IMG/VR virus record: IMGVR_UViG_2841255697_000002
Location: 10,177-74,176 of that record
From: a virus
Taxonomy: Duplodnaviria; Caudoviricetes
DNA: 64,000 bases
Reading direction: 5' to 3' (one strand)
Shown here: positions 1 to 64,000 of the stretch, in pieces
Position numbering within the stretch: position 1 is the stretch's first letter
Layout: every line of letters begins with the position of its first letter
Notes under the pieces: model-generated
The model's input: the letters and a program-made list of their open reading frames with translations, nothing else
Told to the model about the DNA's origin: nothing
The model's database searches: none
Position numbers and translations under genes: made by a program

Positions 1-2
1 CC

Positions 3-281
3 GCTTAAATGGGAACAGGATACCGTATAGTATTCCATTCCATCATCATCGTGTTTAACCACCGGTGTTTTCATTTTGTAGAATTCGTCATTGAACAGCA
101 CGAGATACTCATTGATAATATAGTCCGATTTTGGGTTCGCCAGAGGAAGGTCAAAAGTCAAAGAACTGATTTCGGTACAGTTAAAGGATTCTTTGATGTT
201 GAATGCCTTGTTCTCGGTGTTGTCCAGTAGTTCACAAATCCTCTCGTAACGTAAATTATAAACAACTAAAGATTCCATCAT
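3..281 (-). CDS. Tail tip / tail spike (Tal-like) protein, N-terminal part; runs off window edge
   Basis: Not in ORF track. AGGTGA RBS then ATGATG; reads MMESLVVYNLRYERICELLDNTENKAFNIKESFNRTEISSLTFDLPLANPKSDYIINEYLVLF..., typical of the gene after Dit. Confidence 0.65.
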   Translation of the reverse strand, partial: MMESLVVYNLRYERICELLDNTENKAFNIKESFNCTEISSLTFDLPLANPKSDYIINEYLVLFNDEFYKMKTPVVKHDDDGMEYYTVSCSHLS

Positions 282-285
282 TCAC

Positions 286-1053
286 CTACACATACTTTCC
301 ATGAAACTGAATGGAGGCAGAAGTGACGTTACCAGTGAAGGAAATATCAAAATATCCAGGAGGGACAGAAGGGAAGGCCCCAACAAAATCATTGAATTTA
401 TTACGGCCAGCTGCATCCAGGCAGATCATGGCCTTGCTGTCCACTTTAAAACTGTTAGCGACATTCTTTACAGTGAAGGTCTGGATTGCGCCGTCACTTT
501 TACCCTTAAGTTTTACCGTAATATTGCCAGATCCATTTACTGAAATAACGCAGTCCGACTGAATCATTCCTCGGTTATAATAGTTGTAATACTTATCGGC
601 TATAACAGCGTTAATCGAGTAGACCGTTTTTTCAATATCATAATAGAAGGGATCGTGTGCAATAAATTTAAGAACGGACAACCCCTCAATACCGCTATAG
701 GTTTCAAATGCAAGCGCATCCGAGTCTAATCGGCAATTGATTCGAATGGAATCGCCTTTAAAATAAAACTCGGCTGACTTTTCAGTGTTAAGCCAGGTAG
801 CAATACGACGGATACCGTGATAGTTGAGATCTTCGAAAAAAACAGGAACCTCCCAGGTTCGTGGAGAAAGATAGGTGGAAAATACAATTTCACCGTCATA
901 ATTGAACGGCTTGCTTGTCGTATAGTTACGGGCAGGGAGCAGGGGATAGTTCAGTTCGCCGCCGTCGTTATCCGCTACCACACCGCCTAAATCACTCAGA
1001 TAATGTCCATTCCAGAAAAAATCCGTAAAATCGATATATTCAAGATCCTTCAA
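286..1053 (-). CDS. Distal tail protein (Dit)
   Basis: Directly after tape measure; LKFIAHDPFYY motif typical of siphophage Dit. Confidence 0.75.
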   Translation of the reverse strand: MKDLEYIDFTDFFWNGHYLSDLGGVVADNDGGELNYPLLPARNYTTSKPFNYDGEIVFSTYLSPRTWEVPVFFEDLNYHGIRRIATWLNTEKSAEFYFKGDSIRINCRLDSDALAFETYSGIEGLSVLKFIAHDPFYYDIEKTVYSINAVIADKYYNYYNRGMIQSDCVISVNGSGNITVKLKGKSDGAIQTFTVKNVANSFKVDSKAMICLDAAGRNKFNDFVGAFPSVPPGYFDISFTGNVTSASIQFHGKYV

Positions 1054-1064
1054 TTAATCACCAC

Positions 1065-4000
1065 CTATCTTAAATTCATTCCAGACTTTTGCAAAGTCTT
1101 TTTAAACATTTTGTTTAAGTTTTGTTCGCCGTTTTCGATATCAAACGGCGTGTTGTTTACAACCTTGTCTACCTTAATCGACACAAGTTCTTTATCATAA
1201 TTAACCGTCTTATTTCCACCACTTTGTGGGCTTTGAACGTTTAACAGACTGGTATTAATTTTTGGCAAAAAGTCAAAAACCATCTGGTCAAATGCTCTGG
1301 TCTGCTGATCGGTTAAGACACGTTCCTTCTTATCCAGGTATGCAACGCCTTCAGAACTTCCAGTATGTCCACCGGTTTTAAATGGAATGAGCAGCCGCTG
1401 TCCAGGGTAAATCAAATCAGGATCACTTACCTGGTCACGATTAGCATTGTAAATTTTGTCCCATTTGGAGCCATCACCATAATAATGAACGGCTAAGTCC
1501 CACAGCGTATCCCCCCAGGGGTCACCGCCGACAACCGTGTGATATCTTTGTCCACCACTGCCTACAGATGAACCAGAAGACCTGCCAGAACCACCGGAAC
1601 CACCAGACATCGTATATTTTCCACCGTTTGCCGTGATGGTATTGTCACGCAAGTCACGGTAATTATTTAAAGCCTTGATGACCTCCATTGCAATAACCTG
1701 TCCAGCGGTCTGTCCCATGAGCTGAGCGATACCGCTGTAATCTGGGTCATACGCCAATAAAAGGTCAATGATCTGCTGCGTCTGTTCACGCCGGATCATT
1801 TCATTGGCCTCTGCATACAAGGCTTGATTCGTCATTTGAGCATCAATATTTTTAAGAACAGGGTCATAAAGAGGGGAGTCAGAGCTGAGCAATTGTTTGA
1901 AGTAATTGTTAATTTCTTCAATTTTATCCTGCTCCTTATCGATCTGATCCTCCAGATCGTCGATTTGGATTTCCTGTTTAAGATCCTTGATCTTGCCCAT
2001 CAGCTCTTTTTGTTTTGCTTTACCCAATGTGGAATCATCTTTCATCCACCCTGCGAGTTCATCCTGTAAGCGTCCAAGCTCAGCCTGTTTGTCTTCAGGC
2101 GTGTCACCTTTTATTTTATCGATCTCATCTCTGAGCTGGTCAATGCGGTCATTATGAACCTTTAACTGAGCTTCCTGTTCTTTTTCAAGCTGTTTCTTGC
2201 GCTCATCGTACATTTCCTGATATTTCTTTTTCAGGGCTTTGACGATACGATCCTGAAGCGATTCAACGTTTCGTTCGTATTCTTGTATAATACGTTCAAT
2301 CGCCTGTGCTGTTTGTTCAGCAGCCCTCTCAGCGTCTTTAGCAGCTTTTTCAGCAGCTTCAGCAGCCTTTTCCTGTGCTGCTATGGCCTGTTTTAAATAA
2401 TAATCGTTGCTGCCATTGACATCGCCAAGGTCTAAGTTTTTAAGCGCTTCAAGATTACCGATCATATTGTCAATATTTTGCTGCTGTATCTTTATTGCCT
2501 GAATAGTCTCTCTTGAGTGTTTTCGCTGTTCATCAGTCCAGTCTGAAAGTTCCTGACCACCGATTGTAACTCTTTCAGGAGTGATTTCAACTTCGCTATA
2601 AATATTTGAGTCAACAGCATCTGGATCAGAATACTTTCCGGCATCTGAAACGGCCTGAGAAATGGATTGATTAAACCAATCTTTAATATTAAAATTACGA
2701 TTTGTAAACATTTCCCATGCTTTAGATGCAAAACTTTTCACTAGAGTCAATGCTGCTTGTAAACTGGCAGCAAAACTTTTTATACTGTTCTGTTGAAGAT
2801 TACCTGTTTTTTCGTTTGTCTGCTTGGCGGCTCCAACCACATTTGTTCCGGTATCGTTAGCAATATCACTTTTTGCTTCACCGCCAGATTCAGCGTCATC
2901 TGCTTGAATTTGTTCGGATTCTGCATACTTTGTAACCTTTCCGTTTTCAACTGTGACAAAGTTTTCACCTTCAAGTTGCTTGTACTGTCCATAAATATCA
3001 TAAAATTGCTCGGTATTACCAAGTCGTGCATTTTGACCTTCAGCATCAAGAGTGGTCAATAAGTCTTGTTTCTGTTGTTCAAGATCCAACTGATTTTGAC
3101 ATGCAATTTGTTGAGCTTGAAGTTCGGCAATTTGTTCGTCAATTTTAGCGTCAAACTCTTGTTCTTTCATATCTAAAACAGAATTTATGGCGGCCTGTTG
3201 TCCTTCTACAGACACTTCATTAAAAAGATTAGCCTGATATAAAAGTTCTGGATAAGTCATAGCCAGACTAAATAGTTCTGTTTTACTGAGTGCAGTACCA
3301 TAGGCCAACTGTTGCTGAGCATCGGTTAACTGCTTTGTTGAAGAAACCAAATCGTTCAATACACTGGCGATTTCCTCGGCACCAACAACATCGACCATTA
3401 TGGTTATGTTTTTGATTGCATCAATTTCACGAAGTTTTTCGGAGATACCTGTTAACTCTTTATTAGCCTCTTCAAGTCGGGTTGTATCAACACCCTTACC
3501 ACTTTCAATGTCTTTTTTTAAGGTGGCGATCTCTTTCATCAATTCTGTCTCACGTTCGATCAAGAGTACACGCTGTTCCTCGAGATCGTAAGCTGTTGAG
3601 TTAATCTCATTTTGGCGTATCTGCTCTAAGAAATGAAGTTGTTCTTCAGCTCCAGCGTTAAGCACATCATAAAAACCATCATATTTTTTACCCATTGTCA
3701 TAAGGTCTTCTGTCGATAGAGTGCCTTCTTTAACCTTATTAATATAATTGTCAAGTTCAGACATAAAGGAAGTAAAAGTAGTGCCAATCTCATCAATGCC
3801 TTCAACGGTAATATTTTCTGTGGCAGACACATACTCGTCGACCTTCTCTGTCGCAACAGTCGTTTTTTCAATGATCTCATCAAGCGCAGCGATTTCTTCT
3901 TTTGCATTGCTGAGTTTTTCGCCAGAGAACATGCCATTATCAATCTGAGACTGAAGCTGGTTACGGTACGTTAATGCCTGTTGGTTACGTTCAAGCATTT

Positions 4001-7000
4001 GAAGTTCAACTTCATCCTGCATTCCAGTCTGTTTTTCAAGAAGTCCATTTATAGCACCTAACAGAGTATGTTTAACACCGACAAGTCCATTAGAAGTATT
4101 TTCATCATTTAAAATATCTGATTGAACTTTCTTCGTATATTGTAAAAGACCGGTAATCGATCTATATTTCCCTTGCAGAGTATCAACACTATCAATTGCA
4201 TTTTTTATATCAGGAAACTTTAATACTGTTCCAATTTCATTGCCAGTTGCCATGTTAATATAAGAATTCAAGTAGTCTTTAAAGCCGAGCTTTGTGTTTT
4301 GTGCCTCAATAAAAGATTCAATATTGTCACTACTACCAGAATTCATAGCTTCTTTCCATTGATCAATATAATCACTGAAAGCACCACGGCTGAAGGTTGT
4401 TAAATCAGCCATTCTCTTTTGTTCAATTTCTTGGATTTGTTTTTGAATATCCATTTCTTTATTCAATAAATCCAAACGATTGAGTTCTTCACTGGAGAGT
4501 CCAGTTGTCTTTTGTTTCTCAGTTAATTCATTAATTTCACTGTCTAATTCATTGTACCGTTCATTGGCTTCATCAAGTTTTTTCTGCTGACGGTCAATTT
4601 CTTCACTGTTATATTTAACAACTAGAGTAAAGGCTGCAAAGGCAGCGGTAGCTAAACCAAGAGGGGAGAGCAAAGCTCCAAGGGCAAATTTACCAGCATT
4701 CATAGCTTTGTTTGCAAGTTCTTGTGCCCCCGCTTTAATGGTAATAGCTGCGGCCTGTGCTTTTTCAGAAGCAGCTGCGGCTATATTGGCAATCGTACTT
4801 TTACTTTCCTGGACAATCTCATTTTTGGTTGCAATAATATTGGATTTCTTGGCTGCCGTTTCTTCATTTATAGCTACGGTTGTGCTTTTGGTAGCAATGG
4901 TTTCTGCTGTAGATGTAGCAGCGCTTTCTTGATCTACCTTCGTACCAGCTTTTTTAGTAACTGTTTTTGAAGCTTCTGCTTTGGCTTCCTCTTTGCTAGC
5001 AGCAGATGAATATTTGTCCAGAACTGTTTTTTTCTTAGTTTCTTCACCAGCTTTTTTTGTTGCGGCAGCTTGCATGGTTAAGGCAGTTATGCAATTCCTG
5101 TCCTCTTCAGCGATCCCTTCAAGTCCTGCCATCATATTTTTACAAGCATTCGTATATTGAATGGCATTAATCTCGCCGGATTCAAGTGCCTGATTTAAAA
5201 TTTGAAACTCATTAGCAGCAGCGCCAATCATATTGTTACTTGTTGTCAAAGCGATTTCATTTGAAAGAGCTATTTCTTGTTGCATAGCCAGCAGATTTTT
5301 TAGACGTTCACTCGTAACATCTCGAATTGCTTCAGCTTCAGCACGCTTACTAGCTGTTCCAATAGTAGAGATTTCATTGAGTTTTTCAGTAACACCCATA
5401 TATTCATTGAGTTTTTTTACAACTGCAATCCCAATTGACAATTCTGCGAATACGACAACGGATTTTTGAACAGCTGGAGGAAGCTCATTGAACTTTTCTA
5501 ATAATCCTTCAGCTCCATTCATGATAGAGGTCATACCTTGTAAAACACCTGAGTTTGCAATAACTGTACCAAATTCAGCAATTGTAGCATATAAGGAGTT
5601 CCACTGATTTTTAAATGTCGTCATCAATGCAGCATTTTGTTGTTCCAGATAGCTTCCAGAGCCAGAACCCGCTTCTTCGATCATTCCATAATATTTGTCT
5701 GCCTCTTCTGTCCAGTTCTGAAGAAGTGTCAGTGCAACATCCCCTTGGCGAGTGGCACCAAGAGCCTCCTGAATCTGTTTTGCAAGAACATCATTACCTT
5801 CACGCATTGCCATATTATAAGCGCGACTAACCGTGTCCATTAATCCGGCGAAATCCTTAAACTTACCATTTGCCTCAGATAAAGAATAAGTTGCATCACC
5901 AGTGCTTTCTGCAATATCGTCAAAAAGAGTTCGTGTTTTAGTTCTTGTCAAATAAGACAAAATGGTTTTAATGGAATTCCCGGCCTCGTCACCACTTTTG
6001 GCGAGACGGTCACCCACGATAGAGGTCATAACGATAGCATCATTCATATTGCCGCTTACTGAAGTCATGAACCCACCGATTTTAGCAGCAGATTCACCAA
6101 ACTCATCTGCTGTACCAAGAGCTGTCTTATCAGCCATGTAGGCCCATTTATTAAGTGTCTCTATCCCTTCATCAACGTCCATATTAAACTGAAGCATTGA
6201 AGAGTTGACGAGTTTAACAGCCTTCTCAGCATCTTCGACTTCACCAACATTCATGAACTTTGCAGTTGCAGAAGATATTTTGTTCAGCAGTTCAGTGCTG
6301 TCGGCATATTTATCATTAATACGAACCCACGCAGCCTGAATTTCCTGGGCATCTGTAACTAAAATACCGGATTCTTTAGCAATCTGGATTGCAGAATCTG
6401 TAATTGCATTGGCAGTTTCTTCAGAGAAGTCCTGCATGATACGTTGAGTATTAACAGTATTGTAATTAATACTAATTATTTGAGAACCTAAATTTTCAAA
6501 AGCATCCGCTAAAGCTCTGACACCAAGAAGTTCCACACCGCCAGTTAGAATTGAAGATTTGAGACTTTGTCTGAAATTACTGCCCGTGTTTGAAGAAATA
6601 GAACTGTAACGTGTATCAAGCTGCTGCATAGAAGCTTTATAATCTTTTACTTGTTGAGCTAACTCTGCCTTTTTTGCGGCGGTTTCTTTTTGAGCATCAC
6701 GTACACGACTTTCAATTTCCTGCTTATTGTAAAGAGTCATAAGCTCATATGCTTCTTTTGAATATTTTGAAGTTTTGTCGGAAGAACGTTTTACTTCATT
6801 TTCAATCTGTGAAAATGCAGATTTTAATTTAGCCAATTCCGATGTTGTAGCTTTAGCATCGATTGGTGTTAATTTCCCACTGTCCAGTTTATTTTCAAGC
6901 TTATCTATTTCTTGCTTCAACTGAGCCATTGCCGATTTTGCAGACTCAGTACCAGCTTTCCATGCATCCTTAACCTCTTTAGCAAAATTACCCTGCGCTT

Positions 7001-7217
7001 TAGAAGCCTTTTCTGTCGTTTCCGATGTTTTAGCTGTACTGGAGGATAGGGAAGAAGTGACCTTCTCAACATCAGAAAGTGACCTGGTGAGCTTTTCACT
7101 CTCAGCAACAGCTTTTTGAATATTTTTAGTAAGGTTTGGTAAACCGTTTTCGTCATCATAGATATTAAAACCTACTTCAAAACCCATTTTACGCATATCT
7201 TGTGTGTTGTCAGCCAT
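1065..7217 (-). CDS. Tail tape measure protein with C-terminal LysM domain
   Basis: 2050 aa, helical/coiled-coil, TP901-like core (GDEAGNSIKTIL); C-terminal GDTLWDLAVHYYGDGSKWDKIYNAN...PDLIYPGQRLLIP LysM. Confidence 0.92.
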   Translation of the reverse strand: MADNTQDMRKMGFEVGFNIYDDENGLPNLTKNIQKAVAESEKLTRSLSDVEKVTSSLSSSTAKTSETTEKASKAQGNFAKEVKDAWKAGTESAKSAMAQLKQEIDKLENKLDSGKLTPIDAKATTSELAKLKSAFSQIENEVKRSSDKTSKYSKEAYELMTLYNKQEIESRVRDAQKETAAKKAELAQQVKDYKASMQQLDTRYSSISSNTGSNFRQSLKSSILTGGVELLGVRALADAFENLGSQIISINYNTVNTQRIMQDFSEETANAITDSAIQIAKESGILVTDAQEIQAAWVRINDKYADSTELLNKISSATAKFMNVGEVEDAEKAVKLVNSSMLQFNMDVDEGIETLNKWAYMADKTALGTADEFGESAAKIGGFMTSVSGNMNDAIVMTSIVGDRLAKSGDEAGNSIKTILSYLTRTKTRTLFDDIAESTGDATYSLSEANGKFKDFAGLMDTVSRAYNMAMREGNDVLAKQIQEALGATRQGDVALTLLQNWTEEADKYYGMIEEAGSGSGSYLEQQNAALMTTFKNQWNSLYATIAEFGTVIANSGVLQGMTSIMNGAEGLLEKFNELPPAVQKSVVVFAELSIGIAVVKKLNEYMGVTEKLNEISTIGTASKRAEAEAIRDVTSERLKNLLAMQQEIALSNEIALTTSNNMIGAAANEFQILNQALESGEINAIQYTNACKNMMAGLEGIAEEDRNCITALTMQAAATKKAGEETKKKTVLDKYSSAASKEEAKAEASKTVTKKAGTKVDQESAATSTAETIATKSTTVAINEETAAKKSNIIATKNEIVQESKSTIANIAAAASEKAQAAAITIKAGAQELANKAMNAGKFALGALLSPLGLATAAFAAFTLVVKYNSEEIDRQQKKLDEANERYNELDSEINELTEKQKTTGLSSEELNRLDLLNKEMDIQKQIQEIEQKRMADLTTFSRGAFSDYIDQWKEAMNSGSSDNIESFIEAQNTKLGFKDYLNSYINMATGNEIGTVLKFPDIKNAIDSVDTLQGKYRSITGLLQYTKKVQSDILNDENTSNGLVGVKHTLLGAINGLLEKQTGMQDEVELQMLERNQQALTYRNQLQSQIDNGMFSGEKLSNAKEEIAALDEIIEKTTVATEKVDEYVSATENITVEGIDEIGTTFTSFMSELDNYINKVKEGTLSTEDLMTMGKKYDGFYDVLNAGAEEQLHFLEQIRQNEINSTAYDLEEQRVLLIERETELMKEIATLKKDIESGKGVDTTRLEEANKELTGISEKLREIDAIKNITIMVDVVGAEEIASVLNDLVSSTKQLTDAQQQLAYGTALSKTELFSLAMTYPELLYQANLFNEVSVEGQQAAINSVLDMKEQEFDAKIDEQIAELQAQQIACQNQLDLEQQKQDLLTTLDAEGQNARLGNTEQFYDIYGQYKQLEGENFVTVENGKVTKYAESEQIQADDAESGGEAKSDIANDTGTNVVGAAKQTNEKTGNLQQNSIKSFAASLQAALTLVKSFASKAWEMFTNRNFNIKDWFNQSISQAVSDAGKYSDPDAVDSNIYSEVEITPERVTIGGQELSDWTDEQRKHSRETIQAIKIQQQNIDNMIGNLEALKNLDLGDVNGSNDYYLKQAIAAQEKAAEAAEKAAKDAERAAEQTAQAIERIIQEYERNVESLQDRIVKALKKKYQEMYDERKKQLEKEQEAQLKVHNDRIDQLRDEIDKIKGDTPEDKQAELGRLQDELAGWMKDDSTLGKAKQKELMGKIKDLKQEIQIDDLEDQIDKEQDKIEEINNYFKQLLSSDSPLYDPVLKNIDAQMTNQALYAEANEMIRREQTQQIIDLLLAYDPDYSGIAQLMGQTAGQVIAMEVIKALNNYRDLRDNTITANGGKYTMSGGSGGSGRSSGSSVGSGGQRYHTVVGGDPWGDTLWDLAVHYYGDGSKWDKIYNANRDQVSDPDLIYPGQRLLIPFKTGGHTGSSEGVAYLDKKERVLTDQQTRAFDQMVFDFLPKINTSLLNVQSPQSGGNKTVNYDKELVSIKVDKVVNNTPFDIENGEQNLNKMFKKTLQKSGMNLR

Positions 7218-7230
7218 TCAGTCACTCCTT

Positions 7231-7848
7231 TCAGTTATCAGCTCTTAGACCCATCAGGTCTTTCATGGTTACCATTTTTTTCTTTTCCTGTTTCGGTGCC
7301 AGCGGATGTTCGTCATTATCGATTAGGTCATTTGGTTCAGAAACAGAGCCTAAAATGCCTGTTTTATATTCCCAATTAATCTTTTTACCAATGGCCTCAA
7401 CCAGCCCGCTTAATTGAACCAATGTCATATCACGTATATCTTTAAATGTATTGGACGTGTAGGTCTGAAGTGCATAGATCGATTCATCAAAACCAAGAGC
7501 CGTTTGTTCAGATTGAAGATCACGTTCTCCGTTTTTATCCGAAACGCCATTAATCAGCTTAATATCTTGTATTAATTCAGGAAAACGCTCTTCTGTGATG
7601 TTTTTGAGAACATCCTCCGGTTCGTTTTTTTGAAACGATTCGCTTAATAAACGCAGTAAAAACTCAAGCCGTTCTTCGTCCTTTATGTTTTCCAGCAGAC
7701 TGTCAGGATCAATAAGTCCTAAATAAGTAATAATCCGACTAAGGTTTTGTATGGTGAAGGGGAAACAGTACCGTGGAACCCGATCTCCAAAACTATCGAC
7801 CAACACCGGAAGGCCAAGAGCCATTTCCATAGTTTGTCCTGTTATCAT
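7231..7848 (-). CDS. Putative tail assembly chaperone
   Basis: Position between tail tube and tape measure. Confidence 0.55.
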   Translation of the reverse strand: MITGQTMEMALGLPVLVDSFGDRVPRYCFPFTIQNLSRIITYLGLIDPDSLLENIKDEERLEFLLRLLSESFQKNEPEDVLKNITEERFPELIQDIKLINGVSDKNGERDLQSEQTALGFDESIYALQTYTSNTFKDIRDMTLVQLSGLVEAIGKKINWEYKTGILGSVSEPNDLIDNDEHPLAPKQEKKKMVTMKDLMGLRADN

Positions 7849-7871
7849 GTAGTCCCTCCATTTTTCAATTT

Positions 7872-7950
7872 AAAAAAGCCAATAACAACCACCCGGATTG
7901 TCATTGGTTAATTCACATTAAAAAAATAGGGAAGGGGGATACCCTTCACC
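7872..7950 (-). terminator. Two tandem intrinsic terminators after the tail tube gene
   Basis: Minus strand GGTGAAGGG-TATCC-CCCTTCCC-TATTTTTT and AACCAATGACAAT...GTTGTTATTGGC-TTTTTT. Confidence 0.65.
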
Positions 7951-8700
7951 TTACACTTCAACGTCGTCAATAAATAAAGACCATAATTTCAGGTCAGTAC
8001 GCATGGGATCTTTCGCTTCAGCTTCAAATTTCGGGGAAACTGGAGACTGATGCTTTGGATCAATACTAAAGCCAGAGGAACACTGAGCCTTATATATGCG
8101 AATTTCACCTTTATGCTTCACCTGTGTATCTTCGTCAAAAATGTCAAAGATATAGCTGGCAACGAAAGGTTTAGACATAGATTTCTGACCAACACTGTAT
8201 TCTGTAGTTTTTTCAGAACCAGTGTACTCATAGACAATAATTACCGCCTGACCAACATCTTCACTTGCAAAGGAAATTTCCTTTGTCGCGGTTCCAACCT
8301 TAAACTGCCCTTTGGTCGGGGCCTCTTCACCAGTTGCGGCAGTAAACCCATTGACAACGACAGACCCATCAAGCGGTGTCTGTTCCAGAGTAATCTTTGC
8401 TTCATCAGGAATTGTAACTTCTAGAAAGCCTGTAAGTTTCGCAGCGCCCTTTTCTTCAGCAGCGCCATCAAGGTACTGGAGCATACCAGGGTCAAAGCAA
8501 GCGTTCGTACCAGAAAGTTTAAGAGCCTGATCCTTCTTAAAAGAAGCGATTGGGAACATCTTATTACCGCCAGTAATGTCTTCCTTGGAGTAGCTGGATT
8601 CAACCGTTAAATCCTGAAGATCCGCAAAACCAATGATTTTATTGCGGTCACGGTAGTCTCGCAGTACCAGCTTACCGATCCCATATAATATTTGTTTCAA
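7951..8700 (-). CDS. Major tail (tube) protein
   Basis: Synteny, size, beta-rich sequence, followed by terminators. Confidence 0.7.
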   Translation of the reverse strand: MKQILYGIGKLVLRDYRDRNKIIGFADLQDLTVESSYSKEDITGGNKMFPIASFKKDQALKLSGTNACFDPGMLQYLDGAAEEKGAAKLTGFLEVTIPDEAKITLEQTPLDGSVVVNGFTAATGEEAPTKGQFKVGTATKEISFASEDVGQAVIIVYEYTGSEKTTEYSVGQKSMSKPFVASYIFDIFDEDTQVKHKGEIRIYKAQCSSGFSIDPKHQSPVSPKFEAEAKDPMRTDLKLWSLFIDDVEV

Positions 8701-8711
8701 AGCAATACCTC

Positions 8712-9194
8712 CTAAATAATTAAGTATTTGTATTCAAAAATAACCGAATGCTTTTCCCATCCGGTTGTATTCGCCATTCGATCTGTCAGCCTCCGTTTGT
8801 AATTTAGTCCGTCAAGACCAATTGGTATAATCGGTAGACCACATCTCTTGCGATTATTGGTATCAAGCATCTCAATGATGCGTTTTTGTATCTGTAAATG
8901 CCTTCGGTCTTTGGTGTTCTTGTCCTGAGAGATATGAATATCAATGGAAAGATAACCGACCTCCTGAAGCTGATTCGTGTAGCCGCCTTCCGTTTCGTGA
9001 ATACAGAGGCGAATATCATAGTTGTTCAGAAGGTCATCGGGGATTTCAGCGTCAATGACCTGTTTTCTCAATGCGACCAGAAAGTCATTTTCTGTGTCAT
9101 AATTCGACCGATCAATACCGATCAAGGAAAGCAGTTCAGTATCCGATTGAATGACCCGGAAGACCTGGACAAAAACATTTTTAATGTCAAACAT
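8712..9194 (-). CDS. Putative tail terminator/completion protein
   Basis: Synteny just upstream of tail tube. Confidence 0.5.
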   Translation of the reverse strand: MFDIKNVFVQVFRVIQSDTELLSLIGIDRSNYDTENDFLVALRKQVIDAEIPDDLLNNYDIRLCIHETEGGYTNQLQEVGYLSIDIHISQDKNTKDRRHLQIQKRIIEMLDTNNRKRCGLPIIPIGLDGLNYKRRLTDRMANTTGWEKHSVIFEYKYLII

Positions 9195-9204
9195 TCAGTA
9201 CCTC

Positions 9205-9780
9205 CTAGACGGTAACTTTCTGTCTGGTAATGAATTTTCCTGTATTGATCATTTCCTGAATGACGGGATGGTAATTCGTATTGAAGTTATAAATTGTTGC
9301 ACGATGAATTTCCTCCATACATTCAGAGATAACCGGGTCAGGACTTTCGCCTTTCAGCCATGGAATTCTTTTTCCAGCATGTGTTCCACTGGAGTATTTT
9401 ACCGTAGTGCCAAACCCAGATTCCCAATCCGGTGTTTCGTATTCACCTTCCGGGCGACCGACAATCTCACTGCCATTACGTTCAGGGTTCCAGAATGGTC
9501 CATGTTTATACGATGAAAAGAAAGGGTTTGATGAAACATTCATTTTTTCACCGGAACCAAACTCCTGAATGAAGGCTTTAACATTAGCCGTTTCAATGAC
9601 ATATTCCACACCGTCGAAATCAGCAGCGTATTTTTTGATCGTGAGGCCATCCCCATACGACCAATATTTAACGCCATCCATGACACTTTTGATGGCGCTT
9701 TCCATTGCCAGTACCAGATAGCTTTTTACAGTGCTTTTAAAAAGCTCATTATCAAAGGTGAGTGCGTAATAGTAAGCCAT
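9205..9780 (-). CDS. Putative neck/tail-completion protein (HK97 gp10-like)
   Basis: AFIQEFGSG motif and position. Confidence 0.5.
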   Translation of the reverse strand: MAYYYALTFDNELFKSTVKSYLVLAMESAIKSVMDGVKYWSYGDGLTIKKYAADFDGVEYVIETANVKAFIQEFGSGEKMNVSSNPFFSSYKHGPFWNPERNGSEIVGRPEGEYETPDWESGFGTTVKYSSGTHAGKRIPWLKGESPDPVISECMEEIHRATIYNFNTNYHPVIQEMINTGKFITRQKVTV

Positions 9781-9784
9781 TTGA

Positions 9785-10414
9785 TCACTCCCTGTAATAA
9801 GTCATATATGCGGAAAAAATTTCCTTATCCAGTTCTTCGATGTCCGTGATTTTATAACGGTCACTTCCAATAAACAGAAGATCGTCTTTTTTAATGTCCC
9901 AATTATTGGTTGTGATAATCTGATTGACCGAGTTGCGATCAATACCAGCATCAATCTGTCTTTCGCGCATTCCAACACGCTGTACAAAACAGTCAATATT
10001 ATCAATGACAATGGGATTATTCCCTACAAGGTCACCATCTTGATTATAAGTAAGCTGGCTTCGATGACGCTTAGCTGTCGTATTAAACAGCAGGGTATAG
10101 AAGTAGAAGTCGACAGGTGTTTTGTTGGGTACAGAGATCACAATTCCCTTGCGGGTATATTCAGTGTCCAAATCGTCCGCTTGCATTTCAACTAAGCTTC
10201 CACGGTGAACCGGAACATCCAGCATACAGGTGACCATTTTTGTGTGTTCTTCCTTAATATTTGTGGTACGTTCGTTATCTTTACATTGTCCCTTAGTTTT
10301 AATACCATCAATACGGACATCCACCGAAACATAATGCGATTCCATATACCCGTCATACATGCCACGGGCTTGTTTTACAACCTTGTCAATAACATTAATT
10401 GTTGAACTTGCCAT
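9785..10414 (-). CDS. Putative head-closure protein
   Basis: IKKDDLLFIGSDRYKITDI pattern; start reassigned to ATG 10414 after GGAGG. Confidence 0.5.
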   Translation of the reverse strand: MASSTINVIDKVVKQARGMYDGYMESHYVSVDVRIDGIKTKGQCKDNERTTNIKEEHTKMVTCMLDVPVHRGSLVEMQADDLDTEYTRKGIVISVPNKTPVDFYFYTLLFNTTAKRHRSQLTYNQDGDLVGNNPIVIDNIDCFVQRVGMRERQIDAGIDRNSVNQIITTNNWDIKKDDLLFIGSDRYKITDIEELDKEIFSAYMTYYRE

Positions 10415-10562
10415 CTTCCACCTCCAGGCGTTTGATGTCATTTGCAAGATCAAGGATACGTTTTCGAATAACTCCGAACTGAATCCCGTTGACCCCGCTC
10501 ACTTCAATGATATCTAGTAGAGAAATCGTATCCTGATAAATCTGGTCTTTATCCTTATGCAC
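10395..10562 (-). CDS. Small hypothetical protein (55 aa)
   Basis: GGAGGTGG RBS then GTG at 10562; overlaps both neighbours. Confidence 0.55.
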   Translation of the reverse strand: MHKDKDQIYQDTISLLDIIEVSGVNGIQFGVIRKRILDLANDIKRLEVEDGKFNN

Positions 10563-11028
10563 TGCCGCCACCTCCAAAAACCGACACAACGCCGATTACA
10601 CTTGAACCGCCTTTAACACGATCAATTTCAGTCTGCAAATATCGGTTAATCTGATAGATCGAGTCATTGATGGCTTCGGGCCTTTTTTCAAGACCTTTGA
10701 TCTCGAACGTCAGTGTTTTAAAGTTAATGGCATCACGGTTAAGTTCGTCTTTCAGGCGCATTAAATAGCAGCGGTAGGTGAAATAAGAGGCAAGAGATTT
10801 TTCCTTCATGGAGAGATCAATGGATATCCCTCGCACAACCATTTCTTTACCACTTTCTTCATCAATGCTTTTTTCTTCAGTGAAGACAAACGGCGTGTCA
10901 AGCGCGACACCCATCTCCATCAGTCCGTGTGCTGCAAGGTCTGTATCCTCCATCAGTTCAGAACGATAATCCTTCGGAATAAGTGCAATGGTGATATCCA
11001 GTATTTCCTTCAGCGTGGTTCCCATCAC
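10555..11028 (-). CDS. Putative head-tail adaptor
   Basis: Synteny downstream of capsid. Confidence 0.45.
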   Translation of the reverse strand: MMGTTLKEILDITIALIPKDYRSELMEDTDLAAHGLMEMGVALDTPFVFTEEKSIDEESGKEMVVRGISIDLSMKEKSLASYFTYRCYLMRLKDELNRDAINFKTLTFEIKGLEKRPEAINDSIYQINRYLQTEIDRVKGGSSVIGVVSVFGGGGSA

Positions 11029-11033
11029 ACCAC

Positions 11034-11465
11034 CTAAAGCAAGAGAGAGCCGTCAGAAACCGCCTTGATACGTTCGTCAATCGCCTTCATAAACGGCTCT
11101 TTTTTACCTTCATCATCAGCCTTCTGACGGATGTCCCTGAGCAGATTCAAAGAGTCGATGTCAGCTAATTTTTTCTTAAGGGTTGGTAGAGAGTAATCCA
11201 GTAGTTTGTCAATATCTTCATCCGACATAACATTTTCACTTTCGATCACCTCAACATCCGCTTTGGGGTCAACTTCCATCACTTGAATAAAACCCTTTTT
11301 AAAAGAACCAGGACAGGCTGTGGAGAGATACATGTATTCCTCCTGAGTCAGTCCAACCTCCATGTTGGGTTTCAGGTCATAATATTTGCCAGGGGTTACA
11401 AAGTCGAGGGAAATATGGAAATTGCCGCGCGACACATTTTTTACTTTAATAAGTTTTTCAGACAT
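11034..11465 (-). CDS. Hypothetical virion-module protein
   Basis: RBS AGGAG, intact ORF after capsid gene. Confidence 0.55.
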   Translation of the reverse strand: MSEKLIKVKNVSRGNFHISLDFVTPGKYYDLKPNMEVGLTQEEYMYLSTACPGSFKKGFIQVMEVDPKADVEVIESENVMSDEDIDKLLDYSLPTLKKKLADIDSLNLLRDIRQKADDEGKKEPFMKAIDERIKAVSDGSLLL

Positions 11466-11541
11466 AAAAGCTCCTTTCCGTTTTGGTTTCCTTCCATGGC
11501 ATCAGGGGGACAATGCCACCCCTGTCTGCCAATATTTAGCA

Positions 11542-12486
11542 TTAACCAGTTACTTCTATAACGAAAAGCCCGGTTGGCTTTGTGACGCAGTAGCCAATTT
11601 CCTTGTCGATCCGGCAAGACCAGCTCTTGTCATCAATTTTGGTTTCCTGCATGACTTCACTATCCCCATAGGTAGCGGCATAGCCGATCTTGTTACCAGC
11701 CAGGAATAACTTGTCCGTCGGCACAATTGATTTCTGGGTCACAGGATCAAGAATTTCAGGTAAGTAGAGGATATCGCAGCCACGATAGCGGCCTAACAGA
11801 CCCCTGTCTCGAATTTCATTGTACAGCGATTCACAGGAATCAAAACCGGCGAACCCTTCAATTTTAGTACACAGGTCAAAGTCACCGATAATGGTTGGCG
11901 CGCCGCCAGTCTTCTTACGGAGATAATTGATCGCCTTGTCCAAAGTAGCCTTGTCTAAAGCAGAAACCGCTTCATAATTGTTTTTATTAGAGGTTTCATT
12001 GTAGGTCTGAGCCAGAACTTCATAGACCTTATGGTAGATTTCCATTTCAATGGCATCTCGGCCATCACGGATCAGGTGTGCCAGGGAATCCAGACGGCCT
12101 GTTTTCAGTTCAGACAGTAAGCATTCAGGTCTTACGCCTAAGCCTTCAAACTGCATGGTGATTTCAGTTTCGTAGTTACGGGACATTGGCACGTATGCGT
12201 TTGGAGCAGTCCAATAAGCTTTAACGCCCTTCTTGTGGGTTTTAAAGAGGGGATTGTCACCATAATTGAAATGCTTGGTTTCAAAAATCTTTGGAGAAAT
12301 ATCAAAGGTATTGTAGCTGTCTTCAAGGGACATCTTAACAACCTCGGCAATTTCCTCACGACCCTGTTCAGTTCTTGCCAGTTTTGCAATCATCTGAGTC
12401 GCCTGTTTTACTTTTACGTCATTGCGGCTAATATCACCGCGTTCGATCTTTTCTGCTAATGCAATAATATTTTTTACTTCGCTCAT
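11542..12486 (-). CDS. Major capsid protein (HK97 fold)
   Basis: Size, position, GLLGRYRGCDILYLP motif, strong RBS, downstream hairpin. Confidence 0.8.
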   Translation of the reverse strand: MSEVKNIIALAEKIERGDISRNDVKVKQATQMIAKLARTEQGREEIAEVVKMSLEDSYNTFDISPKIFETKHFNYGDNPLFKTHKKGVKAYWTAPNAYVPMSRNYETEITMQFEGLGVRPECLLSELKTGRLDSLAHLIRDGRDAIEMEIYHKVYEVLAQTYNETSNKNNYEAVSALDKATLDKAINYLRKKTGGAPTIIGDFDLCTKIEGFAGFDSCESLYNEIRDRGLLGRYRGCDILYLPEILDPVTQKSIVPTDKLFLAGNKIGYAATYGDSEVMQETKIDDKSWSCRIDKEIGYCVTKPTGLFVIEVTG

Positions 12487-12497
12487 TTATTCACCTC

Positions 12498-12953
12498 CTA
12501 CAGCACTTTCACAGTGACCATTGCTTCTTCATAGCCACCCATTGCAGGAGTTACAGCAATCACCTCAAAGAGAGCAGTGTCACTTTCACTGCATTTGACA
12601 ATCATGCCTTCTTTCCCGGAAGCAACAGAAACCGTACATTTATCACCCATGACAAGTTCGCCGTCAAATTCAGTGGTTGCCCATTCTTCATTGGGTACAA
12701 GGGTATAGCATACGGCGCGGACACCTGCTTCAATATTGTCGTACTTGCTTTCTTTGTATACGTCTTCATCTATACGCAGAGTAATAAAGCCATAGAGATC
12801 ATTTAAGTCAGCGGCTGCCTTTGGCAGGGCTAAGGCATATTCTGTTTTTTCAGTATTTAATTTGCGGCAGACAGCCCGGCCTTTACGGATCACTTCATCA
12901 GTTTTCATCAGACCGTCCGGGATGCTCGCAATTGTTCTTCGTCTTTGTAACAT
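12498..12953 (-). CDS. Putative capsid decoration/cement protein
   Basis: ~150 aa beta-rich ORF between scaffold and capsid. Confidence 0.5.
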   Translation of the reverse strand: MLQRRRTIASIPDGLMKTDEVIRKGRAVCRKLNTEKTEYALALPKAAADLNDLYGFITLRIDEDVYKESKYDNIEAGVRAVCYTLVPNEEWATTEFDGELVMGDKCTVSVASGKEGMIVKCSESDTALFEVIAVTPAMGGYEEAMVTVKVL

Positions 12954-12964
12954 TCACATTCCTC

Positions 12965-14062
12965 CTATACTAATTCTTTCATCACGTCAAAAAGAGCCTT
13001 TGCAGATTCAACCATCATAGATGTCTCAAATACAGGCACACCAAAGGTTTCAGCGGTTTCAGTTTTGGTATCGGCCTTTTTTGCTTCAGAAGCGTCCATT
13101 GCCTGTTCTAAAACATCCGCATATTCTTCTTTGGTCATGGAGCCAAGTTCTTCGGCTGTTTTTTCGGCATACTCAAATTTCTGGAGCCGTTTTAAACGAT
13201 TTTCACCAATTGCCTTCTGTTCAGAAGCAATAACCTGGGTCTTGTAAGGCTCAAGCTTTTCAACCTTTAACTTCAGTTCTGCAACCTCTTCAGTAAGCGC
13301 TTCAATGCGGTTGTCTTTTTCGGCCACTTCATTCGTTTTCGTTTCCAAACCAGAGTCCGTAACCGCCTTTTCAGCGACTAAGGTTTCGTGTTCAGTTTTT
13401 AATTCGTTATAAGCTTTTTCGAAATCCAATTCTTTTCCTCCTTTTTCTTGTTCTGCAACTTCCAGACTATATGAATTCTGGAACGCAGGATTTTTCACGA
13501 TTGCCAAACCCGTGAAATGTATGGCAGTACAGTATTTAACACCATCCTCACCAATATTACAGTCCATTGTCCCTTCCATGCTGAACTTCAGCTCACCACG
13601 ACGATGTAAATCCTCAAGGACACTGGCAATCTCATATAAATAATGTTTGTAAACCACAATTTTACAGATAATTCGGAGTTCTCCCTCCGGGGGAATATCT
13701 TCATGGGGCATATAGGCAACATTCTCAATTTCATCCCCTTTGACAAGCACTGGATATGCTTCGACAATGTGTCCCACAGCTTTTCGTTTGTCATTATCAA
13801 ATGTCCGTTTCACAAAATCAAAACCATGCCCGGTTGGGTATAAATTGTTATCCGTCACAATCACCAGCGGCTTTTCAATAAAACTGGGATATGCCCGCAA
13901 TAGAATCTCACGATTAAAATATGTTCCATTCAGATTCAGACCCTCATGTGTGGCGAAACAGGTAATGTGCATTAAATCCAGATCTTCGACCGATCCGATT
14001 TCAATTTGATTCACCTCATCTAAGAGTTCAATATCTAAACTTTTCATGTTTTCACTTTCCAA
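12965..14062 (-). CDS. Prohead protease with C-terminal scaffold coiled coil
   Basis: NLNG, GH, FSME, FTGLAIVKNPAF protease motifs followed by a coiled-coil tail. Confidence 0.75.
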   Translation of the reverse strand: MESENMKSLDIELLDEVNQIEIGSVEDLDLMHITCFATHEGLNLNGTYFNREILLRAYPSFIEKPLVIVTDNNLYPTGHGFDFVKRTFDNDKRKAVGHIVEAYPVLVKGDEIENVAYMPHEDIPPEGELRIICKIVVYKHYLYEIASVLEDLHRRGELKFSMEGTMDCNIGEDGVKYCTAIHFTGLAIVKNPAFQNSYSLEVAEQEKGGKELDFEKAYNELKTEHETLVAEKAVTDSGLETKTNEVAEKDNRIEALTEEVAELKLKVEKLEPYKTQVIASEQKAIGENRLKRLQKFEYAEKTAEELGSMTKEEYADVLEQAMDASEAKKADTKTETAETFGVPVFETSMMVESAKALFDVMKELV

Positions 14063-14092
14063 TATTTCACCACCTCACGTTTCAAATCTAAC

Positions 14093-14113
14093 CCTTTCAC
14101 TAATATAGTGAGG
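14093..14113 (-). promoter_or_regulatory. Candidate late promoter/operator, copy 1
   Basis: Minus strand CCTCACTATATTAGTGAAAGG; 19/21 identical to 19920-19940. Confidence 0.5.
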
Positions 14114-14162
14114 AAAAACGGGAAAAGTGGAATAAAAAAGTTGAAAATATTTTTATTTTTGT

Positions 14163-15638
14163 TTATTTACTTCTATTTGTGCCTTTTAATCCAGTTCTGG
14201 GCTGTTTATTATTGCTGGATGTTTTATCACTTTTTCTTTCAGACACCTTCTTTTTTGGTGCACCGCCTTCATCTGCTTTTTCAGAATCCTCGTTGCCTTC
14301 GGTCTCTTGTTGTCCCTGGAACGGCATTGAATGGATTTTGAAAGTTTCATCCATATCCTGCTCATTCTCATCTTCACGGATCAGCTTCAGTGAATCAAAA
14401 TCCATACCACAGCCTTCGTATAAGACTTTGTAAGGAAGTCCGGCGTTTTGAAACAATTCCATCAGTAGCGACGTTTTGGCTTCAGGATCAATGACCACAT
14501 CCTCAAATGACAATGTCGGTGCATGATCCGGGTTCAGTCCTTTCCGCTTAAGTTCATTTCGATAGAGATCATGGACAATGCAAGGGATATGACGGCGAAT
14601 TCCTTCAATGGTTCTTGTCAAACCCGTAAAATTCAGCATCCCTTCGGCATAATTGCCACCGCCTTCACCACGGATCAAAGTAAGGCTCACACCAAGTGTA
14701 TTCAAAATATCCGTATCAATTTCGATAAATTTGTCAGCACCAAAGATATCGGTCTTGGGTTCGATCCAGTCCATCAAAACATAGTAGGGAGTAGTAACAC
14801 GAAGCGATCCGCTCTTGCCAGCGAATAATTGGTCATAGTCTTGCAGCAGCTGTTTTGTCGGCTTGTTATCAGCGTCCCCAACCTTGATCTGTAAAATCTT
14901 ATCAATAATATCGTTGGCAGTAGATTTCTCAGCCTCCTTCAAAAGACTTTTATGGGACAAGTCCTCGAACGCCGGTAAAATGACGGAAACACCATAGGGT
15001 TCATATTGGCTGGCATTCACCTTGGCAAAATAAGCGTTATTCTCGTCAAGAACGGCATATTCATCTCCGTGTTTCATAGCTTCCAGAATTTCCTGCGGAT
15101 AAGCCTTCTCAATTTCCGCATCAATATCCTTACCAAAACTGTCAAGGGAGATGGTCTGCTGCTCAACCTTATAAGCAATGACTTGCTTATTGTTCTTAAT
15201 TAAGGGCACAACCTTAATCTGGTTAATGGGATAAATATCAATCCGAAAGCCATCACGGTCATAAAGCGCCACATTTCCAGTTAAAGCGAGTTCAAAAATA
15301 ACGTCTCGAATCAGCTGCTCAAGATCAATTTGCTCATTAAAGGCAGCAATCACCTCTTGCACCTTTTTCCCCTTAGTAGGGTAATTCAGACGGTGGCCAC
15401 TGGCCCCAAAGTCGCGGATAATATTCACGACACGCATGATAATGCCGTGCTTGCGGTAGCAATACTTCGAATAAGCCACAATATTTTCAATGTTGTCCTG
15501 CGGATTATTAAAGATGGCCTCCAGGTCTGTTCCAGAGGGAGAGCCATCCACGTTAAAATTTTTGGTAAAATGAGTGGAGTAAGCACTTTTCATCGTGCCT
15601 ACAGCCCCCACAACAATTTCATTTTTTTGTTCTGACAT
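14163..15638 (-). CDS. Portal protein
   Basis: Between terminase and protease; ELALTGNV and YGVSVILPA motifs. Confidence 0.8.
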   Translation of the reverse strand: MSEQKNEIVVGAVGTMKSAYSTHFTKNFNVDGSPSGTDLEAIFNNPQDNIENIVAYSKYCYRKHGIIMRVVNIIRDFGASGHRLNYPTKGKKVQEVIAAFNEQIDLEQLIRDVIFELALTGNVALYDRDGFRIDIYPINQIKVVPLIKNNKQVIAYKVEQQTISLDSFGKDIDAEIEKAYPQEILEAMKHGDEYAVLDENNAYFAKVNASQYEPYGVSVILPAFEDLSHKSLLKEAEKSTANDIIDKILQIKVGDADNKPTKQLLQDYDQLFAGKSGSLRVTTPYYVLMDWIEPKTDIFGADKFIEIDTDILNTLGVSLTLIRGEGGGNYAEGMLNFTGLTRTIEGIRRHIPCIVHDLYRNELKRKGLNPDHAPTLSFEDVVIDPEAKTSLLMELFQNAGLPYKVLYEGCGMDFDSLKLIREDENEQDMDETFKIHSMPFQGQQETEGNEDSEKADEGGAPKKKVSERKSDKTSSNNKQPRTGLKGTNRSK

Positions 15639-15646
15639 ATAACCTC

Positions 15647-17260
15647 CTAACGTCTATGGACAAGCGGTGCAATGAGTTGACTTTCTTCCTTGTTGAACTT
15701 TTCGTCAGCCAACAGCTGTATCCCGTATAAGCCCATTCCCATCGCAGACCAGCGGTCTTTTCGTTTGGACGTTGTTTTAAATTGCATCCAGCCTCCGCTT
15801 GTCCCTTTTGTTTCAATACTTAAGATTTCTTTTCGTGCGTCTTCAGATTCTAAAAGTAGTACAGACTCTTCGCTCGAAAGATCCCTTTTTTCTTCAACCT
15901 TCATGGGGTACATGTGTAACCAGTTTTTCTCAACAAAAACCTTTACGGCAAATCCGAAACGATGGTTTAACTCAACGCATGGTTTCAATCCATATATAAT
16001 CGGTACGCCATTTGTCGTATCGATCCTTTTCATTGCCGTTTCGTCATTACGATCAATAAGTGGTGGATACCACTTTTGTTCTTCTACGGAAAAGTAATCC
16101 TTTGCAAGTTCATCCGCAAGGGCAGTACCGATAGTCATTGTATCCATATAAATATCGGTTATTTGTGGAAATTTCATTAAAATACCCCTTACGTTGCAAG
16201 CCTGTTTTCCAAATTCCATACCATTAAGCGAACGAATGTAGACAAGATCAGCCTCAACATGCTGGGAAAACCAGTGGAGCTTAAAGACGTAAATGATCGT
16301 ATTATCTTGTCCTTCAGAACGTGCAACGTCAACAGACATAATATATTGAAAGTTTGCAATACCTTTTGTTTCAATATGATCAAGATCAGCGCAATTTTGA
16401 AGAAGATTAAAATCAATAAACGCACCTTCGGCAAGCTTAGGAAATTCGGCTAAATATTCTTGTTGGAATTGGAAATCAGACATAACAGCTCTTTGTTGCT
16501 TAACAATTTCCTCGTCAAAAAGTTGACATCGAATACCAGTACGGTAATCAAGATCCATGGCAAAATATTGAGTATTGTTAGGCTCTGCCATTCGCTTAAA
16601 ATAATCAACCATTAATTCATAAAGATGATTGAAGCGATAAGATGCAGTCGAACACATTAACACTTTATTTCCTTCGTAGTCATCCATGTTTTTTCCAACT
16701 TCATAGTCACGTCTGCAAATTAACATTGGCTTAATAACGGCATCAATGATATCTTTATCGACATATGCGGCTTCATCAATGAGCACAATGTGAAGACGCG
16801 CGCCTCTTACACGTGCACCATCTGAACCGATTGGAAACCCTTCAATCCAAGAGCCACAATAAAATTCGACTTTTGCCCGCTGGGTGCTACAAACGAAATC
16901 AGACACTTCGGCGGCTAACGCAGGAGACATGTTACAAAGCTCATCATGAAATTTTTCCTGAATATCAATTTTGGCCTGTCTAAAAGCTGGCGCAATAATA
17001 CCAGCTTTTGTTCCGGGATATAGAAGGCAATAAACAACTAGACAGAGCACACCCATAAAAGATTTACCGAGTCCACGGCTCATAACAATGTTGGAAAAAG
17101 AGAAACGGAAAAAAGCGCGAATGATAACTTTTTGATAAATGTTAAGAGAAATACCAAGATATTCTTCACAAAAAACATCAGGATACTGACGGTAATAGCT
17201 AACACTTTCTAAGTAAAGTCTTTTTTTATTTCTGACAGCTTTTGAATCTTCAACACTCAT
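15647..17260 (-). CDS. terL: Terminase large subunit
   Basis: Walker A SRGLGKS, Walker B IVLIDEAA, FQQEYLAEF, nuclease SVDVAR and KDRWSA. Confidence 0.92.
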   Translation of the reverse strand: MSVEDSKAVRNKKRLYLESVSYYRQYPDVFCEEYLGISLNIYQKVIIRAFFRFSFSNIVMSRGLGKSFMGVLCLVVYCLLYPGTKAGIIAPAFRQAKIDIQEKFHDELCNMSPALAAEVSDFVCSTQRAKVEFYCGSWIEGFPIGSDGARVRGARLHIVLIDEAAYVDKDIIDAVIKPMLICRRDYEVGKNMDDYEGNKVLMCSTASYRFNHLYELMVDYFKRMAEPNNTQYFAMDLDYRTGIRCQLFDEEIVKQQRAVMSDFQFQQEYLAEFPKLAEGAFIDFNLLQNCADLDHIETKGIANFQYIMSVDVARSEGQDNTIIYVFKLHWFSQHVEADLVYIRSLNGMEFGKQACNVRGILMKFPQITDIYMDTMTIGTALADELAKDYFSVEEQKWYPPLIDRNDETAMKRIDTTNGVPIIYGLKPCVELNHRFGFAVKVFVEKNWLHMYPMKVEEKRDLSSEESVLLLESEDARKEILSIETKGTSGGWMQFKTTSKRKDRWSAMGMGLYGIQLLADEKFNKEESQLIAPLVHRR

Positions 17261-18093
17261 ACAGCCACCTCATCAGCAAAATGCCATTTATACCCGTATG
17301 CATGTTTATGTTTTCCAAGACATACGCTGCTGATATTTGAACTTGAAGATGCCCCAACTGAAACAGCAGCGTCTTTAATGCTTTTGTGGTATGCAATAAT
17401 CAAATTACTGTCAAGATCAATTTGATAAACTGGACGTACCCTCTTCTTTTCTTTTTTCATGGCTTCAACAATGTCTTCAGAATAATCTTTTTCAAAGACC
17501 CAACGATAACCTTTTACACTTTTGCATTTGCCATAACAGGATTTTGAAATATTTGCAGCGCATGAACCAACGGTTTGTGCTGCTTCATGAACAGATGAAA
17601 ATTTATTGATAATTGAAAAATCATCTTTATTAAGCTGCAAAACAGCCTTTTTATAGTTAGAATGAGATTCGGAAAGTTTTTTCCTTGTTTCCTCACTCCA
17701 ATGGACACCATAGTTAGGATGGTTTATACCGTTGAACCTGCCTACCAATGAGTCGGAAATTTTCTTCTTTGTTTGTTCAGACCAAACCTCACCATATGTT
17801 CCACCTAATTGTATATTGTAACCGTGGCTCGGATCGGTGGATTTATAAAGAGCAATGTATTCGCGTTCCTTTTTCTCGGCATCTTCAAAAGACAAACCTT
17901 CTTCTAAAACAGTCTGTTTAAAAGCATCCCACCCATAAATATCGATGTCAGCTCGTAGACTTTTATTTGAATAAGATTTTCCCCGCTTCCAACGTTGGGA
18001 TAAGGGCATCGATGTCATTCCAATATAACGAAGACCCGTTGGACTTTCGAGCATATAAATTTTAAATTTTCTATTTTTATTAACTTTTCCTAT
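17257..18093 (-). CDS. Free-standing GIY-YIG homing endonuclease with NUMOD3/NUMOD1 DNA-binding repeats
   Basis: KIY...RYIGMT, HGYN, SEETRKKLSES, two FxSxxEAA...NISxxC...GYxW modules; probable ATA start at 18093 after AAGGAGG (track start 18114). Confidence 0.88.
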   Translation of the reverse strand: MGKVNKNRKFKIYMLESPTGLRYIGMTSMPLSQRWKRGKSYSNKSLRADIDIYGWDAFKQTVLEEGLSFEDAEKKEREYIALYKSTDPSHGYNIQLGGTYGEVWSEQTKKKISDSLVGRFNGINHPNYGVHWSEETRKKLSESHSNYKKAVLQLNKDDFSIINKFSSVHEAAQTVGSCAANISKSCYGKCKSVKGYRWVFEKDYSEDIVEAMKKEKKRVRPVYQIDLDSNLIIAYHKSIKDAAVSVGASSSSNISSVCLGKHKHAYGYKWHFADEVAV

Positions 18094-18929
18094 GACAACA
18101 TCCTCCTTGCACATTCAATATAATTGTCCATTAGCGCATCGATTTCATCCTTATCGTATTCACGTTTAGGTGGAATAAATTCACCATCTTTAACCAGTTT
18201 GTCCATCCAGACAGTAAATTTTGATTGAGCAAACTCATCCCGTGCAGAGCGCTGTTTCTTAGTCCACTTCATACTTTCCAAGGTGCTTTGGATCAGTTCG
18301 GAGATCTTCTTTTCATCGTTAATATTGACCTCCTTGCCCTTTGCCCGACAAGTATCAATGCGATGCGCTTCAATCTCCAATGAGAGCAGACGCTTTAGAG
18401 AAGTTCGGTCAGCGCCCTCATTTATTTCATACAGATCCATATAGACCGCATAACGTCTGCGCAGGAACTCTCGCTCCAGTGGGCTAAACATATCGATCCA
18501 GGATAAGATTTCGTTGGCATATTTGTTTTCACCATCCTCACCGGCACTGTTCTGAAAATACTGTTTATAGATATCGTCCTGCTCACCCGATAAAGCGGTT
18601 CTTCTTAAAATATCCTCACCAATCTTCTTGTAACAGGGGAGGGAGATCAATTTAAAATACTGGCTTACCGGATCTTTTATAGCGTTTCCTCTGGGAAGTA
18701 CTTTTTTTCGTTCTTCAGTGCCATCAGGATTTATCACAATCTCATATTTTTCAGGGGTTTCCTTTGTTTTATTGGCCTCAGCTTTCTCAACCGCCTTTGT
18801 CCAGCATTCTTCAACAAACGGAAGCTCAGAATCTGGGTGGGCCAGCAGATAAGTCATTAAATCCTCTTTTGTCTTTATATCGTCTGGACGATTCCGGCGG
18901 TTAGCAGTTTTCTTTTTTCTTTCCGCCAA
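18090..18929 (-). CDS. Hypothetical protein, candidate terminase small subunit
   Basis: Position upstream of terL (endonuclease in between), helical. Confidence 0.4.
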   Translation of the reverse strand: MAERKKKTANRRNRPDDIKTKEDLMTYLLAHPDSELPFVEECWTKAVEKAEANKTKETPEKYEIVINPDGTEERKKVLPRGNAIKDPVSQYFKLISLPCYKKIGEDILRRTALSGEQDDIYKQYFQNSAGEDGENKYANEILSWIDMFSPLEREFLRRRYAVYMDLYEINEGADRTSLKRLLSLEIEAHRIDTCRAKGKEVNINDEKKISELIQSTLESMKWTKKQRSARDEFAQSKFTVWMDKLVKDGEFIPPKREYDKDEIDALMDNYIECARRMLS

Positions 18930-18955
18930 TATATCACATCCTTTCTTTTGGTATT

Positions 18956-18977
18956 AAAAAAAGACCTTAGTGGTCTT
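18956..18977 (-). terminator. Intrinsic terminator
   Basis: Minus strand AAGACC-ACTAA-GGTCTT-TTTTT. Confidence 0.55.
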
Positions 18978-19902
18978 AGTTTAGGCAATAAATTTTTGAA
19001 GCGTTCACATCAAACTGTCTTTCGTTGAACACGGCAATGGCGTATCCGGGATTTTGAGGGGTATATCCAAGCTTTCCCCCTGATGCGTAAGGCATATCTT
19101 TTGCGAGACACCCGATCTCATAGCACCATTTGTTTAAATTCGGCAGTTTTTCGATAATTTTGTGCGTATGGCCGATCATAACCGCATTAAAAACAAATCC
19201 GTTTCTGGTAAAATACTCACAGGCGTTTGATACGGTTCGGCCTGGGATTTTTGAAAAGCCACTTGGATGTGCGATAATCAAGTCATTAAGCTGCATATGC
19301 CACTGATCAATGACCTCATAGTCTAAACCAGAATAGACAGTTGTCTGACCAAGCCGATGGTCGTGTTTTTGAAAACCACCGATAATCTCCTGTAAAATAT
19401 TCGAACTATGAAGCGGATTCAGACTATTATCATAGGTTGCCAGGTATTTCACGAATCGTTCTTCATGGTTACCATAAATCACATAACGCTTTACGCCAGG
19501 GGTTAAATCCTCGATAGCCTTTAAAACAGAATGCGCAATCACCATTTCATCAATCAATGGAATTTTGCCAAGCTCTTTGAATTTTGAAATACTTTCACAG
19601 TCTACACAATCACCAGCGATAACAAGTGTGTCAATCTCCTTTGCGTGTGATTTGACAATCTCCAGAATGTCATCCCGATGATAGGGAATATGTAAGTCTG
19701 ACAAAATCAGACATTTTTCTTGTGTGTTATCCTTTTTGGACTTCCTAGGTTTAGACCGTTTAATAATCTTTCGAATACAATCATCCGTTACCATGATATT
19801 ATACTGCCCATGGACATAGAGAGAAATCTCGTGATAAGAGAACCCAGCCTCCCCAAGTTCCAGAATCTCCTTGCGCTGTTCATCATTAAAATTCTTTTTC
19901 AA
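18976..19902 (-). CDS. Calcineurin-like metallophosphoesterase with N-terminal HTH-like region
   Basis: SDLH, GDCVD, GNHE, GHTH motifs. Confidence 0.88.
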   Translation of the reverse strand: MKKNFNDEQRKEILELGEAGFSYHEISLYVHGQYNIMVTDDCIRKIIKRSKPRKSKKDNTQEKCLILSDLHIPYHRDDILEIVKSHAKEIDTLVIAGDCVDCESISKFKELGKIPLIDEMVIAHSVLKAIEDLTPGVKRYVIYGNHEERFVKYLATYDNSLNPLHSSNILQEIIGGFQKHDHRLGQTTVYSGLDYEVIDQWHMQLNDLIIAHPSGFSKIPGRTVSNACEYFTRNGFVFNAVMIGHTHKIIEKLPNLNKWCYEIGCLAKDMPYASGGKLGYTPQNPGYAIAVFNERQFDVNASKIYCLN

Positions 19903-19919
19903 TCAATCATCCTTTCATA

Positions 19920-19940
19920 CCTCTCACTAATATTGTGAGG
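19920..19940 (-). promoter_or_regulatory. Candidate late promoter/operator, copy 2
   Basis: Minus strand CCTCACAATATTAGTGAGAGG upstream of the first morphogenesis-block gene. Confidence 0.5.
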
Positions 19941-19975
19941 GAATTTGTATTTTTTGGCGTATTTTTCTCAAGATT

Positions 19976-20305
19976 TTATGAAAATTCTTCATATTCGTCG
20001 TTAATTTCACAAAAATTAATTTCATTTTCACGAATCATGCGTTCAGACCATTCCGTAATGACACCATCTTTTTTCGAAACGTCTATAGCATTCAACAGAT
20101 ATTGTCCCAGCATATCGAGAAGCTTCTCAACATTGTTCCCATGCTCGTCATTTTTACTGACCGGCAGGGAATAAGTGAAATGATCTGGATATGCAGCGAT
20201 CAGTTCCTCGCACAAGGCTTTTCTTTCCTCAAGTGTGTACGAATATGGAAGAACATGTTTTTCACCATTAATATATATATAATTATCCGTCAGCTTCAGT
20301 TTCAT
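19976..20305 (-). CDS. Hypothetical protein
   Basis: AGGAGG RBS, ATG at 20305 coupled to upstream stop. Confidence 0.6.
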   Translation of the reverse strand: MKLKLTDNYIYINGEKHVLPYSYTLEERKALCEELIAAYPDHFTYSLPVSKNDEHGNNVEKLLDMLGQYLLNAIDVSKKDGVITEWSERMIRENEINFCEINDEYEEFS

Positions 20306-20646
20306 CCCTCCTTTACATAATATGATATAGTTCTGCACGCTTGAAAAACGCATTGGCGCACCGTCCGTGACGATACATGTTCGATTTTAGCAATTGCCTT
20401 GTCGGAATAGCCGAGCATCCAATAGTAAAGACGTACACGCTGCCTGTCAGTAAGAAAAGCGTCATCAATCGCTTCTTCAAGGCAATAGATCAATAGCAGT
20501 ACATCAGTATTATCGGTCTGTTCAGCGAGAGATTTGATGGTATAGAAATTATGGAAAACCCGTTTAAGGTGAGTTGGATTTTGACAATAAGAATAGAAGT
20601 CGATTACATTTGATGGCTTATAAGATAACCGATTACGCTTTTTAAT
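20302..20646 (-). CDS. Sigma-70 region-4-like HTH regulator (candidate late activator), probable ATT start
   Basis: LTDRQR...GYSDKAIAKIEHVSSRTVRQ HTH; frame stays open upstream of track start to AGGAGGT-ACT-ATT-ATT. Confidence 0.65.
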   Translation of the reverse strand: MKKRNRLSYKPSNVIDFYSYCQNPTHLKRVFHNFYTIKSLAEQTDNTDVLLLIYCLEEAIDDAFLTDRQRVRLYYWMLGYSDKAIAKIEHVSSRTVRQCVFQACRTISYYVKEG

Positions 20647-20747
20647 AATAGTACCTCCTAAAGAAAAGTAAAATATAGAGAAGAAAAAATTAGAAATAAA
20701 AATGTATAGTAAGGAAAAGTTATGGATTCAATTTGTTTATACCATAA

Positions 20748-20776
20748 ATTATACCACAAAAGCAACTTTATGTCAA
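20748..20776 (-). promoter_or_regulatory. SigA-type promoter (leftward)
   Basis: TTGACA-17-TATAAT with extended TG. Confidence 0.8.
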
Positions 20777-20826
20777 TAAAAATAAACAGAGTTGCCAAGA
20801 AAGAAGAAAAATGATTTAATCGAGAA

Positions 20827-20855
20827 TTGACATTCTGTAAAGTATATGATATAAT
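20827..20855 (+). promoter_or_regulatory. SigA-type promoter (rightward, recombinase)
   Basis: TTGACA-17-TATAAT with extended TG. Confidence 0.8.
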
Positions 20856-20899
20856 TTATGGTATAAAGCGACTAAAAAAACAAAGATAAGGAGTCTAAA

Positions 20900-21898
20900 A
20901 TGAATGATTTAACAGTTGACAACAGAAATGCGGTTAAGAATGGCAATTTTTGTTATTCTGAAGATTACACGAGAACACTATCGAGCAGTACACGGAAAAT
21001 GTATACGATGGAGATTATGAAGTTCTTCGATGTAGAGAGATTTGAAGAAATAACGGTAGAGCAAATTCAGGCCGTTACACCTGAGTGTGCGAACAGATGG
21101 GTTGAAGAGCTGGCTGAAGACGGAATAAAAAAATCAACAATCAACAAGAAGCTGGCCGCCATGCAAAATTTCTATAAATTCCTTTGCAGAAGAAGCGTCG
21201 GTCTTATGTCCTATAATCCATTTAGCACCGACGAGGGTTGCATAAGGTTCAAAAATACCGCTTCGCAAGCAAAAACAAGATTTCCTCTCGAAGTTGAGGA
21301 TATTGAAAATATGATTGATGCGGTGCCTAAACAATGTAAGACCAAAGCCCAAGAATTAATCTATACAAGAGATAGGCTGATTCTTCAAGTTCTATTTCTT
21401 ACAGGAATGCGGCGTGAAGAGCTGTGTAGACTAAAGGTTGGAGATGTACAAGGATACCAGAGCAAATATGTTGTTTATGTTATTGGCAAAGGAGAGAAGG
21501 GACGACACCTTGAAATTCCAAAGAAGACATTTGAAGGTATTAGTGAGTACCTTGAGATGCGTGGCCTTACCTTTCACAATTTTGATGAGCCATTATTCTC
21601 CAGCCATGCGAGGAATGTTTCGTCAGGAAAACTCTCAGGAGCAACAATTAACCAATTGGTTAAAAAATATGCAGAATTAGCTGGGATAGACCCTGACAGG
21701 GTTTCGCCGCATGTATTCAGACATACATTTTGTACAGAGAGTCTCAGAATCCCTGGCATCACCGAAACTGATGTCCAAGATTTAATGGGACATGCAGACA
21801 TTAGAACATTACGAATTTATGACCATATTGATCGAACCATTGAGCATTCCACAGCGGAAATTTTGGCTGAAAAAATTCATATAGGTAAGTCAAAATAA
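20900..21898 (+). CDS. Tyrosine recombinase (XerC/D-like integrase/resolvase)
   Basis: Complete catalytic set: TGMRREEL, GKG, PHVFRHT, LMGH, RIY. Confidence 0.92.
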   Translation: MNDLTVDNRNAVKNGNFCYSEDYTRTLSSSTRKMYTMEIMKFFDVERFEEITVEQIQAVTPECANRWVEELAEDGIKKSTINKKLAAMQNFYKFLCRRSVGLMSYNPFSTDEGCIRFKNTASQAKTRFPLEVEDIENMIDAVPKQCKTKAQELIYTRDRLILQVLFLTGMRREELCRLKVGDVQGYQSKYVVYVIGKGEKGRHLEIPKKTFEGISEYLEMRGLTFHNFDEPLFSSHARNVSSGKLSGATINQLVKKYAELAGIDPDRVSPHVFRHTFCTESLRIPGITETDVQDLMGHADIRTLRIYDHIDRTIEHSTAEILAEKIHIGKSK

Positions 21899-22220
21899 AA
21901 AATCGCATGAAATGACGCATATTCGAGTTTAATTCAGCAAACCCTAATAAGGTTACCTAAAAAATGATTTCTCGTCAATTAGATACCATTTTGCTCGAAA
22001 AACGACCATTTCGAATGTATGTTTGATGTGCGTTTTCAGGAGTTGCAAGAATTACATAGCAAAATAACGCTATTTATGGAGTGGAGAATAGAGCAGAGAT
22101 CAATTGAGAATATCCAGACAAAAATGACCAAATCAAGGAGATACTTTAGCACATTACATCATTATGGGTAAGCCTTATACCCCTTATTATTATATATTAA
22201 TATATTAATTAATTATATAT

Positions 22221-22365
22221 ATATTTATATATTCACTACGTTCATATATAAATATTTTAGTGGTGTTAAAAATTTAGGGTAATTCATGGAAATATAATTA
22301 AAAACAATAATCCTGTTATATGAGTCCTGGTATAAAGACATTATTCACTGCGTTCATAATGTCTT
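22221..22365. repeat. Two hairpins with near-identical 11-nt loops and unrelated stems
   Basis: ATATTTATATAT-TCACTACGTTC-ATATATAAATAT and AAGACATTAT-TCACTGCGTTC-ATAATGTCTT. Confidence 0.75.
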
Positions 22366-22460
22366 ACTCGCTTTGTTTTCCTGTCGGAAAAGGCAAAGCT
22401 CATAATATAGGCCGACAAGAGAATAATTAGTGTCCAGATAATGATACGAACTCTTAACGT

Positions 22461-22490
22461 AAGATCACCTTCGTGTGGTCTTTTTTTATT
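22461..22490 (+). terminator. Intrinsic terminator
   Basis: AAGATCAC-CTTCGT-GTGGTCTT followed by T run. Confidence 0.55.
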
Positions 22491-22899
22491 GCCTGGAATA
22501 GAATAATCAAATCAATGAACAGGAACAACAGAAAAGGCCAACTGGAGAAATAACGTACAAGGATTGTTTGAATTAGTCAAAATATGAAAAGAGTAACGAT
22601 TAAGTAGGTTTAAGCAAAAAATACTATTATAAGATGAAGTTTTGAAAGAAGAGTATCAGATTAGGTTAAATCAGGTCTGGAATGAAAGATAATTTAGGAG
22701 AAAAGCAATACAATAAAAGTTAACTAAGAGCAGAAATTAAGGGCCAAAAATTTTTTGACGAAAGCTTTGAAAGCCAGTAAAAATATAGGTTGTAGTGTAA
22801 GGTACCCCCGGCCTGGAAAAGAAAGAAAACAATGTTTCATTTTAGTAAACACCTCTGGTAAATCTATAGACAATATTTATACTTTACAGAAGTACTGTT

Positions 22900-23400
22900 C
22901 TATCAATGGTAAAATGAAATTTAACGCATTTGATTATATTTATAAATAAAATTATGTTAAAAGAGAGATTAATTTATTTATTGAATACATATAATAATAT
23001 TCAATATTATATGTATTAATGTAATTACATAATGACAAATAAAGTTGTCAAAATCAATATATTACAAATGTAATATATAATTACATATGTCACATGCTAT
23101 TACACATGTAATACTTGAATAATATTTAATACATATATATTTAATGTGTCATAAAATCCTTAAGTATAACAAATGAGTATAAACGTTATTAATTAACTTG
23201 ATATATATAATATATTACAATTACTTATTGTTGGAATATGACTAATTGCTTTATTAAATTGCATTATTCACTATATTAATAGTAATTATGATATTCTTAA
23301 TATATTTACATATAAGAATATACAATAATACACATATCATAATACATTAAATATAATTAACAATCATATATACTTCACATAACTAAAGCAACCTTTTCTG
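22900..23400. other. Extremely AT-rich non-coding tract with TTACA/TGTAA palindromes (origin or packaging-end candidate)
   Basis: No credible ORF; TGTAATTACA, TATTACAAATGTAATA, TATTACACATGTAATA. Confidence 0.45.
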
Positions 23401-23540
23401 ATCTAAAATTAAAAGCCTTATATCGCTTATTAAAGGCATATAAGGAAGGCTTTATAATAACCGAACATTAGCGAACGTTTTCTTAAATTGCTGAAAACCG
23501 CATAGATAGGGGATTTAAAAGATAAATAAAAAAATAGAAA

Positions 23541-23578
23541 ATAACGTGTTGACATAATGGTTTTTTACGTGCTACAAT
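23541..23578 (+). promoter_or_regulatory. Early promoter with overlapping operator motif ATAACGTGTTG
   Basis: TTGACA(23549)-18-TACAAT with extended TG; A-rich UP element. Confidence 0.7.
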
Positions 23579-23582
23579 ATAG

Positions 23583-24117
23583 ACACCGAAAGGGACAAGC
23601 CCTTGAGAGTGGACAAGCGGGTCCGATGTACAAAAGCCAACGCCAAAAAAAGGCGGTGAAAATTTCTTGACAAAACAAGTAAAAATTATCGGTTAAAGTT
23701 TTCCACATTTCTTAGAAAAAATGTGAGATAGGAAAACCTATTGTGTAATACAGGTTTTAAAAGTGAAGCCCTGTATTAACCCCAAAGCAGTAAACAGCTT
23801 TAACTTTGTATTATGGATAACCAGTACAAAGGCTTAAATAGGACACCTTGAAAAAGGCGGTATTTGACAAATGAATATCTGTATATTGGACGGATTGACA
23901 ACCCGGAAAATATGACAGACAGGGTATTAAGCTAGTATCCTGAATAAAGCACAAAAGTGCAAAGGCCGTTTATACCAACGTAAAAAGGTACACAAAACAA
24001 AAGTTAATCCCATTGTGTAGAGGATTTAAAGAATAGTACACAATGTTTTACCAGTTTTCAAGGCTGGATTCCAAAAACTGGACACCAAAGGGCATTTTTA
24101 AAAGTGTTTTTTGGTGT
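23583..24117 (+). ncRNA. Candidate large structured RNA / leader (~535 nt)
   Basis: At least 10 consecutive hairpins, many with G-U pairs on the plus strand; no ORF with RBS; starts at promoter. Confidence 0.55.
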
Positions 24118-24274
24118 AGGGAAATAACATATTTTTTTACAAAGTTTAAAAGTAACGTGTTGACATTAGAGTTTTTGTCTTTTGGAAAGCAGACAATAAA
24201 GAACTTTATCCGGGTGCAAGGTCTAGTATTCAAAAATCCCCCTGATACTCAAACTATCGAGAGGGGGTGAGAAA

Positions 24275-24391
24275 ATGCTGGATAAGGTTTTAAACTTGTT
24301 GGATAGACTTTTAAAGTTTTTGACAACAAAAAAACGACCTATGATCGCTATTCACATTAGCATTAAGGTCGTTATAATCCGCAAGCGATAA
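24275..24391 (+). CDS. 38-aa cationic/hydrophobic peptide, type I toxin-like
   Basis: MLDKVLNLLDRLLKFLTTKKRPMIAIHISIKVVIIRKR; RBS in hairpin; antisense promoter downstream. Confidence 0.55.
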   Translation: MLDKVLNLLDRLLKFLTTKKRPMIAIHISIKVVIIRKR

Positions 24392-24462
24392 GCTAAAATC
24401 CTTGCACCTTTATTATACCACGTTTGATAAAAAATGCAATATAGAAAGTTGAGGACAACAAA

Positions 24463-24681
24463 ATGAAATGGGAGCTAATACATGAATGGAGTCCCGATGA
24501 TGTAGACCCGACATGCTGGGCTATAGAAATTAACAGTGCAGAATACGGGGATTATATTTGGATAACAGAAATGCCAAAAGGCTATGTGGTTGAATACCGT
24601 GAAGGAGATTCTTGTATAGAAATTATTGCTTTTAAGACGCTTCCAGATGCTCAAGAATGGGTTGGGCATTGGCTGTTTTAA
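24463..24681 (+). CDS. Early hypothetical protein
   Basis: GAGGA RBS, acidic/aromatic small protein. Confidence 0.65.
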   Translation: MKWELIHEWSPDDVDPTCWAIEINSAEYGDYIWITEMPKGYVVEYREGDSCIEIIAFKTLPDAQEWVGHWLF

Positions 24682-24699
24682 AACAAGGGAGAAACCACA

Positions 24700-24879
24700 A
24701 TGAAAAAAGAACGATTAACGAAAATCGAAAAAGAGCAAATTAAAGAATATGCAATTGCACATTCAAACGCGGCATGTGAGTACGCAATTCATGAGAGTTT
24801 AGAGCGTGACGAATGTTTTTATTGGCTGGAATATGTTAGAGCTAATGAAAAGCTATTTAGATATATTGATTCATTATAA
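24700..24879 (+). CDS. Early hypothetical protein (59 aa)
   Basis: Not in track; AAGGGAG RBS, MKKERLTKIEKEQIKEYAIAH... Confidence 0.6.
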   Translation: MKKERLTKIEKEQIKEYAIAHSNAACEYAIHESLERDECFYWLEYVRANEKLFRYIDSL

Positions 24880-24895
24880 AAGGAGAGTAACAAAA

Positions 24896-25183
24896 ATGGA
24901 TGAAAACAGGATGCAGTTTATTTTAAACAAGCTAGAAGAATTTGAATTTACTCTTGATCTGTTGGAGGCGGATATAAAAAGTGTAGGCAAGGTAACACTT
25001 GCTGGTTCCCTTATAGAGGCAAGCAGCATAAACGGGTATGCACTTGCCCTTACAGCGGAAACATACTTATACATAAAACAAAGGGTTCCGTTTTTAGAAG
25101 ACATTAATGGTCGTATTACAGAAGTTGAAATACGTTCTAGACGCTTATGCGGGGCTTTGGCATCGGGGTTAATAGCATGTTAA
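24896..25183 (+). CDS. Early hypothetical protein
   Basis: AGGAG RBS places start at 24896. Confidence 0.6.
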   Translation: MDENRMQFILNKLEEFEFTLDLLEADIKSVGKVTLAGSLIEASSINGYALALTAETYLYIKQRVPFLEDINGRITEVEIRSRRLCGALASGLIAC

Positions 25184-25257
25184 CGTTTGCACAAGGTTTT
25201 ATTTCTGGTATAGCGGCATTGTATGCGGTATGGCTATTTAAAGAAGCCTACAAATAA
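25177..25257 (+). CDS. 26-aa membrane peptide
   Basis: MLTFAQGFISGIAALYAVWLFKEAYK; GGGG RBS. Confidence 0.45.
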   Translation: MLTFAQGFISGIAALYAVWLFKEAYK

Positions 25258-25385
25258 AAAGAAGCCTCTAACGATTGCGGCGGTAGAGGCTGAGTGTAAC
25301 GGCACGGCCAAAACAAGAAAAAAGGCCATATGTTACAAGAAAATAATAACATATGGCCTCTAAAAAGGAAAGAGGTTAATAAAAA

Positions 25386-25901
25386 ATGAAGAGAGAAAAA
25401 ATAAGAGAACAAGAAAACTGGATTTTAGAGCGTGAAGAAAAATATCGGTATATGCTGTTATCTCGTATGCAAATGGATTGCGAATATTTTCTAGGGTATG
25501 GGAATAGATATGAAGGCCACTTATGGGCCTTAAAAGTAGAGGATCAGATTCATTACATGCGATTTATATTAAATTCATTCAGTGATGATGAAAAACCGGA
25601 CTGGATAACAGCGGAACAGATAGATCAATTTGAGAAAGAGATGTTAGCAGGTGAGAGAATACGGGACACCTTTTACCATAATCGAGGCGATGAGGCTTGC
25701 TATAAGGACTGTTTCGGCTATTTGGGTTATATGACCGCAGATAGCGTTAAAAAAATAAAAGAGAAAAAAGAGGCTTATGAAAAAGAGCTAGGCACTGAAT
25801 ATGACCTGTATAACAGCGATAACCAGTATAAAGAAGGCTATATTGAATCGGCCGAAAGGTTGATCACGTATTATAAAGAATGCACTTCAGAGGAGGCGTA
25901 A
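25386..25901 (+). CDS. LPD11 (large polyvalent protein domain 11) protein
   Basis: YMLLSRMQMDCEYFLGYGNR...LWA...QI..M...EKPDWIT.EQI..FEKEM. Confidence 0.8.
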   Translation: MKREKIREQENWILEREEKYRYMLLSRMQMDCEYFLGYGNRYEGHLWALKVEDQIHYMRFILNSFSDDEKPDWITAEQIDQFEKEMLAGERIRDTFYHNRGDEACYKDCFGYLGYMTADSVKKIKEKKEAYEKELGTEYDLYNSDNQYKEGYIESAERLITYYKECTSEEA

Positions 25902-25903
25902 AA

Positions 25904-26305
25904 ATGAAGTCATATTTACAACATGCTGGATACCTTGAAATCAAGAATTTTATCGGTAAACAACACGATTGGCGGGGTTATATCTGGTATCCAGAAATTG
26001 TGACAAAAACAGATGATTCATTGGTAATCTGTTTGAATACCGATGAATATTCCCATAATTTTGAAGATTCATTATATGTACTCTATGAAGCCTTAATGGA
26101 AAAAGATGTTTATCTTGAGTCTGAATCCGGTAGAGATTGGCTAATTGACTACAATAGAGGTCAACTTGTTTATGGGTTTATAACCTATTGTGATCCTATG
26201 AGGGAATTATGGGAAATGCTAATAGACGAAGGTGGATTTATATCATTTGAATATTGGACTAAAGAAGAAAGTGAAGAAATTATTGATGGTTTGAAATATG
26301 AATAA
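25904..26305 (+). CDS. Early hypothetical protein
   Basis: AGGAGG RBS then ATG 25904. Confidence 0.6.
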   Translation: MKSYLQHAGYLEIKNFIGKQHDWRGYIWYPEIVTKTDDSLVICLNTDEYSHNFEDSLYVLYEALMEKDVYLESESGRDWLIDYNRGQLVYGFITYCDPMRELWEMLIDEGGFISFEYWTKEESEEIIDGLKYE

Positions 26306-26384
26306 GTGTCAATTTTCCGGTATTCCAAAGAGTGCCGGAACATGGGCATTTACCCCAAAAGCGACTAAGAAAGAAGGAAGTGTG

Positions 26385-26477
26385 ATGGATTTTATAACTG
26401 GATTCATGTTTTGTCTTGGTGTTGAATATTTAGTTTGGATTGTTAGAGAAATTAATAAATGTGAGGTGGAGAAATGA
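26385..26477 (+). CDS. 30-aa membrane peptide
   Basis: MDFITGFMFCLGVEYLVWIVREINKCEVEK; stop overlaps ardA start (ATGA). Confidence 0.5.
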   Translation: MDFITGFMFCLGVEYLVWIVREINKCEVEK

Positions 26478-27001
26478 TTGAATTAAGAGGATATTTAACG
26501 AATCTCGAAAAATATAACGAGGGTGAATTGATAGGAGAATGGGTAACATTCCCAATTGACGAGGACGAACAAGACGAGATTTTTAAGAGAATAGGCATAA
26601 AGAATGAATATGGAGAATATTTCCTTGAATATTTCTTTACTGATTATGAATGTGATGTTCCCAGTGTATGTGATGATCTGGCGGAGTATTCCAGTATTGA
26701 TAATTTTAATGACTTAGCTGAAGCTTTAGAAAGTGTTGATGATGAGGACTTGTTAGCGGCTGCTATAGAACTCGGCGGGTATGATGTCATGGATATTATA
26801 GAAAACATCGACGATTACTCGTTACGTACAGATATAAATAACGATTATGACTTAGGTTATGAGTATATAGTTGAAGGCTGTGCTTTGGATACTCCAGATT
26901 ATCTTGAAAATTACATTGATTATGAGGCGTTTGGGCGTGACTTAAGAATGGACTTATACGGTGCTTTTACGGACTGGGGATGGGTGGAAAGAGTAGGATA
27001 A
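26474..27001 (+). CDS. ardA: Antirestriction protein ArdA (DNA mimic)
   Basis: TNLEKYNEGELIGEWVTFP, EYFFTDYE, YIDYEAFGRDL; very acidic. Confidence 0.9.
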   Translation: MIELRGYLTNLEKYNEGELIGEWVTFPIDEDEQDEIFKRIGIKNEYGEYFLEYFFTDYECDVPSVCDDLAEYSSIDNFNDLAEALESVDDEDLLAAAIELGGYDVMDIIENIDDYSLRTDINNDYDLGYEYIVEGCALDTPDYLENYIDYEAFGRDLRMDLYGAFTDWGWVERVG

Positions 27002-27013
27002 GGAGATCAAGTC

Positions 27014-27295
27014 ATGATAACAATAGAAGTATCAAAATATAACGTGGATGTATATGATACCGATTTTGAGCGGAATGGATACAAATACTATGCAATAAGA
27101 ATAACTGAGTTTAACGGGAATGACAAAGAAATAGGCAATAACCTAGTCTATGTGATAGATTTTCCCAATAATGACACCATTGAAAAAATCAAACGTTACT
27201 GCGTTGATATTGATAATATTGATTATTTAATGTTACTGCCTAAAAATACAACAATAAAGTTAGTAGATCGAATATACGCAAAAATTGTTTATTAA
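27014..27295 (+). CDS. Early hypothetical protein
   Basis: AAGGAG RBS. Confidence 0.6.
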   Translation: MITIEVSKYNVDVYDTDFERNGYKYYAIRITEFNGNDKEIGNNLVYVIDFPNNDTIEKIKRYCVDIDNIDYLMLLPKNTTIKLVDRIYAKIVY

Positions 27296-27370
27296 TGCGT
27301 TTTAGATGAGGGCTTTGCGGAGCCTTCTCTAAAGGGTATTGTCCTAAATTAAGGAAAGAAGGGGAAGGTA

Positions 27371-27925
27371 ATGAAATTTCAAACGAATACTGACATATTG
27401 AAGTTACTAGATGCTGGATTGTATGAAAGTTATTTAGGTAGAATCGTATATGGTGAAGATAAACTTGAAAAGGTTGAGCAAAATCTAAAGGTAGTCGAAA
27501 ATGAAGCATTAAGACTTTTAAATGAGTTATTTCTAGAATTACCGTTTAAAGCCGTTTTAAGTAATCCACAATATTGGCATCCTAAATTCTACAACTATGA
27601 AACTGACTGTATTTTGTTCGATATAGAAGTGGACGAAAATTTCCTCGACAAGTATGTGAGCGAAAGACTGGATTATCGGTTTTATAACTTTATTTTTCAA
27701 CATTACTGTTCATATGATGGATTTCTTAGTTTTTATCCATATACCAAAGAAGAATTCCATAATGTTTTTAAAAGCGAACATAAGTATAAATGCGTCAATC
27801 AAGTTATTACTTACTACATTGCCTGTGAAGTTTGGGAGAGTAAAGATATTACGGCAGCGTATCAGTTTGACAATCTGCAATGGGATTTCATAGAAAATGT
27901 GTATGAAAAAATAGAATTCATTTAG
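27371..27925 (+). CDS. Early hypothetical protein
   Basis: PKFYNYETD and SYDGFLSFY motifs seen in phage early proteins. Confidence 0.65.
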   Translation: MKFQTNTDILKLLDAGLYESYLGRIVYGEDKLEKVEQNLKVVENEALRLLNELFLELPFKAVLSNPQYWHPKFYNYETDCILFDIEVDENFLDKYVSERLDYRFYNFIFQHYCSYDGFLSFYPYTKEEFHNVFKSEHKYKCVNQVITYYIACEVWESKDITAAYQFDNLQWDFIENVYEKIEFI

Positions 27926-27936
27926 GAGGTCAAATC

Positions 27937-28179
27937 ATGAAAGAAGCAGTAGAAAGAACAATTAAAGTGCCTGTTTTATGGATGATGTATGGAGAAATAG
28001 AGCTGGACATTCAAGTTGATGAAAATGCAGATGAAGAGGAGATTTTAGACAAAGTTTTCAATGAGTTTTATGATCATTATAAGGATATTCCTTTGCCTGA
28101 AGGTTATTATTTAGAGGATTCTTTCGAACTAAACATAGATGAAGAGAATGCTGACTTTTTAGAATTTTATAACAAATAA
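27937..28179 (+). CDS. Small acidic hypothetical protein
   Basis: AGGAGG RBS; IPLPEGYYLEDSFE. Confidence 0.65.
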   Translation: MKEAVERTIKVPVLWMMYGEIELDIQVDENADEEEILDKVFNEFYDHYKDIPLPEGYYLEDSFELNIDEENADFLEFYNK

Positions 28180-28312
28180 AATAGCCGCCAATAAGGAGCA
28201 CCGGCGGCCAACAAATCACTGAACGAACAATACAAAAGCGACTAAGTAAGGAGTCAGTGACCTGTAAACCTATTATAACAGGCCGCTTTGATAAAAACAA
28301 GGAGAGAAAAAA

Positions 28313-29023
28313 ATGGAATGTGCATTAATTGAAAGATATATTGAAGATGGATATAACCCCTGTGGACTTGACGGTGAGCCTGTGCCAATGATTTTCAACA
28401 AATTGGCCTATCCTGGAGAAATTCAGGAGGTTGTTACAGATGAGGTTGTGATTTTTGATAAACAAGACTACCTGGAAGTCCAGAAACGGTGTGAAACGGA
28501 AGATGTTTTAGATTTAATGAAAGAATTCGGGGAGTTATTTTATGAGTACGACGATTTGTTTTTAGACAATGTAAATCAAGATGATGTGATTTTTTACATA
28601 GGAGAATGGGCTGATCCAATATCTGATATTGTCACGAATGACTTCATAGCAAAAGAAGATTTGAATACACATGATTACCTTAGATATTGGAGTGATGGTC
28701 ATTGGGAAACACAATGGATTGAGGGCAGGACCGATCTTGAAGTTGAAACAGATTATTTTAATCTGGATCGCTGGAACGGCAGTAATAAGGAGTTTCATAG
28801 TGTTGGACATCATGCGCGAGTATATCGGATTCAAACAATTGACGGTGAACCTGTTAAAAATAAGTACCTCGTAGAACTTTGGAGCCAATGGCAAGGGGAA
28901 GAACTGAGCGATGGCTGTATTATGAATGAAGAAGAACTGCACCAATACTTTACAATAAATTTTAGAGACTATGAGCAAGAATGGCAGGAATTTTTAGAAT
29001 TTGATTGCCAGGGGGAAGTTTGA
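28313..29023 (+). CDS. Acidic hypothetical protein
   Basis: AAGGAG RBS; WSQWQG motif. Confidence 0.65.
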   Translation: MECALIERYIEDGYNPCGLDGEPVPMIFNKLAYPGEIQEVVTDEVVIFDKQDYLEVQKRCETEDVLDLMKEFGELFYEYDDLFLDNVNQDDVIFYIGEWADPISDIVTNDFIAKEDLNTHDYLRYWSDGHWETQWIEGRTDLEVETDYFNLDRWNGSNKEFHSVGHHARVYRIQTIDGEPVKNKYLVELWSQWQGEELSDGCIMNEEELHQYFTINFRDYEQEWQEFLEFDCQGEV

Positions 29024-29080
29024 TGTTGGTTGCAATTGTAATAGTGATTATTTGCTTAATACTGTTGGGAGGATAAATAA

Positions 29081-29251
29081 ATGATTAAATGTAAGGATAC
29101 GGCTTGTGCCTTTAATACATCTGGTGGAACCATGTGTTGTATTGAATGTGATCTTAGAGAGAATTGTACAAGTTTTTGTGGGGTTGCTGAAGAAGATGAA
29201 TGGCAAAATTGTGAGTATGCAATAGATATTGATAAAATTCAGTATGATTAA
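29081..29251 (+). CDS. Cys-rich small protein (56 aa)
   Basis: Not in track; GGAGG RBS; MIKCKDTACAF...CCIECDLRENCTSFC. Confidence 0.55.
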   Translation: MIKCKDTACAFNTSGGTMCCIECDLRENCTSFCGVAEEDEWQNCEYAIDIDKIQYD

Positions 29252-29389
29252 ATAATAGCTGCCCTATCGGCTATACGGGGATGCCTAACAATATGACCAA
29301 ATTGTAGAGTTCAAATTAGGAGGTGGTTAAATTGGTCTAATAGGCAATTCCATATTGTTTACCTCTTAGCCGGGGAAACCCGGTTTTAA

Positions 29390-29459
29390 CATCGGTTAGC
29401 TCAAGGCCGGTAGAGCAGACTGTAAAGTCAAGATAATGGTTCAAATCCATTACCGATGA
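29390..29459 (+). ncRNA. tRNA-like RNA with shortened anticodon arm (Tyr-like, GTA)
   Basis: Perfect acceptor CATCGGT/ACCGATG, D arm GCTC/GAGC, T arm AATGG-TTCAAAT-CCATT; anticodon arm only GAC-TGTAAA-GTC. Confidence 0.7.
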
Positions 29460-29517
29460 TCATTATGCCCGGTGTACTTACCATCCCGAAAATCTGGGAG
29501 TTGATATCAAGGGCAAA

Positions 29518-29685
29518 ATAATTGTGTTAAGAGAACTTTTATACTGTGCACAGGTAAAAGTCATGCGAACCTACACTGCATTAGGCTGTAAGGAGATAAG
29601 GCATATAGCACGCAGTTTGATCACCTGCAAAATTTTGGATATAAGTCAGATGCGATCCAGAAAATAGAGCACTTAACACAATTAT
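29518..29685 (+). ncRNA. Unassigned structured RNA (168 nt, multibranch)
   Basis: 14-bp closing helix ATAATTGTGTTAAG/CTTAACACAATTAT enclosing four hairpins. Confidence 0.55.
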
Positions 29686-29702
29686 ATTCATTATGGCAAC
29701 TT

Positions 29703-29778
29703 GGAGACTTAACTCAGCGGTTAGAGTGGGGAGCTTATATCTCTCTGGTCGGGGGTTCAAATCCCTCAGTCTCTACCA
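29703..29778 (+). tRNA. tRNA-Ile (anticodon UAU)
   Basis: Cloverleaf GGAGACT/AGTCTCT, anticodon arm GGGAG-CTTATAT-CTCTC, T loop TTCAAAT, encoded CCA. Confidence 0.88.
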
Positions 29779-29779
29779 T

Positions 29780-29824
29780 GGCGATGATAGGTCTATTCAT
29801 TCGGTTCGAGTCCGAACATCGCCG
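29780..29824 (+). ncRNA. tRNA minihelix-like RNA (acceptor stem + T arm only)
   Basis: GGCGATG-13 nt-TTCGG-TTCGAGT-CCGAA-CATCGCC-G. Confidence 0.65.
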
Positions 29825-29832
29825 CAATCTGA

Positions 29833-29978
29833 GAACAAGCTGTTTAGTCAAGGAAAGAGCTTGGGAGATTCCACTGGTTTGTGCATTGTACCAAAACTTG
29901 ACTAGGGAAACCGAAAGAAAAATGCACCTTTCTTTCAAACCTGTTCGGCGGTCAGGACAAAACCGCCAAAACTAAACA
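29833..29978 (+). ncRNA. Structured, pseudoknotted element in the rtcB 5' leader
   Basis: Helices TAGTCAAG/CTTGACTA, GAAAGAAA/TTTCTTTC, GGCGGT/ACCGCC; complementary loops GTGCATT/AATGCAC. Confidence 0.5.
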
Positions 29979-29990
29979 TAGGAGACAATA

Positions 29991-31196
29991 ATGTTAGAGA
30001 TCAAAGGCAAATACAACACTGCCAAAATATTTACAGAAAATATTGAAGATGAAGCTAAAAAACAGATAATGACTTTATGCGATCAAAAGTTCACTCAAGA
30101 TTCTAAAATTAGAATTATGCCAGATGTTCATGCAGGGGCGGGTTGCACCATAGGGACAACGATGACCATTAAAGACAAAGTTGTTCCAAATCTTGTTGGA
30201 GTCGATATAGGCTGTGGGATGGAAGTAGTGCAGCTACTCAATAAAGAAATTGATTTTAAGAAACTTGACAATGTTATTAGAGAGAACATACCCTTTGGTT
30301 TTCACGTAAGAACGAAGGCGTTAGAAGGCGCAATGATGATGAGGAAATCCATTAACGAACTAAAATGTGTGGATGAAGCAAATTTAAACGTTGATAGGGC
30401 TTTACAAAGCATTGGGACACTAGGTGGAGGAAATCACTTTATCGAGATTGACCAGGACGATGAAGGAATTCTATATTTAGTAATCCATTCAGGCAGTAGA
30501 CATCTTGGGGTAGAAGTAGCAAAGTATTATCAGAATTTAGCATATCGTTTATTGGATAATACCAGAGTTAAAAAACAAGAAATCATTAATGCTGCAATCG
30601 CAGAAGGATGTGAACAAGAGATTGAAAAACGTCTCAAAGTGTTTCAATCCTCATATGAGCGGATGCCGAAAGAATTATCATATCTTGAGAATCAATCTTA
30701 CCTAGATTATTTGATGGATATGATAATTGTACAGAAATATGCCGACATAAACAGAAAAATGATTTCGGAACAGATTATCAAGAAAATGGATTTGGAAGTT
30801 CAAGAAAGTTTTTCTACCATTCACAATTATATTGACATAGATATGATGATTCTGCGCAAGGGAGCCGTATCAGCAAAAAAGGGAGAAAAGCTTCTTATCC
30901 CAATGAACATGCGCGATGGCAGTTTGATATGTATTGGAAAGGGCAATCCAGAATGGAATTTCTCAGCACCGCATGGAGCTGGGCGGTTATTTTCAAGAAG
31001 TCAGGCGAAAAGGCGATTTTCAGTGGAAGTGTTTAAAGAAGAAATGTCAAATGTATACTCTACAACTGTTTCTGAGATGACACTTGATGAAAGCCCAATG
31101 GCCTACAAACCAATGGAGGAAATCATAAAAAATATAAAAGAAACTGCGGATGTCAAAAAAGTTATTAAGCCGGTATACAATTTTAAGGCAGATTAA
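29991..31196 (+). CDS. rtcB: RNA 2',3'-cyclic phosphate/5'-OH ligase RtcB
   Basis: MPDVHAG, GVDIGCG, GTLGGGNHFIE, IHSGSR, HNY, RKGA, SAPHGAGR, DESPMAYK. Confidence 0.95.
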   Translation: MLEIKGKYNTAKIFTENIEDEAKKQIMTLCDQKFTQDSKIRIMPDVHAGAGCTIGTTMTIKDKVVPNLVGVDIGCGMEVVQLLNKEIDFKKLDNVIRENIPFGFHVRTKALEGAMMMRKSINELKCVDEANLNVDRALQSIGTLGGGNHFIEIDQDDEGILYLVIHSGSRHLGVEVAKYYQNLAYRLLDNTRVKKQEIINAAIAEGCEQEIEKRLKVFQSSYERMPKELSYLENQSYLDYLMDMIIVQKYADINRKMISEQIIKKMDLEVQESFSTIHNYIDIDMMILRKGAVSAKKGEKLLIPMNMRDGSLICIGKGNPEWNFSAPHGAGRLFSRSQAKRRFSVEVFKEEMSNVYSTTVSEMTLDESPMAYKPMEEIIKNIKETADVKKVIKPVYNFKAD

Positions 31197-31214
31197 GGCA
31201 TTTTATTGCCTTAA

Positions 31215-31290
31215 GGGGGTATCGCCAAGTCGGTAAGGCACAGGATTTTGATTCCTGAATACACCGGTTCGATTCCGGTTACCCCTTCCA
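31215..31290 (+). tRNA. tRNA-Gln (UUG)
   Basis: Cloverleaf, CAGGA-TTTTGAT-TCCTG anticodon arm, encoded CCA. Confidence 0.9.
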
Positions 31291-31295
31291 ATTTT

Positions 31296-31371
31296 ATAGG
31301 TGTAGTTCAAGCGGCAGAACAACAGTCTCCAAAACTGTAAGATGTAGGTTCAAATCCTACTACCTATGCCA
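31296..31371 (+). tRNA. tRNA-Trp (CCA)
   Basis: Cloverleaf, ACAGT-CTCCAAA-ACTGT anticodon arm, encoded CCA. Confidence 0.9.
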
Positions 31372-31530
31372 ATATTTACAAGGAGAAAGGGATGATGGAC
31401 ACTACAGATAAATTAATAATGCTCGATGACCAACTTTCGGACTGTGAAAGGTATAGTCCAGAGTGGTACGAAATTGAAGCTTTGGTAAATGATGCGTATA
31501 TAGAATTGCTTGGAGGTGATTAAATAGAAG

Positions 31531-31902
31531 ATGACAATTTCAGAATATATAGACGAACACAATCAATACGATGTGTTCATGTTGGTTGATCAAAACCTGG
31601 AGGTGAAATTTTACGTTTATGTAGGGTGTGATGGAGATACAAGTATCGAGAAACTGGTAAATTATTTTAAAGAAAATATTGAATTAGATCACGCTGAAGA
31701 CGATGAAATCTTTATTGATTTTGAAAGCTATGTGTCTGAGAATAAAAGTCACCTTTTGCGGATTCGTGCTCAAGAAAGAGAGTCCGATCAAAAATATGCA
31801 AAAGGTATTGCGGAAATTATAGAATCCGCAATGACAGGTTATGTCTCAGAACAAACAGCGAAAAAAGTATTAATCATTTTAGAAACGGAGGAAGAAGAAT
31901 AA
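31531..31902 (+). CDS. Hypothetical protein
   Basis: Intact ORF in operon. Confidence 0.6.
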   Translation: MTISEYIDEHNQYDVFMLVDQNLEVKFYVYVGCDGDTSIEKLVNYFKENIELDHAEDDEIFIDFESYVSENKSHLLRIRAQERESDQKYAKGIAEIIESAMTGYVSEQTAKKVLIILETEEEE

Positions 31903-33075
31903 GTGCTACTTAAGAAAAAATATTTGAAAGAGAATGTTGCGGTATGGTGTGATACAAAAGAACAGGCAAAAGTCTTGTTAGCCGAATTAGAAAAATTGGA
32001 TTATGAGTGGACAACTGGTGATAAACCAACTGGTCATACCAATTTCGTTGAAGAAGGAATACGGTATTTTATTAAGACAAACAAAGACCTGACTTATTGC
32101 AACAGAAAAGATTTCCGGTCTGACGATACAGATGCATACATTGGCTTCATGGAAATTATAAAGTCAATTACCAAAAAAGAGAGAGGGATTCTTGAAAAAG
32201 CCCGATCAGATGGATATGCCTTTATTTCGAGAGACAAGTTAGATTTATTGTATTTATCAGACAGAAAACCAGAAAAACGATCTGAAGTATGGTTTTGTGA
32301 TTTTCCTGCAAATTGGAAGAAGTTGAGCACAAATTTATTTAAAATGGTCAAATGGGAGGATTATAAACCCAAAAAGGTAAGTGAATTATTACAATACTAT
32401 ACAGAACCAGAAGCGGTGATTTTTGAAGTTGGAGACTATGTTGAAAGCACTATTCATGGAAAAACTGAAAGAGGGACAATTGTTAAAACTGGAGATAAAA
32501 TTTTTCTCGTCAATTTTGGTCCGAAGTTTAGTGGACATAGTGGAAGCCTCGATGGTACTTTTTACGTGGACACCTTATGGAACTGCCCTAAAGAAGACCT
32601 GAAATTGATTAGCAAAAATAGATCACCTAAAAATGGCGATACTGTGTTTTGCGTCAATAGCGAAGCAGCTGAATGTAATTATAGTGACGGTCTTAAGTAT
32701 AGCAAAGTAATTGAAAAAGGCAGAAACTCTTGTTATGATATGGAAATTGAAATATTAGACCATAAAGATGGTGATTTTATTAAACAAAATGATGTTGTCA
32801 AATCAGAAGGATTTGTAGTAATGCAAGGGATGACAGAAGATGATATAAGACCAGTCGTTGCTCTTGAGCCTGGCGATCTGGTAACTGGCAATGATCGAAA
32901 TAGTTATGGTTATACTACAAAGGGAGAGTTAATGGAAGTCATGGAGGTTGACAGTAGTTTATCTTGTGACTTAAAGGTCAAAATGATCTCTGGAACAACA
33001 TCAGGACAATTATTTCCGGTTGAATCAAAGTATTTTACAAAAGTGGATCCAGAGAAAATTAAGGTAGCTGCATGA
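31903..33075 (+). CDS. Multidomain hypothetical protein with repeated SH3/KOW-like modules
   Basis: Repeated FEVGDYV / KNGDTV / EPGDLV starts. Confidence 0.6.
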   Translation: MLLKKKYLKENVAVWCDTKEQAKVLLAELEKLDYEWTTGDKPTGHTNFVEEGIRYFIKTNKDLTYCNRKDFRSDDTDAYIGFMEIIKSITKKERGILEKARSDGYAFISRDKLDLLYLSDRKPEKRSEVWFCDFPANWKKLSTNLFKMVKWEDYKPKKVSELLQYYTEPEAVIFEVGDYVESTIHGKTERGTIVKTGDKIFLVNFGPKFSGHSGSLDGTFYVDTLWNCPKEDLKLISKNRSPKNGDTVFCVNSEAAECNYSDGLKYSKVIEKGRNSCYDMEIEILDHKDGDFIKQNDVVKSEGFVVMQGMTEDDIRPVVALEPGDLVTGNDRNSYGYTTKGELMEVMEVDSSLSCDLKVKMISGTTSGQLFPVESKYFTKVDPEKIKVAA

Positions 33076-33227
33076 CAAAAAATGATGAAATAACTGAATT
33101 GAACAATCTGCTTCAACCATTAGTTCCCTGGATTGAAAAATATCTGCACCCATATAAGTATATTGTGATTAGTAAAGATAGTGTGCGTGTTATATCAGAT
33201 GATTATGGTATGACGTTGGAAGAGTAG

Positions 33228-33425
33228 GTGATTAAAATAAAAACAGAAAGCCACACCCCTGATATTTTTGCTGAAACAATTATCGATATACAAAACAGAT
33301 TAGTCAGACTTGAGAGAATAGAGCTTACTAATAAATTTTACCTAGAAACGCTTTTAGGGATTGAATATGAGACTAATGATAATAGCGGCGATGGAACAGA
33401 TAGTGCCGATAGAAGTAAGAACTAA
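33228..33425 (+). CDS. Small hypothetical protein
   Basis: AGGTGA RBS; start uncertain (possibly ATA 33237). Confidence 0.45.
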   Translation: MIKIKTESHTPDIFAETIIDIQNRLVRLERIELTNKFYLETLLGIEYETNDNSGDGTDSADRSKN

Positions 33426-33608
33426 TATGGCAATATTAATTTTTCGATCTTTCTTTGACGAGGATTTTATTTCATTAATAGAAACAATTAGTTCCTCTTG
33501 CTTTGAATTGAGATCGTCAACTTGTCTTTTGTAAACAGTCTTGTCGTAAGGGATGGTTTCAAATTCAAGATATTTCTTGTCAATTTTAGGAGAGGGGATT
33601 GTATTCAT
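33354..33608 (-). CDS. Counter-oriented membrane-anchored protein
   Basis: C-terminal TM helix; own RBS and TGTTATAAT -10 at 33636-33644. Confidence 0.65.
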   Translation of the reverse strand: MNTIPSPKIDKKYLEFETIPYDKTVYKRQVDDLNSKQEELIVSINEIKSSSKKDRKINIAILVLTSIGTICSIAAIIISLIFNP

Positions 33609-33674
33609 AATGGTATTCCTTTAGTTTTTACTATTATTATAACATATTTTAAGAAAGTAGGTGATTAAAAACAA

Positions 33675-34667
33675 ATGAGAAAAAATACGATTGGAAAATT
33701 AGAAGGTTACAAAGATGTCATTAAAGCGAAAGATCTTAAAGATATTCTAGATATAAATTTAGGTAAGGTTTATCAGTTATTAAATTCTGGAGAGATCAAA
33801 GCAAAGAAAGATGACACGGGTTATTGGATTATACGCAAACAATCTGTGGCAGAATATTTAGACAGGATTGAAGAAACAACGAATACAAACATAAACAGCT
33901 CTGATTTAATCAATATTCGAGATCGACAAGGTCAAATGGTTGTCAGCAGCCGGGAGGTGGCACAGAATTTTGGAAAACGTCATGATCATATTTTAAGAGA
34001 CGTTAAAAATATGATGAAAAATGACTCACCCCAAAATTGGGGACAGTATTTCATTACATCAGAATATAAAGATTTAAGCGGGAAGTCCAATAGAGAGTAC
34101 CTTTGTACCCGGGACGGTTTCACATTATTAGCAATGGGATTTACCGGGCAGAAAGCTATCGAGTGGAAGATCAAATACATCGACGCATTCAATAAGATGG
34201 AGCAAACTATCAATGAACAAGGGATTGTGCTGCCAAAAGATTTTTCTTCAGCATGTCGGATGTTAGCTGATCAATTTGAAGAAAACCAACGATTAAACGA
34301 ACAAGTTCTGGAAATGAAACCGAAAACAGAATACCTAGACACACTGCTAAAAACCGATAATCTTTTAACGGTGACAACCATTGCCAAAGCCTATGGTATG
34401 TCCGCAGAAGCATTTAATCAACTCTTACATAGTCTTGGTATCCAATGGAGATATAAAGGCAGAAATCAAAAGTGGCATCTTTACCAGGAATATACGAATG
34501 AAGGTTATGCTTATGAACAATGGTATATTGATCCTGAGACAAATGATAAACATTATAGCGGTTTAAAATGGACAAACAAAGGCGTTAAATTCTTATACGA
34601 GCTATTAAATGAGAATGGTATTCAGCCATTAGTTGAGATGAAACCAGAATTTGGATTGGTATCATAG
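33675..34667 (+). CDS. Antirepressor: excisionase-like HTH + Rha + KilAC/ANT domains
   Basis: SSREVAQNFGKRHDHILRD, TRDGFTLLAMGFTGQKA, TVTTIAKAYGMSA, WTNKG. Confidence 0.88.
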   Translation: MRKNTIGKLEGYKDVIKAKDLKDILDINLGKVYQLLNSGEIKAKKDDTGYWIIRKQSVAEYLDRIEETTNTNINSSDLINIRDRQGQMVVSSREVAQNFGKRHDHILRDVKNMMKNDSPQNWGQYFITSEYKDLSGKSNREYLCTRDGFTLLAMGFTGQKAIEWKIKYIDAFNKMEQTINEQGIVLPKDFSSACRMLADQFEENQRLNEQVLEMKPKTEYLDTLLKTDNLLTVTTIAKAYGMSAEAFNQLLHSLGIQWRYKGRNQKWHLYQEYTNEGYAYEQWYIDPETNDKHYSGLKWTNKGVKFLYELLNENGIQPLVEMKPEFGLVS

Positions 34668-34691
34668 AAAGGAGAACGACAATGGATGTGA

Positions 34692-35066
34692 TCAACCAAA
34701 CTCTATTTTAATACCATCAATCTCGATATCATCATAAAACGATGTACTATAATATTCTTTTTTTAATTTTTCAAAACAAAACTGAACACGTTTATCACGG
34801 TGTGGGTTATTATGGTTTTTACATTCTATTTCAAACATTTTGAAGGCAAAAAATAAATACTTAGATTCAAGTTCTTCAAGTTGAGTGATATTTGACAACT
34901 TCATAGATTTAATAGTTTTGAGTTTTAATAGCATATTGTCGATGGAATCAAGATACTCGTAAATATTTTTTGAATCAAGTAATATTGACCAACGTGCACT
35001 ACTAGCATCGCTCATTGCCCCAAAGAATAAATCTGCCATTAGTTTTGAAAAATCATTATAATCCAA
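34692..35066 (-). CDS. Counter-oriented hypothetical protein
   Basis: AAGGAG RBS, TTG start, TATAAT at 35112-35117 on minus strand. Confidence 0.6.
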   Translation of the reverse strand: MDYNDFSKLMADLFFGAMSDASSARWSILLDSKNIYEYLDSIDNMLLKLKTIKSMKLSNITQLEELESKYLFFAFKMFEIECKNHNNPHRDKRVQFCFEKLKKEYYSTSFYDDIEIDGIKIEFG

Positions 35067-35163
35067 TGTTTAAGCTCCTTTAGAAAAAAGTTAATACATT
35101 ATTTTATATTAATTATACAACAAAGAATAATAAACAACAATATTAAAAAGGTAGGTAGTAAAA

Positions 35164-35994
35164 ATTAATGAATTAAAAATATTTGAAAAAGAAGAATTCG
35201 GTCAAGTAAGATGTATGGAAATTGACAGTGAACCTTGGTTTGTTGGTAAAGATGTGGCAGAAGCGCTTGGCTACGAAAAGCCGACAGACAGCGTTAGAAA
35301 ACGAGTTGATGAGGAAGATAGAGGTATCTCCAAAATGGAGACCCCTTCGGGCATTCAAAATATGACGATCATCAATGAATCCGGTCTTTATAGTCTAATC
35401 CTGTCCAGCAAGCTCCCATCAGCCAAACAATTCAAACGCTGGGTGACAAGCGAAGTACTCCCAGAACTTAGAAAAACAGGGGGCTATAGTATTCAGAACT
35501 TAACAGGACTTTCACCAGAGACAGTAGCATTAATGAAAGCAACTGAAGCGCTCGTGATGATTGAAAAAAAGCAAAATGAGCTGGAATCGAAAGTCGACAA
35601 TACCAACCAAAGAATTGATAGTATCTCAGACCTCATTGTATTGAGTCCAAAGAACTGGAGAATCGAAAGTGAAAAGATTATTATGATGATTGCAGAAGCA
35701 AGAGGTGGAACACAATACATTGCTGTGACAAGAAAAGAGATTTACAATGCAATGGACCAAAGGTTAGGGAAAAGACTTTTTGACAGATTGAAACGTCGTC
35801 GCAGAAGAATGAGAATAAATGGAGCAACAGAAACAGCTATCAAGAGACTAAGCATTCTCGACATTATTGAAACATCCGATGATAGTAAAACCCTGATTGA
35901 AGGTTATCTTTTCATCCTTAAAGAAACTGCAATTAAATATGGGGTCGATAAAGTTATTATTGAAAATAAACCAGGATTAACTTTGGTTTCATAG
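35164..35994 (+). CDS. BRO-N family antirepressor, probable ATT start
   Basis: (I/M)NELKIFEKEEFGQVR...PWFVGKDVAEALGY...INESGLYSLILSSKLPSAKQFKRWVTSEVLP. Confidence 0.88.
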   Translation: MNELKIFEKEEFGQVRCMEIDSEPWFVGKDVAEALGYEKPTDSVRKRVDEEDRGISKMETPSGIQNMTIINESGLYSLILSSKLPSAKQFKRWVTSEVLPELRKTGGYSIQNLTGLSPETVALMKATEALVMIEKKQNELESKVDNTNQRIDSISDLIVLSPKNWRIESEKIIMMIAEARGGTQYIAVTRKEIYNAMDQRLGKRLFDRLKRRRRRMRINGATETAIKRLSILDIIETSDDSKTLIEGYLFILKETAIKYGVDKVIIENKPGLTLVS

Positions 35995-36052
35995 AGAGGA
36001 GAATTCCAATGGAGAATAAAACTTAACAGCAAGTTCAGTGATCGCATTATGC

Positions 36053-36081
36053 TTGACCTGAATTGCAACATGTTATATAAT
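36053..36081 (+). promoter_or_regulatory. SigA-type promoter containing an operator-like motif
   Basis: TTGACC-17-TATAAT; CAACATGTTAT in spacer. Confidence 0.7.
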
Positions 36082-36115
36082 GTAGTATAATAATAGTTTC
36101 ATGAGAGGTTGAGAT

Positions 36116-37087
36116 ATGAAGAAAAGTGATTGCAAAACTTGGAATGAATACATAAAAGATTTTTCTGAAAATATAGATGTCAAAGCGACAACTATAGGAG
36201 GTTATGTTCGAGGAATAAAGGATTTCGCGAAATACTATTATAACGTATCTTTATTTGATGAAATAATGGATCAACCGTTTAAAATGTTCACACGAAACGA
36301 TTTTATTAAAGCACGTGAGCATATGATAGAGGAAGATCTTTCTGCATCCAAAATTAATAGTGCGCATTCTGCACTAACAAAGTTTGGTGAGTATCTACAA
36401 AAATATGGTTATGAATCGCCAAACCTTCAAGGTTTACGCTATTCAAAAGTAGAAGTAGAAGAAAAAGAAGATCAATATTTTCATATAACTGAAATTTATG
36501 ATATTGCCAATTCTGCGGAGAAGGCACTTGACAATGCGTGTATTCGTATGTGTTTTGAAGGTGCATTAGAAAGAAGATATTTATGCAAAATAAAAGAAAC
36601 TGATTTTGATTTTAATAAAAAGATGCTACGAGTTTATAATTATGATACAAAGTCAATTGAGAGGTACTGTTATTTTTCTGATGAAACAATGGATATAATT
36701 CTAAAAGCTTTCTCGGATATGCATCAATTAATGGATAGAATTAATGAAAATAAATTAAAAGCCAATCAAGAAGTAACCAGAATACAGCCCTTTTTATTTC
36801 AAACAGATAGCGTAATTGAACCAGAATATAGTTCTGTAAATCGATCTATTAAAAGAACTGCCGAAAAATATTGTGATAAATTAGGTTTAAATAAAGAGAA
36901 ACGTAAAGAAATGATAAGTCGTATCACTGCATCTAATATTATTGCGAGCAGAAGGATATATTTGTTTTCATTGTGCTCTGATGTCTATAAAGTCATGGCT
37001 GAAACGGGAGGAACGAACTATAGAACAGTATCGAGATATAAGAAATATGCTCCAGTGTACTATCCAGAGACGTTAATTGTACGATGA
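36116..37087 (+). CDS. Catalytically degenerate tyrosine-recombinase-fold protein (MrpR/YopR-like repressor candidate)
   Basis: SAM-like N-terminus and integrase architecture; catalytic R, HxxR and H replaced (EGALERRYL, ITASNIIASR, ETGGTN). Confidence 0.65.
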   Translation: MKKSDCKTWNEYIKDFSENIDVKATTIGGYVRGIKDFAKYYYNVSLFDEIMDQPFKMFTRNDFIKAREHMIEEDLSASKINSAHSALTKFGEYLQKYGYESPNLQGLRYSKVEVEEKEDQYFHITEIYDIANSAEKALDNACIRMCFEGALERRYLCKIKETDFDFNKKMLRVYNYDTKSIERYCYFSDETMDIILKAFSDMHQLMDRINENKLKANQEVTRIQPFLFQTDSVIEPEYSSVNRSIKRTAEKYCDKLGLNKEKRKEMISRITASNIIASRRIYLFSLCSDVYKVMAETGGTNYRTVSRYKKYAPVYYPETLIVR

Positions 37088-37102
37088 AAATTCCGCAGGA
37101 AT

Positions 37103-37193
37103 CGAACATATGTTTTTGTAAAACAAAATAAATGTTCTTGACTTACCTTTATGGAAGGAGTATAATACTATTATAAAAGAAAACACACGTTCT
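37103..37193 (+). promoter_or_regulatory. SigA promoter flanked by LexA/SOS-box-like sites
   Basis: TTGACT(37138)-17-TATAAT(37161); CGAACATATGTTTT (37103) and AAAACACACGTTCT (37180). Confidence 0.65.
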
Positions 37194-37230
37194 TTATGGG
37201 CTTGTTTACAAAACGGGGGAGGTGAGAGCC

Positions 37231-37437
37231 TTGAATTTAGATGATTATATTGTAGAAAATCTGGAGTCAACGATGTGCTTGTTAGATGATCTGCAAAAAT
37301 CTGGAGAAATAACTTTAAAAGGCTGTCTAAGAGTAATGAGATGTTTAATGGATTTTGAAACAGAGGGATTAGAAGAAGAGGCTCTCGTTTTTCAAATGAT
37401 TAATAATTTTGATGTGAATCAAGTATTAACAAATTAG
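37231..37437 (+). CDS. Small hypothetical protein
   Basis: GGAGGTGA RBS, TTG start. Confidence 0.55.
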   Translation: MNLDDYIVENLESTMCLLDDLQKSGEITLKGCLRVMRCLMDFETEGLEEEALVFQMINNFDVNQVLTN

Positions 37438-37451
37438 AAGGAGGACAATAT

Positions 37452-38243
37452 TTGGCAAAGAAAAATGAAAACAGTAAAGTGATGATTTGTGGTGAAGTAA
37501 CAAATTTATCGGTGGTGGAATTTGAGAATGGTGGATGTGCATTAGATTTTGCAATTATGGATACCCAGAGAGGCAATTTGTGTAATTGTAAAATGTTTTT
37601 TCAGAAAGGGTGGAAAGCCTATTATGGAAAGAACACCTATGAGCCTAAGAAACTCAAACAGATTTTTATGAATCAGAATGGGGAAAGTCGAGGGGTTAAG
37701 GTGCTCGGAAGAGGTACTGTATATGAGGATAAATATACCGATAAACAAACCGGCGATATTAAAAAAGTTAATAGAATTTTGCTCACATATATTCGCCCAC
37801 TTCCAAACAATCTTGAAGAACGCATTATATTCGACTTAAAAGGCATTATCGAAAAAGTTAACTATAATGATGATGACACACGAATCGACTTGCGTGTTGG
37901 CTTTATTGATAAACAGTGGGATAAAGATCTTCAGGCAGAAAAGAATATTATTCGTCATTTGAATATTTTTGCGACGGATAGCGTTTTAAATGAACTAAAT
38001 GAATTGGAAGTTGACGATGACCAGTATATTGAAGTAAAAGGATTTATTCTAAATATGCGCCCAAAAGAGGTTGATATTTTTGACGATCCATTTGATTCAA
38101 TCGGACAGCGTGGATTAAAAATTGAGAAGCTCGTAAAATTAGAAGAAGATAATGAATACCTAGAAAAGTATGAAGATGTTAAGTCAGGAAAGTCATTAAA
38201 AACTCACGAAGATGATGATAATTTAGATGATATTGGTTTTTAA
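37452..38243 (+). CDS. Putative single-stranded DNA-binding protein (tandem OB folds)
   Basis: NSKVMICGEV, beta-rich, acidic tail ending DDIGF. Confidence 0.6.
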   Translation: MAKKNENSKVMICGEVTNLSVVEFENGGCALDFAIMDTQRGNLCNCKMFFQKGWKAYYGKNTYEPKKLKQIFMNQNGESRGVKVLGRGTVYEDKYTDKQTGDIKKVNRILLTYIRPLPNNLEERIIFDLKGIIEKVNYNDDDTRIDLRVGFIDKQWDKDLQAEKNIIRHLNIFATDSVLNELNELEVDDDQYIEVKGFILNMRPKEVDIFDDPFDSIGQRGLKIEKLVKLEEDNEYLEKYEDVKSGKSLKTHEDDDNLDDIGF

Positions 38244-38345
38244 TTTTTTTTACATTGTTTAAAGATAACGTGTTGAATATTATGTTTTAAGGAGGAATGT
38301 CAAAACCAATGCAATATTTTAACACTATACAAAAAGGAAGGGAAA

Positions 38346-38636
38346 ATGGAAGAAAACAACGTACTTGAAGAAATCGAAATAACAGAAGATAACGAATTAG
38401 AAAAACTTGAAGAATTAGCAATGCCTTTATTTAAATATGTGTACGAGCATTATTATCCATACGGAGGCATTGTTGTTGACTGTGAAGGAATTCATGGATT
38501 TAACACACGTCTTTGTATTCCACGAAATAAAATAGCAAAAGAGCAGCCAGATTTAGCTGCTCAGATTGAGGATGAATTTTTCGATCCATTTGAAATGGCA
38601 AGAAATTATGGATTTAAGCAATGCGAGTCTCATTAA
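38346..38636 (+). CDS. Hypothetical protein
   Basis: RBS and intact ORF. Confidence 0.55.
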   Translation: MEENNVLEEIEITEDNELEKLEELAMPLFKYVYEHYYPYGGIVVDCEGIHGFNTRLCIPRNKIAKEQPDLAAQIEDEFFDPFEMARNYGFKQCESH

Positions 38637-38820
38637 AACGTCCTGCAAACACTTGGTGGAAATATTCACCTTGTGAAGGTGCGAGCATAAACGCATCATA
38701 TAAAGATTGCGGAACTTCAGAGTATTGATATTCATAATGGTTATGAAAGCGAACAACCATCACTCCGTTTTCATAACCGACAGCAGAAACATTAGATGAA
38801 AATACCGATTGCATAAACAT
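38614..38820 (-). CDS. KTSC domain protein
   Basis: VFSSNVSAVGY...VRF...YQYSEVP..LYDAFMLAPSQGEYFH; own TGATATAAT promoter. Confidence 0.88.
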   Translation of the reverse strand: MFMQSVFSSNVSAVGYENGVMVVRFHNHYEYQYSEVPQSLYDAFMLAPSQGEYFHQVFAGRFNETRIA

Positions 38821-38903
38821 GATATTAAACCCCCACTATAATAAAGTTATAAGGGGATTATATCATGTTTGGGATTTTAAAGATACTATAAGGAGGAATA
38901 TAT

Positions 38904-39125
38904 TTGAAAATAACACTAGAAGGTTCACAAGAAGAAATTGCGGCCATCATCCAGAAAGTACAATGGCCGTTTGGAATAGAAGAAGGCAATGACGACGAAA
39001 ATGAATTGCCTAATGTTCGCATTAACCTGAAAGGGCTAAATATTGAACGATTCACAGATGAGTATGACAGTGTTTACCTGGCAAAAGAAAAAAGACCAGA
39101 AGAGTACTGTGGAAGCACCTTTTAG
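38904..39125 (+). CDS. Small hypothetical protein
   Basis: AAGGAGG RBS; MKITLEGSQEEIA. Confidence 0.6.
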   Translation: MKITLEGSQEEIAAIIQKVQWPFGIEEGNDDENELPNVRINLKGLNIERFTDEYDSVYLAKEKRPEEYCGSTF

Positions 39126-39310
39126 TTATCATGTTTTGTGATAATGATATTTCCACATTTTTCACACTCATAAAGTTCAACAACAAAACCATTTTGTGTG
39201 TAAGCATTATCATTTGCTGGGTCATAAGCTGGGATTTTGAACAGATCCGTGCCACGTGTATTAGTCAGTCGTTTCAGGTCTTTTGATCCACAAGATGTAC
39301 ATTTAAGCAT
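39122..39310 (-). CDS. Counter-oriented zinc-ribbon protein
   Basis: CTSC...CEKC; GAGGTGA RBS; TGGTATACT -10. Confidence 0.65.
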   Translation of the reverse strand: MLKCTSCGSKDLKRLTNTRGTDLFKIPAYDPANDNAYTQNGFVVELYECEKCGNIIITKHDN

Positions 39311-39389
39311 CTTATTCACCTCTTTATAGTATTTTATATAAAGAGTATACCACAATAACTATTAAAAGTAAAAACAAGGAGGAATACAT

Positions 39390-40475
39390 TTGGCAAAGAA
39401 AAAAGAATTAGTTGATTTATTTAATTTAGCAAAACAAACGGTGGATGGTGACATTTCGCATTATCTATTCACAATCACAGGTAATTATGGTGCAGGAAAA
39501 AGCAGTTTTGCAAATGAACTGTTCAACCGAGTAGGAAATGCTGTGATCTTTGGGTTTGAAGATCGTTTTAAAGGGATTAACGGTGCAAGACCCATCCTTA
39601 TCCGATCATGGAAAGAACTCTTGGATTATAAAAAAATGCTGCGTAAAGGTATTAGAGAAAATAATGGTGAGAATCCATTCCCATTTAACACAATCATTAT
39701 TGATCCAATGGGCAAAGCAGCTGAGATGTGTGAAAAGTATGTTTGTGAAGAGAACGAATGGGATTCACTCGGAGATGCTGGATTTGGGAAGGGATATAAT
39801 GAGTTTTTCAAGGAATTCAATACGATGCTTGATGATCTGACTACAATGGGATTTACGATTCAAAAAGTTGCCCATAATCGACTGGATACCATCACACCAC
39901 AAGGTGCAGCAGAAGGGTATCAGGTTTATGTACCAGATGTTCCTAAAAAACTGAAGTATATTGCGCAGGGAGAACCGGATTTCGTGTTTTATTTGGATGT
40001 TGTCAGAAATGTCGATGAAGAAACCAGAACAAATAAACCCGTTCGTCGATTGTATCTTCAAAACTATGCAGATTTTGAGCTGAAATCTACACTTAAAGGC
40101 CTTCCAGATTACATTGAATTTGAAACAGTCGAAGAAGGTGTGGATAAGTTTATTGAAGCTTTTGATAAGGCGGTAGCGGTGACTCGTGGTGAAGATTGGA
40201 GGGAAGAAGAGCAGGAAAAGCGAACTGAACCAGCAGAATCGGCTAAACCAGATCCCGTAGAAGAAACAGAAAAGTTTGAAGACGATACTTCAGTTGATGT
40301 TGATATGGACGCACTCAGAGAACAGGCTGTTGATGTTCGCACAAACCTTTTGGAAGAACTTGAGAGGGAAGAAGTTATTGAGATCCTGAAACAGTATTTA
40401 GGAACGCCTAAAATTAATGAAGTGCAAGAACCTGATAAGTTGACTGCTTTTATTAAAGACTATGAGGCGGCATAA
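39390..40475 (+). CDS. AAA-family ATPase (Sak4/AAA_24-like recombination protein)
   Basis: Walker A GNYGAGKS, TIIID, GFGKGY, AH motifs. Confidence 0.78.
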   Translation: MAKKKELVDLFNLAKQTVDGDISHYLFTITGNYGAGKSSFANELFNRVGNAVIFGFEDRFKGINGARPILIRSWKELLDYKKMLRKGIRENNGENPFPFNTIIIDPMGKAAEMCEKYVCEENEWDSLGDAGFGKGYNEFFKEFNTMLDDLTTMGFTIQKVAHNRLDTITPQGAAEGYQVYVPDVPKKLKYIAQGEPDFVFYLDVVRNVDEETRTNKPVRRLYLQNYADFELKSTLKGLPDYIEFETVEEGVDKFIEAFDKAVAVTRGEDWREEEQEKRTEPAESAKPDPVEETEKFEDDTSVDVDMDALREQAVDVRTNLLEELEREEVIEILKQYLGTPKINEVQEPDKLTAFIKDYEAA

Positions 40476-40486
40476 AGGAGGAAAGG

Positions 40487-40948
40487 ATGGAATACTGTAG
40501 TGTATGCGGCAAAAGAGTATCAGTAGGTAAAAATAACTGCATCCAAAACGACAATGGGAGTTATCGACATAAAAAATGTCCAAAAACAAAAGAACCTACA
40601 GGCGATCAGTCAGCTTATAAAGCATTAAAGGAACGCATTCAATATCATTTCAATGAGAATGCGAAAGGTGCATTACTTCAGTATGGTTTAAACTGGTATG
40701 GCATTACGCCAAAGATAAAAAAGCTAAAAGAAGATGGGTATTCATATGAAGACCAGATATACGCTTTAGATGAAGTGGTAAAAGCCAATGATGGTTTCTG
40801 GGGGTATGGTTCTGTAGAGAAACATATCTCCCGGATTGTTTATCAGCGTGACAAACATGAAAAGATAAAGGAAGCAATTGATCGCCTACCAGAAGAAGTG
40901 AAATTTACACCCAAATTTGATTTGCAGGAAGCAACATTAGATTTTTAA
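40487..40948 (+). CDS. Zinc-finger replication-module protein
   Basis: CSVC...HKKC; position before helicase. Confidence 0.55.
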   Translation: MEYCSVCGKRVSVGKNNCIQNDNGSYRHKKCPKTKEPTGDQSAYKALKERIQYHFNENAKGALLQYGLNWYGITPKIKKLKEDGYSYEDQIYALDEVVKANDGFWGYGSVEKHISRIVYQRDKHEKIKEAIDRLPEEVKFTPKFDLQEATLDF

Positions 40949-40960
40949 GGAGGGATAAAC

Positions 40961-41140
40961 ATAGGAAAGATAGTCAGTAAAAAATTTCTTTGGTTTCCTA
41001 AAAAGATTTTGAGTAATTGGTATTGGTTTAGAAATGTGTATATTGTTAGAAAGTTAACCAGGATGGAAGTAGATGGCAGAGATACATACTATGAAAAAAA
41101 GAGATATTTTCTCTCAAAGGAGGATGCCTATGCGTGGTGA
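40961..41140 (+). CDS. Small protein (59 aa), probable ATA start
   Basis: AAGGAGG-7 nt-ATA; KKFLWFPKKI..WYWF; fills the gap between neighbours. Confidence 0.55.
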   Translation: MGKIVSKKFLWFPKKILSNWYWFRNVYIVRKLTRMEVDGRDTYYEKKRYFLSKEDAYAW

Positions 41141-41870
41141 CATTATGGTTCTTACCTTTACAGGAATCGCCCACAGTGGGAAAGACACAGCCGTAAAAAT
41201 GGTCAAAAAATACTTTGAAGAAAAAGGAAAGAGAGTGCTAAATCTGGCCTATGCAGACCCGCTTAAAGCGCTTTTAAAACGAAATTTCGGATATGACGAG
41301 TCAGATAAAGAAAAATACCGTTCCGTCTTACAGCAGTTTGGAACCAATTTTGTCAGGAGAATTGAACCGGATTTTTGGGTTCATGAAACCTACCATATGA
41401 TTGATCTTCTGTCGAAGAAAAAATCAGAGGAAGAACTGGACGAGCTGAGAAATGAAATGTTGGAACTTGATATTATTGACGATAATGATGCCATCCATTC
41501 GATTAACGAGATAATCCAACTGGAAGAACAAAAATATGACGTGTTTCTTATCAGCGATGCCCGATTTTTGAATGAACTCCGGCCATATCCTTACAATCTT
41601 TGCTATAACATTTTTAATGTAAAGATTGACCGAGATATCGAAGGTGGTCTGGAAGGAGAAGAAGCATCGCATGAAAGTGAACAGCTGGCAAAAACCGCAC
41701 CGGATGACCTTTTCCATATGGTTATAAATAATAATGGTACGCTTGAAGATTTGGATCGGCAGTGCCTGGAAGTTGTAGAGTATACACTTAAATATAATGC
41801 ATCACTTCATGAGGTCAGAATGGAGTCCCTAAAAGGTCTGTTGGAAATGGAGGATAAAAATGAAGAATAA
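41130..41870 (+). CDS. Deoxynucleoside monophosphate kinase
   Basis: GIAHSGKDT, YADPLK, R..LQQFGT..R....DFWV, ISDARFLNE, HESE, INNNGTLEDL. Confidence 0.85.
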   Translation: MRGDIMVLTFTGIAHSGKDTAVKMVKKYFEEKGKRVLNLAYADPLKALLKRNFGYDESDKEKYRSVLQQFGTNFVRRIEPDFWVHETYHMIDLLSKKKSEEELDELRNEMLELDIIDDNDAIHSINEIIQLEEQKYDVFLISDARFLNELRPYPYNLCYNIFNVKIDRDIEGGLEGEEASHESEQLAKTAPDDLFHMVINNNGTLEDLDRQCLEVVEYTLKYNASLHEVRMESLKGLLEMEDKNEE

Positions 41871-42393
41871 TAAGGGTGTTGGCGTTGGAGATTATGTGAA
41901 AATCGTTGATGCAGAATGTAACGAACCTTACAGTAATGGTGATATTTTAAAAGTCATCGATCTGGATGGAAAGAGCGGTAATATTTGGTGCGAAAATGAG
42001 AATAACCAATATTACATTTATTATGATGAGTACGAATTCTTCAGTACCGATAATTTTACCAAAGGAAACTTACAAACAGGAGATTTTGTAGAATACCGAA
42101 ATAGATGTGCCGGAATCGTAAATATTGAAGCTGGTGGCATTGCGAGGAATGATGGAGACTATAATGGATTAAACGCATTAACCGACCATCTGGAACATAC
42201 CGGTGAGAATGATGAATGGATTATTGATAAAGTGTATCGACCAACAGAGCCGATTGCTGTGAGTTTTATTAACTATCATAAGGGACGTTTGATTTTCGAT
42301 AGAAGCGCCATACAAGCGCCAAAAGAATACACCATCGAAGAATTGGAATCAAAACTTGGAGAAAAAATTAAAATTATTGGAAATGCAGCATAA
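41860..42393 (+). CDS. Hypothetical protein
   Basis: C-terminal KEYTIEELESKLGEKIKII motif common in phage proteins. Confidence 0.6.
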   Translation: MKNNKGVGVGDYVKIVDAECNEPYSNGDILKVIDLDGKSGNIWCENENNQYYIYYDEYEFFSTDNFTKGNLQTGDFVEYRNRCAGIVNIEAGGIARNDGDYNGLNALTDHLEHTGENDEWIIDKVYRPTEPIAVSFINYHKGRLIFDRSAIQAPKEYTIEELESKLGEKIKIIGNAA

Positions 42394-42428
42394 ACACAGT
42401 CCTGCATAATCCATAGCAGGAGGTGAAT

Positions 42429-43850
42429 ATGAGTAAAACAACAGCGCTTACAAGCGAATCGCTTGTCATAGGAGCTTTATTAAACCAGGGTGACCTGTTG
42501 CTTGAAATGTCTGATTTAAGGCTGGAGTATCTAAGTTCTGAGATTAACCGCGTGTTACTCACCTGTATTAAGCGCATCTACCGACAGGGAAGTCGAAATA
42601 TCGATATTGCGGATGTCTATGCCATGCTTGAAACCAATGAATCCGATAAAAAACTAATTGATCGAAATGGAGGTGTTGAATATCTTGAACAACTTCAGGT
42701 GATTGGAAGTGGAAAAACCTCAGAAGATGTGCGTGTACATGTGAAAAATATTATCGACACAGCCTATCGAAACGAGGCTGTAGCAGTTCTGGAAGGAGTA
42801 AAGTTGGAAATTAGCGCACATAAAGATATGACTCTGGAGCGAATTAATGACCTTCTGGACAAGGAGTTGCTTGGCATCAGAGCGAAATACGCAGCCAGGC
42901 ATAAGGTTGAACTCCTTAAGGATCAAACCGATAAGATCATGGAGACATTGGATATTGAAAGCCAGCAGGATTACATTGGTTTTCCAACGGCGTTACCTCT
43001 TTTAAATAAGTTCATAACCTATCGGAAGGGTGAACTGGTCGTCTATAGCGCAAAAGCCAAAGTAGGTAAATCTCAAACTGTTGTCAATGAGGTCTATAAT
43101 CTGGCAATTAAAAACAAAATTCCAACGATGGTATTGGACACAGAGCTACAGACTAAAACATTCTTTGTTCGTCTGATGGCCCGTATTACAGGATATAGTT
43201 TTAAATTTGTGGAAACTGGAAAATGGAAACAATACCCCAAATGCAGGGAAAAAGTAATGGCCGCCAAAACCCTCATTGACGATTCACCCATTGCACACAC
43301 TTATATTGTGGGGTGGACACAGGACGAAATCTTTAACGAGGTCAAGAGAATGCAGATACAGAGCAATGTTCAAATTGTTTTCTATGATTATATCAAGGTC
43401 GAGGAAGTTTCAGAGGGTTTAGCAGAGCACCAGCAGCTGGGTAACCTGACGAACTGGTTGAAAAATGGGATTGCCGGGGAACTGAATATCGCTGTTGTAG
43501 CATTGGCACAGCTTTCAGATTATGTGACACAGGAACGCGGCTTTAAAATTGCCAATTCCGAGAAAATTAAAAATTATTGTTCCTCAACAGTGTTTCTTGT
43601 CGAAAAGACCAGTGAACAATATGCCGATGACAATTGTGAACTCGGTGGAAATGCCTATTTATATATTCAATATAACCGTAATGGGCCGCAGATGCCAAGT
43701 GATCAACAGAATAAAGGGATCAACATTGTCTTCGAGAAGAATAAGGCTTTGATTACCGAAGCACCGTGGCAGCATCCAAGCATTAAAAGCTTAGCCGAAC
43801 AAGACGAAGAGGAATACATCGTCGATGAAGATGGTGATGTTGCTTGTTAG
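42429..43850 (+). CDS. dnaB: Replicative DNA helicase (DnaB-like)
   Basis: AKAKVGKS, LDTEL, VFYDYIK, ALAQL, YNRNG. Confidence 0.88.
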   Translation: MSKTTALTSESLVIGALLNQGDLLLEMSDLRLEYLSSEINRVLLTCIKRIYRQGSRNIDIADVYAMLETNESDKKLIDRNGGVEYLEQLQVIGSGKTSEDVRVHVKNIIDTAYRNEAVAVLEGVKLEISAHKDMTLERINDLLDKELLGIRAKYAARHKVELLKDQTDKIMETLDIESQQDYIGFPTALPLLNKFITYRKGELVVYSAKAKVGKSQTVVNEVYNLAIKNKIPTMVLDTELQTKTFFVRLMARITGYSFKFVETGKWKQYPKCREKVMAAKTLIDDSPIAHTYIVGWTQDEIFNEVKRMQIQSNVQIVFYDYIKVEEVSEGLAEHQQLGNLTNWLKNGIAGELNIAVVALAQLSDYVTQERGFKIANSEKIKNYCSSTVFLVEKTSEQYADDNCELGGNAYLYIQYNRNGPQMPSDQQNKGINIVFEKNKALITEAPWQHPSIKSLAEQDEEEYIVDEDGDVAC

Positions 43851-44839
43851 ACATTGAATATGTCAAAAATGCAGCGAACCAAAATATTGAGCGGGTGCTG
43901 GATGAGCTAGGGTTAGAATACCGTTGGGAAAATGGTTGGGTTGTTTTACCATGCCCGTTCCATAACGGTGAGGATGATAATTTTAAGTTTCGAGGAAGCG
44001 GCTTTTATTGTTTTAGCCAGTGTCAGGAGCATTACGATGTGATTGATCTTGTTATGAAAGTTAATCATATGTATTTTGGTGAGGCACTACAGTGGATAGG
44101 CAATCTATTCGGCATTGAAGACGATGGGAATCCTCACCGGATTGAAAAGCCAGCAGATAACCGCGCTGTAATTAATTCCTTATTCAAGGCTAAAAAGCGG
44201 AATGAAGTCGTTTATATACCAATCGAGCAGCAGATTTTAAATACAGTGGAGCCTTTTTATCATCCCTGGATGGCCGAAGCTGGGTTCACAGAACAGACAT
44301 GTCAGCATTTTGAGGTTGGCTATGCAAGGTATGGAACACTTGATGGAAGAGTATGTTTTCCAATTCGATCACCCGATGGAAGAATTATTTCCATAAGTGG
44401 CCGAATGCCGAATTATGAGCGCTACGGCTGTTCAAAATACTATATTGTAGGACATACACAAGTCAAAAACACGTTGTTCAATTTGAGCAGTCTTCTTGAT
44501 GACCTATGGCTTTACAAATATATTATCGTCGTTGAAGGCTTTAAGTCCGTTCTGTGGCTTTATCAAAATGGTTATGAAAATGCAGTAGCCGCCATTGGAG
44601 CATCACTCTCGGATGAACAAAGAAATCTGCTGTTGAAAACCGGGCTGCCCATAGTCGCTATTTGCGATAATGACCGGGTTGGTGAGTGCTTCGGACAGGC
44701 AGTTTACAACAAATGTTACCAATTCACTGAGGTAACACAAATAAAACTAAGTGAAATTACAAAAATAGAAAAGGCATCTGTAGATGACCTTACAGATAAA
44801 GAATTCAATATACTAAGGAGGAAGTTAGATGAGATTTAA
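43844..44839 (+). CDS. DNA primase (CHC2 zinc finger + Toprim)
   Basis: CPFH...YCFSQC, RVCFPI...ISGR, VVEG, DND. Confidence 0.88.
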   Translation: MLDIEYVKNAANQNIERVLDELGLEYRWENGWVVLPCPFHNGEDDNFKFRGSGFYCFSQCQEHYDVIDLVMKVNHMYFGEALQWIGNLFGIEDDGNPHRIEKPADNRAVINSLFKAKKRNEVVYIPIEQQILNTVEPFYHPWMAEAGFTEQTCQHFEVGYARYGTLDGRVCFPIRSPDGRIISISGRMPNYERYGCSKYYIVGHTQVKNTLFNLSSLLDDLWLYKYIIVVEGFKSVLWLYQNGYENAVAAIGASLSDEQRNLLLKTGLPIVAICDNDRVGECFGQAVYNKCYQFTEVTQIKLSEITKIEKASVDDLTDKEFNILRRKLDEI

Positions 44840-45185
44840 AGAAGCATTTGATGTGATGGTATTGGGAGAAAGAAAAATTCGAAGAGAAGGATGGAGAGGG
44901 TATTGGTACTGGAATGCTGGTAACATCCTGATTGTAAATGCAGAAGGTGAGGAGTTTCTGTTCCGTGATACACCCGATTTATCTTATACATTAAGAAATA
45001 CATTCGAAGATGATTGGGAGGTTATTGATGATGAAGCCGTAGAAAAAGAATATGATTTGTTAGAGCAAATTGCACAGGCGATTAAAGAGGAAAGGTCAAA
45101 TTTACTCTTTGGAAATTTTGGCGGGTATAGTGACACGACACGTTTTGAACCTTCTAACGATATTTCAAATGGTCGGTTTGCATAA
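44829..45185 (+). CDS. DUF2829 / Tad2-like protein
   Basis: F.EAF..M..G.KIRREGW.GYW...DDWEV pattern. Confidence 0.6.
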   Translation: MRFKEAFDVMVLGERKIRREGWRGYWYWNAGNILIVNAEGEEFLFRDTPDLSYTLRNTFEDDWEVIDDEAVEKEYDLLEQIAQAIKEERSNLLFGNFGGYSDTTRFEPSNDISNGRFA

Positions 45186-45371
45186 TGGCCATGATCTGTA
45201 TTAGCCACGCAAGAGAATGTGATGGATGTATGGCTTGTTATGAAGATGCAGATTTGATGGTTTACGAGTGCGACTGGTGTGGCAAATCCGTTTACTATTA
45301 TGATGATTATGTTAGTGGTGTTTCTTTGTGAGGAATGTCAAAATATTTATTACGAAAAGGAGGCCTTATGA
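45185..45371 (+). pseudogene. Frameshifted small zinc-finger gene
   Basis: Frame 1 ECDGCMAC...CDWC stops at 45331; +1 frame supplies LCEEC and ends in ATGA overlap with next gene. Confidence 0.5.
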
Positions 45372-46057
45372 AATATAAAACAGGAGATAAGGTGAGAATT
45401 AGGAAAGATTTAAATTGTGGAATCAAGTGTTATTCAAACGTTATAGAAGAAATGCTTCCTTTTGCAGGAAAAGAAGCAATGATAATGAAGGCATCTCCAA
45501 GAGCTTATATGGTCGATGCAGATCGTGGAAAATTTTTCTGGAACGATGAAATGTTTGAATGTGACTTCAAAATTGAAGGCTTCAGAAGTAACAATGCGAC
45601 CGTCTGCTTAATGAAAAAGGACGGAAAAGTTATCGCAAAAGGGATTGCAAAATGCTGTCCAGAGGATGATTACGATTTTGAATTTGGCATTCGATTAGCC
45701 TTTTTCAGAATGATGGGTCTGCCTACAGATGAGATGTTGCATGAAAGTGAGGATAGAGAAAGCACAGGACGCTTTGAGAATAATGAACTCGTCAGAGTTA
45801 CAGACACGGGTTGCCTTTACGACACCTATGGAGACTTTGTATTGGAATTTGCACCAGAAATGATTAAACATTTTACTTATGGAAAGGGTATAAGTGGCTA
45901 TGAACAAAAAAAAGATGTCTTTAAAATTTTAACCCAACATAATCACCTCACCTTTGGTGTCCGTCATCTTTTGATTATTCAGAATGTTCGAACAAATGAT
46001 GTGTATGTGATCGGTGAGGAAAGTGTTGAACGGTTTGATTTGGAGGCGATTGTATAG
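45368..46057 (+). CDS. Hypothetical protein
   Basis: MKYKTGDKVRIRKDL module; AKCCPEDDYDFEFG..LAF.R motif. Confidence 0.65.
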   Translation: MKYKTGDKVRIRKDLNCGIKCYSNVIEEMLPFAGKEAMIMKASPRAYMVDADRGKFFWNDEMFECDFKIEGFRSNNATVCLMKKDGKVIAKGIAKCCPEDDYDFEFGIRLAFFRMMGLPTDEMLHESEDRESTGRFENNELVRVTDTGCLYDTYGDFVLEFAPEMIKHFTYGKGISGYEQKKDVFKILTQHNHLTFGVRHLLIIQNVRTNDVYVIGEESVERFDLEAIV

Positions 46058-47070
46058 AGACAAAAATATTCAAAGAACTCAATATTGATGGTGAAAAGAA
46101 AAAGGTGCTTGCCACAAGCTACTCCCAGATCGACACTTTTCTTCAATGCCCCTATCGCTGGTATAGACTGTACCTTAAAGGGGAACGAAAAGAACATACT
46201 GCTGAGGCATTGGCATTAGGAGGGGCAGTACATAAAACACTGGAAACCTTTTTTACAGCCAGACAAAAAGGTGAGCATATTGAAGTTGCAGAGGCCAAAG
46301 AACTTCTTAAAGAGACAATGGATACCTATGATATCCCGTTTCTATCCGAAGAAAACCAGACATTAGCGACTGAACAGCATATGGAGATGATCACCAATCT
46401 CGCAGAAAATACAGGTCATCTCGCAGAATTTACACTTGACAAAGAAGTCATTGCATGTGAGAAAGACTTCATATACCGAATGCCATTGGATTTTGATGTC
46501 ATATGGGATGGCAAGATCATTTCAGAAATTTACATTATTGGTTCCATAGATCTTATTTTAAGGGATCAAAACGGCAGCCTGATCGCCGTGGATTTCAAAT
46601 CAGGAAAGAAAATTTTCGATGGTTCTAAATTAAAAAACAATCTTCAGTTACCAATTTACTCGTTAGTTATCAACGATCTTTACAAGCGTCTTCCGGCGCA
46701 AACACTTTACTATTTTACAAGGCTTGACACCTTCCAGAACGTTGAGCCACTATCAAAAAACGATCAGGAAAGCGAAATCATCCGGTTTAAAACAGGGAAA
46801 AGAGCAGGAGAAATCAAACATCAGCAAAAGAGCATTGATTCTGTTCATAAAGAGCTTCAAGACATTTTTAGATTACAGTACGCTTCTGGAATCGATGCGT
46901 ATCAATCTAAACCTACGCCGCTATGTTCATGGTGTCCTTTGGGAATGTATGAAGACAGAAGCTGCTCAAATGCGCAACAGTATATTCGAAAAGACTTGCC
47001 ACTCCCAGTCGGAATTAAGAATACACATAAAAGGGGGAATGCGAATGAACATAACCGAATGGGCGTATGA
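46054..47070 (+). CDS. PD-(D/E)XK nuclease (RecB/Cas4-like), probable ATA start
   Basis: SYSQIDTFLQCP, G.AVH..LE, GSIDLI, VDFKSG, QL.IY, CSWC...C. Confidence 0.85.
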   Translation: METKIFKELNIDGEKKKVLATSYSQIDTFLQCPYRWYRLYLKGERKEHTAEALALGGAVHKTLETFFTARQKGEHIEVAEAKELLKETMDTYDIPFLSEENQTLATEQHMEMITNLAENTGHLAEFTLDKEVIACEKDFIYRMPLDFDVIWDGKIISEIYIIGSIDLILRDQNGSLIAVDFKSGKKIFDGSKLKNNLQLPIYSLVINDLYKRLPAQTLYYFTRLDTFQNVEPLSKNDQESEIIRFKTGKRAGEIKHQQKSIDSVHKELQDIFRLQYASGIDAYQSKPTPLCSWCPLGMYEDRSCSNAQQYIRKDLPLPVGIKNTHKRGNANEHNRMGV

Positions 47071-49276
47071 CGATCTTGGTGTGGAAATTTGGGAGAAAAA
47101 GTACCGGCACGAGGACGAAACCTTTGATGAATGGCTAGACCGTGTGTCAGGTGGAGACAGCGAAGTCAGAGAATTAATTGAATCCAAAAAATTCCTGTTT
47201 GGAGGACGCATTCTGGCAAATCGAGGACTGCAAAATGAAGGACTTAAAGTTTCTTATTCAAATTGTCATGTCAATAAAGCGCCAGAGGATAACATTGAGA
47301 GCATTTTTGATGTGGCAAAAGAGACAGCAAGAACCTTTTCCTATGGCGGTGGCGTTGGGTTGTCATTATCACTTTTAGCACCGAGAGGGGCAAAAATACA
47401 TAACGCCGCCAAAACAACAACCGGTGCGGTCAGCTTCATGGACTTGTACTCAATGGTCAGTGAATTGATCGGCCAGAGTGGCCGCCGGGGAGCATTGATG
47501 TTATCCCTTGATTCATGGCATCCAGATTTGGAAGAATTCATAGAGGTAAAATCAGACCTTGAAAAGATCACCAAAGCAAACATTTCCATTAAAACTCATG
47601 ATGATTTTATGAGAGCAGCAATCCGAAATGAAAATTACACATTAGCTTATTATCGAGCAGCATCCGGTGAACTCATTACCAAGGTAGTGAATGCGAGAGA
47701 AATGCTGAGGAAGATTGCAGAAATGAACTGGAAAATGGGAGAACCAGGAATGCTGTTTTGGGATACGATTCAGAAAAACTGCCTTACAAGTGAATACCAA
47801 AATATTGAATATAGTTCCACAAATCCCTGCGGTGAATTACCTTTACCAGATTACGGATCATGCTTGCTGGGAAGTATAAACCTTGCAGCATTTGTTGATA
47901 ATCAAGAGTTTAACATGTGCGAGTTAGCAAGAGTTGTAAATACAGCAGTAATCGCCTTAAATGATGTACTTGACGAAGGTATCCCATTACTCCCACTCGA
48001 AAATCAGCGACAGATGGCGAGAGACTGGCGTTCAATCGGCCTTGGTATCATGGGAACCGCAGACATGTTCATCAAAATGGGGATTAAATATGGCTCTGAC
48101 CAAGCAATCTCTTTGTTGAATGATATTGGAATAAATATGGCAGCGACCGCCATTAACACATCCCACGAACTTGCATTATTGCATAACAAGCCGTTTCCAA
48201 AGTTTGATCAAGATGCAACAACAGAATCGAATTTTTATATCGCACACAAAAAATACATCAAAGGTGAAGATGAACAAACCAGAGACTGGCTGTATAATTC
48301 ACAGTTACTCACATGTGCTCCTACAGGTTCCATAAGTACCATGATTGGCGTAAGCGGTGGGATTGAACCCATATTTGCAAACAGTTATATTCGAAAGACA
48401 GAATCGCTCAATGAGCAAGATGAATACCATAAAGTGTACACCAAAGTAGTTAAGGAATATATGACAGACAATTCCTGCAAAGAAGAGGATCTTCCCGATT
48501 ACTTTGTAACAGCAGAACAAATCAAACCCGTTGACCGAATTTATATACAGGCAGCCATGCAAGGCCACATAGATTCATCCATTAGCTCAACGATTAACTT
48601 ACCAGAACGCACAAGTGTCGAAACGATTATGGAAATCTATCAAGAAGCATGGGCCTGCGGACTTAAAGGTGTTACCGTTTATCGTGAAAACTGTGAACGT
48701 GCAGGGATATTAACAAAGAAAACAGGAGATAAAACGACAGAACGCGGCAAAGTCATTCAAGTTGGCAATAATGTAGTCGGCAAAAAGAGAAAATTGATGA
48801 CAGGATGCGGGAGTCTTCACTGTTTAGCTTTCTTCGATAAAAATACTGGAGACTTATTGGAGACATATTTGAATAAAGGGTCAACCGGTGGTTGTAACAA
48901 TTTTATGATTGGCCTGTCCAGAATGATGAGTTTAGCTGCCAGAGCAGGGGCAACGGTTGAGGATATTATCGACCAATTGGAAAGTACTGGGGTATGTCCA
49001 TCCTATGCAGTCAGAGCATCAAAATCAAGAGACACCTCTCCAGGTTCATGCTGCCCTATGGCTGTAGCAAAGGCCCTTAGAGAGATGTCCGATGAGATGA
49101 AGGAGGAAATATCAACAAATGGTGATGAAGAACCCATTGTTAGCGATCAGAATAATGTCTGTTTGGAAGTGTCTTCGGGTGACAAAAAAGATAAATGCCC
49201 AGAATGTGGAAGTGAATTAATACATTCTGGTGGTTGTATAGAATGTCGAAACTGCGGCTATTCAAAGTGTAATTAA
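47045..49276 (+). CDS. nrdJ: Class II (adenosylcobalamin-dependent) ribonucleotide reductase with TSCPD and Zn-ribbon C-terminus
   Basis: SNC, GGGVG, RRGA, TNPCGE, APTGSIS, KGVTVYR, SCCPMA, CPEC...CRNCGYSKC; no beta subunit adjacent; start reassigned to 47045. Confidence 0.88.
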   Translation: MNITEWAYDDLGVEIWEKKYRHEDETFDEWLDRVSGGDSEVRELIESKKFLFGGRILANRGLQNEGLKVSYSNCHVNKAPEDNIESIFDVAKETARTFSYGGGVGLSLSLLAPRGAKIHNAAKTTTGAVSFMDLYSMVSELIGQSGRRGALMLSLDSWHPDLEEFIEVKSDLEKITKANISIKTHDDFMRAAIRNENYTLAYYRAASGELITKVVNAREMLRKIAEMNWKMGEPGMLFWDTIQKNCLTSEYQNIEYSSTNPCGELPLPDYGSCLLGSINLAAFVDNQEFNMCELARVVNTAVIALNDVLDEGIPLLPLENQRQMARDWRSIGLGIMGTADMFIKMGIKYGSDQAISLLNDIGINMAATAINTSHELALLHNKPFPKFDQDATTESNFYIAHKKYIKGEDEQTRDWLYNSQLLTCAPTGSISTMIGVSGGIEPIFANSYIRKTESLNEQDEYHKVYTKVVKEYMTDNSCKEEDLPDYFVTAEQIKPVDRIYIQAAMQGHIDSSISSTINLPERTSVETIMEIYQEAWACGLKGVTVYRENCERAGILTKKTGDKTTERGKVIQVGNNVVGKKRKLMTGCGSLHCLAFFDKNTGDLLETYLNKGSTGGCNNFMIGLSRMMSLAARAGATVEDIIDQLESTGVCPSYAVRASKSRDTSPGSCCPMAVAKALREMSDEMKEEISTNGDEEPIVSDQNNVCLEVSSGDKKDKCPECGSELIHSGGCIECRNCGYSKCN

Positions 49277-49290
49277 GAAAGGATGATGAA

Positions 49291-50016
49291 ATGACAGAAA
49301 AAGAGTTACAAGAAAAATATGGTGACGAACTGGTTCTTTGTGTGGGAACCAGACATTTTGAAGATAAAAATACGCCAGAGGAACGTTTAGCGCATTATTC
49401 AAGGATTATTGAACTGTACGGGGAGTATATGCTCCGATATCTAGCAGAGAATGATGAGAATATGAAGCAAATTATACCATATGTTGTTCTAAAGTCTGGC
49501 GACAAATATATGTTTACCAAACGTCTGGCAGGAGATCCAAGACTCACAGGTAAGTACACAATCGGTATGGGTGGTCACATTAATTATGGAGATTTAGAAA
49601 CCGTTAAAAAGAACGACGGTTATCAATATATCAATCCAAGTGAAACAATTCATAAGTGCATCATGAGAGAACTTGCTGAAGAAACAACGGTTGAAGAAAG
49701 CGATAATATTCAAAAGTTAATGCTTTCATTAATCGACAGTTTTATCGACCTCTCTGAACCTGTGTCTCGTGTTCACGCTTGCATTCTTTATGTCTGTGAA
49801 GTTCCAGATACAGATGTCGGGATTCGTGAAGTGGAAAAATTAGAAGCCAAATGGTTGTCTTTGGAAGAAGTAACAGATGAAATTTATAACTCACTTGAAG
49901 GTTGGTCAAAAATTGCGTATAACATTTTGTTCGGAGAAAGAAAGCCAGCAAAAAAGAAAGCAGCCAGAAAAACAAGAGCGAAGAAGGAGGTTGAGAATGA
50001 AACCATTGATCAGTAA
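49291..50016 (+). CDS. NUDIX-family hydrolase
   Basis: KQIIPY, IGMGGHIN, RELAEE. Confidence 0.8.
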   Translation: MTEKELQEKYGDELVLCVGTRHFEDKNTPEERLAHYSRIIELYGEYMLRYLAENDENMKQIIPYVVLKSGDKYMFTKRLAGDPRLTGKYTIGMGGHINYGDLETVKKNDGYQYINPSETIHKCIMRELAEETTVEESDNIQKLMLSLIDSFIDLSEPVSRVHACILYVCEVPDTDVGIREVEKLEAKWLSLEEVTDEIYNSLEGWSKIAYNILFGERKPAKKKAARKTRAKKEVENETIDQ

Positions 50017-50587
50017 CGTTGAGGTTTTTGGATTAGAGCGAAGTGTCAAGACAGCGAAGTATCCCATGAGTGTTGATGTAGATATATTAAACTCCGAGAT
50101 AACAGATGGTATCAATAAACTTGCCCAGAGTGGTACTGGAGAGGGCCATGACCAATTTTTAACCGGTATTACAGTTTATTTTGACCTTACATGTACCAAT
50201 AAAATGTGGGTTGAGGCAGAACGTTACAATTATCTGGAATTCATTTCCAGCCAATCAACCATGCATCGAATCACGCGGATGAAATTAGATGATGACGCGT
50301 TTTCACCTTACGTGCTTACTCATGTCAAAGATACATTTAAGAGCATAGTCAATATTTATAATGAAAATGTTGAAAAAGGAGTTGATCAGGAAGAGCTGAA
50401 AGAGCGGTATCTAACCGTGTTGTACAACTGTCCTGCGGGTTTAAGGTTGACAGCTGGTATGGTTACAAACTACCGCCAATTAAAAACCATTTATAAGCAG
50501 CGCAAAAATCATCGGCTTCCTGAATGGAGAGAATTCTGCGACTGGATTAAAACATTACCGCATAGTGAGTGGATTACAGGAGAGTAA
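49997..50587 (+). CDS. ThyX-like protein (divergent flavin-dependent thymidylate synthase family)
   Basis: H..FL..I.V.FD, SQSTMH, TNYRQL, RKNHRLPEW; in nucleotide cluster; canonical RHRx7S not intact. Confidence 0.6.
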   Translation: MKPLISNVEVFGLERSVKTAKYPMSVDVDILNSEITDGINKLAQSGTGEGHDQFLTGITVYFDLTCTNKMWVEAERYNYLEFISSQSTMHRITRMKLDDDAFSPYVLTHVKDTFKSIVNIYNENVEKGVDQEELKERYLTVLYNCPAGLRLTAGMVTNYRQLKTIYKQRKNHRLPEWREFCDWIKTLPHSEWITGE

Positions 50588-50593
50588 AAATAT

Positions 50594-50842
50594 ATGAAAG
50601 CAAAAAATAAAGCGAAATTAATTGGTGCCCAAATACTGCTTGCGCTGTGTTATTTCATTTTTTCTACAGCTGTTGCACTTATGGTCATCGGCTTTATAGG
50701 CATGATGATTGATGGAATTTGTACAATTGCGCTTATACTTAACGTTAATATTTTATGGATTCTGATTGCCATTGGAGGATTGTCATTTGTAATCTCCATG
50801 GCATTGCTCTTTAAAGATAGAAAGGATATTTTTCCATCATGA
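50594..50842 (+). CDS. Small membrane protein
   Basis: Two hydrophobic helices. Confidence 0.55.
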   Translation: MKAKNKAKLIGAQILLALCYFIFSTAVALMVIGFIGMMIDGICTIALILNVNILWILIAIGGLSFVISMALLFKDRKDIFPS

Positions 50843-51066
50843 TGAACTATCAAACATTAGAAAAAGAGGGCCGATTATTGGTCCTCCCTGAACCAGGACA
50901 TTGTGAGGCTTGTATTTTGCAATGCGGCGATTGTGGAAGCTGTGCTATTTTTGGCAAATACAATGGTGTTACTGGTGACTGTATAAGAGAAAGAAAAAGG
51001 ATCTTTGAGCAGATGAATGTTGAGTTTTTGGATGATTGCAGAAGAAAGGAAGTTGGAAATGAATGA
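50839..51066 (+). CDS. Cys-rich hypothetical protein
   Basis: EGRLLVLP motif; coupled to neighbours. Confidence 0.55.
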   Translation: MMNYQTLEKEGRLLVLPEPGHCEACILQCGDCGSCAIFGKYNGVTGDCIRERKRIFEQMNVEFLDDCRRKEVGNE

Positions 51067-51463
51067 ATTATTGACAAGTATTGAGCCAATGTTATCGAAA
51101 TTAAGCGAAGTGTTTTGTGTCAGTGTAGATGCTATTAGAACAAATGCAATGGAGTATGTGCTTATGTATTCAAAATATATTTTTGGGAAAAGCATACTCA
51201 ACACTGTTGTTGTAGGATCACTTATTGGGATCGTATTCGGCATTATTGGTGGAGTTACTGGAGGAGTAATTGCACTATATTTGTGTGAAAATGCTAACAT
51301 TTCTGCTGATGAAGAAGAATCAAAAGTGACAAAAGTAGTGGTAATTTGCGGGGTGACATTGTTTATTTTAACAGTAGTTTTCTGTTGTCTTTCAGAAATC
51401 GTTCCATATCTTATGTCACCTGAAATTTACGGCTTAGAACAATTGATCAACTTGGTGAAATAG
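51059..51463 (+). CDS. Membrane protein
   Basis: Two TM helices, PEIYGL motif. Confidence 0.6.
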   Translation: MNELLTSIEPMLSKLSEVFCVSVDAIRTNAMEYVLMYSKYIFGKSILNTVVVGSLIGIVFGIIGGVTGGVIALYLCENANISADEEESKVTKVVVICGVTLFILTVVFCCLSEIVPYLMSPEIYGLEQLINLVK

Positions 51464-51464
51464 C

Positions 51465-51755
51465 ATGAAGCTTTATGTAGATGAAAAACCAGAGGATTGT
51501 TTTGACTGTCCTCTGGAATATACGGATTGGTACAATGATGATGGATGGACAGAATCAATAGACATTTGTCCTGTACCAGGAAATTACTACGGCTGTCCTT
51601 TAATTCCTTTAAAAAATAAACCATTATTGGATTCTCTTGAATATGACTATCGTATTGGAACAATTACAGCAGACAGAGCGCAGGAAATATTAGAAGAAAA
51701 AGGTGTAAATTACTGCTTTGAATGTATTGTGGATCGGATTAGGGAGGAAGGATAA
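51465..51755 (+). CDS. Hypothetical protein
   Basis: PEDCFDCP...GCPL. Confidence 0.6.
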   Translation: MKLYVDEKPEDCFDCPLEYTDWYNDDGWTESIDICPVPGNYYGCPLIPLKNKPLLDSLEYDYRIGTITADRAQEILEEKGVNYCFECIVDRIREEG

Positions 51756-51757
51756 TA

Positions 51758-52207
51758 ATGAATTATACAGAAATACTTTTTAAAGTAATTCCAAAACATG
51801 AGATGGAAAGCGTCTTGCAGTGTCCAACGTGTGAACTGAATAGAGAGTTTTTAGGGTTTGTAGAAGTGTACGGCTCAGTGTTAAATTATGTACCGAAACA
51901 TTTTACAATCGTAGATTTAGGATGTTACGTCGCAGCGCAGGCTTATTTGTTTAAAGATTATGAAAAATATATTGGCGTGGACACCATAGAATTAAAGCGG
52001 TTTAGTCCTGATAATGCTTGCCACTATGTTATGAGCATTCAGGAGTATATTGAAAAACATACGAACGATTTAGATTTAGATACAACTTTTGCAATATGCT
52101 CGTATATACCTGATGAAGAAGCTGTGCGGATGGCAAGGGAGAAATTCCCGAATATTTTGGTGTTTTATCCCGCTGGCAGGAAGCAATCAAAATTGAATTT
52201 AGAATAA
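51758..52207 (+). CDS. Minimal SAM-dependent methyltransferase-like protein
   Basis: IVDLGC and YIGVD motif I/II-like segments. Confidence 0.45.
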   Translation: MNYTEILFKVIPKHEMESVLQCPTCELNREFLGFVEVYGSVLNYVPKHFTIVDLGCYVAAQAYLFKDYEKYIGVDTIELKRFSPDNACHYVMSIQEYIEKHTNDLDLDTTFAICSYIPDEEAVRMAREKFPNILVFYPAGRKQSKLNLE

Positions 52208-52229
52208 ATATTTTATTGGAGGATTAACA

Positions 52230-52535
52230 ATGGAACAATACGAAATTGATTTTTTAGAAAAATATGACCGCGGAGAAAAGTTTAGTGAAGATGAGTTAAA
52301 AGAGTTTGTTTTTGAACTACTTGAATGGGCAGGAGAAAAAGAAGGTGAGGAACATCGATGGTATCGAGAAGTACAGACAATTGTTAAAGTTGGAGAAAGA
52401 CATTTCTCGATCTTGTGGAACAGAGGACTAACAGAACTTCAGGAGAACGAGTTTCCGTACCAACCTAAAGAAGTCATTAAAAAAACTTATGAAAAAACTA
52501 TTGAAGTTACTGAATGGGTGGAAGTGGAAGTATAA
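52230..52535 (+). CDS. Hypothetical protein
   Basis: HRW...RGLTELQENEF motif. Confidence 0.65.
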   Translation: MEQYEIDFLEKYDRGEKFSEDELKEFVFELLEWAGEKEGEEHRWYREVQTIVKVGERHFSILWNRGLTELQENEFPYQPKEVIKKTYEKTIEVTEWVEVEV

Positions 52536-52537
52536 CA

Positions 52538-52945
52538 ATGAGTAAAAACTACATGCCAGAAGTGGCAAAAATGTTGGGATTGGAGATTGGAGAGGAATTT
52601 AATGTTTTTGATGAGGATGGAAAAAAGTTTGCGTACGGCCCATATAAGATTACAGACAATGCAATTGTAGATTGCGAAGTGGAGGGGAGTCCAAGCTTGC
52701 TTTACAACTTATTAACCGGAGAATACACCCTCCAAAAACGCCCGTGGAGGCCGAAAGATCATGATGAGTATTGGATTGTGACCACTGACGGGAATGCGGA
52801 ATGGCGATACTTCCGAAAAGGCCATACAGAACACCTTGCAAATCTGAACATGGGGAACTGTTTTCCTACAGAAGAGGCGGCAGAGGCGGCAGTGCCCGAA
52901 ATGCTGGAGAAATTTGAGGAGATCAAGAAGGGGGTGCGAGAGTGA
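52538..52945 (+). CDS. Hypothetical protein
   Basis: NYMPEVAKMLG and GNCFPTEEAA motifs. Confidence 0.65.
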   Translation: MSKNYMPEVAKMLGLEIGEEFNVFDEDGKKFAYGPYKITDNAIVDCEVEGSPSLLYNLLTGEYTLQKRPWRPKDHDEYWIVTTDGNAEWRYFRKGHTEHLANLNMGNCFPTEEAAEAAVPEMLEKFEEIKKGVRE

Positions 52946-53292
52946 TGGATGCCGTTGAATACTTAAAACAAAAGAATAGAATGACAAATAACTGCACTAT
53001 AGCGTGCAACACTTGTCCTTTGGCTATTGAAAATAACAATAGAAATCTTGTATGTTCTAATTTTGTGAGACGCTATAACGAAGAAGTTGTCGAGATTGTC
53101 GAAAACTGGGCAAAAGAACATCCAGAAAAGACATACAAGAGCGTATTTTTGGAGAAGTTCCCTGATGCGGCAAAAGAGGATGGCGTTCCGGTGGCCTGTG
53201 TGGTAGCTGTTTTTGGTGAAAAGAAAAAGCCGGAGGGTTGTTACAACAGCATTACTTGTTCTGACTGCTGGAATAGGGAGGTAGAAGAATGA
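52942..53292 (+). CDS. Cys-rich hypothetical protein
   Basis: WAKEHP.KT....FLEKFPDA...C..CW. Confidence 0.65.
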   Translation: MMDAVEYLKQKNRMTNNCTIACNTCPLAIENNNRNLVCSNFVRRYNEEVVEIVENWAKEHPEKTYKSVFLEKFPDAAKEDGVPVACVVAVFGEKKKPEGCYNSITCSDCWNREVEE

Positions 53293-53666
53293 AAATGAGC
53301 CAGATACTATTTAGAGCAAAGCCAATTAACAGTGATAAATATGTAGTAGGTTACTACGTCTATCATATAAACCGAACACTTTCTCCTTTTGGAGATTCAC
53401 TCGAGGAAGAGGATGAAGAGCACTACATTGCTCAAGATGGGTTTTCTGATTGGGGAATGCCTCGAGGTATAGAAATGATCCCTATTGATCCTAATACATT
53501 ACAGTACGTAGGTACAAGAAATAATGCTCAAGAGTGTTTGGATAGGATATTTAATGAATTGCTTGATGATACAACCATTGTTGACCCCGTTAATGGTAAT
53601 CAGGGTAGAGAAATATTAACAGATAGAGTCATTAAAAGATATAAAAAAGGTAGAGCTTGGAGGTAA
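53289..53666 (+). CDS. YopX-like protein
   Basis: ILFRAK...VGYY...IDPNTLQY. Confidence 0.55.
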   Translation: MKMSQILFRAKPINSDKYVVGYYVYHINRTLSPFGDSLEEEDEEHYIAQDGFSDWGMPRGIEMIPIDPNTLQYVGTRNNAQECLDRIFNELLDDTTIVDPVNGNQGREILTDRVIKRYKKGRAWR

Positions 53667-53670
53667 AAGA

Positions 53671-53847
53671 ATGAAACGAACAATGGAAAATTGCAGCCTG
53701 ATAAGAAAATATGGAGAACCTGGTCGTGATGGAGATTTTTGTCTTGGGTTCGGAAGGAGTGAAGCAGATGATGAACCGTGCGAACCATGTAAGAAATGTG
53801 AATGGCTGGGATTAAATCAAGAAAGCGATGTGGAGGTTGAAGAATGA
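53671..53847 (+). CDS. Small Cys-rich protein (58 aa)
   Basis: Not in track; GGAGG RBS; ends EVEE. Confidence 0.55.
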   Translation: MKRTMENCSLIRKYGEPGRDGDFCLGFGRSEADDEPCEPCKKCEWLGLNQESDVEVEE

Positions 53848-54029
53848 AAGTTAAAGAATTAAAGGAGTACCTTGACATTTGTAGAGATGACATTGAAATC
53901 AAGGTAATAAGAGATGGCGATATCCCAGAGACTGAAGCACATACAGTAGAGAATGCTTATGTTATTTGTAAGGCAACAGGGGATTTAGTATATCTTAATG
54001 CTGTTTATCTGGTTTGGGATGAGGAGTAG
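53844..54029 (+). CDS. Small hypothetical protein
   Basis: MKVKELKEYL motif. Confidence 0.6.
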   Translation: MKVKELKEYLDICRDDIEIKVIRDGDIPETEAHTVENAYVICKATGDLVYLNAVYLVWDEE

Positions 54030-54033
54030 AGTA

Positions 54034-54234
54034 ATGAAAGAATACAAATGTATAAGAGAACTTGTATTTGATGATAGCGAAATCCCTCCCGTCAAATTGG
54101 GGACCGTTTGGGTGGAAACCTGTGAGAAGCGACCTGATAATTACGTACATCTTGAGCAGAACGGCGATCCGGGGGACTGGTTGGAAATGCCAGAAGAAGT
54201 AATGGAAGAATATTTTAGAGAGGTAGAAGAATGA
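54034..54234 (+). CDS. Small hypothetical protein
   Basis: MKEYKCIREL...YFREVEE. Confidence 0.6.
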   Translation: MKEYKCIRELVFDDSEIPPVKLGTVWVETCEKRPDNYVHLEQNGDPGDWLEMPEEVMEEYFREVEE

Positions 54235-54410
54235 GTAAAGAATATATTATTGAAGAAGAAGAATTGAGAGAGCTGCTTGAAAGCCGAGCTGAACTCTGGG
54301 CTTTAGAATGTGGTGGCGTGGATAACTGGTCGTGGTATGATGAAGCCCGATCCAACATAGAAGAGGTGCCAGAAAATTTAAGTACACTTTACATGGAGGT
54401 AGAAGAATGA
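54231..54410 (+). CDS. Small protein with GVDNW motif (59 aa)
   Basis: Not in track; LWALECGGVDNWSWY. Confidence 0.6.
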   Translation: MSKEYIIEEEELRELLESRAELWALECGGVDNWSWYDEARSNIEEVPENLSTLYMEVEE

Positions 54411-54811
54411 AGAGTGGTACCCATTGGAGTTTTAATTACATCAACGACGAATACTGGAATAACGATTCGTATGATAGCAAAGAAGAAGCTGAAGATGCGG
54501 GGCGCATTTGGGCGAAAGAAGAGGGTTTAATCGCCTTTGAGGTCGGGGAGTGTGAATACGTTCCAATACCTACAGTGGTCGATTTAGACGACTTGTTCGA
54601 GCGTCTTGATTATGATTATTTCTACTCAAACGAATTTGATGACTGCGACTTTTACCCATATCAAGATAGCGTAACATTAGAGAGTGAAGTGTACCGGAAA
54701 AAATTAAGCGCCAAAATAACAGAAGCGTTGGAAGAATATGTAGAAGCGGCAAAGATAACGAGTAGCCACTATAGAGTTGTGAATATGTACAGGGTGGAGG
54801 TAGAAGAATGA
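54407..54811 (+). CDS. Acidic hypothetical protein
   Basis: YDSKEEA motif. Confidence 0.6.
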   Translation: MKSGTHWSFNYINDEYWNNDSYDSKEEAEDAGRIWAKEEGLIAFEVGECEYVPIPTVVDLDDLFERLDYDYFYSNEFDDCDFYPYQDSVTLESEVYRKKLSAKITEALEEYVEAAKITSSHYRVVNMYRVEVEE

Positions 54812-54952
54812 TTAATCTTGATTTAGCAGGAATGTTAAAAACTTATGCTATGCAATGTGCCCTTACAGAGAATCCTAAAAAATTAAAGCGGCAAATAGAA
54901 AAACTAAGAGAAGATTTAAAAGATATTGAAAAGCAAATTGAGGTGCAAGAAA

Positions 54953-55444
54953 ATGAGTAATTGGTGTGAAGGAAGTTTAAAAGTACGTGGAAGCTATGAA
55001 AATTTAAAAAGATTTTGCAGAGAAGTCTTTTCAGTTTATGAACTCAAAATGATTGATGGCGACCTTAAGCACGTAAAGAACCCAGATTTATTTAAAATTG
55101 GAATAGATGATGAAGATTGCTTTTTTGCAGAAGCGTGTGATGCGGCATATATCGAAGGAACTCGACGAAATTCTATAGAACCCTGTTGTATTGAGTTTTA
55201 CAGAGATTGGGACTTTGAATCAATGACGATTGCCTTCCATTTTAAAGCTTCCTGGGAAATACAACCAGAACCTTATATCGAGCTATCAAAAAGATACGGA
55301 GTTGATATAAGACTTTATGGATTTGAGAGAGGGATGGAATTTAATCAGGAAGTAATAATTATAAACGGAAAATTGAGAAAGAACGATAAAATTACGTTTG
55401 AAGATTATACTTGGGAATGCGTTATGCCTAATTTAGGAGGTTGA
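54953..55444 (+). CDS. YubB/Api92-like ferredoxin-fold protein
   Basis: MSNWCEGSLKVRG...F.ASW...ELSKRY. Confidence 0.5.
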   Translation: MSNWCEGSLKVRGSYENLKRFCREVFSVYELKMIDGDLKHVKNPDLFKIGIDDEDCFFAEACDAAYIEGTRRNSIEPCCIEFYRDWDFESMTIAFHFKASWEIQPEPYIELSKRYGVDIRLYGFERGMEFNQEVIIINGKLRKNDKITFEDYTWECVMPNLGG

Positions 55445-55446
55445 AG

Positions 55447-55641
55447 ATGCTAAAAAGAAATGAAAAAGGAAACCTAAACTTCGATAGCCTTGGCTTTGAG
55501 CTGTTTGCTGGCGGCTTATTTGATAAGTGTAAGAATGTACAGGAGTTAGAATGGCTTGAAGAGCGAATGGTTGAAATTATAGAAAATACTGAGGAAACTT
55601 TTGAAGAAGAATTGGAGGTTGAAAATGCCCGTACAGATTGA
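55447..55641 (+). CDS. Small acidic protein
   Basis: AGGAGG RBS. Confidence 0.55.
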   Translation: MLKRNEKGNLNFDSLGFELFAGGLFDKCKNVQELEWLEERMVEIIENTEETFEEELEVENARTD

Positions 55642-55694
55642 TATGGAAATGCCCAGAAGCTGCCGGAGCCGTGGGAGGAAAAGGAAAATATAAA

Positions 55695-56078
55695 ATGATC
55701 GAAAACATAAAAAGAAAAAGATTATCGAAAGACGAGAGAATGAGGATTTTAAATATGTTCGATGGTCACTGTGCTTATTGTGGATGTAAAATCGAGTACA
55801 ATGAGATGCAAATCGACCATGTTATTCCTCTGCGAAGAGGAGGCGCCGACACAGTAGAAAACATGCTGCCTGCCTGCCGGAGTTGCAACCATTACAAATC
55901 TACATTGGATTTAGAAGATTTTAGAAAGATGATTGAAAAGATGCCAGATACACTAATACGTGATAGTGTTACCTATAAAAACGCTGTCCGCTTTGGCGTT
56001 GTAGTACCGAATAAACTGCCCGTGATTTTTTACTTTGAAAATCACCCGGAGCCGTGGGAAGGAGCAGAAGCGAAGTGA
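55695..56078 (+). CDS. HNH endonuclease
   Basis: HCAYCG...IDHVIP...GG...NMLPACRSCNHYK. Confidence 0.88.
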   Translation: MIENIKRKRLSKDERMRILNMFDGHCAYCGCKIEYNEMQIDHVIPLRRGGADTVENMLPACRSCNHYKSTLDLEDFRKMIEKMPDTLIRDSVTYKNAVRFGVVVPNKLPVIFYFENHPEPWEGAEAK

Positions 56079-56378
56079 TATGGAAAGATATAGAAAAGCG
56101 GCACGAATTGTACATGGATACTATCAATACATCAGACCGCATCGATGAACACCCGCCTTGTGTAAAAGTGTTGAGCCAGATGAAGAAGATCAATGGTATT
56201 ACACCAGCGAATTTTTAGGCGTTGAGGTTATGAGCATTACAGCGGATGACTTAGATGACGCAAAATACTGGTTTGCGTGTATGGTACGAAATCGGCTCAG
56301 CGATGGAATCGATTGGAGAGAAGATACTTGCAAAGAGATAGAGAATTATATGCGGAAAAACTGAGAAGGAGAATAAAA

Positions 56379-56657
56379 ATGAAAAGAAGAATTGTCGGTA
56401 CTTTAATAGGATTATGTGCAATGGTATTTTTAATTGGAGGTTGCCAAAGCACTCGGAGGGCTGTCAAAAATACCTCTTCGGAAATTGCTGGTTTAAATAG
56501 AAAGGTTATTGTTTATAGTATGAATGGTGAAGAATTAGCCAGTTATGAAGGACGCTTTGATATTGAAGAGAATGAGAATGGCAACAAAGTGCTTTTCGAG
56601 AAGGATGGCAAACGTATTGTGATTTACAATGGAACCGTTATAGCAGAAGAAAAATAA
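56379..56657 (+). CDS. Putative lipoprotein
   Basis: Signal peptide with lipobox LIGGC. Confidence 0.65.
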   Translation: MKRRIVGTLIGLCAMVFLIGGCQSTRRAVKNTSSEIAGLNRKVIVYSMNGEELASYEGRFDIEENENGNKVLFEKDGKRIVIYNGTVIAEEK

Positions 56658-56666
56658 GGAGCAATT

Positions 56667-56858
56667 ATGAAAACCAGAGTAAGACGCTACAACAATAAAA
56701 AGAAAAGACAGTACGAACAAGGCAAATATCGTGAAATTCTAGATGCAGCAAACCGAAACGAAATTAACGACTATGATGATGATTGGGCTTTTGATCCAGA
56801 GGATTTCAGTAATGTAGATCATTCATATGATCGAATCGATTGGGGGGATCTTTTATAG
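56667..56858 (+). CDS. Small basic/acidic protein
   Basis: AAGGAG RBS. Confidence 0.55.
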   Translation: MKTRVRRYNNKKKRQYEQGKYREILDAANRNEINDYDDDWAFDPEDFSNVDHSYDRIDWGDLL

Positions 56859-59800
56859 CGGTAACATATGTACCCCTTCATGTTCATAGTTCAGAAGGGA
56901 GTATTTTAGACTCAATTATAAAAACTGATGAATTAATTGATAGGGCAGAAGAACTCTTAATGCCAGCAGTAGCAATAACGGATCATGGATCAATGGCAGC
57001 TGCGGTTAAGCATTATCAAAACTGTAGAGAAAAAGGTATAAAACCTATCATTGGGCTAGAAGCCTATATGACAGACGATTTGACTGTCAAAGATACAAGT
57101 TCAAAATATTTTCATTTACTTTTACTAGCCAAAAACAACAAAGGCTATTTTAATCTTAAAAAACTTTCTTCCATCGGTTATATCGATGGATTCTACAGAA
57201 AACCTCGAATTGATTTTCAAACACTTTCAAAATATTCAGAAGGAATCATTTGTTGCTCGGCGTGTCTTGCAGGGGAATTACCAAGACTGATAACAGAGGA
57301 TGCTCATCAATCAGAGATCCTTAATTTAATATCAAAATACCAGAGTCTTTTTAAAGAGGACTATTATTTAGAAATTCAATCTTCAGAAAACCCAGATCAG
57401 ATAAAAGTCAATAAAAAACTGGTTGAGATTGGCTCAAAACTTGATATTGATGTCATTGTAACGACCGATGTTCATTTCCTAAACAAGAAAGATTTTGCGG
57501 CGCATAACACATTCATTAATATCAGCCAGGATCGCGATACAGAAAATTATCAATATTGCTATCTTCAAACCTACACAGAGATATATGACATCCTCACCAA
57601 GCAAATAGGTGAATCAGCAGCAATAAGGTGTCTTGAGAATACAAAGGTTGTTGCGAATAAATGCGATGTCGAAATTGAGCTTGGGAATAGCTATTTGCCG
57701 CACATCGAATTGCCAGATGGTTTTAATTCAGAATACGACTGGATGGTATTTCTGGTAAAAGAGGGTCTTAAAGAAAAAGGAATTATGAAACTACCAAACA
57801 AAGACCAATACATTCAGAGAATTAAGGATGAACTCTATGTCATCAAAACAAAAGATTTTCAGGGATATTTCTTGATTTTGAGAGATCTGATTATGGAGGC
57901 AAGAAGAAACGGTATCCCCATCGGCCCAGGAAGAGGGAGTGCAGGAAATTGTATCGTTGCATACCTAATGGGGATTACACAAGTCGATTCCATCAAGTAT
58001 AATCTGGATTTTAGTCGATTTTTAACCATTGAACGCAAAGATCTTTGTGATATCGACGTAGACGTAAGCACATCAAGGCGGCAGGAGTTCATCGATTTAA
58101 TCACTCAAAAATATGGAGAAGAAACTGTAGCTCAAGTTGCTACCTTCGGAACACTGGCTTCAAAAGCCGTTCTTGACGCTGTTGGAAAGGTTATGGAAGT
58201 ACCGAAGGATAACATAGAAATGCTCAAGAAAAAAGTCGATGAAAGTAAGGGTGTTCGTAGTCTCATGGTTAAAGGCAAGGATTATTACGAGAAAAACAAA
58301 GACTTTTTAATCATGTGCAGCAAATTAGAGAACCTACCCCGGTCAATGGGATGTCACGCTGGTGCGCTCTGTATTGCAGGGAATAATCAACCTATGGCTC
58401 ATTATGCTCCCGTTATACGTAATAAAGACGGAAATATCATGACACAATATGAGATGCACAATGTTCAGGATGTCGGCTTAGTAAAATATGATATGTTAGG
58501 ATTATCAAACTTAGATGTCATTGCGGATTGTCTGGAAAGCATCGGGAGCAGTTACTACGAATTTGCCTATCCAGATGACGATCCAGAAACCTATGAAATG
58601 CTTAGCAGGGGCGATACGGTAGGGGTCTTTCAGGCAGAATCCGCTTTTATGACCAATGTTATTACAAAGATTAAACCCAAAGATTTGAATGAATTGGCAG
58701 CCTGCATTGCCATTGGTCGGCCTGACACCATCAAGTATCTCGATCCCTACGCCAATCGAAAGTTTGGGCGTGAAGAAATTACATACGTTCATAACGAATT
58801 GTCCGAAGTTCTAAAAGACACATACGGATGTATCATCTATCAGGAACAGATTTTATCAATCGTTAAGCATTATGGCGGTTTTAGTGATGGAGAGGCAGAT
58901 ACATTCAGGCGAGCGTTAGGAAAAAAGATACCAGAACTCGTTAAAGAACAATCTGAAAAATTCAAATCAAGAGCGTTAGAAAAAGGCTACGATGACAAAA
59001 CGGTTGAAGATCTTTACCAGCTTCTTGTGGACAATGGTGATTACAGTTTTAATGCCGGACATGCCACTGCTTATGCGATGATCAGCTATTGGACAGCATA
59101 CCTCAAGTGTCATTATCCGTTGCAATTCATGTCAGCCGTATTAAATAACCAGAAAAAAGAAAGCGGACAGACTGACTATGATGGTGTCGCAAAATACATC
59201 TCAGCAATTAGAGAAACAGGGATTGAGATCACCGTGCCGGATATTAATGTCTCCGGGACGTGGTTTACTCCAGATATTCATAATAATCGAATTGCTTATG
59301 GCTTAGGGTTGGTTAAAGGCCTAAGTGAAAAAGGAATCGATAAAATCTTTCAAGAAAGACCATTTTCAACATTTCAAGATTACCTGTGTCGGGTGGGGAT
59401 GGAGACATCAAAATCTGACACGATTTCTCTTATAAAATCTGGTGCATTCTGCCAGATGATTTCTCAAAACAAAGTTCAACAATTCAAATACTTCTATAAG
59501 GTCCGATTCGATCAAAAGAAAGAAGAACCCAAGCCTATTCAAAAAATCAATAAAAATCATATTAAGTATCTACTTGATAACGGGTTGATTACACCAAGCC
59601 ATCAGACAAACAAGGAAAAATGTATTGAGATTATGAATGCGCATCGTCGGATTTTGGGATGGAAGCAATTCAAAGAAAAGTATATGGGCGGTACAGAATT
59701 AGATTGGGAAATGCAGACGCTCAATGCGTTTATTACAGGTGACCCCTTTGAAGGTGTTATACTACCAGATTGGTCGAAGATACCCATTAGTGGTTATGGA

Positions 59801-60073
59801 GTGTTTGGCGGTGTCATTTCTCTTGTTAATCCCACCGTCATTAAAAAAGGAAAAAATAAAGGGAAGAAAATGGGCTTTATTAATGTTGATACAGTGCATG
59901 GAACCATTGATACCGTTGTTTTCTTTGATGCGTGGTCACAATATGTGGATTTGTTGAAGGTTGGGAACTGTGTTGTAGTTACTGGAGAAAAGACAGAAGA
60001 GCTTAATTGTACTTTGAAACGAATAGAGCGATTACCAGATTATTTAAGAAGAACAGAAGATATACAGAGGTGA
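56855..60073 (+). CDS. dnaE: DNA polymerase III alpha subunit (family C), probable ATA start
   Basis: PHP LHVHS/AITDHG, GRGSAG, DIDVD, GVFQ, YQEQ, YSFN..H..AY, C-terminal OB fold; no intein seen. Confidence 0.93.
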   Translation: MAVTYVPLHVHSSEGSILDSIIKTDELIDRAEELLMPAVAITDHGSMAAAVKHYQNCREKGIKPIIGLEAYMTDDLTVKDTSSKYFHLLLLAKNNKGYFNLKKLSSIGYIDGFYRKPRIDFQTLSKYSEGIICCSACLAGELPRLITEDAHQSEILNLISKYQSLFKEDYYLEIQSSENPDQIKVNKKLVEIGSKLDIDVIVTTDVHFLNKKDFAAHNTFINISQDRDTENYQYCYLQTYTEIYDILTKQIGESAAIRCLENTKVVANKCDVEIELGNSYLPHIELPDGFNSEYDWMVFLVKEGLKEKGIMKLPNKDQYIQRIKDELYVIKTKDFQGYFLILRDLIMEARRNGIPIGPGRGSAGNCIVAYLMGITQVDSIKYNLDFSRFLTIERKDLCDIDVDVSTSRRQEFIDLITQKYGEETVAQVATFGTLASKAVLDAVGKVMEVPKDNIEMLKKKVDESKGVRSLMVKGKDYYEKNKDFLIMCSKLENLPRSMGCHAGALCIAGNNQPMAHYAPVIRNKDGNIMTQYEMHNVQDVGLVKYDMLGLSNLDVIADCLESIGSSYYEFAYPDDDPETYEMLSRGDTVGVFQAESAFMTNVITKIKPKDLNELAACIAIGRPDTIKYLDPYANRKFGREEITYVHNELSEVLKDTYGCIIYQEQILSIVKHYGGFSDGEADTFRRALGKKIPELVKEQSEKFKSRALEKGYDDKTVEDLYQLLVDNGDYSFNAGHATAYAMISYWTAYLKCHYPLQFMSAVLNNQKKESGQTDYDGVAKYISAIRETGIEITVPDINVSGTWFTPDIHNNRIAYGLGLVKGLSEKGIDKIFQERPFSTFQDYLCRVGMETSKSDTISLIKSGAFCQMISQNKVQQFKYFYKVRFDQKKEEPKPIQKINKNHIKYLLDNGLITPSHQTNKEKCIEIMNAHRRILGWKQFKEKYMGGTELDWEMQTLNAFITGDPFEGVILPDWSKIPISGYGVFGGVISLVNPTVIKKGKNKGKKMGFINVDTVHGTIDTVVFFDAWSQYVDLLKVGNCVVVTGEKTEELNCTLKRIERLPDYLRRTEDIQR

Positions 60074-60075
60074 CT

Positions 60076-60345
60076 ATGAGAAGAATATTTAGCAAAAACT
60101 ATTTGACAGAAACATTATGTTTGCCAGAAGGGGCATTACAAAATCACGTGGTGATTGATACAGCCGATTTAACCACACATGAAATTGTATTTAAAGATAT
60201 GGATGGCCAGTTCTACAAAACGCACTATTCAGCATTAAATAAAAGCGCACTATGGCCGACTGATGGCAAAGGAAACGTGGAATGTGTTGAAGTTGAGAAA
60301 GAAGAAATTATTTTTATTCATTGGAAGGAGAAGAAAGATGCCTAG
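60076..60345 (+). CDS. Hypothetical protein
   Basis: GAGGTGA RBS then ATG. Confidence 0.6.
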   Translation: MRRIFSKNYLTETLCLPEGALQNHVVIDTADLTTHEIVFKDMDGQFYKTHYSALNKSALWPTDGKGNVECVEVEKEEIIFIHWKEKKDA

Positions 60346-60568
60346 AATTCGTTGTGAAACATTAGTCGATTGTGTTCAGATTAGCGATTTTGACGAGAAG
60401 GATCAAAAACTTTATGAGTATCTCCAAACCGAAGCAGGAATGAAAGAGGTAAACGAGCGTATGAAAGATGTGTGGCTAGAGTGCCTTGATGAAATATTCG
60501 GTGAAGTTGACGACCTGGGTGTGGAATGCTATTTCACACTAACGAATGATGAGGTGACCAATGCGTAA
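60338..60568 (+). CDS. Hypothetical protein
   Basis: Coupled ORF with RBS. Confidence 0.55.
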   Translation: MPRIRCETLVDCVQISDFDEKDQKLYEYLQTEAGMKEVNERMKDVWLECLDEIFGEVDDLGVECYFTLTNDEVTNA

Positions 60569-61655
60569 GCTTGCAACAGTAAGAGAGATATCAGAGGTTA
60601 AACCAATAAAAAACGCAGACCGTATTGAAGTCTGCGTTGTGGATGGTTGGGAAGTAGTATGTAAGGTCAATGAATTTAAGCCCGGTGACAAAGTTGTGTA
60701 TATCGAAATCGACAGTATTGTCCCGGATTGTAAAACATTTGAGTTTTTAAGAGATCGGAAATTCAGAGTTAAAACAATCAAGCTCAGGGGACAGATATCA
60801 CAGGGGCTAATAATACCAATGGATATTTTACCACCAAGAACTTATAAGGTTGGAGAAGATGTAACTGATATTTTAAACATTAAGAAATATGACCCACAAG
60901 AGGAAAAAGAAAGAAAACTCATTAAACAAAATCCACCAAAAGGAAAAGTTCAGAAATGGTTAATGCGCTTTGGCTGGTTTGAAAGGTATTACCAAAATAA
61001 ACAGGAAAAAATATTGCAAGCAAGAAGATTTCCAGACTGGATTAAAAAAACAGATGAAGAAAGAATCCAGAATATGAAACCTGAGTTTGATAGGTTTGTT
61101 CAAGAGGGGGTTGAATTTGTTGCGACCGAAAAAATAGATGGGTGTTCTGCCACATATGGATTAAAAAAAGTGAATAATAAATTTGAATTTGTTGTTTGCA
61201 GCCGTAATGTGAGATTAAATGAACCAGACGATAACTGTTACTGGAACGTTGCAAAGAAATATGATATTAGAGCAGTCCTGGAAAGTTTATATTATACGTT
61301 CGGTGGAAATTACGATGGTGGGAATATTGTAATTCAAGGTGAAATTGTTGGGCCAGGTATCCAGGGAAATAAATATGAACGTGACACTTGTGAGTTTTAT
61401 GCTTTCAATTTAATTATTGACGGATGTAGAACGAGTTATTTTTTCATGTCAAATAGGTTGGTGTCAAAGAATATTCCATGTGTTCCTTATATTGACTACA
61501 TAACCCTGCCAGATTCCATTCAAAAGTTAGTAGAAATGTCAAAAGGGAGATCGAAACTTGCGAATATTAGTCGTGAAGGTATTGTTTGTAGAAGTGACGA
61601 TATCAGCTTTAAGGTAATCAATCCAGATTTTTTACTGAAGGAGGACACAGAATGA
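60561..61655 (+). CDS. ATP-dependent RNA ligase (DRB0094/Rnl2-like)
   Basis: MRKLAT...NADRIE N-domain, KTDEERIQN, TEKIDG, CSRN, QGE..GPGIQGN, REGIV, SFKVIN. Confidence 0.88.
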   Translation: MRKLATVREISEVKPIKNADRIEVCVVDGWEVVCKVNEFKPGDKVVYIEIDSIVPDCKTFEFLRDRKFRVKTIKLRGQISQGLIIPMDILPPRTYKVGEDVTDILNIKKYDPQEEKERKLIKQNPPKGKVQKWLMRFGWFERYYQNKQEKILQARRFPDWIKKTDEERIQNMKPEFDRFVQEGVEFVATEKIDGCSATYGLKKVNNKFEFVVCSRNVRLNEPDDNCYWNVAKKYDIRAVLESLYYTFGGNYDGGNIVIQGEIVGPGIQGNKYERDTCEFYAFNLIIDGCRTSYFFMSNRLVSKNIPCVPYIDYITLPDSIQKLVEMSKGRSKLANISREGIVCRSDDISFKVINPDFLLKEDTE

Positions 61656-61882
61656 TAAGAGAAGATCGATGGTATATTCACAACATAATAACTATCTTAA
61701 TGATTTTGGTGCTTTTGCTTGATTTTTCCGGGGCTTTTTCACCCTATATCGGTACAGCAATCATCCTGCTACTATTTATGTTTGGATATCTTATTTGTTA
61801 TGACAGTATACCCAAATATGCCTTTGGGCTTATTGGTGGATATGCGGTCGGGATGTGTATTGCAGTATCGCTTTTGTCATAA
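61652..61882 (+). CDS. Small membrane protein
   Basis: Three hydrophobic segments. Confidence 0.55.
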   Translation: MIREDRWYIHNIITILMILVLLLDFSGAFSPYIGTAIILLLFMFGYLICYDSIPKYAFGLIGGYAVGMCIAVSLLS

Positions 61883-61905
61883 AAGGATACAGGAGGATAA
61901 AATAA

Positions 61906-62361
61906 ATGTTGAGTAAGCCAAACGCAGGATGGACAGTAGTTACTATCGGTAAAATGGAATTTAATGCAAGCTACCTGACAGATATTCCAAAAGATTGTTT
62001 AATAGCCGCTAAAAATTATCTTTCTGGAGAGCCATTGTTAGCATTATTCTTTGATTTGGAAGAAGAAGGCACATTGTATGTGTTGTCAGATAAATTAGGA
62101 ACCTTTGTCATTACTGAAACTGACGAGTGGGATGATGAAATTAATGATTTTAAATATAAAACAGATCGCATTGGCATTTCTGGTGAGGCTCTAATCCAGG
62201 AAATTGTACAGGATATTAAAAGATACATTGATGAATGGGCTGGCTGGCTTTGTTATGACGAACTTGATCCAAACAAACGTGTAGAAATAGAAAAATTGCT
62301 AAAGGAAGTCTCAGAAGCACAGAAAACATACAAAAAGGAGTATACAAATTATTGGAAATAA
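61906..62361 (+). CDS. Hypothetical protein
   Basis: MLSKPNAGW...ASYLTDIP motif. Confidence 0.65.
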   Translation: MLSKPNAGWTVVTIGKMEFNASYLTDIPKDCLIAAKNYLSGEPLLALFFDLEEEGTLYVLSDKLGTFVITETDEWDDEINDFKYKTDRIGISGEALIQEIVQDIKRYIDEWAGWLCYDELDPNKRVEIEKLLKEVSEAQKTYKKEYTNYWK

Positions 62362-62912
62362 CAAAACATGCAGAAGAAAGATACACAGAGCGATTAATGG
62401 ATTATTCCGATAAACAAGATATTGCTACCTATATCGCTCAAAATAAAGATTTAATCGCGGAACGTATCACAAAGATGGTTAACTATGGAGAGCTGATCTA
62501 TGAAGGTAAAATTCGTGATGGAAACTATGTAAAGGTCATTTTAAAGGACAATTGGGTTGTCCTTCTTGACCGCAAAGGCGATAAGGTCATTACATTATAT
62601 AAAATCTGTTTAATCAAAAATGATGATGAGTTTAATAAGCTCTTTGTCGCTAAAATGAAGGAAAAAATATCCGATATCAAGTCAAGTCAGACAAAAGCTA
62701 AAGAACAAACTTCAAAAAAGAAGCAGAGTTACCTTGATAGTATCAATGAAAATAAACAGAGAATAAAAGAATATGAGACACTTATTCTTGAATTAAGAAA
62801 GTCAAACGCAGCACATCAGGACGAGATCGACCATATGGATGCGGAAGTCAATTGTATTGATCTGGAGCTGAAGCACGCTATTGAAGACCTCGTGGCGACA
62901 AAATTATTTTAA
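62352..62912 (+). CDS. Protein with RelE/DUF4258-like N-terminus and coiled-coil C-terminus
   Basis: ITKHAEERY.ER ... VITLY. Confidence 0.5.
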   Translation: MEITKHAEERYTERLMDYSDKQDIATYIAQNKDLIAERITKMVNYGELIYEGKIRDGNYVKVILKDNWVVLLDRKGDKVITLYKICLIKNDDEFNKLFVAKMKEKISDIKSSQTKAKEQTSKKKQSYLDSINENKQRIKEYETLILELRKSNAAHQDEIDHMDAEVNCIDLELKHAIEDLVATKLF

Positions 62913-62924
62913 AGAGGCGAGAAT

Positions 62925-63449
62925 ATGAATAACGACATTATTGAATTTATAAAAACAAAAAATAAAATATGTGAAGACCATGTAGGTGATTGCGGTAGAT
63001 GTTCGCTTTATGATCCAGAAGAGGGTTTAAACTGTGAGGATTTTGAAACAAAAGATCCAGAAGAACTTTGCAGGCGGGTAAATCTTTATCGAATTGGACA
63101 AACGATAGAGGCGTTAGGTGAAAGAATTGAAAAACGTTCAGATATCGAATATAACAGGACTTCATCTATCGTCTTAAGTCAACTGCTTGATTTATATGAT
63201 TTTGCGATTTACGATAATGAAACATTTAATCTAACAGATAGTAGAATTGTTAGAATATATTATGATGGAAGAACTCAGTGGTTTGATTTCGGCATCAAAA
63301 ATGACCTATACAACAACTCGGAAAATGCAAAGGATTTTCTTAATTCAGAATTATTGGATGCCGAAGTCCTTGAAATCAAGGTTGATGACGGACTTGGGGT
63401 CTTGAATATTTACACGAATTTCTATCCAGAGGACGGTGATGAAGAATAG
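62925..63449 (+). CDS. Hypothetical protein
   Basis: Intact ORF with GAGG RBS. Confidence 0.6.
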   Translation: MNNDIIEFIKTKNKICEDHVGDCGRCSLYDPEEGLNCEDFETKDPEELCRRVNLYRIGQTIEALGERIEKRSDIEYNRTSSIVLSQLLDLYDFAIYDNETFNLTDSRIVRIYYDGRTQWFDFGIKNDLYNNSENAKDFLNSELLDAEVLEIKVDDGLGVLNIYTNFYPEDGDEE

Positions 63450-64000
63450 CAGAAAATAATGGAAAGCGATTTGAATCAAACATCCAGAAGAGTTGTGAAA
63501 AACAGGGGGTTCTTTTTGAACGATACAAAGATAACGGAAAGTTCGGGTTCGGAGAAAACACAATGACACGGTTCAGCTCAGAAAATCCTTGTGACGGACA
63601 TATTTTTGATGGCAGCACTCTATATTATGTAGAATTAAAAAGCACTACAGGTTCATCTATGAGTTTTAATCAGCCACCAGATGTCCAGGAGAAAGGAAAA
63701 ACAAAGCCAATGATTAAGACTCATCAAGTCAAAGCTCTATTAGAACGAAGCGCTTATGAAAATGTTGTGTGTGGATTGATCTTGGATTATGCAGATCGTC
63801 AGACCAGAAAAGAATACATTCCTGGAGGAACCTATTTTATAGAAATTAACACCTGGTTTGAATGGGCAAAGGATTGTGGTAAGAAGAGTATGAATTTGCA
63901 AGATGTTCAAAGAATCGGTGTCAAGATTGACCGCAATAAACTGAAAACGAACTATCGATATAATATTAAGAAATTACTTGAAGAAATAAAGAAAGGGTGA
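63446..64000 (+). CDS. recU: RecU-like Holliday junction resolvase, probable ATA start
   Basis: N.GKRFE..I..S (upstream of track start), NPCD, VELKST, IKTHQV..L. Confidence 0.8.
   Translation: MAENNGKRFESNIQKSCEKQGVLFERYKDNGKFGFGENTMTRFSSENPCDGHIFDGSTLYYVELKSTTGSSMSFNQPPDVQEKGKTKPMIKTHQVKALLERSAYENVVCGLILDYADRQTRKEYIPGGTYFIEINTWFEWAKDCGKKSMNLQDVQRIGVKIDRNKLKTNYRYNIKKLLEEIKKG

Follow-up and report, generated by a model that had tools for sequence, protein, structure and literature searches.

Initiation at near-cognate codons has been described in a small set of bacterial systems. In Escherichia coli, infC and pcnB begin with AUU and are discriminated by IF3. AUA reportedly served as a restart codon in Bacillus subtilis translational coupling, in an engineered penP-lacZ fusion built by Peijnenburg et al. 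in 1990. In the closest described case, AUA and AUU starts behind extended Shine–Dalgarno (SD) sequences are presented as conserved in Bacillota (Kohl et al., Nat Commun 2026, PMC13009471), with examples from Staphylococcus aureus in infC (AUA), ccpN (AUA, in B. subtilis too), cvfC1 (AUU) and citZ (AUA). As described there, such codons behind extended SDs yield ~10–30% of the AUG level in S. aureus reporters, non-canonical starts have stronger SDs, and compensation of near-cognate initiation by stronger SDs was shown in S. aureus and B. subtilis (PMC13009471). A role of IF3 in acting against non-canonical starts is also described elsewhere (PMC9723500).

About eight genes in the window (the whole 64,000-nucleotide stretch of Caudoviricetes DNA analysed here) appear genuinely to begin at weak ATA or ATT codons behind unusually strong ribosome-binding sites, in a phage whose host type is read as Gram-positive, Bacillota-type. 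That these codons are translation starts, with near-cognate AUA in five or six genes and AUU in two, used by the mechanism proposed below, we consider likely. The resemblance to the Bacillota AUA/AUU genes, as Kohl et al. present them, lies in a near-cognate start, a strong or extended and well-spaced SD, a weak codon conserved among relatives and a proposed lowering of initiation. Those cases, however, are described as isolated genes on the chromosome, every one of them proved by ribosome profiling and reporters (PMC13009471), whereas the phage case is read from sequence, involves ~8 of ~100 genes of one phage, mainly with DNA-metabolism and regulatory functions, and includes four ATAG overlaps. 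The features concerned are as follows.

17257..18093, minus strand: GIY-YIG/NUMOD homing endonuclease gene, proposed ATA start 18093-18091, SD AAGGAGG 18108-18102
20302..20646, minus strand: sigma-like regulator (region-4/GerE-type HTH), proposed ATT start 20646, GGAGG 20658-20654
20748..20776, minus strand: promoter-like site, TTGACA-17-TATAAT with TG, 12/12 consensus match, ~100 nt ahead of the ATT start of the sigma-like gene
29703..29778, plus strand: phage tRNA, anticodon UAU (reads AUA)
33237..33425, plus strand: 62-aa ORF, extra candidate, ATA start 8 nt past AGGTGAT
35164..35994, plus strand: BRO-N/anti-repressor gene, ATT start 35164
40961..41140, plus strand: 59-aa ORF, ATA start 7 nt past GGAGG (40949-40953)
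46054..47070, plus strand: PD-(D/E)XK exonuclease, ATA start 46054, GGAGG 46042-46046
55695-56075: HNH endonuclease, canonical ATG/TTG-type start in rule-based calls
56855..60073, plus strand: DnaE-type DNA polymerase III alpha, proposed ATA start 56855, SD GGGGGGATC 56842-56850
63446..64000, plus strand: RecU-fold Holliday-junction resolvase, ATA start 63446, SD GAGG..GGTGAT 63429-63440

The original prediction named seven such codons, each with a correctly spaced SD-like sequence and no well-placed ATG, GTG or TTG. All seven are present (ATA at 18093 on the minus strand, 40961, 46054, 56855 and 63446; ATT at 20646 on the minus strand and 35164), and the SD is strong at every site, about 7–9 nt upstream; direct reading of the sequences places a GGAGG-equivalent 7–9 nt 5′ of the codon. 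Predicted duplex energies with the 16S 3′ end were -9.8 to -16.4 kcal/mol at the seven sites, compared with merely -2.4 to -7.7 kcal/mol at the nearest in-frame canonical codons. The statement on canonical codons needs correcting for the GIY-YIG gene (in-frame ATG 18114, 21 nt upstream, without an SD; -11.3 at ATA, -3.0 at ATG), dnaE (in-frame TTG 56840, 15 nt upstream and within the SD; -16.4 at ATA, -5.7 at TTG) and the PD-(D/E)XK gene, which has a GTG 51 nt downstream of its ATA. An eighth candidate, ATA at 33237, lies beyond those seven, with an SD of -15.0 against -4.4 at the in-frame GTG 33228; its ORF matched nothing in Pfam or PHROG and no homologue was found, which leaves the gene a candidate.

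The association of ATA with strong SDs exceeded expectation. For this analysis, 103 coding-strand ORFs were read from the 5′ boundary to the first SD-backed canonical start (1882 codons in total), and an SD of -10.5 or stronger was counted as strong. ATA with a strong SD occurred seven times in these zones, against 0.36 expected (Poisson P ~1e-7), and a strand-agnostic repeat gave 7 against 0.45 expected (P 4.9e-7); no other codon with a strong SD occurred more than three times. Inside genes, ATA made up only 1.46% of codons, and only 2/312 ATA codons had a strong SD. ATT with a strong SD was not enriched in the same zones (1 observed, 1.09 expected), so both ATT cases depend on homology. ATA and ATT were the only non-canonical starts in the window, other single-base neighbours of ATG being absent, and the SDs of non-canonical starts (median -12.8 kcal/mol) were stronger than those of canonical starts (-10.9 kcal/mol; one-sided P 0.013). 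Similar candidates (3 ATA, 2 ATT) were found in an unrelated phage record with an ATA-start RecU-like gene (G001; ATA P 0.0055), and no ATA candidates in 80 kb of a record whose RecU-like gene starts with ATG (G005). One of the seven enrichment hits, ATA 60085, was rejected as a start, lying 9 nt past a good ATG at 60076; 6/7 hits remain, 33237 included.

Comparison with homologues firmly settles the predicted start in four genes, those for the PD-(D/E)XK nuclease, RecU-fold resolvase, BRO and sigma-like proteins. With the 59-aa ORF these make five, unequal in evidence, in which a downstream canonical codon would cut conserved or profile-aligned residues; for the GIY-YIG gene and dnaE the weak start is only probable. 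In both the PD-(D/E)XK and RecU-like families the first residue of homologues falls exactly on the ATA codon. PD-(D/E)XK homologues begin with M on this column in 32/67 cases and further upstream in 13/67, reading METKIFK where the window reads IETKIFK, and two IMG/VR loci (L224 and L225) have ATG at the equivalent codon. Gene calls begin at the V18 column in three relatives, one of them the nearest (96% identity). The 17 residues ahead of the GTG (46105) are conserved.

The RecU-like frame opens one codon before ATA, and its first canonical codon is ATG 63563, at residue 40. Homologues start with M or L on the ATA column in 11/16 aligned; calls begin at an internal Met in three relatives, the nearest two (94% and 92% identity) among them, which fits close relatives likewise lacking a canonical start. 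A 60%-identical relative (L145) has TTG at the codon in question, reading TTG GCA GAG AAT AAT GGA against ATA GCA GAA AAT AAT GGA in the window. The structure model (pLDDT 88; best fold matches RecU/PrfA) predicts a helix at residues 5–19, inside the disputed N-terminal part. A survey of 134 loci, 17 of them without the motif, gave 72 distinct RecU-like proteins, the window's included, with starts at ATG (34), ATA (28), TTG (6), GTG (2), ATT (1) and ATC (1); ATA, ATT or ATC thus opened 30/72 distinct genes, the window's among them. Five changes between canonical and non-canonical starts are needed on the tree, at least three of them forced by well-supported branches, and an ATA start is kept across a deep clade. 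In L198 (ATA) and L154 (ATC) an in-frame stop immediately precedes the start, so that no alternative start is possible.

The claim that conserved N-terminal parts lie upstream of the first ATG was borne out for BRO as well as RecU: truncation to residue 18 or residue 40, respectively, cuts homologue-aligned residues. No canonical codon occurs in the BRO frame from its opening at 35155 to ATG 35215; four PHROG profiles align from residue 2–3 (profile position 2–5), and the Pfam Bro-N profile (1–96) covers residues 14–100. The sigma-like frame likewise contains no ATG, GTG or TTG from its opening at 20727 to TTG 20493 (residue 52). Eighteen homologues were found; most of those with 96–127 aa show a numbering offset of just a few residues counted from ATT, and phrog_3512 (35–110) aligns to residues 34–108; the gene would be colinear with its homologues only if started at ATT. 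For the 59-aa ORF (SD -13.6 at ATA, -2.8 at TTG 41009) the support is one PHROG profile, phrog_11031, aligned from residue 6, the TTG being residue 17; its homologues are apparently ~11 residues longer at the N-terminus, and the best start of the following gene is ATG 41130.

dnaE probably starts at ATA 56855. Its PHP domain begins at residue 8, and most homologues listed (41–61% identity) have 1–5 residues before the aromatic residue of [YF]-x-x-LH, against 4 counted from ATA and 9 from TTG; two relatives (96% and 86% identity) retain Ile at the ATA codon. A start at ATA 18093 is likewise probable for the GIY-YIG gene, whose product matches Pfam GIY-YIG, NUMOD1 and NUMOD3: tblastn homology sets in at residues 8–19 counted from ATG 18114, and residue 8 is the ATA. 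Across these families the closest relatives would seem to keep ATA, judging by their truncated or Ile-bearing protein calls.

It is unlikely, though the least improbable of the alternatives, that the proteins start instead at the nearest canonical codon (ATG 18114, TTG 56840, GTG 46105, ATG 63563, ATG 35215, TTG 20493 or TTG 41009), with ATA and ATT as ordinary Ile or untranslated. Gene callers chose canonical codons in relatives of dnaE (P0057, P0058), PD-(D/E)XK (P0177, P0178, P0184) and RecU-like genes (P0002, P0003), and the GIY-YIG gene and dnaE would lose no conserved residue because their canonical codon is upstream. Elsewhere homologue-aligned residues would be lost in the RecU-like (39, including the confidently modelled helix), PD-(D/E)XK (17), BRO (17) and sigma-like (51) proteins; moreover, the rival codons have weak or absent SDs, and TTG 56840, like GTG 33228, sits within the SD itself. 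A decaying prophage in which ATG had mutated to ATA or ATT, or sequencing errors, leaving genes dead or mis-read, is very improbable. The record does carry a provirus label, and one transition suffices to turn ATG into ATA, but 8/8 ORFs are intact with strong SDs preserved, and ATA and ATT alone are seen among the neighbours of ATG. In independent assemblies, dnaE relatives of 96% and 86% identity still have Ile at the codon in question, and the non-canonical RecU-like and PD-(D/E)XK starts would seem to be retained; ATA is long-lived in the deep RecU-like clade, and in four cases the upstream TAG stop shares its A.

Special decoding, by reassignment of ATA to Met or by the phage tRNA(UAU) serving as AUA initiator, is the most improbable of all, despite the UAU anticodon and a weak G1.U72 pair atop the acceptor stem. 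Internal ATA is Ile, without recoding: homologues have 37% I against 8% M at the 17 internal ATA codons of dnaE and 50% I at the four of PD-(D/E)XK, and internal ATA behaves like ATT and ATC in the alignments. Bacterial initiator tRNAs are marked by three consecutive G:C pairs, A11:U24 and a 1:72 mismatch. The phage tRNA instead reads, from its alignment, G1.U72, C11:G24 and an anticodon stem of G29:C41, A30:U40 and G31:C39; its G1.U72 recurs in the phage tRNA-Gln, and it is probably an elongator tRNA-Ile. No tRNA(UAU) occurs in five other phage records examined, whose RecU-like genes start at ATA/ATT in four cases and at ATG in the fifth.

For near-cognate starts, the favoured reading, a strong and often extended SD would anchor the 30S subunit and place AUA or AUU in the P site, where the host initiator tRNA (anticodon CAU) could pair with two of three bases. 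Less protein per mRNA than from AUG would follow, because IF3 proofreading would make near-cognate initiation inefficient. The likeness to E. coli infC and pcnB is that a weak start limits output with IF3 as discriminator, although the autoregulatory loop of infC has no evident counterpart in feedback on the phage genes.

The predicted overlap of ATA with an upstream TAG, as ATAG, is present at 18093 (TAG at 18092-18090), 46054, 56855 and 63446; the record also has 11 ATGA and 2 GTGA overlaps by rule-based start calls. The A of each ATAG doubles as part of the upstream stop, and with G instead the upstream genes would extend by 1–53 codons. Ribosomes ending the upstream gene may reinitiate there, as in ATGA coupling, and use of AUA by ribosomes from an upstream cistron would match the Peijnenburg system; unlike that fusion, the phage sites are natural and have their own strong SD. 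However, a large clade of RecU-like genes from gut phages, with ATA starts, does not keep the overlap: for most of them the nearest upstream ORF ends at least 54 nt away, or no ORF end occurs in the preceding 150 nt. Coupling is therefore not required.

The products (homing endonuclease, PD-(D/E)XK exonuclease, RecU-type resolvase, DnaE polymerase, sigma-like regulator, BRO anti-repressor and one or two small proteins) could plausibly do harm or be required only at low levels, and throttling, by analogy with other organisms, would agree with the stronger SDs here. Gating of nucleases, polymerase and regulators as a group was not supported as stated; the HNH endonuclease, helicase and primase have canonical (ATG/TTG) starts in the start calls, and weak starts are not universal among nuclease and replication genes. 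ATA and ATT starts would represent a known low-output device overlooked by standard gene finders, and database relatives of these genes would carry mis-called starts. The promoter-like site upstream of the sigma-like ATT suggests, from its consensus match, that the sigma-like gene is a first gene, strongly transcribed yet weakly translated.

ATA occurs at gene 5′ ends far more often than expected, provided a strong Shine-Dalgarno (SD) site precedes it. Pre-start zones were defined as running from the 5′ boundary of each ORF to its first SD-backed canonical start (ATG, GTG or TTG), with a strong SD being one whose duplex with the 16S 3′ end has an energy of −10.5 kcal/mol or better, and expected counts were taken from the interiors of the same genes (103 coding-strand ORFs, 1882 zone codons, 21,306 internal codons). 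ATA with a strong SD was observed 7 times in these zones, against 0.36 expected (Poisson 1e-7), while every other codon was observed at most 3 times; a strand-agnostic rerun gave 7 against 0.45 (P 4.9e-7). Internally ATA is rare (1.46% of codons), and a strong SD precedes just 2/312 of those copies. Given these two results, the ATA signal is real. ATT was not enriched in the zone test (1 observed, 1.09 expected), so the two ATT cases rest on other evidence. The ATA at 60085 was rejected as a start because a well-placed ATG (60076) precedes it, leaving six ATA sites. Orphan SDs at 38291, 55614 and 20311 were also rejected as marking weak starts, each serving a nearby ATG: that at 20311 leads to an ATGA overlap at 20305, and that at 55614 to a 22-codon ORF (55625–55693) that has a GGAGG and an ATG of its own and immediately precedes the HNH endonuclease gene. 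A GGAGG-only scan, tallies with wide SD windows and an all-ORF, both-strand tally were dropped as too noisy, as was a codon-blind predictor using the SD only, which picked mostly the codon beside the real ATG.

All seven ATA and ATT codons proposed as starts from the sequence are present where they had been placed, and an eighth site, at 33237, is added here.

Weak start codons, with SD pairing energy to the 16S 3′ end (kcal/mol) at the weak codon and at the nearest in-frame canonical codon.
18093, minus: GIY-YIG gene, ATA, −11.3; ATG 18114, −3.0
20646, minus: sigma-like regulator, ATT, −11.6; TTG 20493, −2.4
33237: 62-aa ORF (extra site), ATA, −15.0; GTG inside the SD, −4.4
35164: BRO gene, ATT, −9.8; ATG 35215, −4.4
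40961: 59-aa ORF, ATA, −13.6; TTG 41009, −2.8
46054: PD-(D/E)XK nuclease, ATA, −12.0; GTG 46105, −7.7
56855: dnaE, ATA, −16.4; TTG 56840, −5.7
63446: RecU-like gene, ATA, −15.8; ATG 63563, −6.6

The SDs lie 7–9 nt from the weak start codon, with energies of −9.8 to −16.4 kcal/mol, and are stronger than those of canonical starts (median −12.8 kcal/mol for the 8 non-canonical starts vs −10.9 for 90 canonical ones; one-sided Mann-Whitney P 0.013). The further proposal, that these genes lack a well-placed canonical start, held for the RecU-like, PD-(D/E)XK, BRO and sigma-like genes and is less certain for GIY-YIG and dnaE, which have, respectively, an SD-less ATG and an SD-less TTG just upstream in frame. 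An upstream stop lies within 13 nt of all six ATA starts, and at four of them, in co-directional pairs, ATA overlaps the upstream TAG as ATAG, as had been described; rule-based start calls over the whole record gave 11 ATGA and 2 GTGA overlaps beside these four. The same calls distributed the starts of 103 ORFs as ATG 71, TTG 18, GTG 5, ATA 7 and ATT 2, and their stops as TAA 48, TGA 30 and TAG 25. One of these seven ATA calls, at 29518, is dubious, falling within the tRNA cluster and having no family match.

Homologues place the N-terminus at the weak codon most directly for the PD-(D/E)XK nuclease and the RecU-like protein. The nuclease frame opens just five codons upstream of its ATA, with no canonical codon in that interval, and among the 67 database homologues aligned (all those at E ≤1e-10) a Met falls exactly on the ATA column in 32 (METKIFK, against IETKIFK in the window). 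Thirteen begin 1–16 residues upstream of that column, three between it and V18 (the GTG), three on V18 itself, including the closest relative (96% identity), and 16 downstream of V18; in two IMG/VR loci ATG occupies the very same codon. The RecU-like frame has just one codon ahead of its ATA, and in a 17-row alignment 11/16 homologues start with M (or L) on the ATA column; two begin near residue 24, and three, among them the two most similar (94% and 92% identity), are called from an internal Met, giving 145 aa. An AlphaFold model (pLDDT 88.1, pTM 0.85) predicts with confidence a helix (residues 5–19) and a strand (23–26), both of which would be lost with the canonical start. The top ten Foldseek matches to this model are RecU/PrfA structures (1rzn, 5fdk, 1y1o, 1zp7 and 2fco; probability 1.00, TM 0.58–0.77 by target) and the protein matches phrog_843, ‘Holliday junction resolvase’ (5.4e-21), while against Pfam, PF03838 included, it matched no family at E up to 0.01 and a PDB sequence search with its profile returned 0 matches; we therefore call it RecU-like, or RecU-fold.

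That conserved N-terminal residues precede the first canonical ATG in the RecU-like and BRO proteins (residues 40 and 18, respectively) was borne out by these alignments and by profiles: Pfam Bro-N matches from BRO residue 14, at profile position 1, and four PHROG profiles align residue 2–3 to profile position 2–5. For the sigma-like protein, initiation at TTG 20493 would cost 51 residues, and most of the 96–127-aa members among its 18 homologues are numbered within a few residues of it when it is counted from the ATT. A relative with 97% identity keeps the two Ile codons and is called 22 codons further upstream, a stretch that is probably leader. A consensus promoter-like site (12 of 12) lies ~100 nt upstream of this ATT; two such 12-of-12 sites with TG stand back to back here, 20748–20776 (minus) directed towards the sigma-like gene and 20827–20855 (plus) towards the integrase. 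The ATA starts of dnaE and GIY-YIG are probable only. In DnaE the PHP domain begins at residue 8, and most of the listed homologues (41–61% identity) carry 1–5 residues before the aromatic residue of [YF]-x-x-LH, where ATA gives 4 and TTG 9; relatives at 96% and 86% identity keep Ile at the ATA codon and are called from the TTG. Homology in the GIY-YIG protein begins at residues 8–19 counted from the upstream ATG, the ATA being residue 8, and a Lactobacillus phage homologue begins four residues inside the ATA-started protein.

Standard gene callers accept just ATG, GTG and TTG, and the nearest database relatives are consequently mis-called: the RecU-like protein is cut by 39 residues and the PD-(D/E)XK nuclease by 17, while DnaE is extended by 5 and the sigma-like protein by 22, into its leader. 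As read from protein calls, close relatives of the window's genes appear to keep the weak codon. Annotation of phages of Bacillota-type hosts should accordingly admit ATA and ATT behind strong SDs.

If the proteins instead began at canonical codons, upstream or downstream, conserved N-termini would be broken in the RecU-like, PD-(D/E)XK, BRO and sigma-like genes, for which this explanation is excluded; for GIY-YIG and dnaE, with their upstream codons, it is less probable than the ATA start. Decay or mis-sequencing of the start codons is unlikely, as the ORFs and SDs are intact, only ATA and ATT occur, and independent assemblies agree at the protein level. Moreover, the same A forms the four overlapping upstream stops, and without it those upstream genes would run on for 1–53 codons. 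Comparison of contigs from four read runs with positions 44001–64000 listed 40 of 835 differing letters, which do not reach 46054, 56855 or 63446. Reassignment of ATA to Met is excluded, since internal ATA aligns with Ile in homologues, as do ATT and ATC.

A phage-encoded initiator for AUA was also considered, given the tRNA(UAU) gene of the window.

tRNA and RNA ligase genes.
29703–29778: tRNA-Ile(UAU)
29991–31193: RtcB-type ligase (phrog_1075, 1.8e-139), flanked by tRNA-Ile, tRNA-Gln and tRNA-Trp
31215–31290: tRNA-Gln(UUG)
31296–31371: tRNA-Trp(CCA)
60561–61652: second RNA ligase

In bacterial initiator tRNAs positions 1 and 72 are mismatched, an unbroken run of three G:C pairs occupies 29–31:39–41, and A11 pairs with U24. 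The phage tRNA(UAU), read from the alignment, has G1·U72, G29:C41, A30:U40, G31:C39 and C11:G24, and so looks like an elongator; the G1·U72 wobble atop the acceptor stem is shared with the tRNA-Gln. Nor was a tRNA(UAU) found in five other phage records, four of which have RecU-like genes starting at ATA or ATT, all five carrying tRNA(CAU). Two phage tRNA(CAU) genes in gut-phage records (L212 2136–2208 and L213 1501–1574) are initiator-like in that 1:72 is apparently mismatched (C·U and A·C), and their anticodon stems do not have the run of three G:C pairs. The tRNAs, the RtcB-type ligase and the second RNA ligase (29390–31371 and 60561–61652) possibly form a tRNA repair module. Two further RNA elements lie in this region: a tRNA-like element at 29390–29459 (Rfam tRNA, 43.5 bits; not called by ARAGORN) with a shortened anticodon arm (~3-bp stem, 6-nt loop), and, directly downstream of tRNA-Ile at 29826–29930, a match to the ‘drum’ RNA (RF02958, 53.1 bits, gathering score 43).

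The simplest reading is that the host initiator tRNA starts translation at the near-cognate codons AUA and AUU: strong SD anchoring would make this possible, and IF3 proofreading would make it inefficient, lowering output. With an upstream stop no more than 13 nt from any of the six ATA starts, and overlapping four of them, reinitiation by ribosomes arriving from the upstream gene may add to this, the ATAG geometry resembling the 4-nt stop-start overlaps of translationally coupled genes. AUA is reportedly a restart codon in B. subtilis, as cited in a preprint. The near-cognate mechanism itself is already known: Kohl et al. (2026; PMC13009471) describe S. aureus infC (AUA), ccpN (AUA, also in B. 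subtilis), cvfC1 (AUU) and citZ (AUA), all behind extended SDs, with yields of ~10–30% of AUG output. The window's genes resemble this Bacillota type in having a near-cognate start with no canonical codon that would spare the conserved N-terminus (RecU-like, PD-(D/E)XK, BRO and sigma-like), and an SD that is strong or extended and suitably spaced. Their stronger SDs compared with canonical starts agree with the S. aureus cases. Searches of an open-access full-text collection turned up no paper describing systematic ATA starts in phages, and accounts of the SPP1 genome and of TP712 yielded nothing on ATA starts. What is added here is a phage with ~8 of ~100 genes on weak starts, concentrated in nucleases, polymerase and regulators, together with the ATAG geometry and a family-wide count revealing repeated start switches in RecU-like resolvases.

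That count covered 134 RecU-like loci from IMG/VR and metagenomes, 17 of them without the N-terminal motif, with starts called by a fixed rule. The 72 distinct proteins, the window's included, divided into ATG 34, ATA 28, TTG 6, GTG 2, ATT 1 and ATC 1. As in the window, ATA precedes the N-x-G-K-x-F-E motif by three codons, frequently followed by GCA, and in two loci (L198, ATA; L154, ATC) an in-frame stop lies directly before the codon, leaving no alternative start. On a quick maximum-likelihood tree the canonical or non-canonical label has to change 5 times, at least 3 of these changes being forced by well-supported branches, and a count as low was reached in 0/500 shuffles; the tree is unrooted with long branches, so that gains and losses of the non-canonical start are indistinguishable on it. 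A large clade of gut phages, distant from the window, is non-canonical at the DNA level in 28/34 rows. The window's gene sits among TTG, ATG and GTG relatives, which makes its ATA an event separate from that clade; the nearest relative with available DNA (60% identity) has TTG at the same codon. In the gut clade a long distance usually separates the ATA from the nearest upstream ORF end, and the ATAG overlap is thus not essential.

The zone test was also applied to two other records. One, a gut-phage record (G001) taken over its full 78.5 kb, has a RecU-like gene with an ATA start; here the test found 3 ATA against 0.35 expected (P 0.0055) and two ATT sites. One ATA is the candidate start of an 874-aa RdRP/YonO-like gene, and one ATT that of a metallophosphoesterase gene. 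In 80 kb of a record with an ATG-start RecU-like gene (G005) the counts were 0 ATA against 0.33 expected and 3 ATT against 0.51. The 874-aa protein, with its apparent ATA start (locus L235, 13014–15635, minus), belongs to a phage unrelated to the window's and matches Pfam RdRP (PF05183); we take it to resemble the SPbeta YonO-type RNA polymerase. The 280-aa gene that follows (L235, 12185–13024) starts at ATT, in a context that recurs in G005.

These findings suggest that the weak start in RecU-like resolvases has been kept or re-invented several times, and that phages routinely use translation to hold down nucleases, a replicative polymerase and regulators. We consider it improbable that weak starts set these genes apart as a deliberate translational class, with a joint output that follows start-codon stringency (IF3 level, or the state of the ribosome) in the course of infection or induction. 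Were it so, phage nucleases, polymerase and regulators would be under a translation-level timer, and such selection would have left its mark as ATA gained or retained again and again in RecU-like genes of unrelated phages; more boldly still, the phage tRNA(UAU) would take part in AUA initiation. For the study of near-cognate initiation in Gram-positives, the genes offer a compact, naturally occurring system of AUA starts, some overlapping an upstream stop and some not.

The window covers bases 10177–74176 of an IMG/VR record of 74,176 bases labelled a provirus, and all of its content looks phage-like.

Gene blocks of the window.
Roughly 1–20700, minus: structural and packaging block (distal tail protein, 2050-aa tape-measure-like protein, portal, large terminase)
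Between the structural and the early and replication blocks: integrase
Plus: early and replication block, with anti-restriction protein, RtcB, anti-repressors, Sak4-like protein, DnaB-like helicase and primase
Plus, same block: PD-(D/E)XK exonuclease, ribonucleotide reductase, HNH endonuclease, DnaE, RNA ligase and RecU-like resolvase

Tail-type ORFs are also present in the 10 kb that precede the window. The top matches of DnaE by tblastn (‘Bacteriophage sp.’ contigs from human faeces and Bacillus/Rossellomorea phages, ~38% identity), the heavy use of AAGGAGG-type ribosome-binding sites and the RecU fold of the resolvase together point to a probable Bacillota-type host. Pieces of the window of 8 kb and 4 kb, searched at near identity against GenBank phages, had no match. 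As a single query dnaE found relatives of at most 37% identity (IMG/VR ≤24%, GTDB genomes 25–37%) and the RecU-like gene no confirmed relative in IMG/VR, where a degenerate nucleotide pattern encoding the N-terminus of DnaE gave 0 matches. The integrase stands mid-record, flanked on either side by phage genes, an odd arrangement given the provirus label, and a second integrase-like gene lies at 36116–37084. Just after the first, 22000–24000 has a G+C content of 28.6%, vs ~38% elsewhere, and no convincing ORF. A relative from read run X2, ~97% identical nearby, is without the 692 bases at 45343–46034, most of the gene upstream of the PD-(D/E)XK nuclease, and retains the nuclease gene's SD and start region; several further skips, for example 53696 to 55857, separate the two phages.

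Follow-up and report, generated by a model that had tools for sequence, protein, structure and literature searches.

A run of more than 20 kb of genes, all on one strand, is preceded in this phage by several hundred nucleotides without a credible gene, and the question raised by the locus is whether these nucleotides are filler, a DNA element or an RNA, and what such an RNA would do for the virus. The window analysed, a stretch of 64,000 nucleotides, comes from a virus record of 74,176 bases, in which it occupies positions 10177-74176, and all positions given are window positions. The source record is listed as a provirus with a rated completeness of 49%, and its first 10 kb carry tail and lysis genes with no host genes. 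Its nearest named phage is Clostridium phage Amboise, whose TerL is 49.8% identical, and phages of Bacillus and Lactococcus make up most of the remaining TerL relatives, which points to a host within the Bacillota. The exact integrase sequence is found on 16 contigs, the longest of 4.74 Mb, and the next relative is just 53% identical; the lineage is thinly sampled.

The structural and packaging genes and a tyrosine integrase gene lie to the left of the region of interest (Table 1). The ~2.4 kb found 3' of the integrase hold no credible ORF, after which the plus-strand gene run begins, with four tRNA matches (Rfam models) among its features. The genes downstream of the leader (LPD11 domain, ArdA-like, RtcB together with the tRNAs) belong to the type that is expressed first and directed against host defences.

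Table 1. Features of the early region and predicted elements of the leader RNA. Sub-domain z-scores are from 80 shuffles each on both strands; for helices, the positions of the two arms are given.
Feature	Position	Strand	Description	z (+)	z (-)
Structural and packaging genes	286-20353	-			
Tyrosine integrase gene	20900-21898	+			
39-nt repeat, copy 1 (family D2)	23527-23565	+	A-rich upstream stretch, TAACGTGTTGACAT and spacer start of P1		
Promoter P1	23549-23578	+	TTGACA, 18-nt spacer, TG-n-TACAAT; 11/12 match with extended -10		
5'-terminal hairpin	23583-23615	+	AAGGG/CCCUU flanked by CAC/GUG; starts GACACCGAAAGG	-3.1	-1.0
Domain 1, multi-branch	23616-23893	+	closed by 12-bp long-range helix	-5.3	-4.5
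Helix GTTTTCC/GGAAAAC	23698 / 23731				
Helix AATACAGG/CCTGTATT	23747 / 23770				
Helix CTTTGTATT/AGTACAAAG	23804 / 23823		requires G-U pairs		
Domain 2	23892-24046	+	8-bp closing helix around two hairpins, then hairpin 24011-24045	-5.3	-1.6
Helix CAGGGTATT/AGTATCCTG	23920 / 23934		requires G-U pairs		
Helix CATTGTGTA/TACACAATG	24011 / 24037				
Domain 3	24047-24121	+	hairpin 24051-24081 and 16-bp terminal hairpin 24082-24117	-3.95	-1.9
Helix CCAGTTTT/AAAACTGG	24051 / 24074				
39-nt repeat, copy 2	24138-24176	+	77% identity to copy 1, spacing 611		
Remaining untranslated stretch	24177-24274	+	from sequence and fold		
First SD-led ORF, 38 aa	24275-24391	+	neighbour of the leader, outside it		
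LPD11-domain protein gene	25386-25901	+	in plus-strand gene run		
ArdA-like anti-restriction protein gene	26474-27001	+	in plus-strand gene run		
drum RNA	29826-29930		Rfam match, 5.7 kb downstream of leader		
RtcB gene	29991-31196	+	in plus-strand gene run		

Untranslated, strand-biased folding downstream of P1

P1 is the top-scoring promoter site in 21800-25500, with an A-rich stretch upstream, and judging from the spacing its transcript would be expected to start near 23583-23585. Approximately 690 nt separate the predicted start (~23583) from the ATG at 24275, and no plausible ORF is found between them. The initial annotation had described 23583-24117 as a structured leader without an SD-led ORF, and the coding part of this claim holds: the longest frame behind a 4-5-nt SD-like word is 24 aa, all such frames having TTG or GTG starts, and no SD precedes a 75-aa frame with an ATG start at 24043-24270. 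Reading AAAAAGGCGGT..TTG as the SD and start of 9- and 23-aa mini-ORFs was rejected, as the distance from SD to start is not consistent and the core of the SD is broken up. With respect to extent, the stretch is untranslated and folded as proposed; however, its 3' limit had been set too short, as the region continues to the ORF start at 24275. The segment 24118-24420 is itself strongly folded (z -4.6, plus strand), and in the predicted fold CCCCC at 24238-24242 pairs with GGGGG at 24263-24267, covering the SD of the 38-aa ORF. This ORF is enclosed by GGGTGCAAGG (24212-24221) and CCTTGCACC (24400-24408); it matched no family in a Pfam search, and the ESM Atlas gave no named family for its product or for that of the 72-aa ORF.

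The folding of the leader exceeds that of dinucleotide shuffles, a comparison that the initial annotation had proposed. On the plus strand, 23583-24135 has an MFE of -149.1 kcal/mol compared to -112.3 +- 5.8 kcal/mol for the shuffles (z -6.32, reached by 0 of 100), and the minus strand gives z -4.18. Perfect 7-bp hairpin seeds number 16 against 2.9 +- 2.5 in dinucleotide shuffles, one of 500 of which reaches 16. For a background from the window itself, 553-nt windows were folded at 230 positions on both strands (460 folds) and the MFE was regressed on G+C. The lowest GC-corrected residual among the 460 folds belongs to 23823-24375 on the plus strand (-3.07 sd), and the leader stretch itself, at -2.56 sd, would be third. 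By this model no part of the 64 kb folds better than the leader region, whose margin over background is moderate.

The excess of folding on the plus strand is clearly larger in three of the four sub-domains (Table 1), and 23 of the 168 pairs in the MFE structure are G-U; the strand bias together with the G-U pairs points to an RNA read from the plus strand rather than DNA hairpins. The feature is real as an untranslated, plus-strand-biased and highly folded region of ~0.55 kb (0.69 kb to the first ORF) that is predicted to be an RNA. Beyond a real, structured, untranslated RNA region, whatever is proposed below is what we infer.

Predicted anatomy and the flanking repeat

The predicted RNA consists of a short 5'-terminal hairpin followed by three domains. 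All seven helices of the initial annotation were recovered in place by a sequence check, and the last of them, the final 16-bp stem at 24082-24117, has a pair probability of 0.96 and a stability of -16.9 kcal/mol. The 34 nt at the 5' side (23592-23625) have a G+C content of 65%, compared to 36% for the whole stretch. The closing helix of Domain 1 pairs 23621-23632 with 23880-23891 (P 0.95), and the domain contains hairpins at 23704-23725, 23727-23742, 23746-23778 and 23806-23829. In Domain 2, the closing helix between 23892-23899 and 24003-24010 is predicted at P 0.66; its inner hairpins lie at 23920-23942 and 23949-23960, and the hairpin at 24011-24045 comprises 9 bp. The repeated words are likewise present, AAAAAGGCGGT at 23647 and 23851 and TTGACAAA at 23667 and 23864. 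A tandem duplication of two 250-nt modules was rejected as an origin of the stretch, the local alignment score being 28 against 26 +- 4.8.

The terminal hairpin, which includes four G-U pairs and has the loop UUAA, is followed by AGGGAAAUAAC, with no direct U-tract. In a plus-strand terminator scan of 23583-24645 no terminator was called, the terminal hairpin included. Given this lack of a U-tract and of a terminator call, transcription would be expected to continue past the hairpin into the 38-aa ORF and further.

The RNA opens with 11-12 nt (GACACCGAAAGG) that are repeated as the 5' arm of this last hairpin (GACACCAAAGG). The shared motif, GACACC..AAAGG, has three matches in the window where 0.13 are expected, and 0 of 100 shuffles reach three. 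It had been suggested that the 5' end can compete for the 3' strand of the last stem, and such pairing with the 3' arm is indeed predicted, with 11 bp and a duplex energy of -14.6 kcal/mol. A fold forced to be closed end to end has -146.4 kcal/mol against an MFE of -148.8 kcal/mol and is thus 2.4 kcal/mol dearer. The competition for the last stem is, in terms of predicted energies, sound.

The leader is also set apart at the DNA level by a 39-nt repeat that lies on both sides of it, so that P1, the RNA and the terminal hairpin are bracketed as a 611-bp unit. The core of the repeat, TAACGTGTTGACAT, is exact at 23542 and 24153 and has a two-mismatch copy at 38266; TAACGTGTTGA is present three times in the window, the third, looser copy again at 38266, in a separate intergenic gap. 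Copy 2 of the repeat has no -10 hexamer at 16-18 nt, only GACAAT 24 nt past its TTGACA, and was not called as a promoter. Since it has no usable -10, expression of the downstream genes seems to require either transcription reading on from P1 or the promoter at 24351. Six TTGACA words lie on the plus strand in 23549-24325, the first alone with a -10, and the others were dropped as tandem promoters because no -10 is found at 16-18 nt from them.

Searches for relatives and an analogous leader

In all collections searched, the leader is an orphan by sequence. The Rfam 15 models, which cover ROOL, GOLLD, OLE, HEARO, raiA, EAR, DicF, T-box and all riboswitch and leader families, match the whole window five times (four tRNA, one drum) and 23583-24275 not at all. 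The initial annotation had been unable to match the RNA to ROOL, GOLLD or another known family, and the search agrees with this: no family was accepted at gathering score, or at E <= 10 in 22000-24500, where the six matches seen (E 2.5-8.1) are sub-threshold, with 8-20 bits against gathering scores of 45-113. A distant blastn search against 50,697 phage records gave no match at E <= 1e-5; at E <= 10, 23 phage records were returned, the best at E 2 and with a query coverage of at most 7%. No plasmid record matched at E <= 0.01. Among 401 sampled genomes of one class, 13 contain matches to the leader of only 31-86 nt (E >= 5.5e-5), and in a second class none of 399 scored genomes match. With nhmmer the leader found nothing in 192 IMG/VR loci (1.85 Mb) or in 14 further loci, no similarity to it was found in Clostridium phage Amboise, and motif scans of viral contigs with the leader DNA gave chance matches only.

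Searches with the surrounding genes were similar in outcome. Viral contigs scanned singly with the integrase, the 125-aa ORF, TerL and the 72-aa ORF yielded no relatives, nor did metagenome contigs scanned with the integrase and with TerL. The scan of genome contigs with an integrase alignment picked up generic XerC/D motifs; 80 of 571 relatives were kept, all at 34% identity or less. In sequencing-run data, four RNA runs from one study contain 0.06-0.16 of the sampled words of 23300-24700, which is no evidence of expression or habitat, and DNA metagenome runs contain 0.20-0.41 of the sampled words of this segment, a share that would correspond to about 95-97% identity and is likewise no evidence of habitat.

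An alignment of TerL from this phage and Amboise recovered four related viral contigs (L203-L206) with identities of 51-62%. L203 and L205 end before the position of the leader and L206 is Amboise-like, with repressor-like genes there, leaving L204 (TerL 61%) as the sole one of the four with an analogous leader at the corresponding place. L204 and this phage share one order of features, in which the integrase is followed by a (TA)n-rich stretch that contains an integrase-arm-like word, then by a terminator and then by a conserved GTACCCCCG..TTTTAGTAAAC element; a scan with this conserved upstream element returned two already known contigs and none besides. Unlike in this phage, the element in L204 is followed by three perfect DnaA boxes. 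Two strong promoters come next, then ~510 nt that are free of ORFs and end in a long hairpin, and then the first gene. The L204 leader folds with z -2.86. The two leaders share five 9-mers where 4.5 are expected, with a best local score of 21 against 22 +- 2.3, and the early genes of L204 are unrelated to those of this phage; the early region is mosaic among the relatives. L204 is one analogous case and not a homologue, and it is the single contig from which the parallel in layout is drawn.

Possible functions of the leader

The reading placed first, by analogy with the early leaders of phages T7 and SP82, is that of a cis-acting folded 5' leader, placed ahead of the anti-defence-type genes, which would protect the first early transcript and be cut from it by processing. 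It is held tentatively, at somewhat under even confidence. The phage would be a tailed one that infects Gram-positive (Bacillota-type) hosts, and its first early transcript in the rightward direction would begin with this stretch as a long untranslated 5' leader. Starting at P1 (~23583), the RNA polymerase of the host would make ~690 nt before the first ribosome-binding site, and the RNA would fold co-transcriptionally to give the hairpin at its 5' end, two multi-branch domains, both closed, and the 16-bp hairpin at the end. Both the first hairpin and the compact domains may shield the ribosome-free RNA from 5'-end-dependent and single-strand-specific nucleases, and the fold may also shield the leader from termination that needs naked RNA. 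The terminal hairpin would serve as a site for a double-strand nuclease of the RNase III type, splitting the leader from the downstream mRNAs and possibly freeing a stable RNA. The ends of the transcript, its processing and a role in stability are all what we infer.

In coliphage T7, the early leader comprises promoters A1-A3 and an RNase III site before gene 0.3, and the early RNAs of Bacillus phage SP82 are processed by RNase III. As in these phages, several hundred untranslated nucleotides lie here behind the strongest host-type early promoter, a long hairpin stands before the first early genes, and those genes include anti-restriction functions. Unlike in T7 and SP82, a -10 follows just the first of six TTGACA words, processing is putative, and no sequence relation is seen. 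It also speaks against a stabilising leader that stability alone would not require a long-range architecture of 0.5 kb, and the 39-nt flanking repeat and the near-isoenergetic pairing of the ends suit a self-contained RNA gene at least as well. Long folded leaders are encountered repeatedly behind early promoters of phages, but to our knowledge they are almost unstudied in Gram-positive phages, and the present locus is a clean case, with a near-consensus promoter, no coding potential, a clear strand bias and anti-restriction-type genes immediately downstream. Should it prove to be only a stabilising leader, this would be ordinary biology, yet a useful part for expression constructs.

It is unlikely, though a prospect to be taken seriously, that the 611-bp unit is instead a cassette for a stand-alone, trans-acting large ncRNA, an abundant RNA that would act early in infection on a factor of the host or the phage, for example as a decoy or sponge. 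The promoter-half repeat on both sides resembles what would be left by a module inserted before an older promoter, GACACC..AAAGG starts both the RNA and its last hairpin, the end-to-end closing helix lies close to the MFE, the two closed domains are predicted with high pair probabilities, and anti-defence-type genes follow directly downstream. With a discrete RNA of this kind, the first minutes of infection would gain an RNA participant. However, an intrinsically terminated sRNA has a GC-rich hairpin with an immediate U-tract, and the hairpin found here is not called as a terminator; the apparent need of the downstream genes for P1 read-through or the 24351 promoter also argues against an isolated gene. 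Neither an Rfam match nor a relative in the collections searched supports it, and the rest of the record holds no sequence complementary to the leader (best E-value 0.5), for which reason an antisense target elsewhere in the phage was dropped.

ROOL and GOLLD are comparable to the leader in that both concern multi-domain RNAs on the scale of 0.5 kb (predicted in the present case), here in a phage that also carries tRNAs, but no Rfam 15 covariance-model match was accepted here at gathering score or E <= 10. A more ambitious proposal, which is distinctly unlikely, is that the 611-bp unit represents a new class of ~0.5-kb, two-domain, end-closing phage RNA that is the first molecule made on entry, lies ahead of an island of anti-defence genes and works as an RNA device. 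Such a device would be either an antiterminator that rides the polymerase independently of ConAn1 or a decoy by which a nuclease or sensor of the host is put out of action, and it would have a sole representative only because this phage lineage is barely sampled.

A function at the level of DNA, as part of an origin, a packaging or injection signal, or a protein-binding field without ORFs, is improbable. The leader does adjoin 1.6 kb of ORF-free DNA with an attP-like stretch, the conserved element and AT-rich palindromes, three perfect DnaA boxes occupy the corresponding region of L204, and both the threefold TAACGTGTTGA and the series of TTGACA words, only the first with a -10, are in its favour. 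Against this stand the plus-strand excess of folding, the G-U pairs and the location downstream of a near-consensus promoter, from which the region is predicted to be read. No cluster of DnaA boxes is present, with 19 matches in the window (at most one mismatch) where 21.7 are expected, and a DnaA-box origin was dropped on this count. A single-stranded DNA promoter of the type known from plasmid leading regions was rejected as well, as the RNA-sense strand folds better and G-U pairs are needed.

The initial annotation had also considered a processive antitermination leader for the long early operon, and this half of its proposal fared poorly. On this reading, which is decidedly improbable, the leader would be a cis-acting antiterminator RNA of the conAn2, put or EAR type that rides the polymerase past terminators of the early operon. 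The put RNA of phage HK022 consists of two specific stem-loops that lie directly after a promoter and bind RNA polymerase, and like put and the Bacillus EAR RNA the predicted leader would be a cis-acting RNA placed directly after its promoter; no similarity to either was detected, and the scan described below shows no evident terminators to overcome. Both are described in PMC8191782 as much smaller RNAs. The same paper describes conAn2 as a poorly conserved RNA, 260-600 nt in length, located close to where long conjugation operons begin on Gram-positive plasmids; it has a GC-rich patch and stem-loops and works with the ConAn1 protein (PF17362, pXO2-34 domain) encoded just upstream (PMC8191782). 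The leader matches this description in size, position at an operon start, stem-loops and GC-rich 5' patch; these features are generic. The downstream operon exceeds 20 kb on one strand.

Further likenesses to conAn are that a mobile element of Bacillota has a large structured untranslated RNA (predicted in the present case) placed early in a very long operon on one strand, with ArdA-type and polyvalent-domain genes nearby. The present element is a phage rather than a conjugative plasmid, however, and its RNA follows directly after the promoter and not after a protein gene: the protein gene of conAn lies ahead of the RNA, and no gene lies here between P1 and the RNA. PF17362 is absent at E <= 1 from a six-frame search of the 74,176-base record, which is rated 49% complete, so that the rest of the phage may still carry a copy. 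No evident set of internal terminators was found by a strict-consensus scan, as 24000-43900 holds just two weak plus-strand terminator-like places (24646 and 43816), so nothing obvious requires read-through. The resemblance to boxA that had been noted was not borne out: with AUGAUCUUUGAAA, the B. subtilis boxA(-like) consensus given in PMC13753749, and at most three mismatches allowed, none of the 80 matches in the window falls in 23583-24275 on either strand, and these 80 compare with 65 +- 8 expected. By this consensus the leader has no Bacillus-type boxA, and no Rfam family was accepted for it at E <= 10. If the leader were nonetheless an antiterminator, RNA would likewise gain a part in the first minutes of infection, and with either an antiterminator or a discrete RNA, conAn-like control would be extended from plasmids to phages.

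That the leader is a functionless spacer, a decayed gene remnant or recombination filler with incidental hairpins, is very improbable: the sequence is an orphan and the early region mosaic, but stop-to-stop frames of at least 30 aa from the corresponding regions of four relatives gave nothing below E 0.017 in tblastn, on which a decayed repressor or cro remnant was also dropped, no internal duplication is seen (again the local score of 28 against 26 +- 4.8), and the fold stands at z -6.3 in a region that is top among the 460 windows.

Noncoding sequence between the integrase gene and the early promoter

Directly 3' of the tyrosine integrase gene, a (TA)n-rich stretch adjoins the words TATTCACTACGTTCATA and TATTCACTGCGTTCATA, and near-identical counterparts of these words occupy the same position in Clostridium phage Amboise (L002 6800-6870), the nearest named phage. 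A looser counterpart, again in the same position, is found in the related phage contig L204 (~5160-5130, - strand), and the stretch and its words together are probably attP with integrase arm sites. This probable attP is intact in the window, despite the classification of the record as a provirus.

Further downstream lies a conserved noncoding element in which GTACCCCCG is followed after 28-30 nt by TTTTAGTAAAC; it is common to the window phage, L204 and a second related contig, L205, while the flanks are otherwise unalignable. Scanning all of IMG/VR gave no matches to it beyond contigs of these relatives. It is a candidate cos or packaging site, or may instead encode a small RNA.

The segment at 22960-23400 has a G+C content of 20-22% and carries numerous palindromes of the TTACA-n-TGTAA type, such as TATTACAAATGTAATA and TATTACACATGTAATA; its - strand ranks second in the window in composition-corrected fold stability. 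It has the appearance of an operator or iteron field, or of an unwinding region. It lies immediately upstream of P1, the near-consensus promoter heading the folded early leader. The noncoding region of L204 that corresponds to the one described here carries three DnaA boxes (~4400-4330, - strand), all perfect matches to TTATCCACA or to its complement, followed by two strong promoters and then that phage's own ~510-nt leader; the window phage has no DnaA-box cluster of this kind.

A repeated word and the small ORFs behind the leader

The word TAACGTGTTGA, with GTTTT 7 nt downstream of it, has three copies, all intergenic and on the + strand; a -10 hexamer accompanies only the first. The copies may bind a phage regulator or serve as a recombination linker joining modules.

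Behind the leader, a 38-aa ORF is entirely enclosed by a long-range helix of 9-10 bp, and its SD is taken up by pairing in a CCCCC/GGGGG hairpin. The layout of the locus is reminiscent of type I toxin-antitoxin loci; however, no clear membrane helix is seen in the peptide, and a search for its family gave no assignment. The predicted model of the 72-aa product comes structurally closest to unnamed clusters from Bacillota and viruses; rows of polyvalent-protein (LPD5) type match it more weakly, and all of these serve as leads only.

Features of the region and of the tRNA cluster (window coordinates unless a contig is named)
Feature	Position	Strand	Remark
TATTCACTACGTTCATA, TATTCACTGCGTTCATA and (TA)n-rich stretch	22170-22400		3' of integrase gene
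GTACCCCCG..TTTTAGTAAAC element	22803-22852
Element copy, L204	~4640-4590	-
Element copy, L205	215-166	-
TAACGTGTTGA-n7-GTTTT	23542, 24153, 38266	+
38-aa ORF	24275-24391		locus 24212-24408
Terminator-like site	24349-24333	-	inside 38-aa ORF locus
72-aa product	24463-24681	+	confident Atlas model, pTM 0.65
tRNA matches	29390-29459, 29703-29778, 31215-31290, 31296-31371
drum RNA (Rfam RF02958)	29826-29930	+	53.1 bits vs gathering score 43
RtcB RNA ligase gene	29991-31196

The tRNA and RtcB cluster

The first of the four tRNA matches (43.5 bits) received no ARAGORN call. A drum RNA is located between phage tRNA genes and the RtcB RNA ligase gene.

Follow-up and report, generated by a model that had tools for sequence, protein, structure and literature searches.

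A prophage island of tRNA genes and rtcB with a drum RNA, a structured RNA that precedes the predicted ribonuclease gene PBECR4 in bacteria

The stretch of viral DNA analysed here (64,000 nt, referred to as the window) derives from a 74-kb source record with an estimated completeness of 49%. It includes a 2-kb stretch of prophage in which three tRNA genes, rtcB, a drum RNA and tRNA-like units are arranged on one strand. The features of this island and of an anti-restriction gene located 2.3 kb upstream on the same strand are as follows:

26474–27001, + strand: anti-restriction protein gene (PHROG 2059, E 1.4e-24)
29252–29389, + strand: 5' spacer (fold z = -1.83, 9/200 shuffles as good)
29390–29459, + strand: tRNA-like unit (Rfam RF00005, 43.5 bits, cut-off 29)
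29460–29519, + strand: junction from the tRNA-like unit to the 168-nt RNA (fold z = -1.76, 11/200 shuffles as good)
29518–29685, + strand: orphan 168-nt RNA candidate (MFE -41.1 kcal/mol, z = -2.75)
29703–29778, + strand: tRNA-Ile(UAU), CCA encoded (ARAGORN; Rfam 63 bits)
29780–29824, + strand: tRNA minihelix (our own motif scanner)
29826–29930, + strand: drum RNA, RF02958 (Rfam 53.1 bits, cut-off 43)
29929–29936, + strand: UUUCUUUC, perfect pairing with GAAAGAAA of drum (29913–29920) possible
29947–29967, + strand: 6-bp GC hairpin (from the sequence; not flagged by the terminator scan)
29991–31196, + strand: rtcB, 401 aa (Pfam PF01139, E 6.4e-63; SD AGGAG at 29980–29984)
31215–31290, + strand: tRNA-Gln(UUG) (ARAGORN; Rfam 64.9 bits)
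31296–31371, + strand: tRNA-Trp(CCA) (ARAGORN; Rfam 65.2 bits)

The 739 nt between the stop codon of a 56-aa ORF and the rtcB ATG (29252–29990) contain no supported ORF but only mechanical ORFs of 47–70 aa. This agrees with the initial annotation, which had described the DNA before rtcB as ORF-free and, in addition, as tiled by folded units. The tiling was recovered for tRNA-Ile, the tRNA-like unit, the minihelix and drum, whereas two of the seven units, annotated as a small pseudoknot and a 50-nt junction, folded no better than shuffled sequences. The 5' spacer, without an Rfam match, comprises a hairpin (29255–29274), an irregular long hairpin and a GC hairpin with a GAAA loop (29370–29383), the last followed by UUUU just ahead of the tRNA-like unit and left unflagged by the terminator scan. 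Promoter and terminator scanning yielded no more sites than in shuffles, and the record contains no copy of DUF3800. Given the upstream anti-restriction gene, the setting of the island fits a role in conflict. Near-identical copies of the island (97–99%) were present in sequencing runs of several studies, the variant X2 being 98% identical; since these copies differ too little, they are no source of covariation. Evidence from variants refers to the differences listed, leaving out the uncovered parts of X6, X7 and X8.

ARAGORN and Rfam confirmed the previously noted tRNA-Ile(UAU), tRNA-Gln and tRNA-Trp (63–65 bits). tRNA supplementation by itself accounts for many phage tRNA clusters. The unit at 29390–29459, initially read as a tRNA with a shrunken anticodon arm, proved to be just that: it scored well above the RF00005 cut-off, folded better than shuffles (z = -3.14) and has perfect acceptor, D and T arms, including a 7-bp acceptor stem (C1–G72), a D arm with GG, the T loop UUCAAAU and a discriminator A, while CCA is not encoded. 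Its anticodon arm consists of a 3-bp stem and a 6-nt loop, with five RF00005 positions deleted, and thus lacks the standard 5-bp stem, 7-nt loop and 3-letter anticodon of a tRNA. ARAGORN did not call the unit by default, but did so at a relaxed threshold (-ps80) with a 2-letter ‘anticodon’. Lowering the ARAGORN threshold much further or switching to mitochondrial mode gave, apart from this unit, only overlapping and implausible calls, which were discarded. None of the differences listed for X2 (10 of the 18 in 29201–30029) alters the tRNA-like unit, and a contig from an RNA library covers it from position 29398 on.

The proposed tRNA minihelix starts 1 nt past tRNA-Ile and abuts the drum RNA. 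It has an acceptor stem with 7/7 bp, a 13-nt linker, a 5-bp T stem, the loop UUCGAGU and a discriminator G. A scan of both strands of the window for this acceptor/T-arm motif found only five places, namely the three tRNAs, the tRNA-like unit and the minihelix, compared to 0.107 hits per shuffled window, which upholds the minihelix as a structural unit. In X2, however, its stem loses two neighbouring pairs to G29783>T and G29821>A without compensation, and G29824>A alters the discriminator. Probably the minihelix is what remains of a tRNA gene in decay, its D and anticodon arms having been lost. Nothing was found in support of the decoy role suggested earlier for the anticodon-less units.

A tRNA-like RNA that adjoins rtcB recalls the Salmonella rsr-yrlBA-rtcBA locus, the initial annotation having pointed to enterobacterial rtcB operons, and the YrlA-type domain also lacks a normal anticodon arm (PMC4201824). 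The island could accordingly be read as a Ro60/Y-RNA quality-control module with the tRNA-like unit as a YrlA-type mimic. We regard this as hardly credible: TROVE/Ro60 (PF05731) had no match at E<=1 throughout the 74-kb record (49% complete), which extends the earlier statement that the window has no Ro60 gene; no Y-RNA family matched in Rfam at E<=10; and the acceptor ends are free, with flanks that neither extend the acceptor stem nor form a Ro-binding stem.

Downstream of the tRNA-like unit, a 14-bp stem (29518–29531 with 29672–29685) closes a 168-nt element around about five hairpins, and only 1 of 200 shuffles folded equally well. The multibranch RNA reported initially remains a weak candidate, with no Rfam match at E<=10 and no DNA relative in phage GenBank records, in the fetched loci or in a scan for the closing stem. 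A single match to the closing-stem pattern, adjoining an unrelated tRNA and integrase, was dismissed as chance. One 282-nt contig of an RNA library (depth 11) spans 29398–29679, including the junction, in a run that left rtcB of this phage uncovered. This assembled contig from one run, in which DNA carry-over is possible, hints at expression of the 168-nt RNA, which would then be an orphan transcript. Alternatively, the element might encode a small protein, of 47 aa if read from GTG 29524 or of 34 aa from ATG 29563, or represent a miniature inverted-repeat element. In favour of these possibilities are a frame that stays open behind plausible ribosome-binding sites, the perfect inverted repeat of 14 bp that bounds the element, and T29674>A in X2 and X8, which breaks one closing pair without compensation. 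Yet no protein homologue of the embedded 47-aa ORF was found, neither the window nor the 355 fetched loci contain another copy, the GTG start would be buried in the 14-bp stem, and the fold beats 199 of 200 shuffles, so that a non-RNA identity appears quite improbable. Circularisation of the 168-nt RNA by RtcB, with the ends held by the stem, was also considered and rejected: nothing that would generate 5'-OH and cyclic-phosphate ends, such as a ribozyme, was found, and the contig from the RNA library is linear.

The leader of rtcB had been described as a pseudoknotted RNA of unknown kind. It is a drum RNA: positions 29826–29930 match the full length of the RF02958 model (1–112), and our own model R1 gave 59.5 bits. 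Searching Rfam thus left the 168-nt RNA without a match, but assigned the most structured of the ‘unknown’ RNAs to a described family. The window copy comprises P1 (AAUC/GAUU), a k-turn (UGA bulge, GAA against GGA), P3 (GUGCA/UGCAC) and the conserved core ACCAAAACUUGACUAGG...CCGAAAGAAAAA, corresponding to the family core ACCNCAA..UAGG..CCGAAAGAAAA enclosed by P3; its P2 is short (6 bp) and poorly aligned by the model. In an alignment of the window copy with 26 further drums, 90.9% of cells were paired and covariation reached 0.833, compared to at most 0.18 in slid alignments. The window drum scores near the low end. Folding of the drum k-turn has been demonstrated (PMC8191799). Our literature search found no functional study of drum; the supplement of PMC5737381 may name a partner protein.

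The 60 nt between the end of drum and the rtcB ATG contain a hairpin and the SD. In the description of the drum motif by Weinberg et al. 2017 (PMC5737381), a Rho-independent terminator lies directly 3' of the motif. No U-tract terminator is found at this position in the window: the stem of hairpin 29947–29967, which sits where drum-PBECR4 modules have their terminator, is followed by AAAAC instead of U's, and transcription is therefore expected to run on into rtcB. UUUCUUUC forms an 8-bp hairpin with GAAAGAAA in one predicted MFE fold, whereas in another its first 6 nt pair with the rtcB SD AGGAGA (29980–29985). These predictions make 29929–29936 a possible switch between drum and SD pairing.

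The rtcB product covers positions 14–425 of the 426 in the PF01139 profile. Blocks aligned with Pyrococcus horikoshii RtcB (PDB 1uc2) keep GVDIGCG, GGGNHF, HSGSR and PHGAGR. The D and C of GVDIGCG and the histidines of GNHF, HSGSR and PHGAGR are retained, and one ligand histidine lies outside the aligned blocks. We take these motif residues to be the metal-binding and GMP-histidine sites. By sequence, the product is a 3'-phosphate/2',3'-cyclic phosphate to 5'-OH RNA ligase. The collection of phage rtcB loci, proposed earlier as a check, produced no close relative of the island among the loci scanned. RtcB-anchored scans reached best identities of 56% in IMG/VR, 60% in GTDB genomes and 60% in metagenomes, and the upstream RNAs of the island were common to none of these loci. 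Blastn against phage GenBank records returned only rtcB and tRNA matches, and when the non-tRNA segments were individually compared by blastn with the window and all fetched loci, no match fell below E = 0.02. A tRNA lies beside rtcB in 6 of 43 phage loci, so that phage rtcB adjoining tRNAs can be called common, and drum accompanied rtcB in none of 203 other loci (43 phage, 80 genome and 80 metagenome loci, with RtcB no more than 60% identical). The drum-rtcB adjacency, unique in this comparison, is therefore without comparative support.

Drum has another neighbour in bacteria. In 151 Clostridia genomes we found five copies, two of them directly 5' of PBECR4 (PF18813), which is predicted to be a metal-independent endoRNase of the BECR fold, and one prophage shows the order integrase, drum, PBECR4. 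Conversely, 400 genomes contained 24 PBECR4 loci, nine with a strong and four with a weak drum match, and all 13 matches were located upstream on the same strand. Drum and PBECR4 occurred together in three of the four drum-positive genomes (Fisher P = 2.8e-5, taking the 151 genomes as a subset of the 400). In all 11 drum-PBECR4 sequences listed a GC hairpin precedes the RBS, followed by at least four U in 10 of the 11, and the drum-to-PBECR4 spacers listed are similar in length to that between drum and rtcB in the window. Two tandem repeats were detected upstream of drum-less PBECR4 in five of six regions tested. In type III toxin-antitoxin systems (ToxIN, CptIN, TenpIN), an RNA element is followed by a terminator and by the gene of an endoRNase that this RNA neutralises. 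The succession of drum, terminator, RBS and PBECR4 resembles this layout. The 74-kb record has no PBECR4 match at E<=1, and the gene 3' of drum in the window is rtcB. In the window rtcB thus occupies the slot usually held by PBECR4. Drum was absent from the Acetivibrio genomes G001 and G002, and PBECR4 from G001; scanning IMG/VR from PBECR4 added no locus to the one already known. The literature search found no paper in which RNA antitoxins were tied to RNases of the PBECR or BECR type. Beside PBECR4, drum could also act as a cis leader, substrate or cofactor instead of an inhibitor, and the passage on drum in Weinberg et al. suits a strict antitoxin layout less well.

In phages, 8 of 20 drum clusters had a tRNA on the same strand at a distance of up to 400 nt, and no cluster had one nearby on the opposite strand (6/18 clusters without two sub-threshold copies; 5/17 contig lineages). 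Against a background of 2.8% of positions, this corresponds to P of about 3e-8 by cluster and 8e-5 by lineage. Drums within these arrays have no terminator and no ORF behind them, only tRNAs, with gaps of 1–6 nt to the neighbouring tRNA in L311 and L309. None of the five phage records with a drum in a tRNA array contains PBECR4, one of these records being 100% complete. Metallophosphoesterase genes by drum-bearing arrays were examined as candidates for RNA-end healing and rejected, as their PHROGs are SbcD-type DNA exonucleases. Enrichment in tRNA arrays as well as beside an RNase gene family makes a random presence of drum unlikely.

This bears on a simpler view of the island as an ordinary phage tRNA cluster that supplies tRNAs for the codons AUA, CAA and UGG, with rtcB as a passenger, the tRNA-like unit and the minihelix as decaying tRNA pseudogenes, and drum and the 168-nt RNA as unrelated hitch-hikers that share no function. 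The 6/43 phage loci with rtcB beside tRNAs, the minihelix stem broken in the nearest variant, the two of seven units with chance folds and the want of a conserved relative of the whole island all speak for it. The non-random distribution of drum argues against it, as do the perfect arms of the tRNA-like unit, unaltered among the listed X2 differences (10 of 18), and we consider it unlikely. A purely cis-acting drum, riboswitch-like or protein-binding, would control PBECR4 through the terminator and rtcB through an anti-Shine-Dalgarno at 29929–29936. The 5', same-strand position of all 13 drums by PBECR4 with a terminator between, and the alternative pairing of UUUCUUUC with either the conserved GAAAGAAA or the SD, are in line with such a leader. 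However, drums in tRNA arrays have no ORF behind them and tRNAs 1–6 nt off, no such switch is evident in the after-drum PBECR4 sequences listed, and Weinberg et al. (PMC5737381) judge drum an improbable riboswitch, as it is seldom in 5' UTRs. This leaves a cis leader improbable.

Instead, we propose, with even confidence for and against, that the locus is a tRNA supply and RNA-repair island with an antitoxin-like RNA, where drum is a partner of PBECR4 and the solo drum of a phage blunts this RNase. The provirus island, on one strand, would belong to an early or host-takeover region and be transcribed as a single precursor, which RNase P and RNase Z would cut at the tRNA-shaped units; such processing fits the drums located 1–6 nt from tRNA genes in same-strand arrays of other phages. 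Drum would be a trans-acting RNA within PBECR4 biology that neutralises the RNase as in type III systems, as suggested by the drum, terminator, RBS, PBECR4 order and the tandem repeats in drum-less relatives. A solo drum without PBECR4, as in the window phage, would then blunt such an RNase, for which phage pseudo-ToxI offers a parallel, while RtcB would reseal the 2',3'-cyclic-phosphate/5'-OH breaks left by such RNases, and the three tRNAs would replace or supplement the targets. More tentatively, and with more doubt than belief, drum may be the antitoxin or immunity RNA of PBECR4 in a new type III-like family, phage solo drums may be anti-toxin RNAs, and the window may join drum, RtcB and tRNAs. 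The solo drums would be freed from tRNA arrays by tRNA processing enzymes, one transcript would provide inhibitor RNA, break repair and spare tRNAs with RtcB in the slot of the toxin, and the tRNA-like unit together with the 168-nt RNA might be a further, undescribed member of the kit. The counter-defence module postulated in the initial annotation is thus partly sustained, in that its parts list is real, an anti-restriction gene lies upstream and drum is found 5' of PBECR4 elsewhere, but some of its parts are at chance level; to call it an undescribed system was an overstatement, as the leader is an Rfam family and phage rtcB by tRNAs is common.

Drum has counted as an orphan among structured RNAs since 2017, and the layouts found in bacteria, in phages and in the window offer a concrete and cheap functional test. 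The ligase behind the window drum is predicted to repair exactly the type of break that a BECR RNase makes, and the window, as the sole case found that joins drum and a repair enzyme, is a natural starting construct. If true, the proposal would add a new family of RNase toxins that are paired with RNA antitoxins, and would show that phage tRNA arrays carry anti-toxin RNAs besides tRNAs; failing that, the island is a commonplace phage cluster of tRNAs and rtcB, with relics.

Compared to its family (RF02958), the window leader has P1, k-turn, P2, P3 and core and passes the curated score, but differs in its short P2, the missing U-tract terminator and its place in front of rtcB. Stable RNAs C and D are reportedly located between tRNA genes in the phage T4 cluster and released by tRNA processing enzymes; likened by description only, they are likewise small RNAs among phage tRNA genes. 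Type III toxin-antitoxin systems share with drum-PBECR4 the RNA-terminator-endoRNase order, tandem repeats in some cases and solo RNA copies in phages. In contrast, PBECR4 has a predicted BECR fold that is not ToxN-type, drum is a single elaborate unit and not a short repeat, the window is devoid of a toxin gene, and drum-PBECR4 is known here from sequence layout. The Salmonella rsr-yrlBA-rtcBA locus with YrlA (PMC4201824, PMC7790460) likewise combines RtcB with a tRNA mimic without a working anticodon; unlike it, the window island is devoid of Ro60, RtcA, RtcR and a Ro-binding stem and has ordinary free acceptor ends. Large orphan RNAs, GOLLD and ROOL, lie near tRNAs in prophages, and the phage tRNA arrays with RtcB and GOLLD/ROOL described in PMC5737381, whose main text does not mention drum inside tRNA arrays, similarly assemble same-strand tRNAs, the ligase and structured non-tRNA RNAs that are presumably co-transcribed. 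Compared to these arrays, the non-tRNA RNAs of the island are drum, the stub-anticodon unit, the minihelix and the 168-nt orphan.

The stretch at about 29252-31371 is a cluster of tRNAs and RtcB in a phage, with a known orphan RNA among its parts. It lies within a 74-kb IMG/VR provirus record, and its parts and their order are established, together with two neighbouring genes, as follows:

26474-27001 (+), anti-restriction protein gene (PHROG 2059, E = 1.4e-24), 2.3 kb upstream of the island
29703-29778 (+), tRNA-Ile(UAU), called by ARAGORN
29991-31196 (+), rtcB (Pfam E = 6.4e-63)
31215-31290 (+), tRNA-Gln(UUG), called by ARAGORN
31296-31371 (+), tRNA-Trp(CCA), called by ARAGORN
33675-34667, Ant/Rha antirepressor gene

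The three tRNA genes, all on the + strand, are those called by ARAGORN in the whole window and score 63-65 bits in Rfam; the tRNA-Ile(UAU) named in the initial annotation is real. Alignment of the RtcB blocks to the P. horikoshii enzyme showed that the D/C, H, H and GMP-histidine motifs are kept, whose residues we presume to have the roles usually assigned to them. A stretch of 739 nt containing short mechanical ORFs only separates the stop of a 56-aa ORF (29251) from the rtcB start (29991). This ORF (29081-29251, +), directly upstream of the island, is cysteine-rich (9 Cys) and has no Pfam or PHROG match. The anti-restriction and antirepressor genes nearby suggest that this is an early or host-takeover region; the five ORFs between the anti-restriction gene and the island gave no family match.

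Seven folded units had been proposed 5' of rtcB. Two of them did not hold as such: 9 of 200 shuffles folded as well as the 5' segment (29252-29389), and the 50-nt junction folds at chance level compared with shuffles. The proposed tRNA with a shrunken anticodon arm (29390-29459) was borne out, scoring 43.5 bits against the Rfam tRNA model (cut-off 29) with a fold z of -3.14. Its acceptor, D and T arms are perfect; in the anticodon arm five positions are missing, and 3 bp with a 6-nt loop remain. ARAGORN called it at a relaxed threshold only. This unit is tRNA-derived, but its anticodon arm is not that of a tRNA. The minihelix (29780-29823) was also recovered; besides its 7-bp acceptor stem it has a 13-nt linker and a canonical T arm. 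Scanning the window for such an architecture gave just five matches, namely the minihelix itself, the tRNA-like unit and the three tRNAs, against 0.107 per shuffled window. In X2, a variant from a public sequencing run, uncompensated changes at 29783 and 29821 cost the minihelix two neighbouring stem pairs, and its discriminator is altered. A relic of a tRNA is the best reading of it. The decoy role assigned to the truncated tRNA mimics found no support, and one of them looks decayed.

Armless tRNA-like units at other phage and metagenome rtcB loci amounted to 8 matches in 2.19 Mb versus about 2 expected by chance. An acceptor-plus-T-arm minihelix lies 5 nt past tRNA-Ala at one rtcB locus (L038:4915-4966, +), and D-arm-less units lie close to rtcB at two others (L328:3389-3451, +; L192:80-137, -). 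At loci L022 and L023 (2760-2846, +), within the tRNA array just 5' of a phage rtcB, ARAGORN calls a tRNA whose anticodon has four letters (ctaa; Rfam 32.5 bits). It could be a decayed gene, or else a suppressor or quadruplet tRNA.

The 168-nt RNA of the island folds into about five hairpins enclosed by a 14-bp stem (29518-31 with 29672-85; fold z = -2.75). It had no Rfam match at E<=10, and searches for a DNA relative and for a homologue of its internal 47-aa ORF found none. None of the three collections searched contained relatives with RtcB identity above 60%, and island copies 97-99% identical were found in public sequencing runs. In X2 and X8, two of these variants, one closing pair of the 168-nt RNA is lost (29674) and uncompensated; the X2 differences listed all lie outside tRNA-Ile and the tRNA-like unit. 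In the RNA-library run X8, a 282-nt contig of depth 11 covers exactly 29398-29679, spanning the tRNA-like unit, the junction and the 168-nt RNA, and rtcB, drum and flanks of the phage are not covered in this run. This single assembled contig from one run, with unmapped ends, hints at a stable transcript.

The pseudoknotted leader proposed for rtcB is a copy of the drum family (Rfam RF02958; 29826-29930), scoring 53.1 bits versus a cut-off of 43. Across 27 aligned drums the helices were 90.9% paired and the covariation score was 0.833, versus at most 0.18 in slid controls. Both the k-turn and the conserved core are present in the window copy, whose P2 is short; score and helices agree with the family, and the family's terminator is lacking. 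It is followed by a hairpin, the Shine-Dalgarno sequence (SD) and the rtcB ATG, 60 nt past drum, and as the hairpin has no U-tract, read-through is expected. UUUCUUUC (29929-29936), right after drum, is predicted to pair perfectly with the conserved GAAAGAAA of drum (29913-29920), and alternatively over 6 nt with the rtcB SD (29980-29985). Judged from these predicted pairings, and as an alternative to the action in trans proposed below, the leader may be a translational switch acting in cis, in which UUUCUUUC alternates between GAAAGAAA and the SD. Drum is no usual rtcB leader: it was absent from all 43 other phage rtcB loci (Rfam) and from 160 genome and metagenome rtcB loci searched with R1, our own covariance model.

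In Clostridia, 4 of 151 genomes were drum-positive, and two of the five copies lay directly 5' of PBECR4 (PF18813), a predicted BECR-fold RNase. PBECR4 is present in 21 of 400 genomes, in 24 places. R1 found a same-strand drum just 5' of the gene in 9 of these (E<=6e-8) and a weaker drum in 4 more (E = 0.003-0.04), and the two co-occur by genome with a Fisher P of 2.8e-5, the 151 genomes being assumed part of the 400. All 11 module sequences inspected have the order drum, GC hairpin, RBS and ATG, with at least 4 consecutive U after the hairpin in 10. The rtcB slot in the window keeps the geometry of this module, with rtcB as the gene. Two modules, L342 (genome G185) and L352 (genome G126), have equal R1 scores (96.9 bits) and locus positions (2121-2234), each beside a 205-aa PBECR4 frame; scores and positions suggest that they are near-identical and recently moved.

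The drum-protein link is perhaps partly in print, because Weinberg et al. (2017) state a "compelling association" of drum with a nearby protein, the details being in the supplement (PMC5737381). In the main-text passages available, GOLLD and ROOL are the RNAs noted to lie close to tRNAs, and drum is not. Literature searches turned up neither functional studies of drum nor anything connecting RNA antitoxins with PBECR or BECR RNases.

Phage drums, taken from the pattern scan matches listed and R1 plus the first scan and the window, form at least 20 clusters in at least 17 contig lineages. Among the matches listed, a same-strand tRNA lies within 400 nt of 8 of 20 clusters (6 of 18 without two sub-threshold copies; 5 of 17 by contig lineage) and an opposite-strand tRNA of none, the background, measured in 93 drum-less loci of that scan, being 2.8% of positions. 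On the phage contig L311, with features at 6524-6616 (-) and 10537-11675 (-), tRNA-Gln, Phe, Tyr and Thr are interspersed with three drums, the gaps being 5-6 nt. A skipping-rope RNA (RF02924, 59 bits) lies on this contig too, some 200 nt from a further tRNA, so that one phage tRNA array contains two orphan RNA families. At L309, a weak drum has a tRNA about 3 nt away on either side; ARAGORN calls only the upstream neighbour, tRNA-Tyr, at 1 nt. None of the five phage records with drum near a tRNA contains PBECR4, and one has rtcB elsewhere. Among the matches listed, drum followed by PBECR4 occurs in a single phage lineage (L241), right behind the integrase; other, solo phage drums lie at prophage ends or beside AIPR, AAA_21, HipA or GIY-YIG genes. 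Ahead of an integrase gene, 150 nt 5' of another phage drum, is a tRNA-like element (L047:4487-4557, +) with a CAU anticodon loop, encoded CCA and odd D and T loops (Rfam 45 bits, no ARAGORN call).

In the mechanism we propose, one transcript would be cut by RNase P and RNase Z at the tRNA-shaped units, freeing drum and the other RNAs; drum would inhibit a PBECR4-type RNase in trans, in the manner of an antitoxin, RtcB would reseal cyclic-phosphate/5'-OH breaks, and the island tRNAs would add to the tRNA supply. The initial observation is partly confirmed, in that tRNAs, RtcB, tRNA-like unit and minihelix stand, and its interpretation is partly supported; the Ro60/Y-RNA analogy falls, there being no TROVE gene in the 74-kb record and no Y-RNA match. 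The value of the island is a testable lead for drum and PBECR4, not the truncated tRNA mimics.

Drum-less PBECR4 loci (L333, L336, L338, L340, L341 and L347) carry pairs of tandem direct repeats 5' of the gene in five of the six regions tested, with units of 52-65 nt (or 32 nt), at the same 5' position as drum and followed by a terminator. Four have a 52-65 nt unit with the 3' end GGTTGGC.GACAACAGAAAAA (..ACAGAAAA), which resembles the drum core; L347 has an exact 25-nt repeat at 32-nt spacing. The ACAGAAAA/GAAAGAAAA motif is a candidate cleavage or binding site that the repeats may share with drum. Type III toxin-antitoxin systems are laid out as RNA, terminator and endoRNase, with repeats in some members. 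By analogy, the tandem repeats look like a type III antitoxin array, and drum-PBECR4 loci share with these systems the RNA-terminator-endoRNase order, the repeats being those of the drum-less PBECR4 genes.
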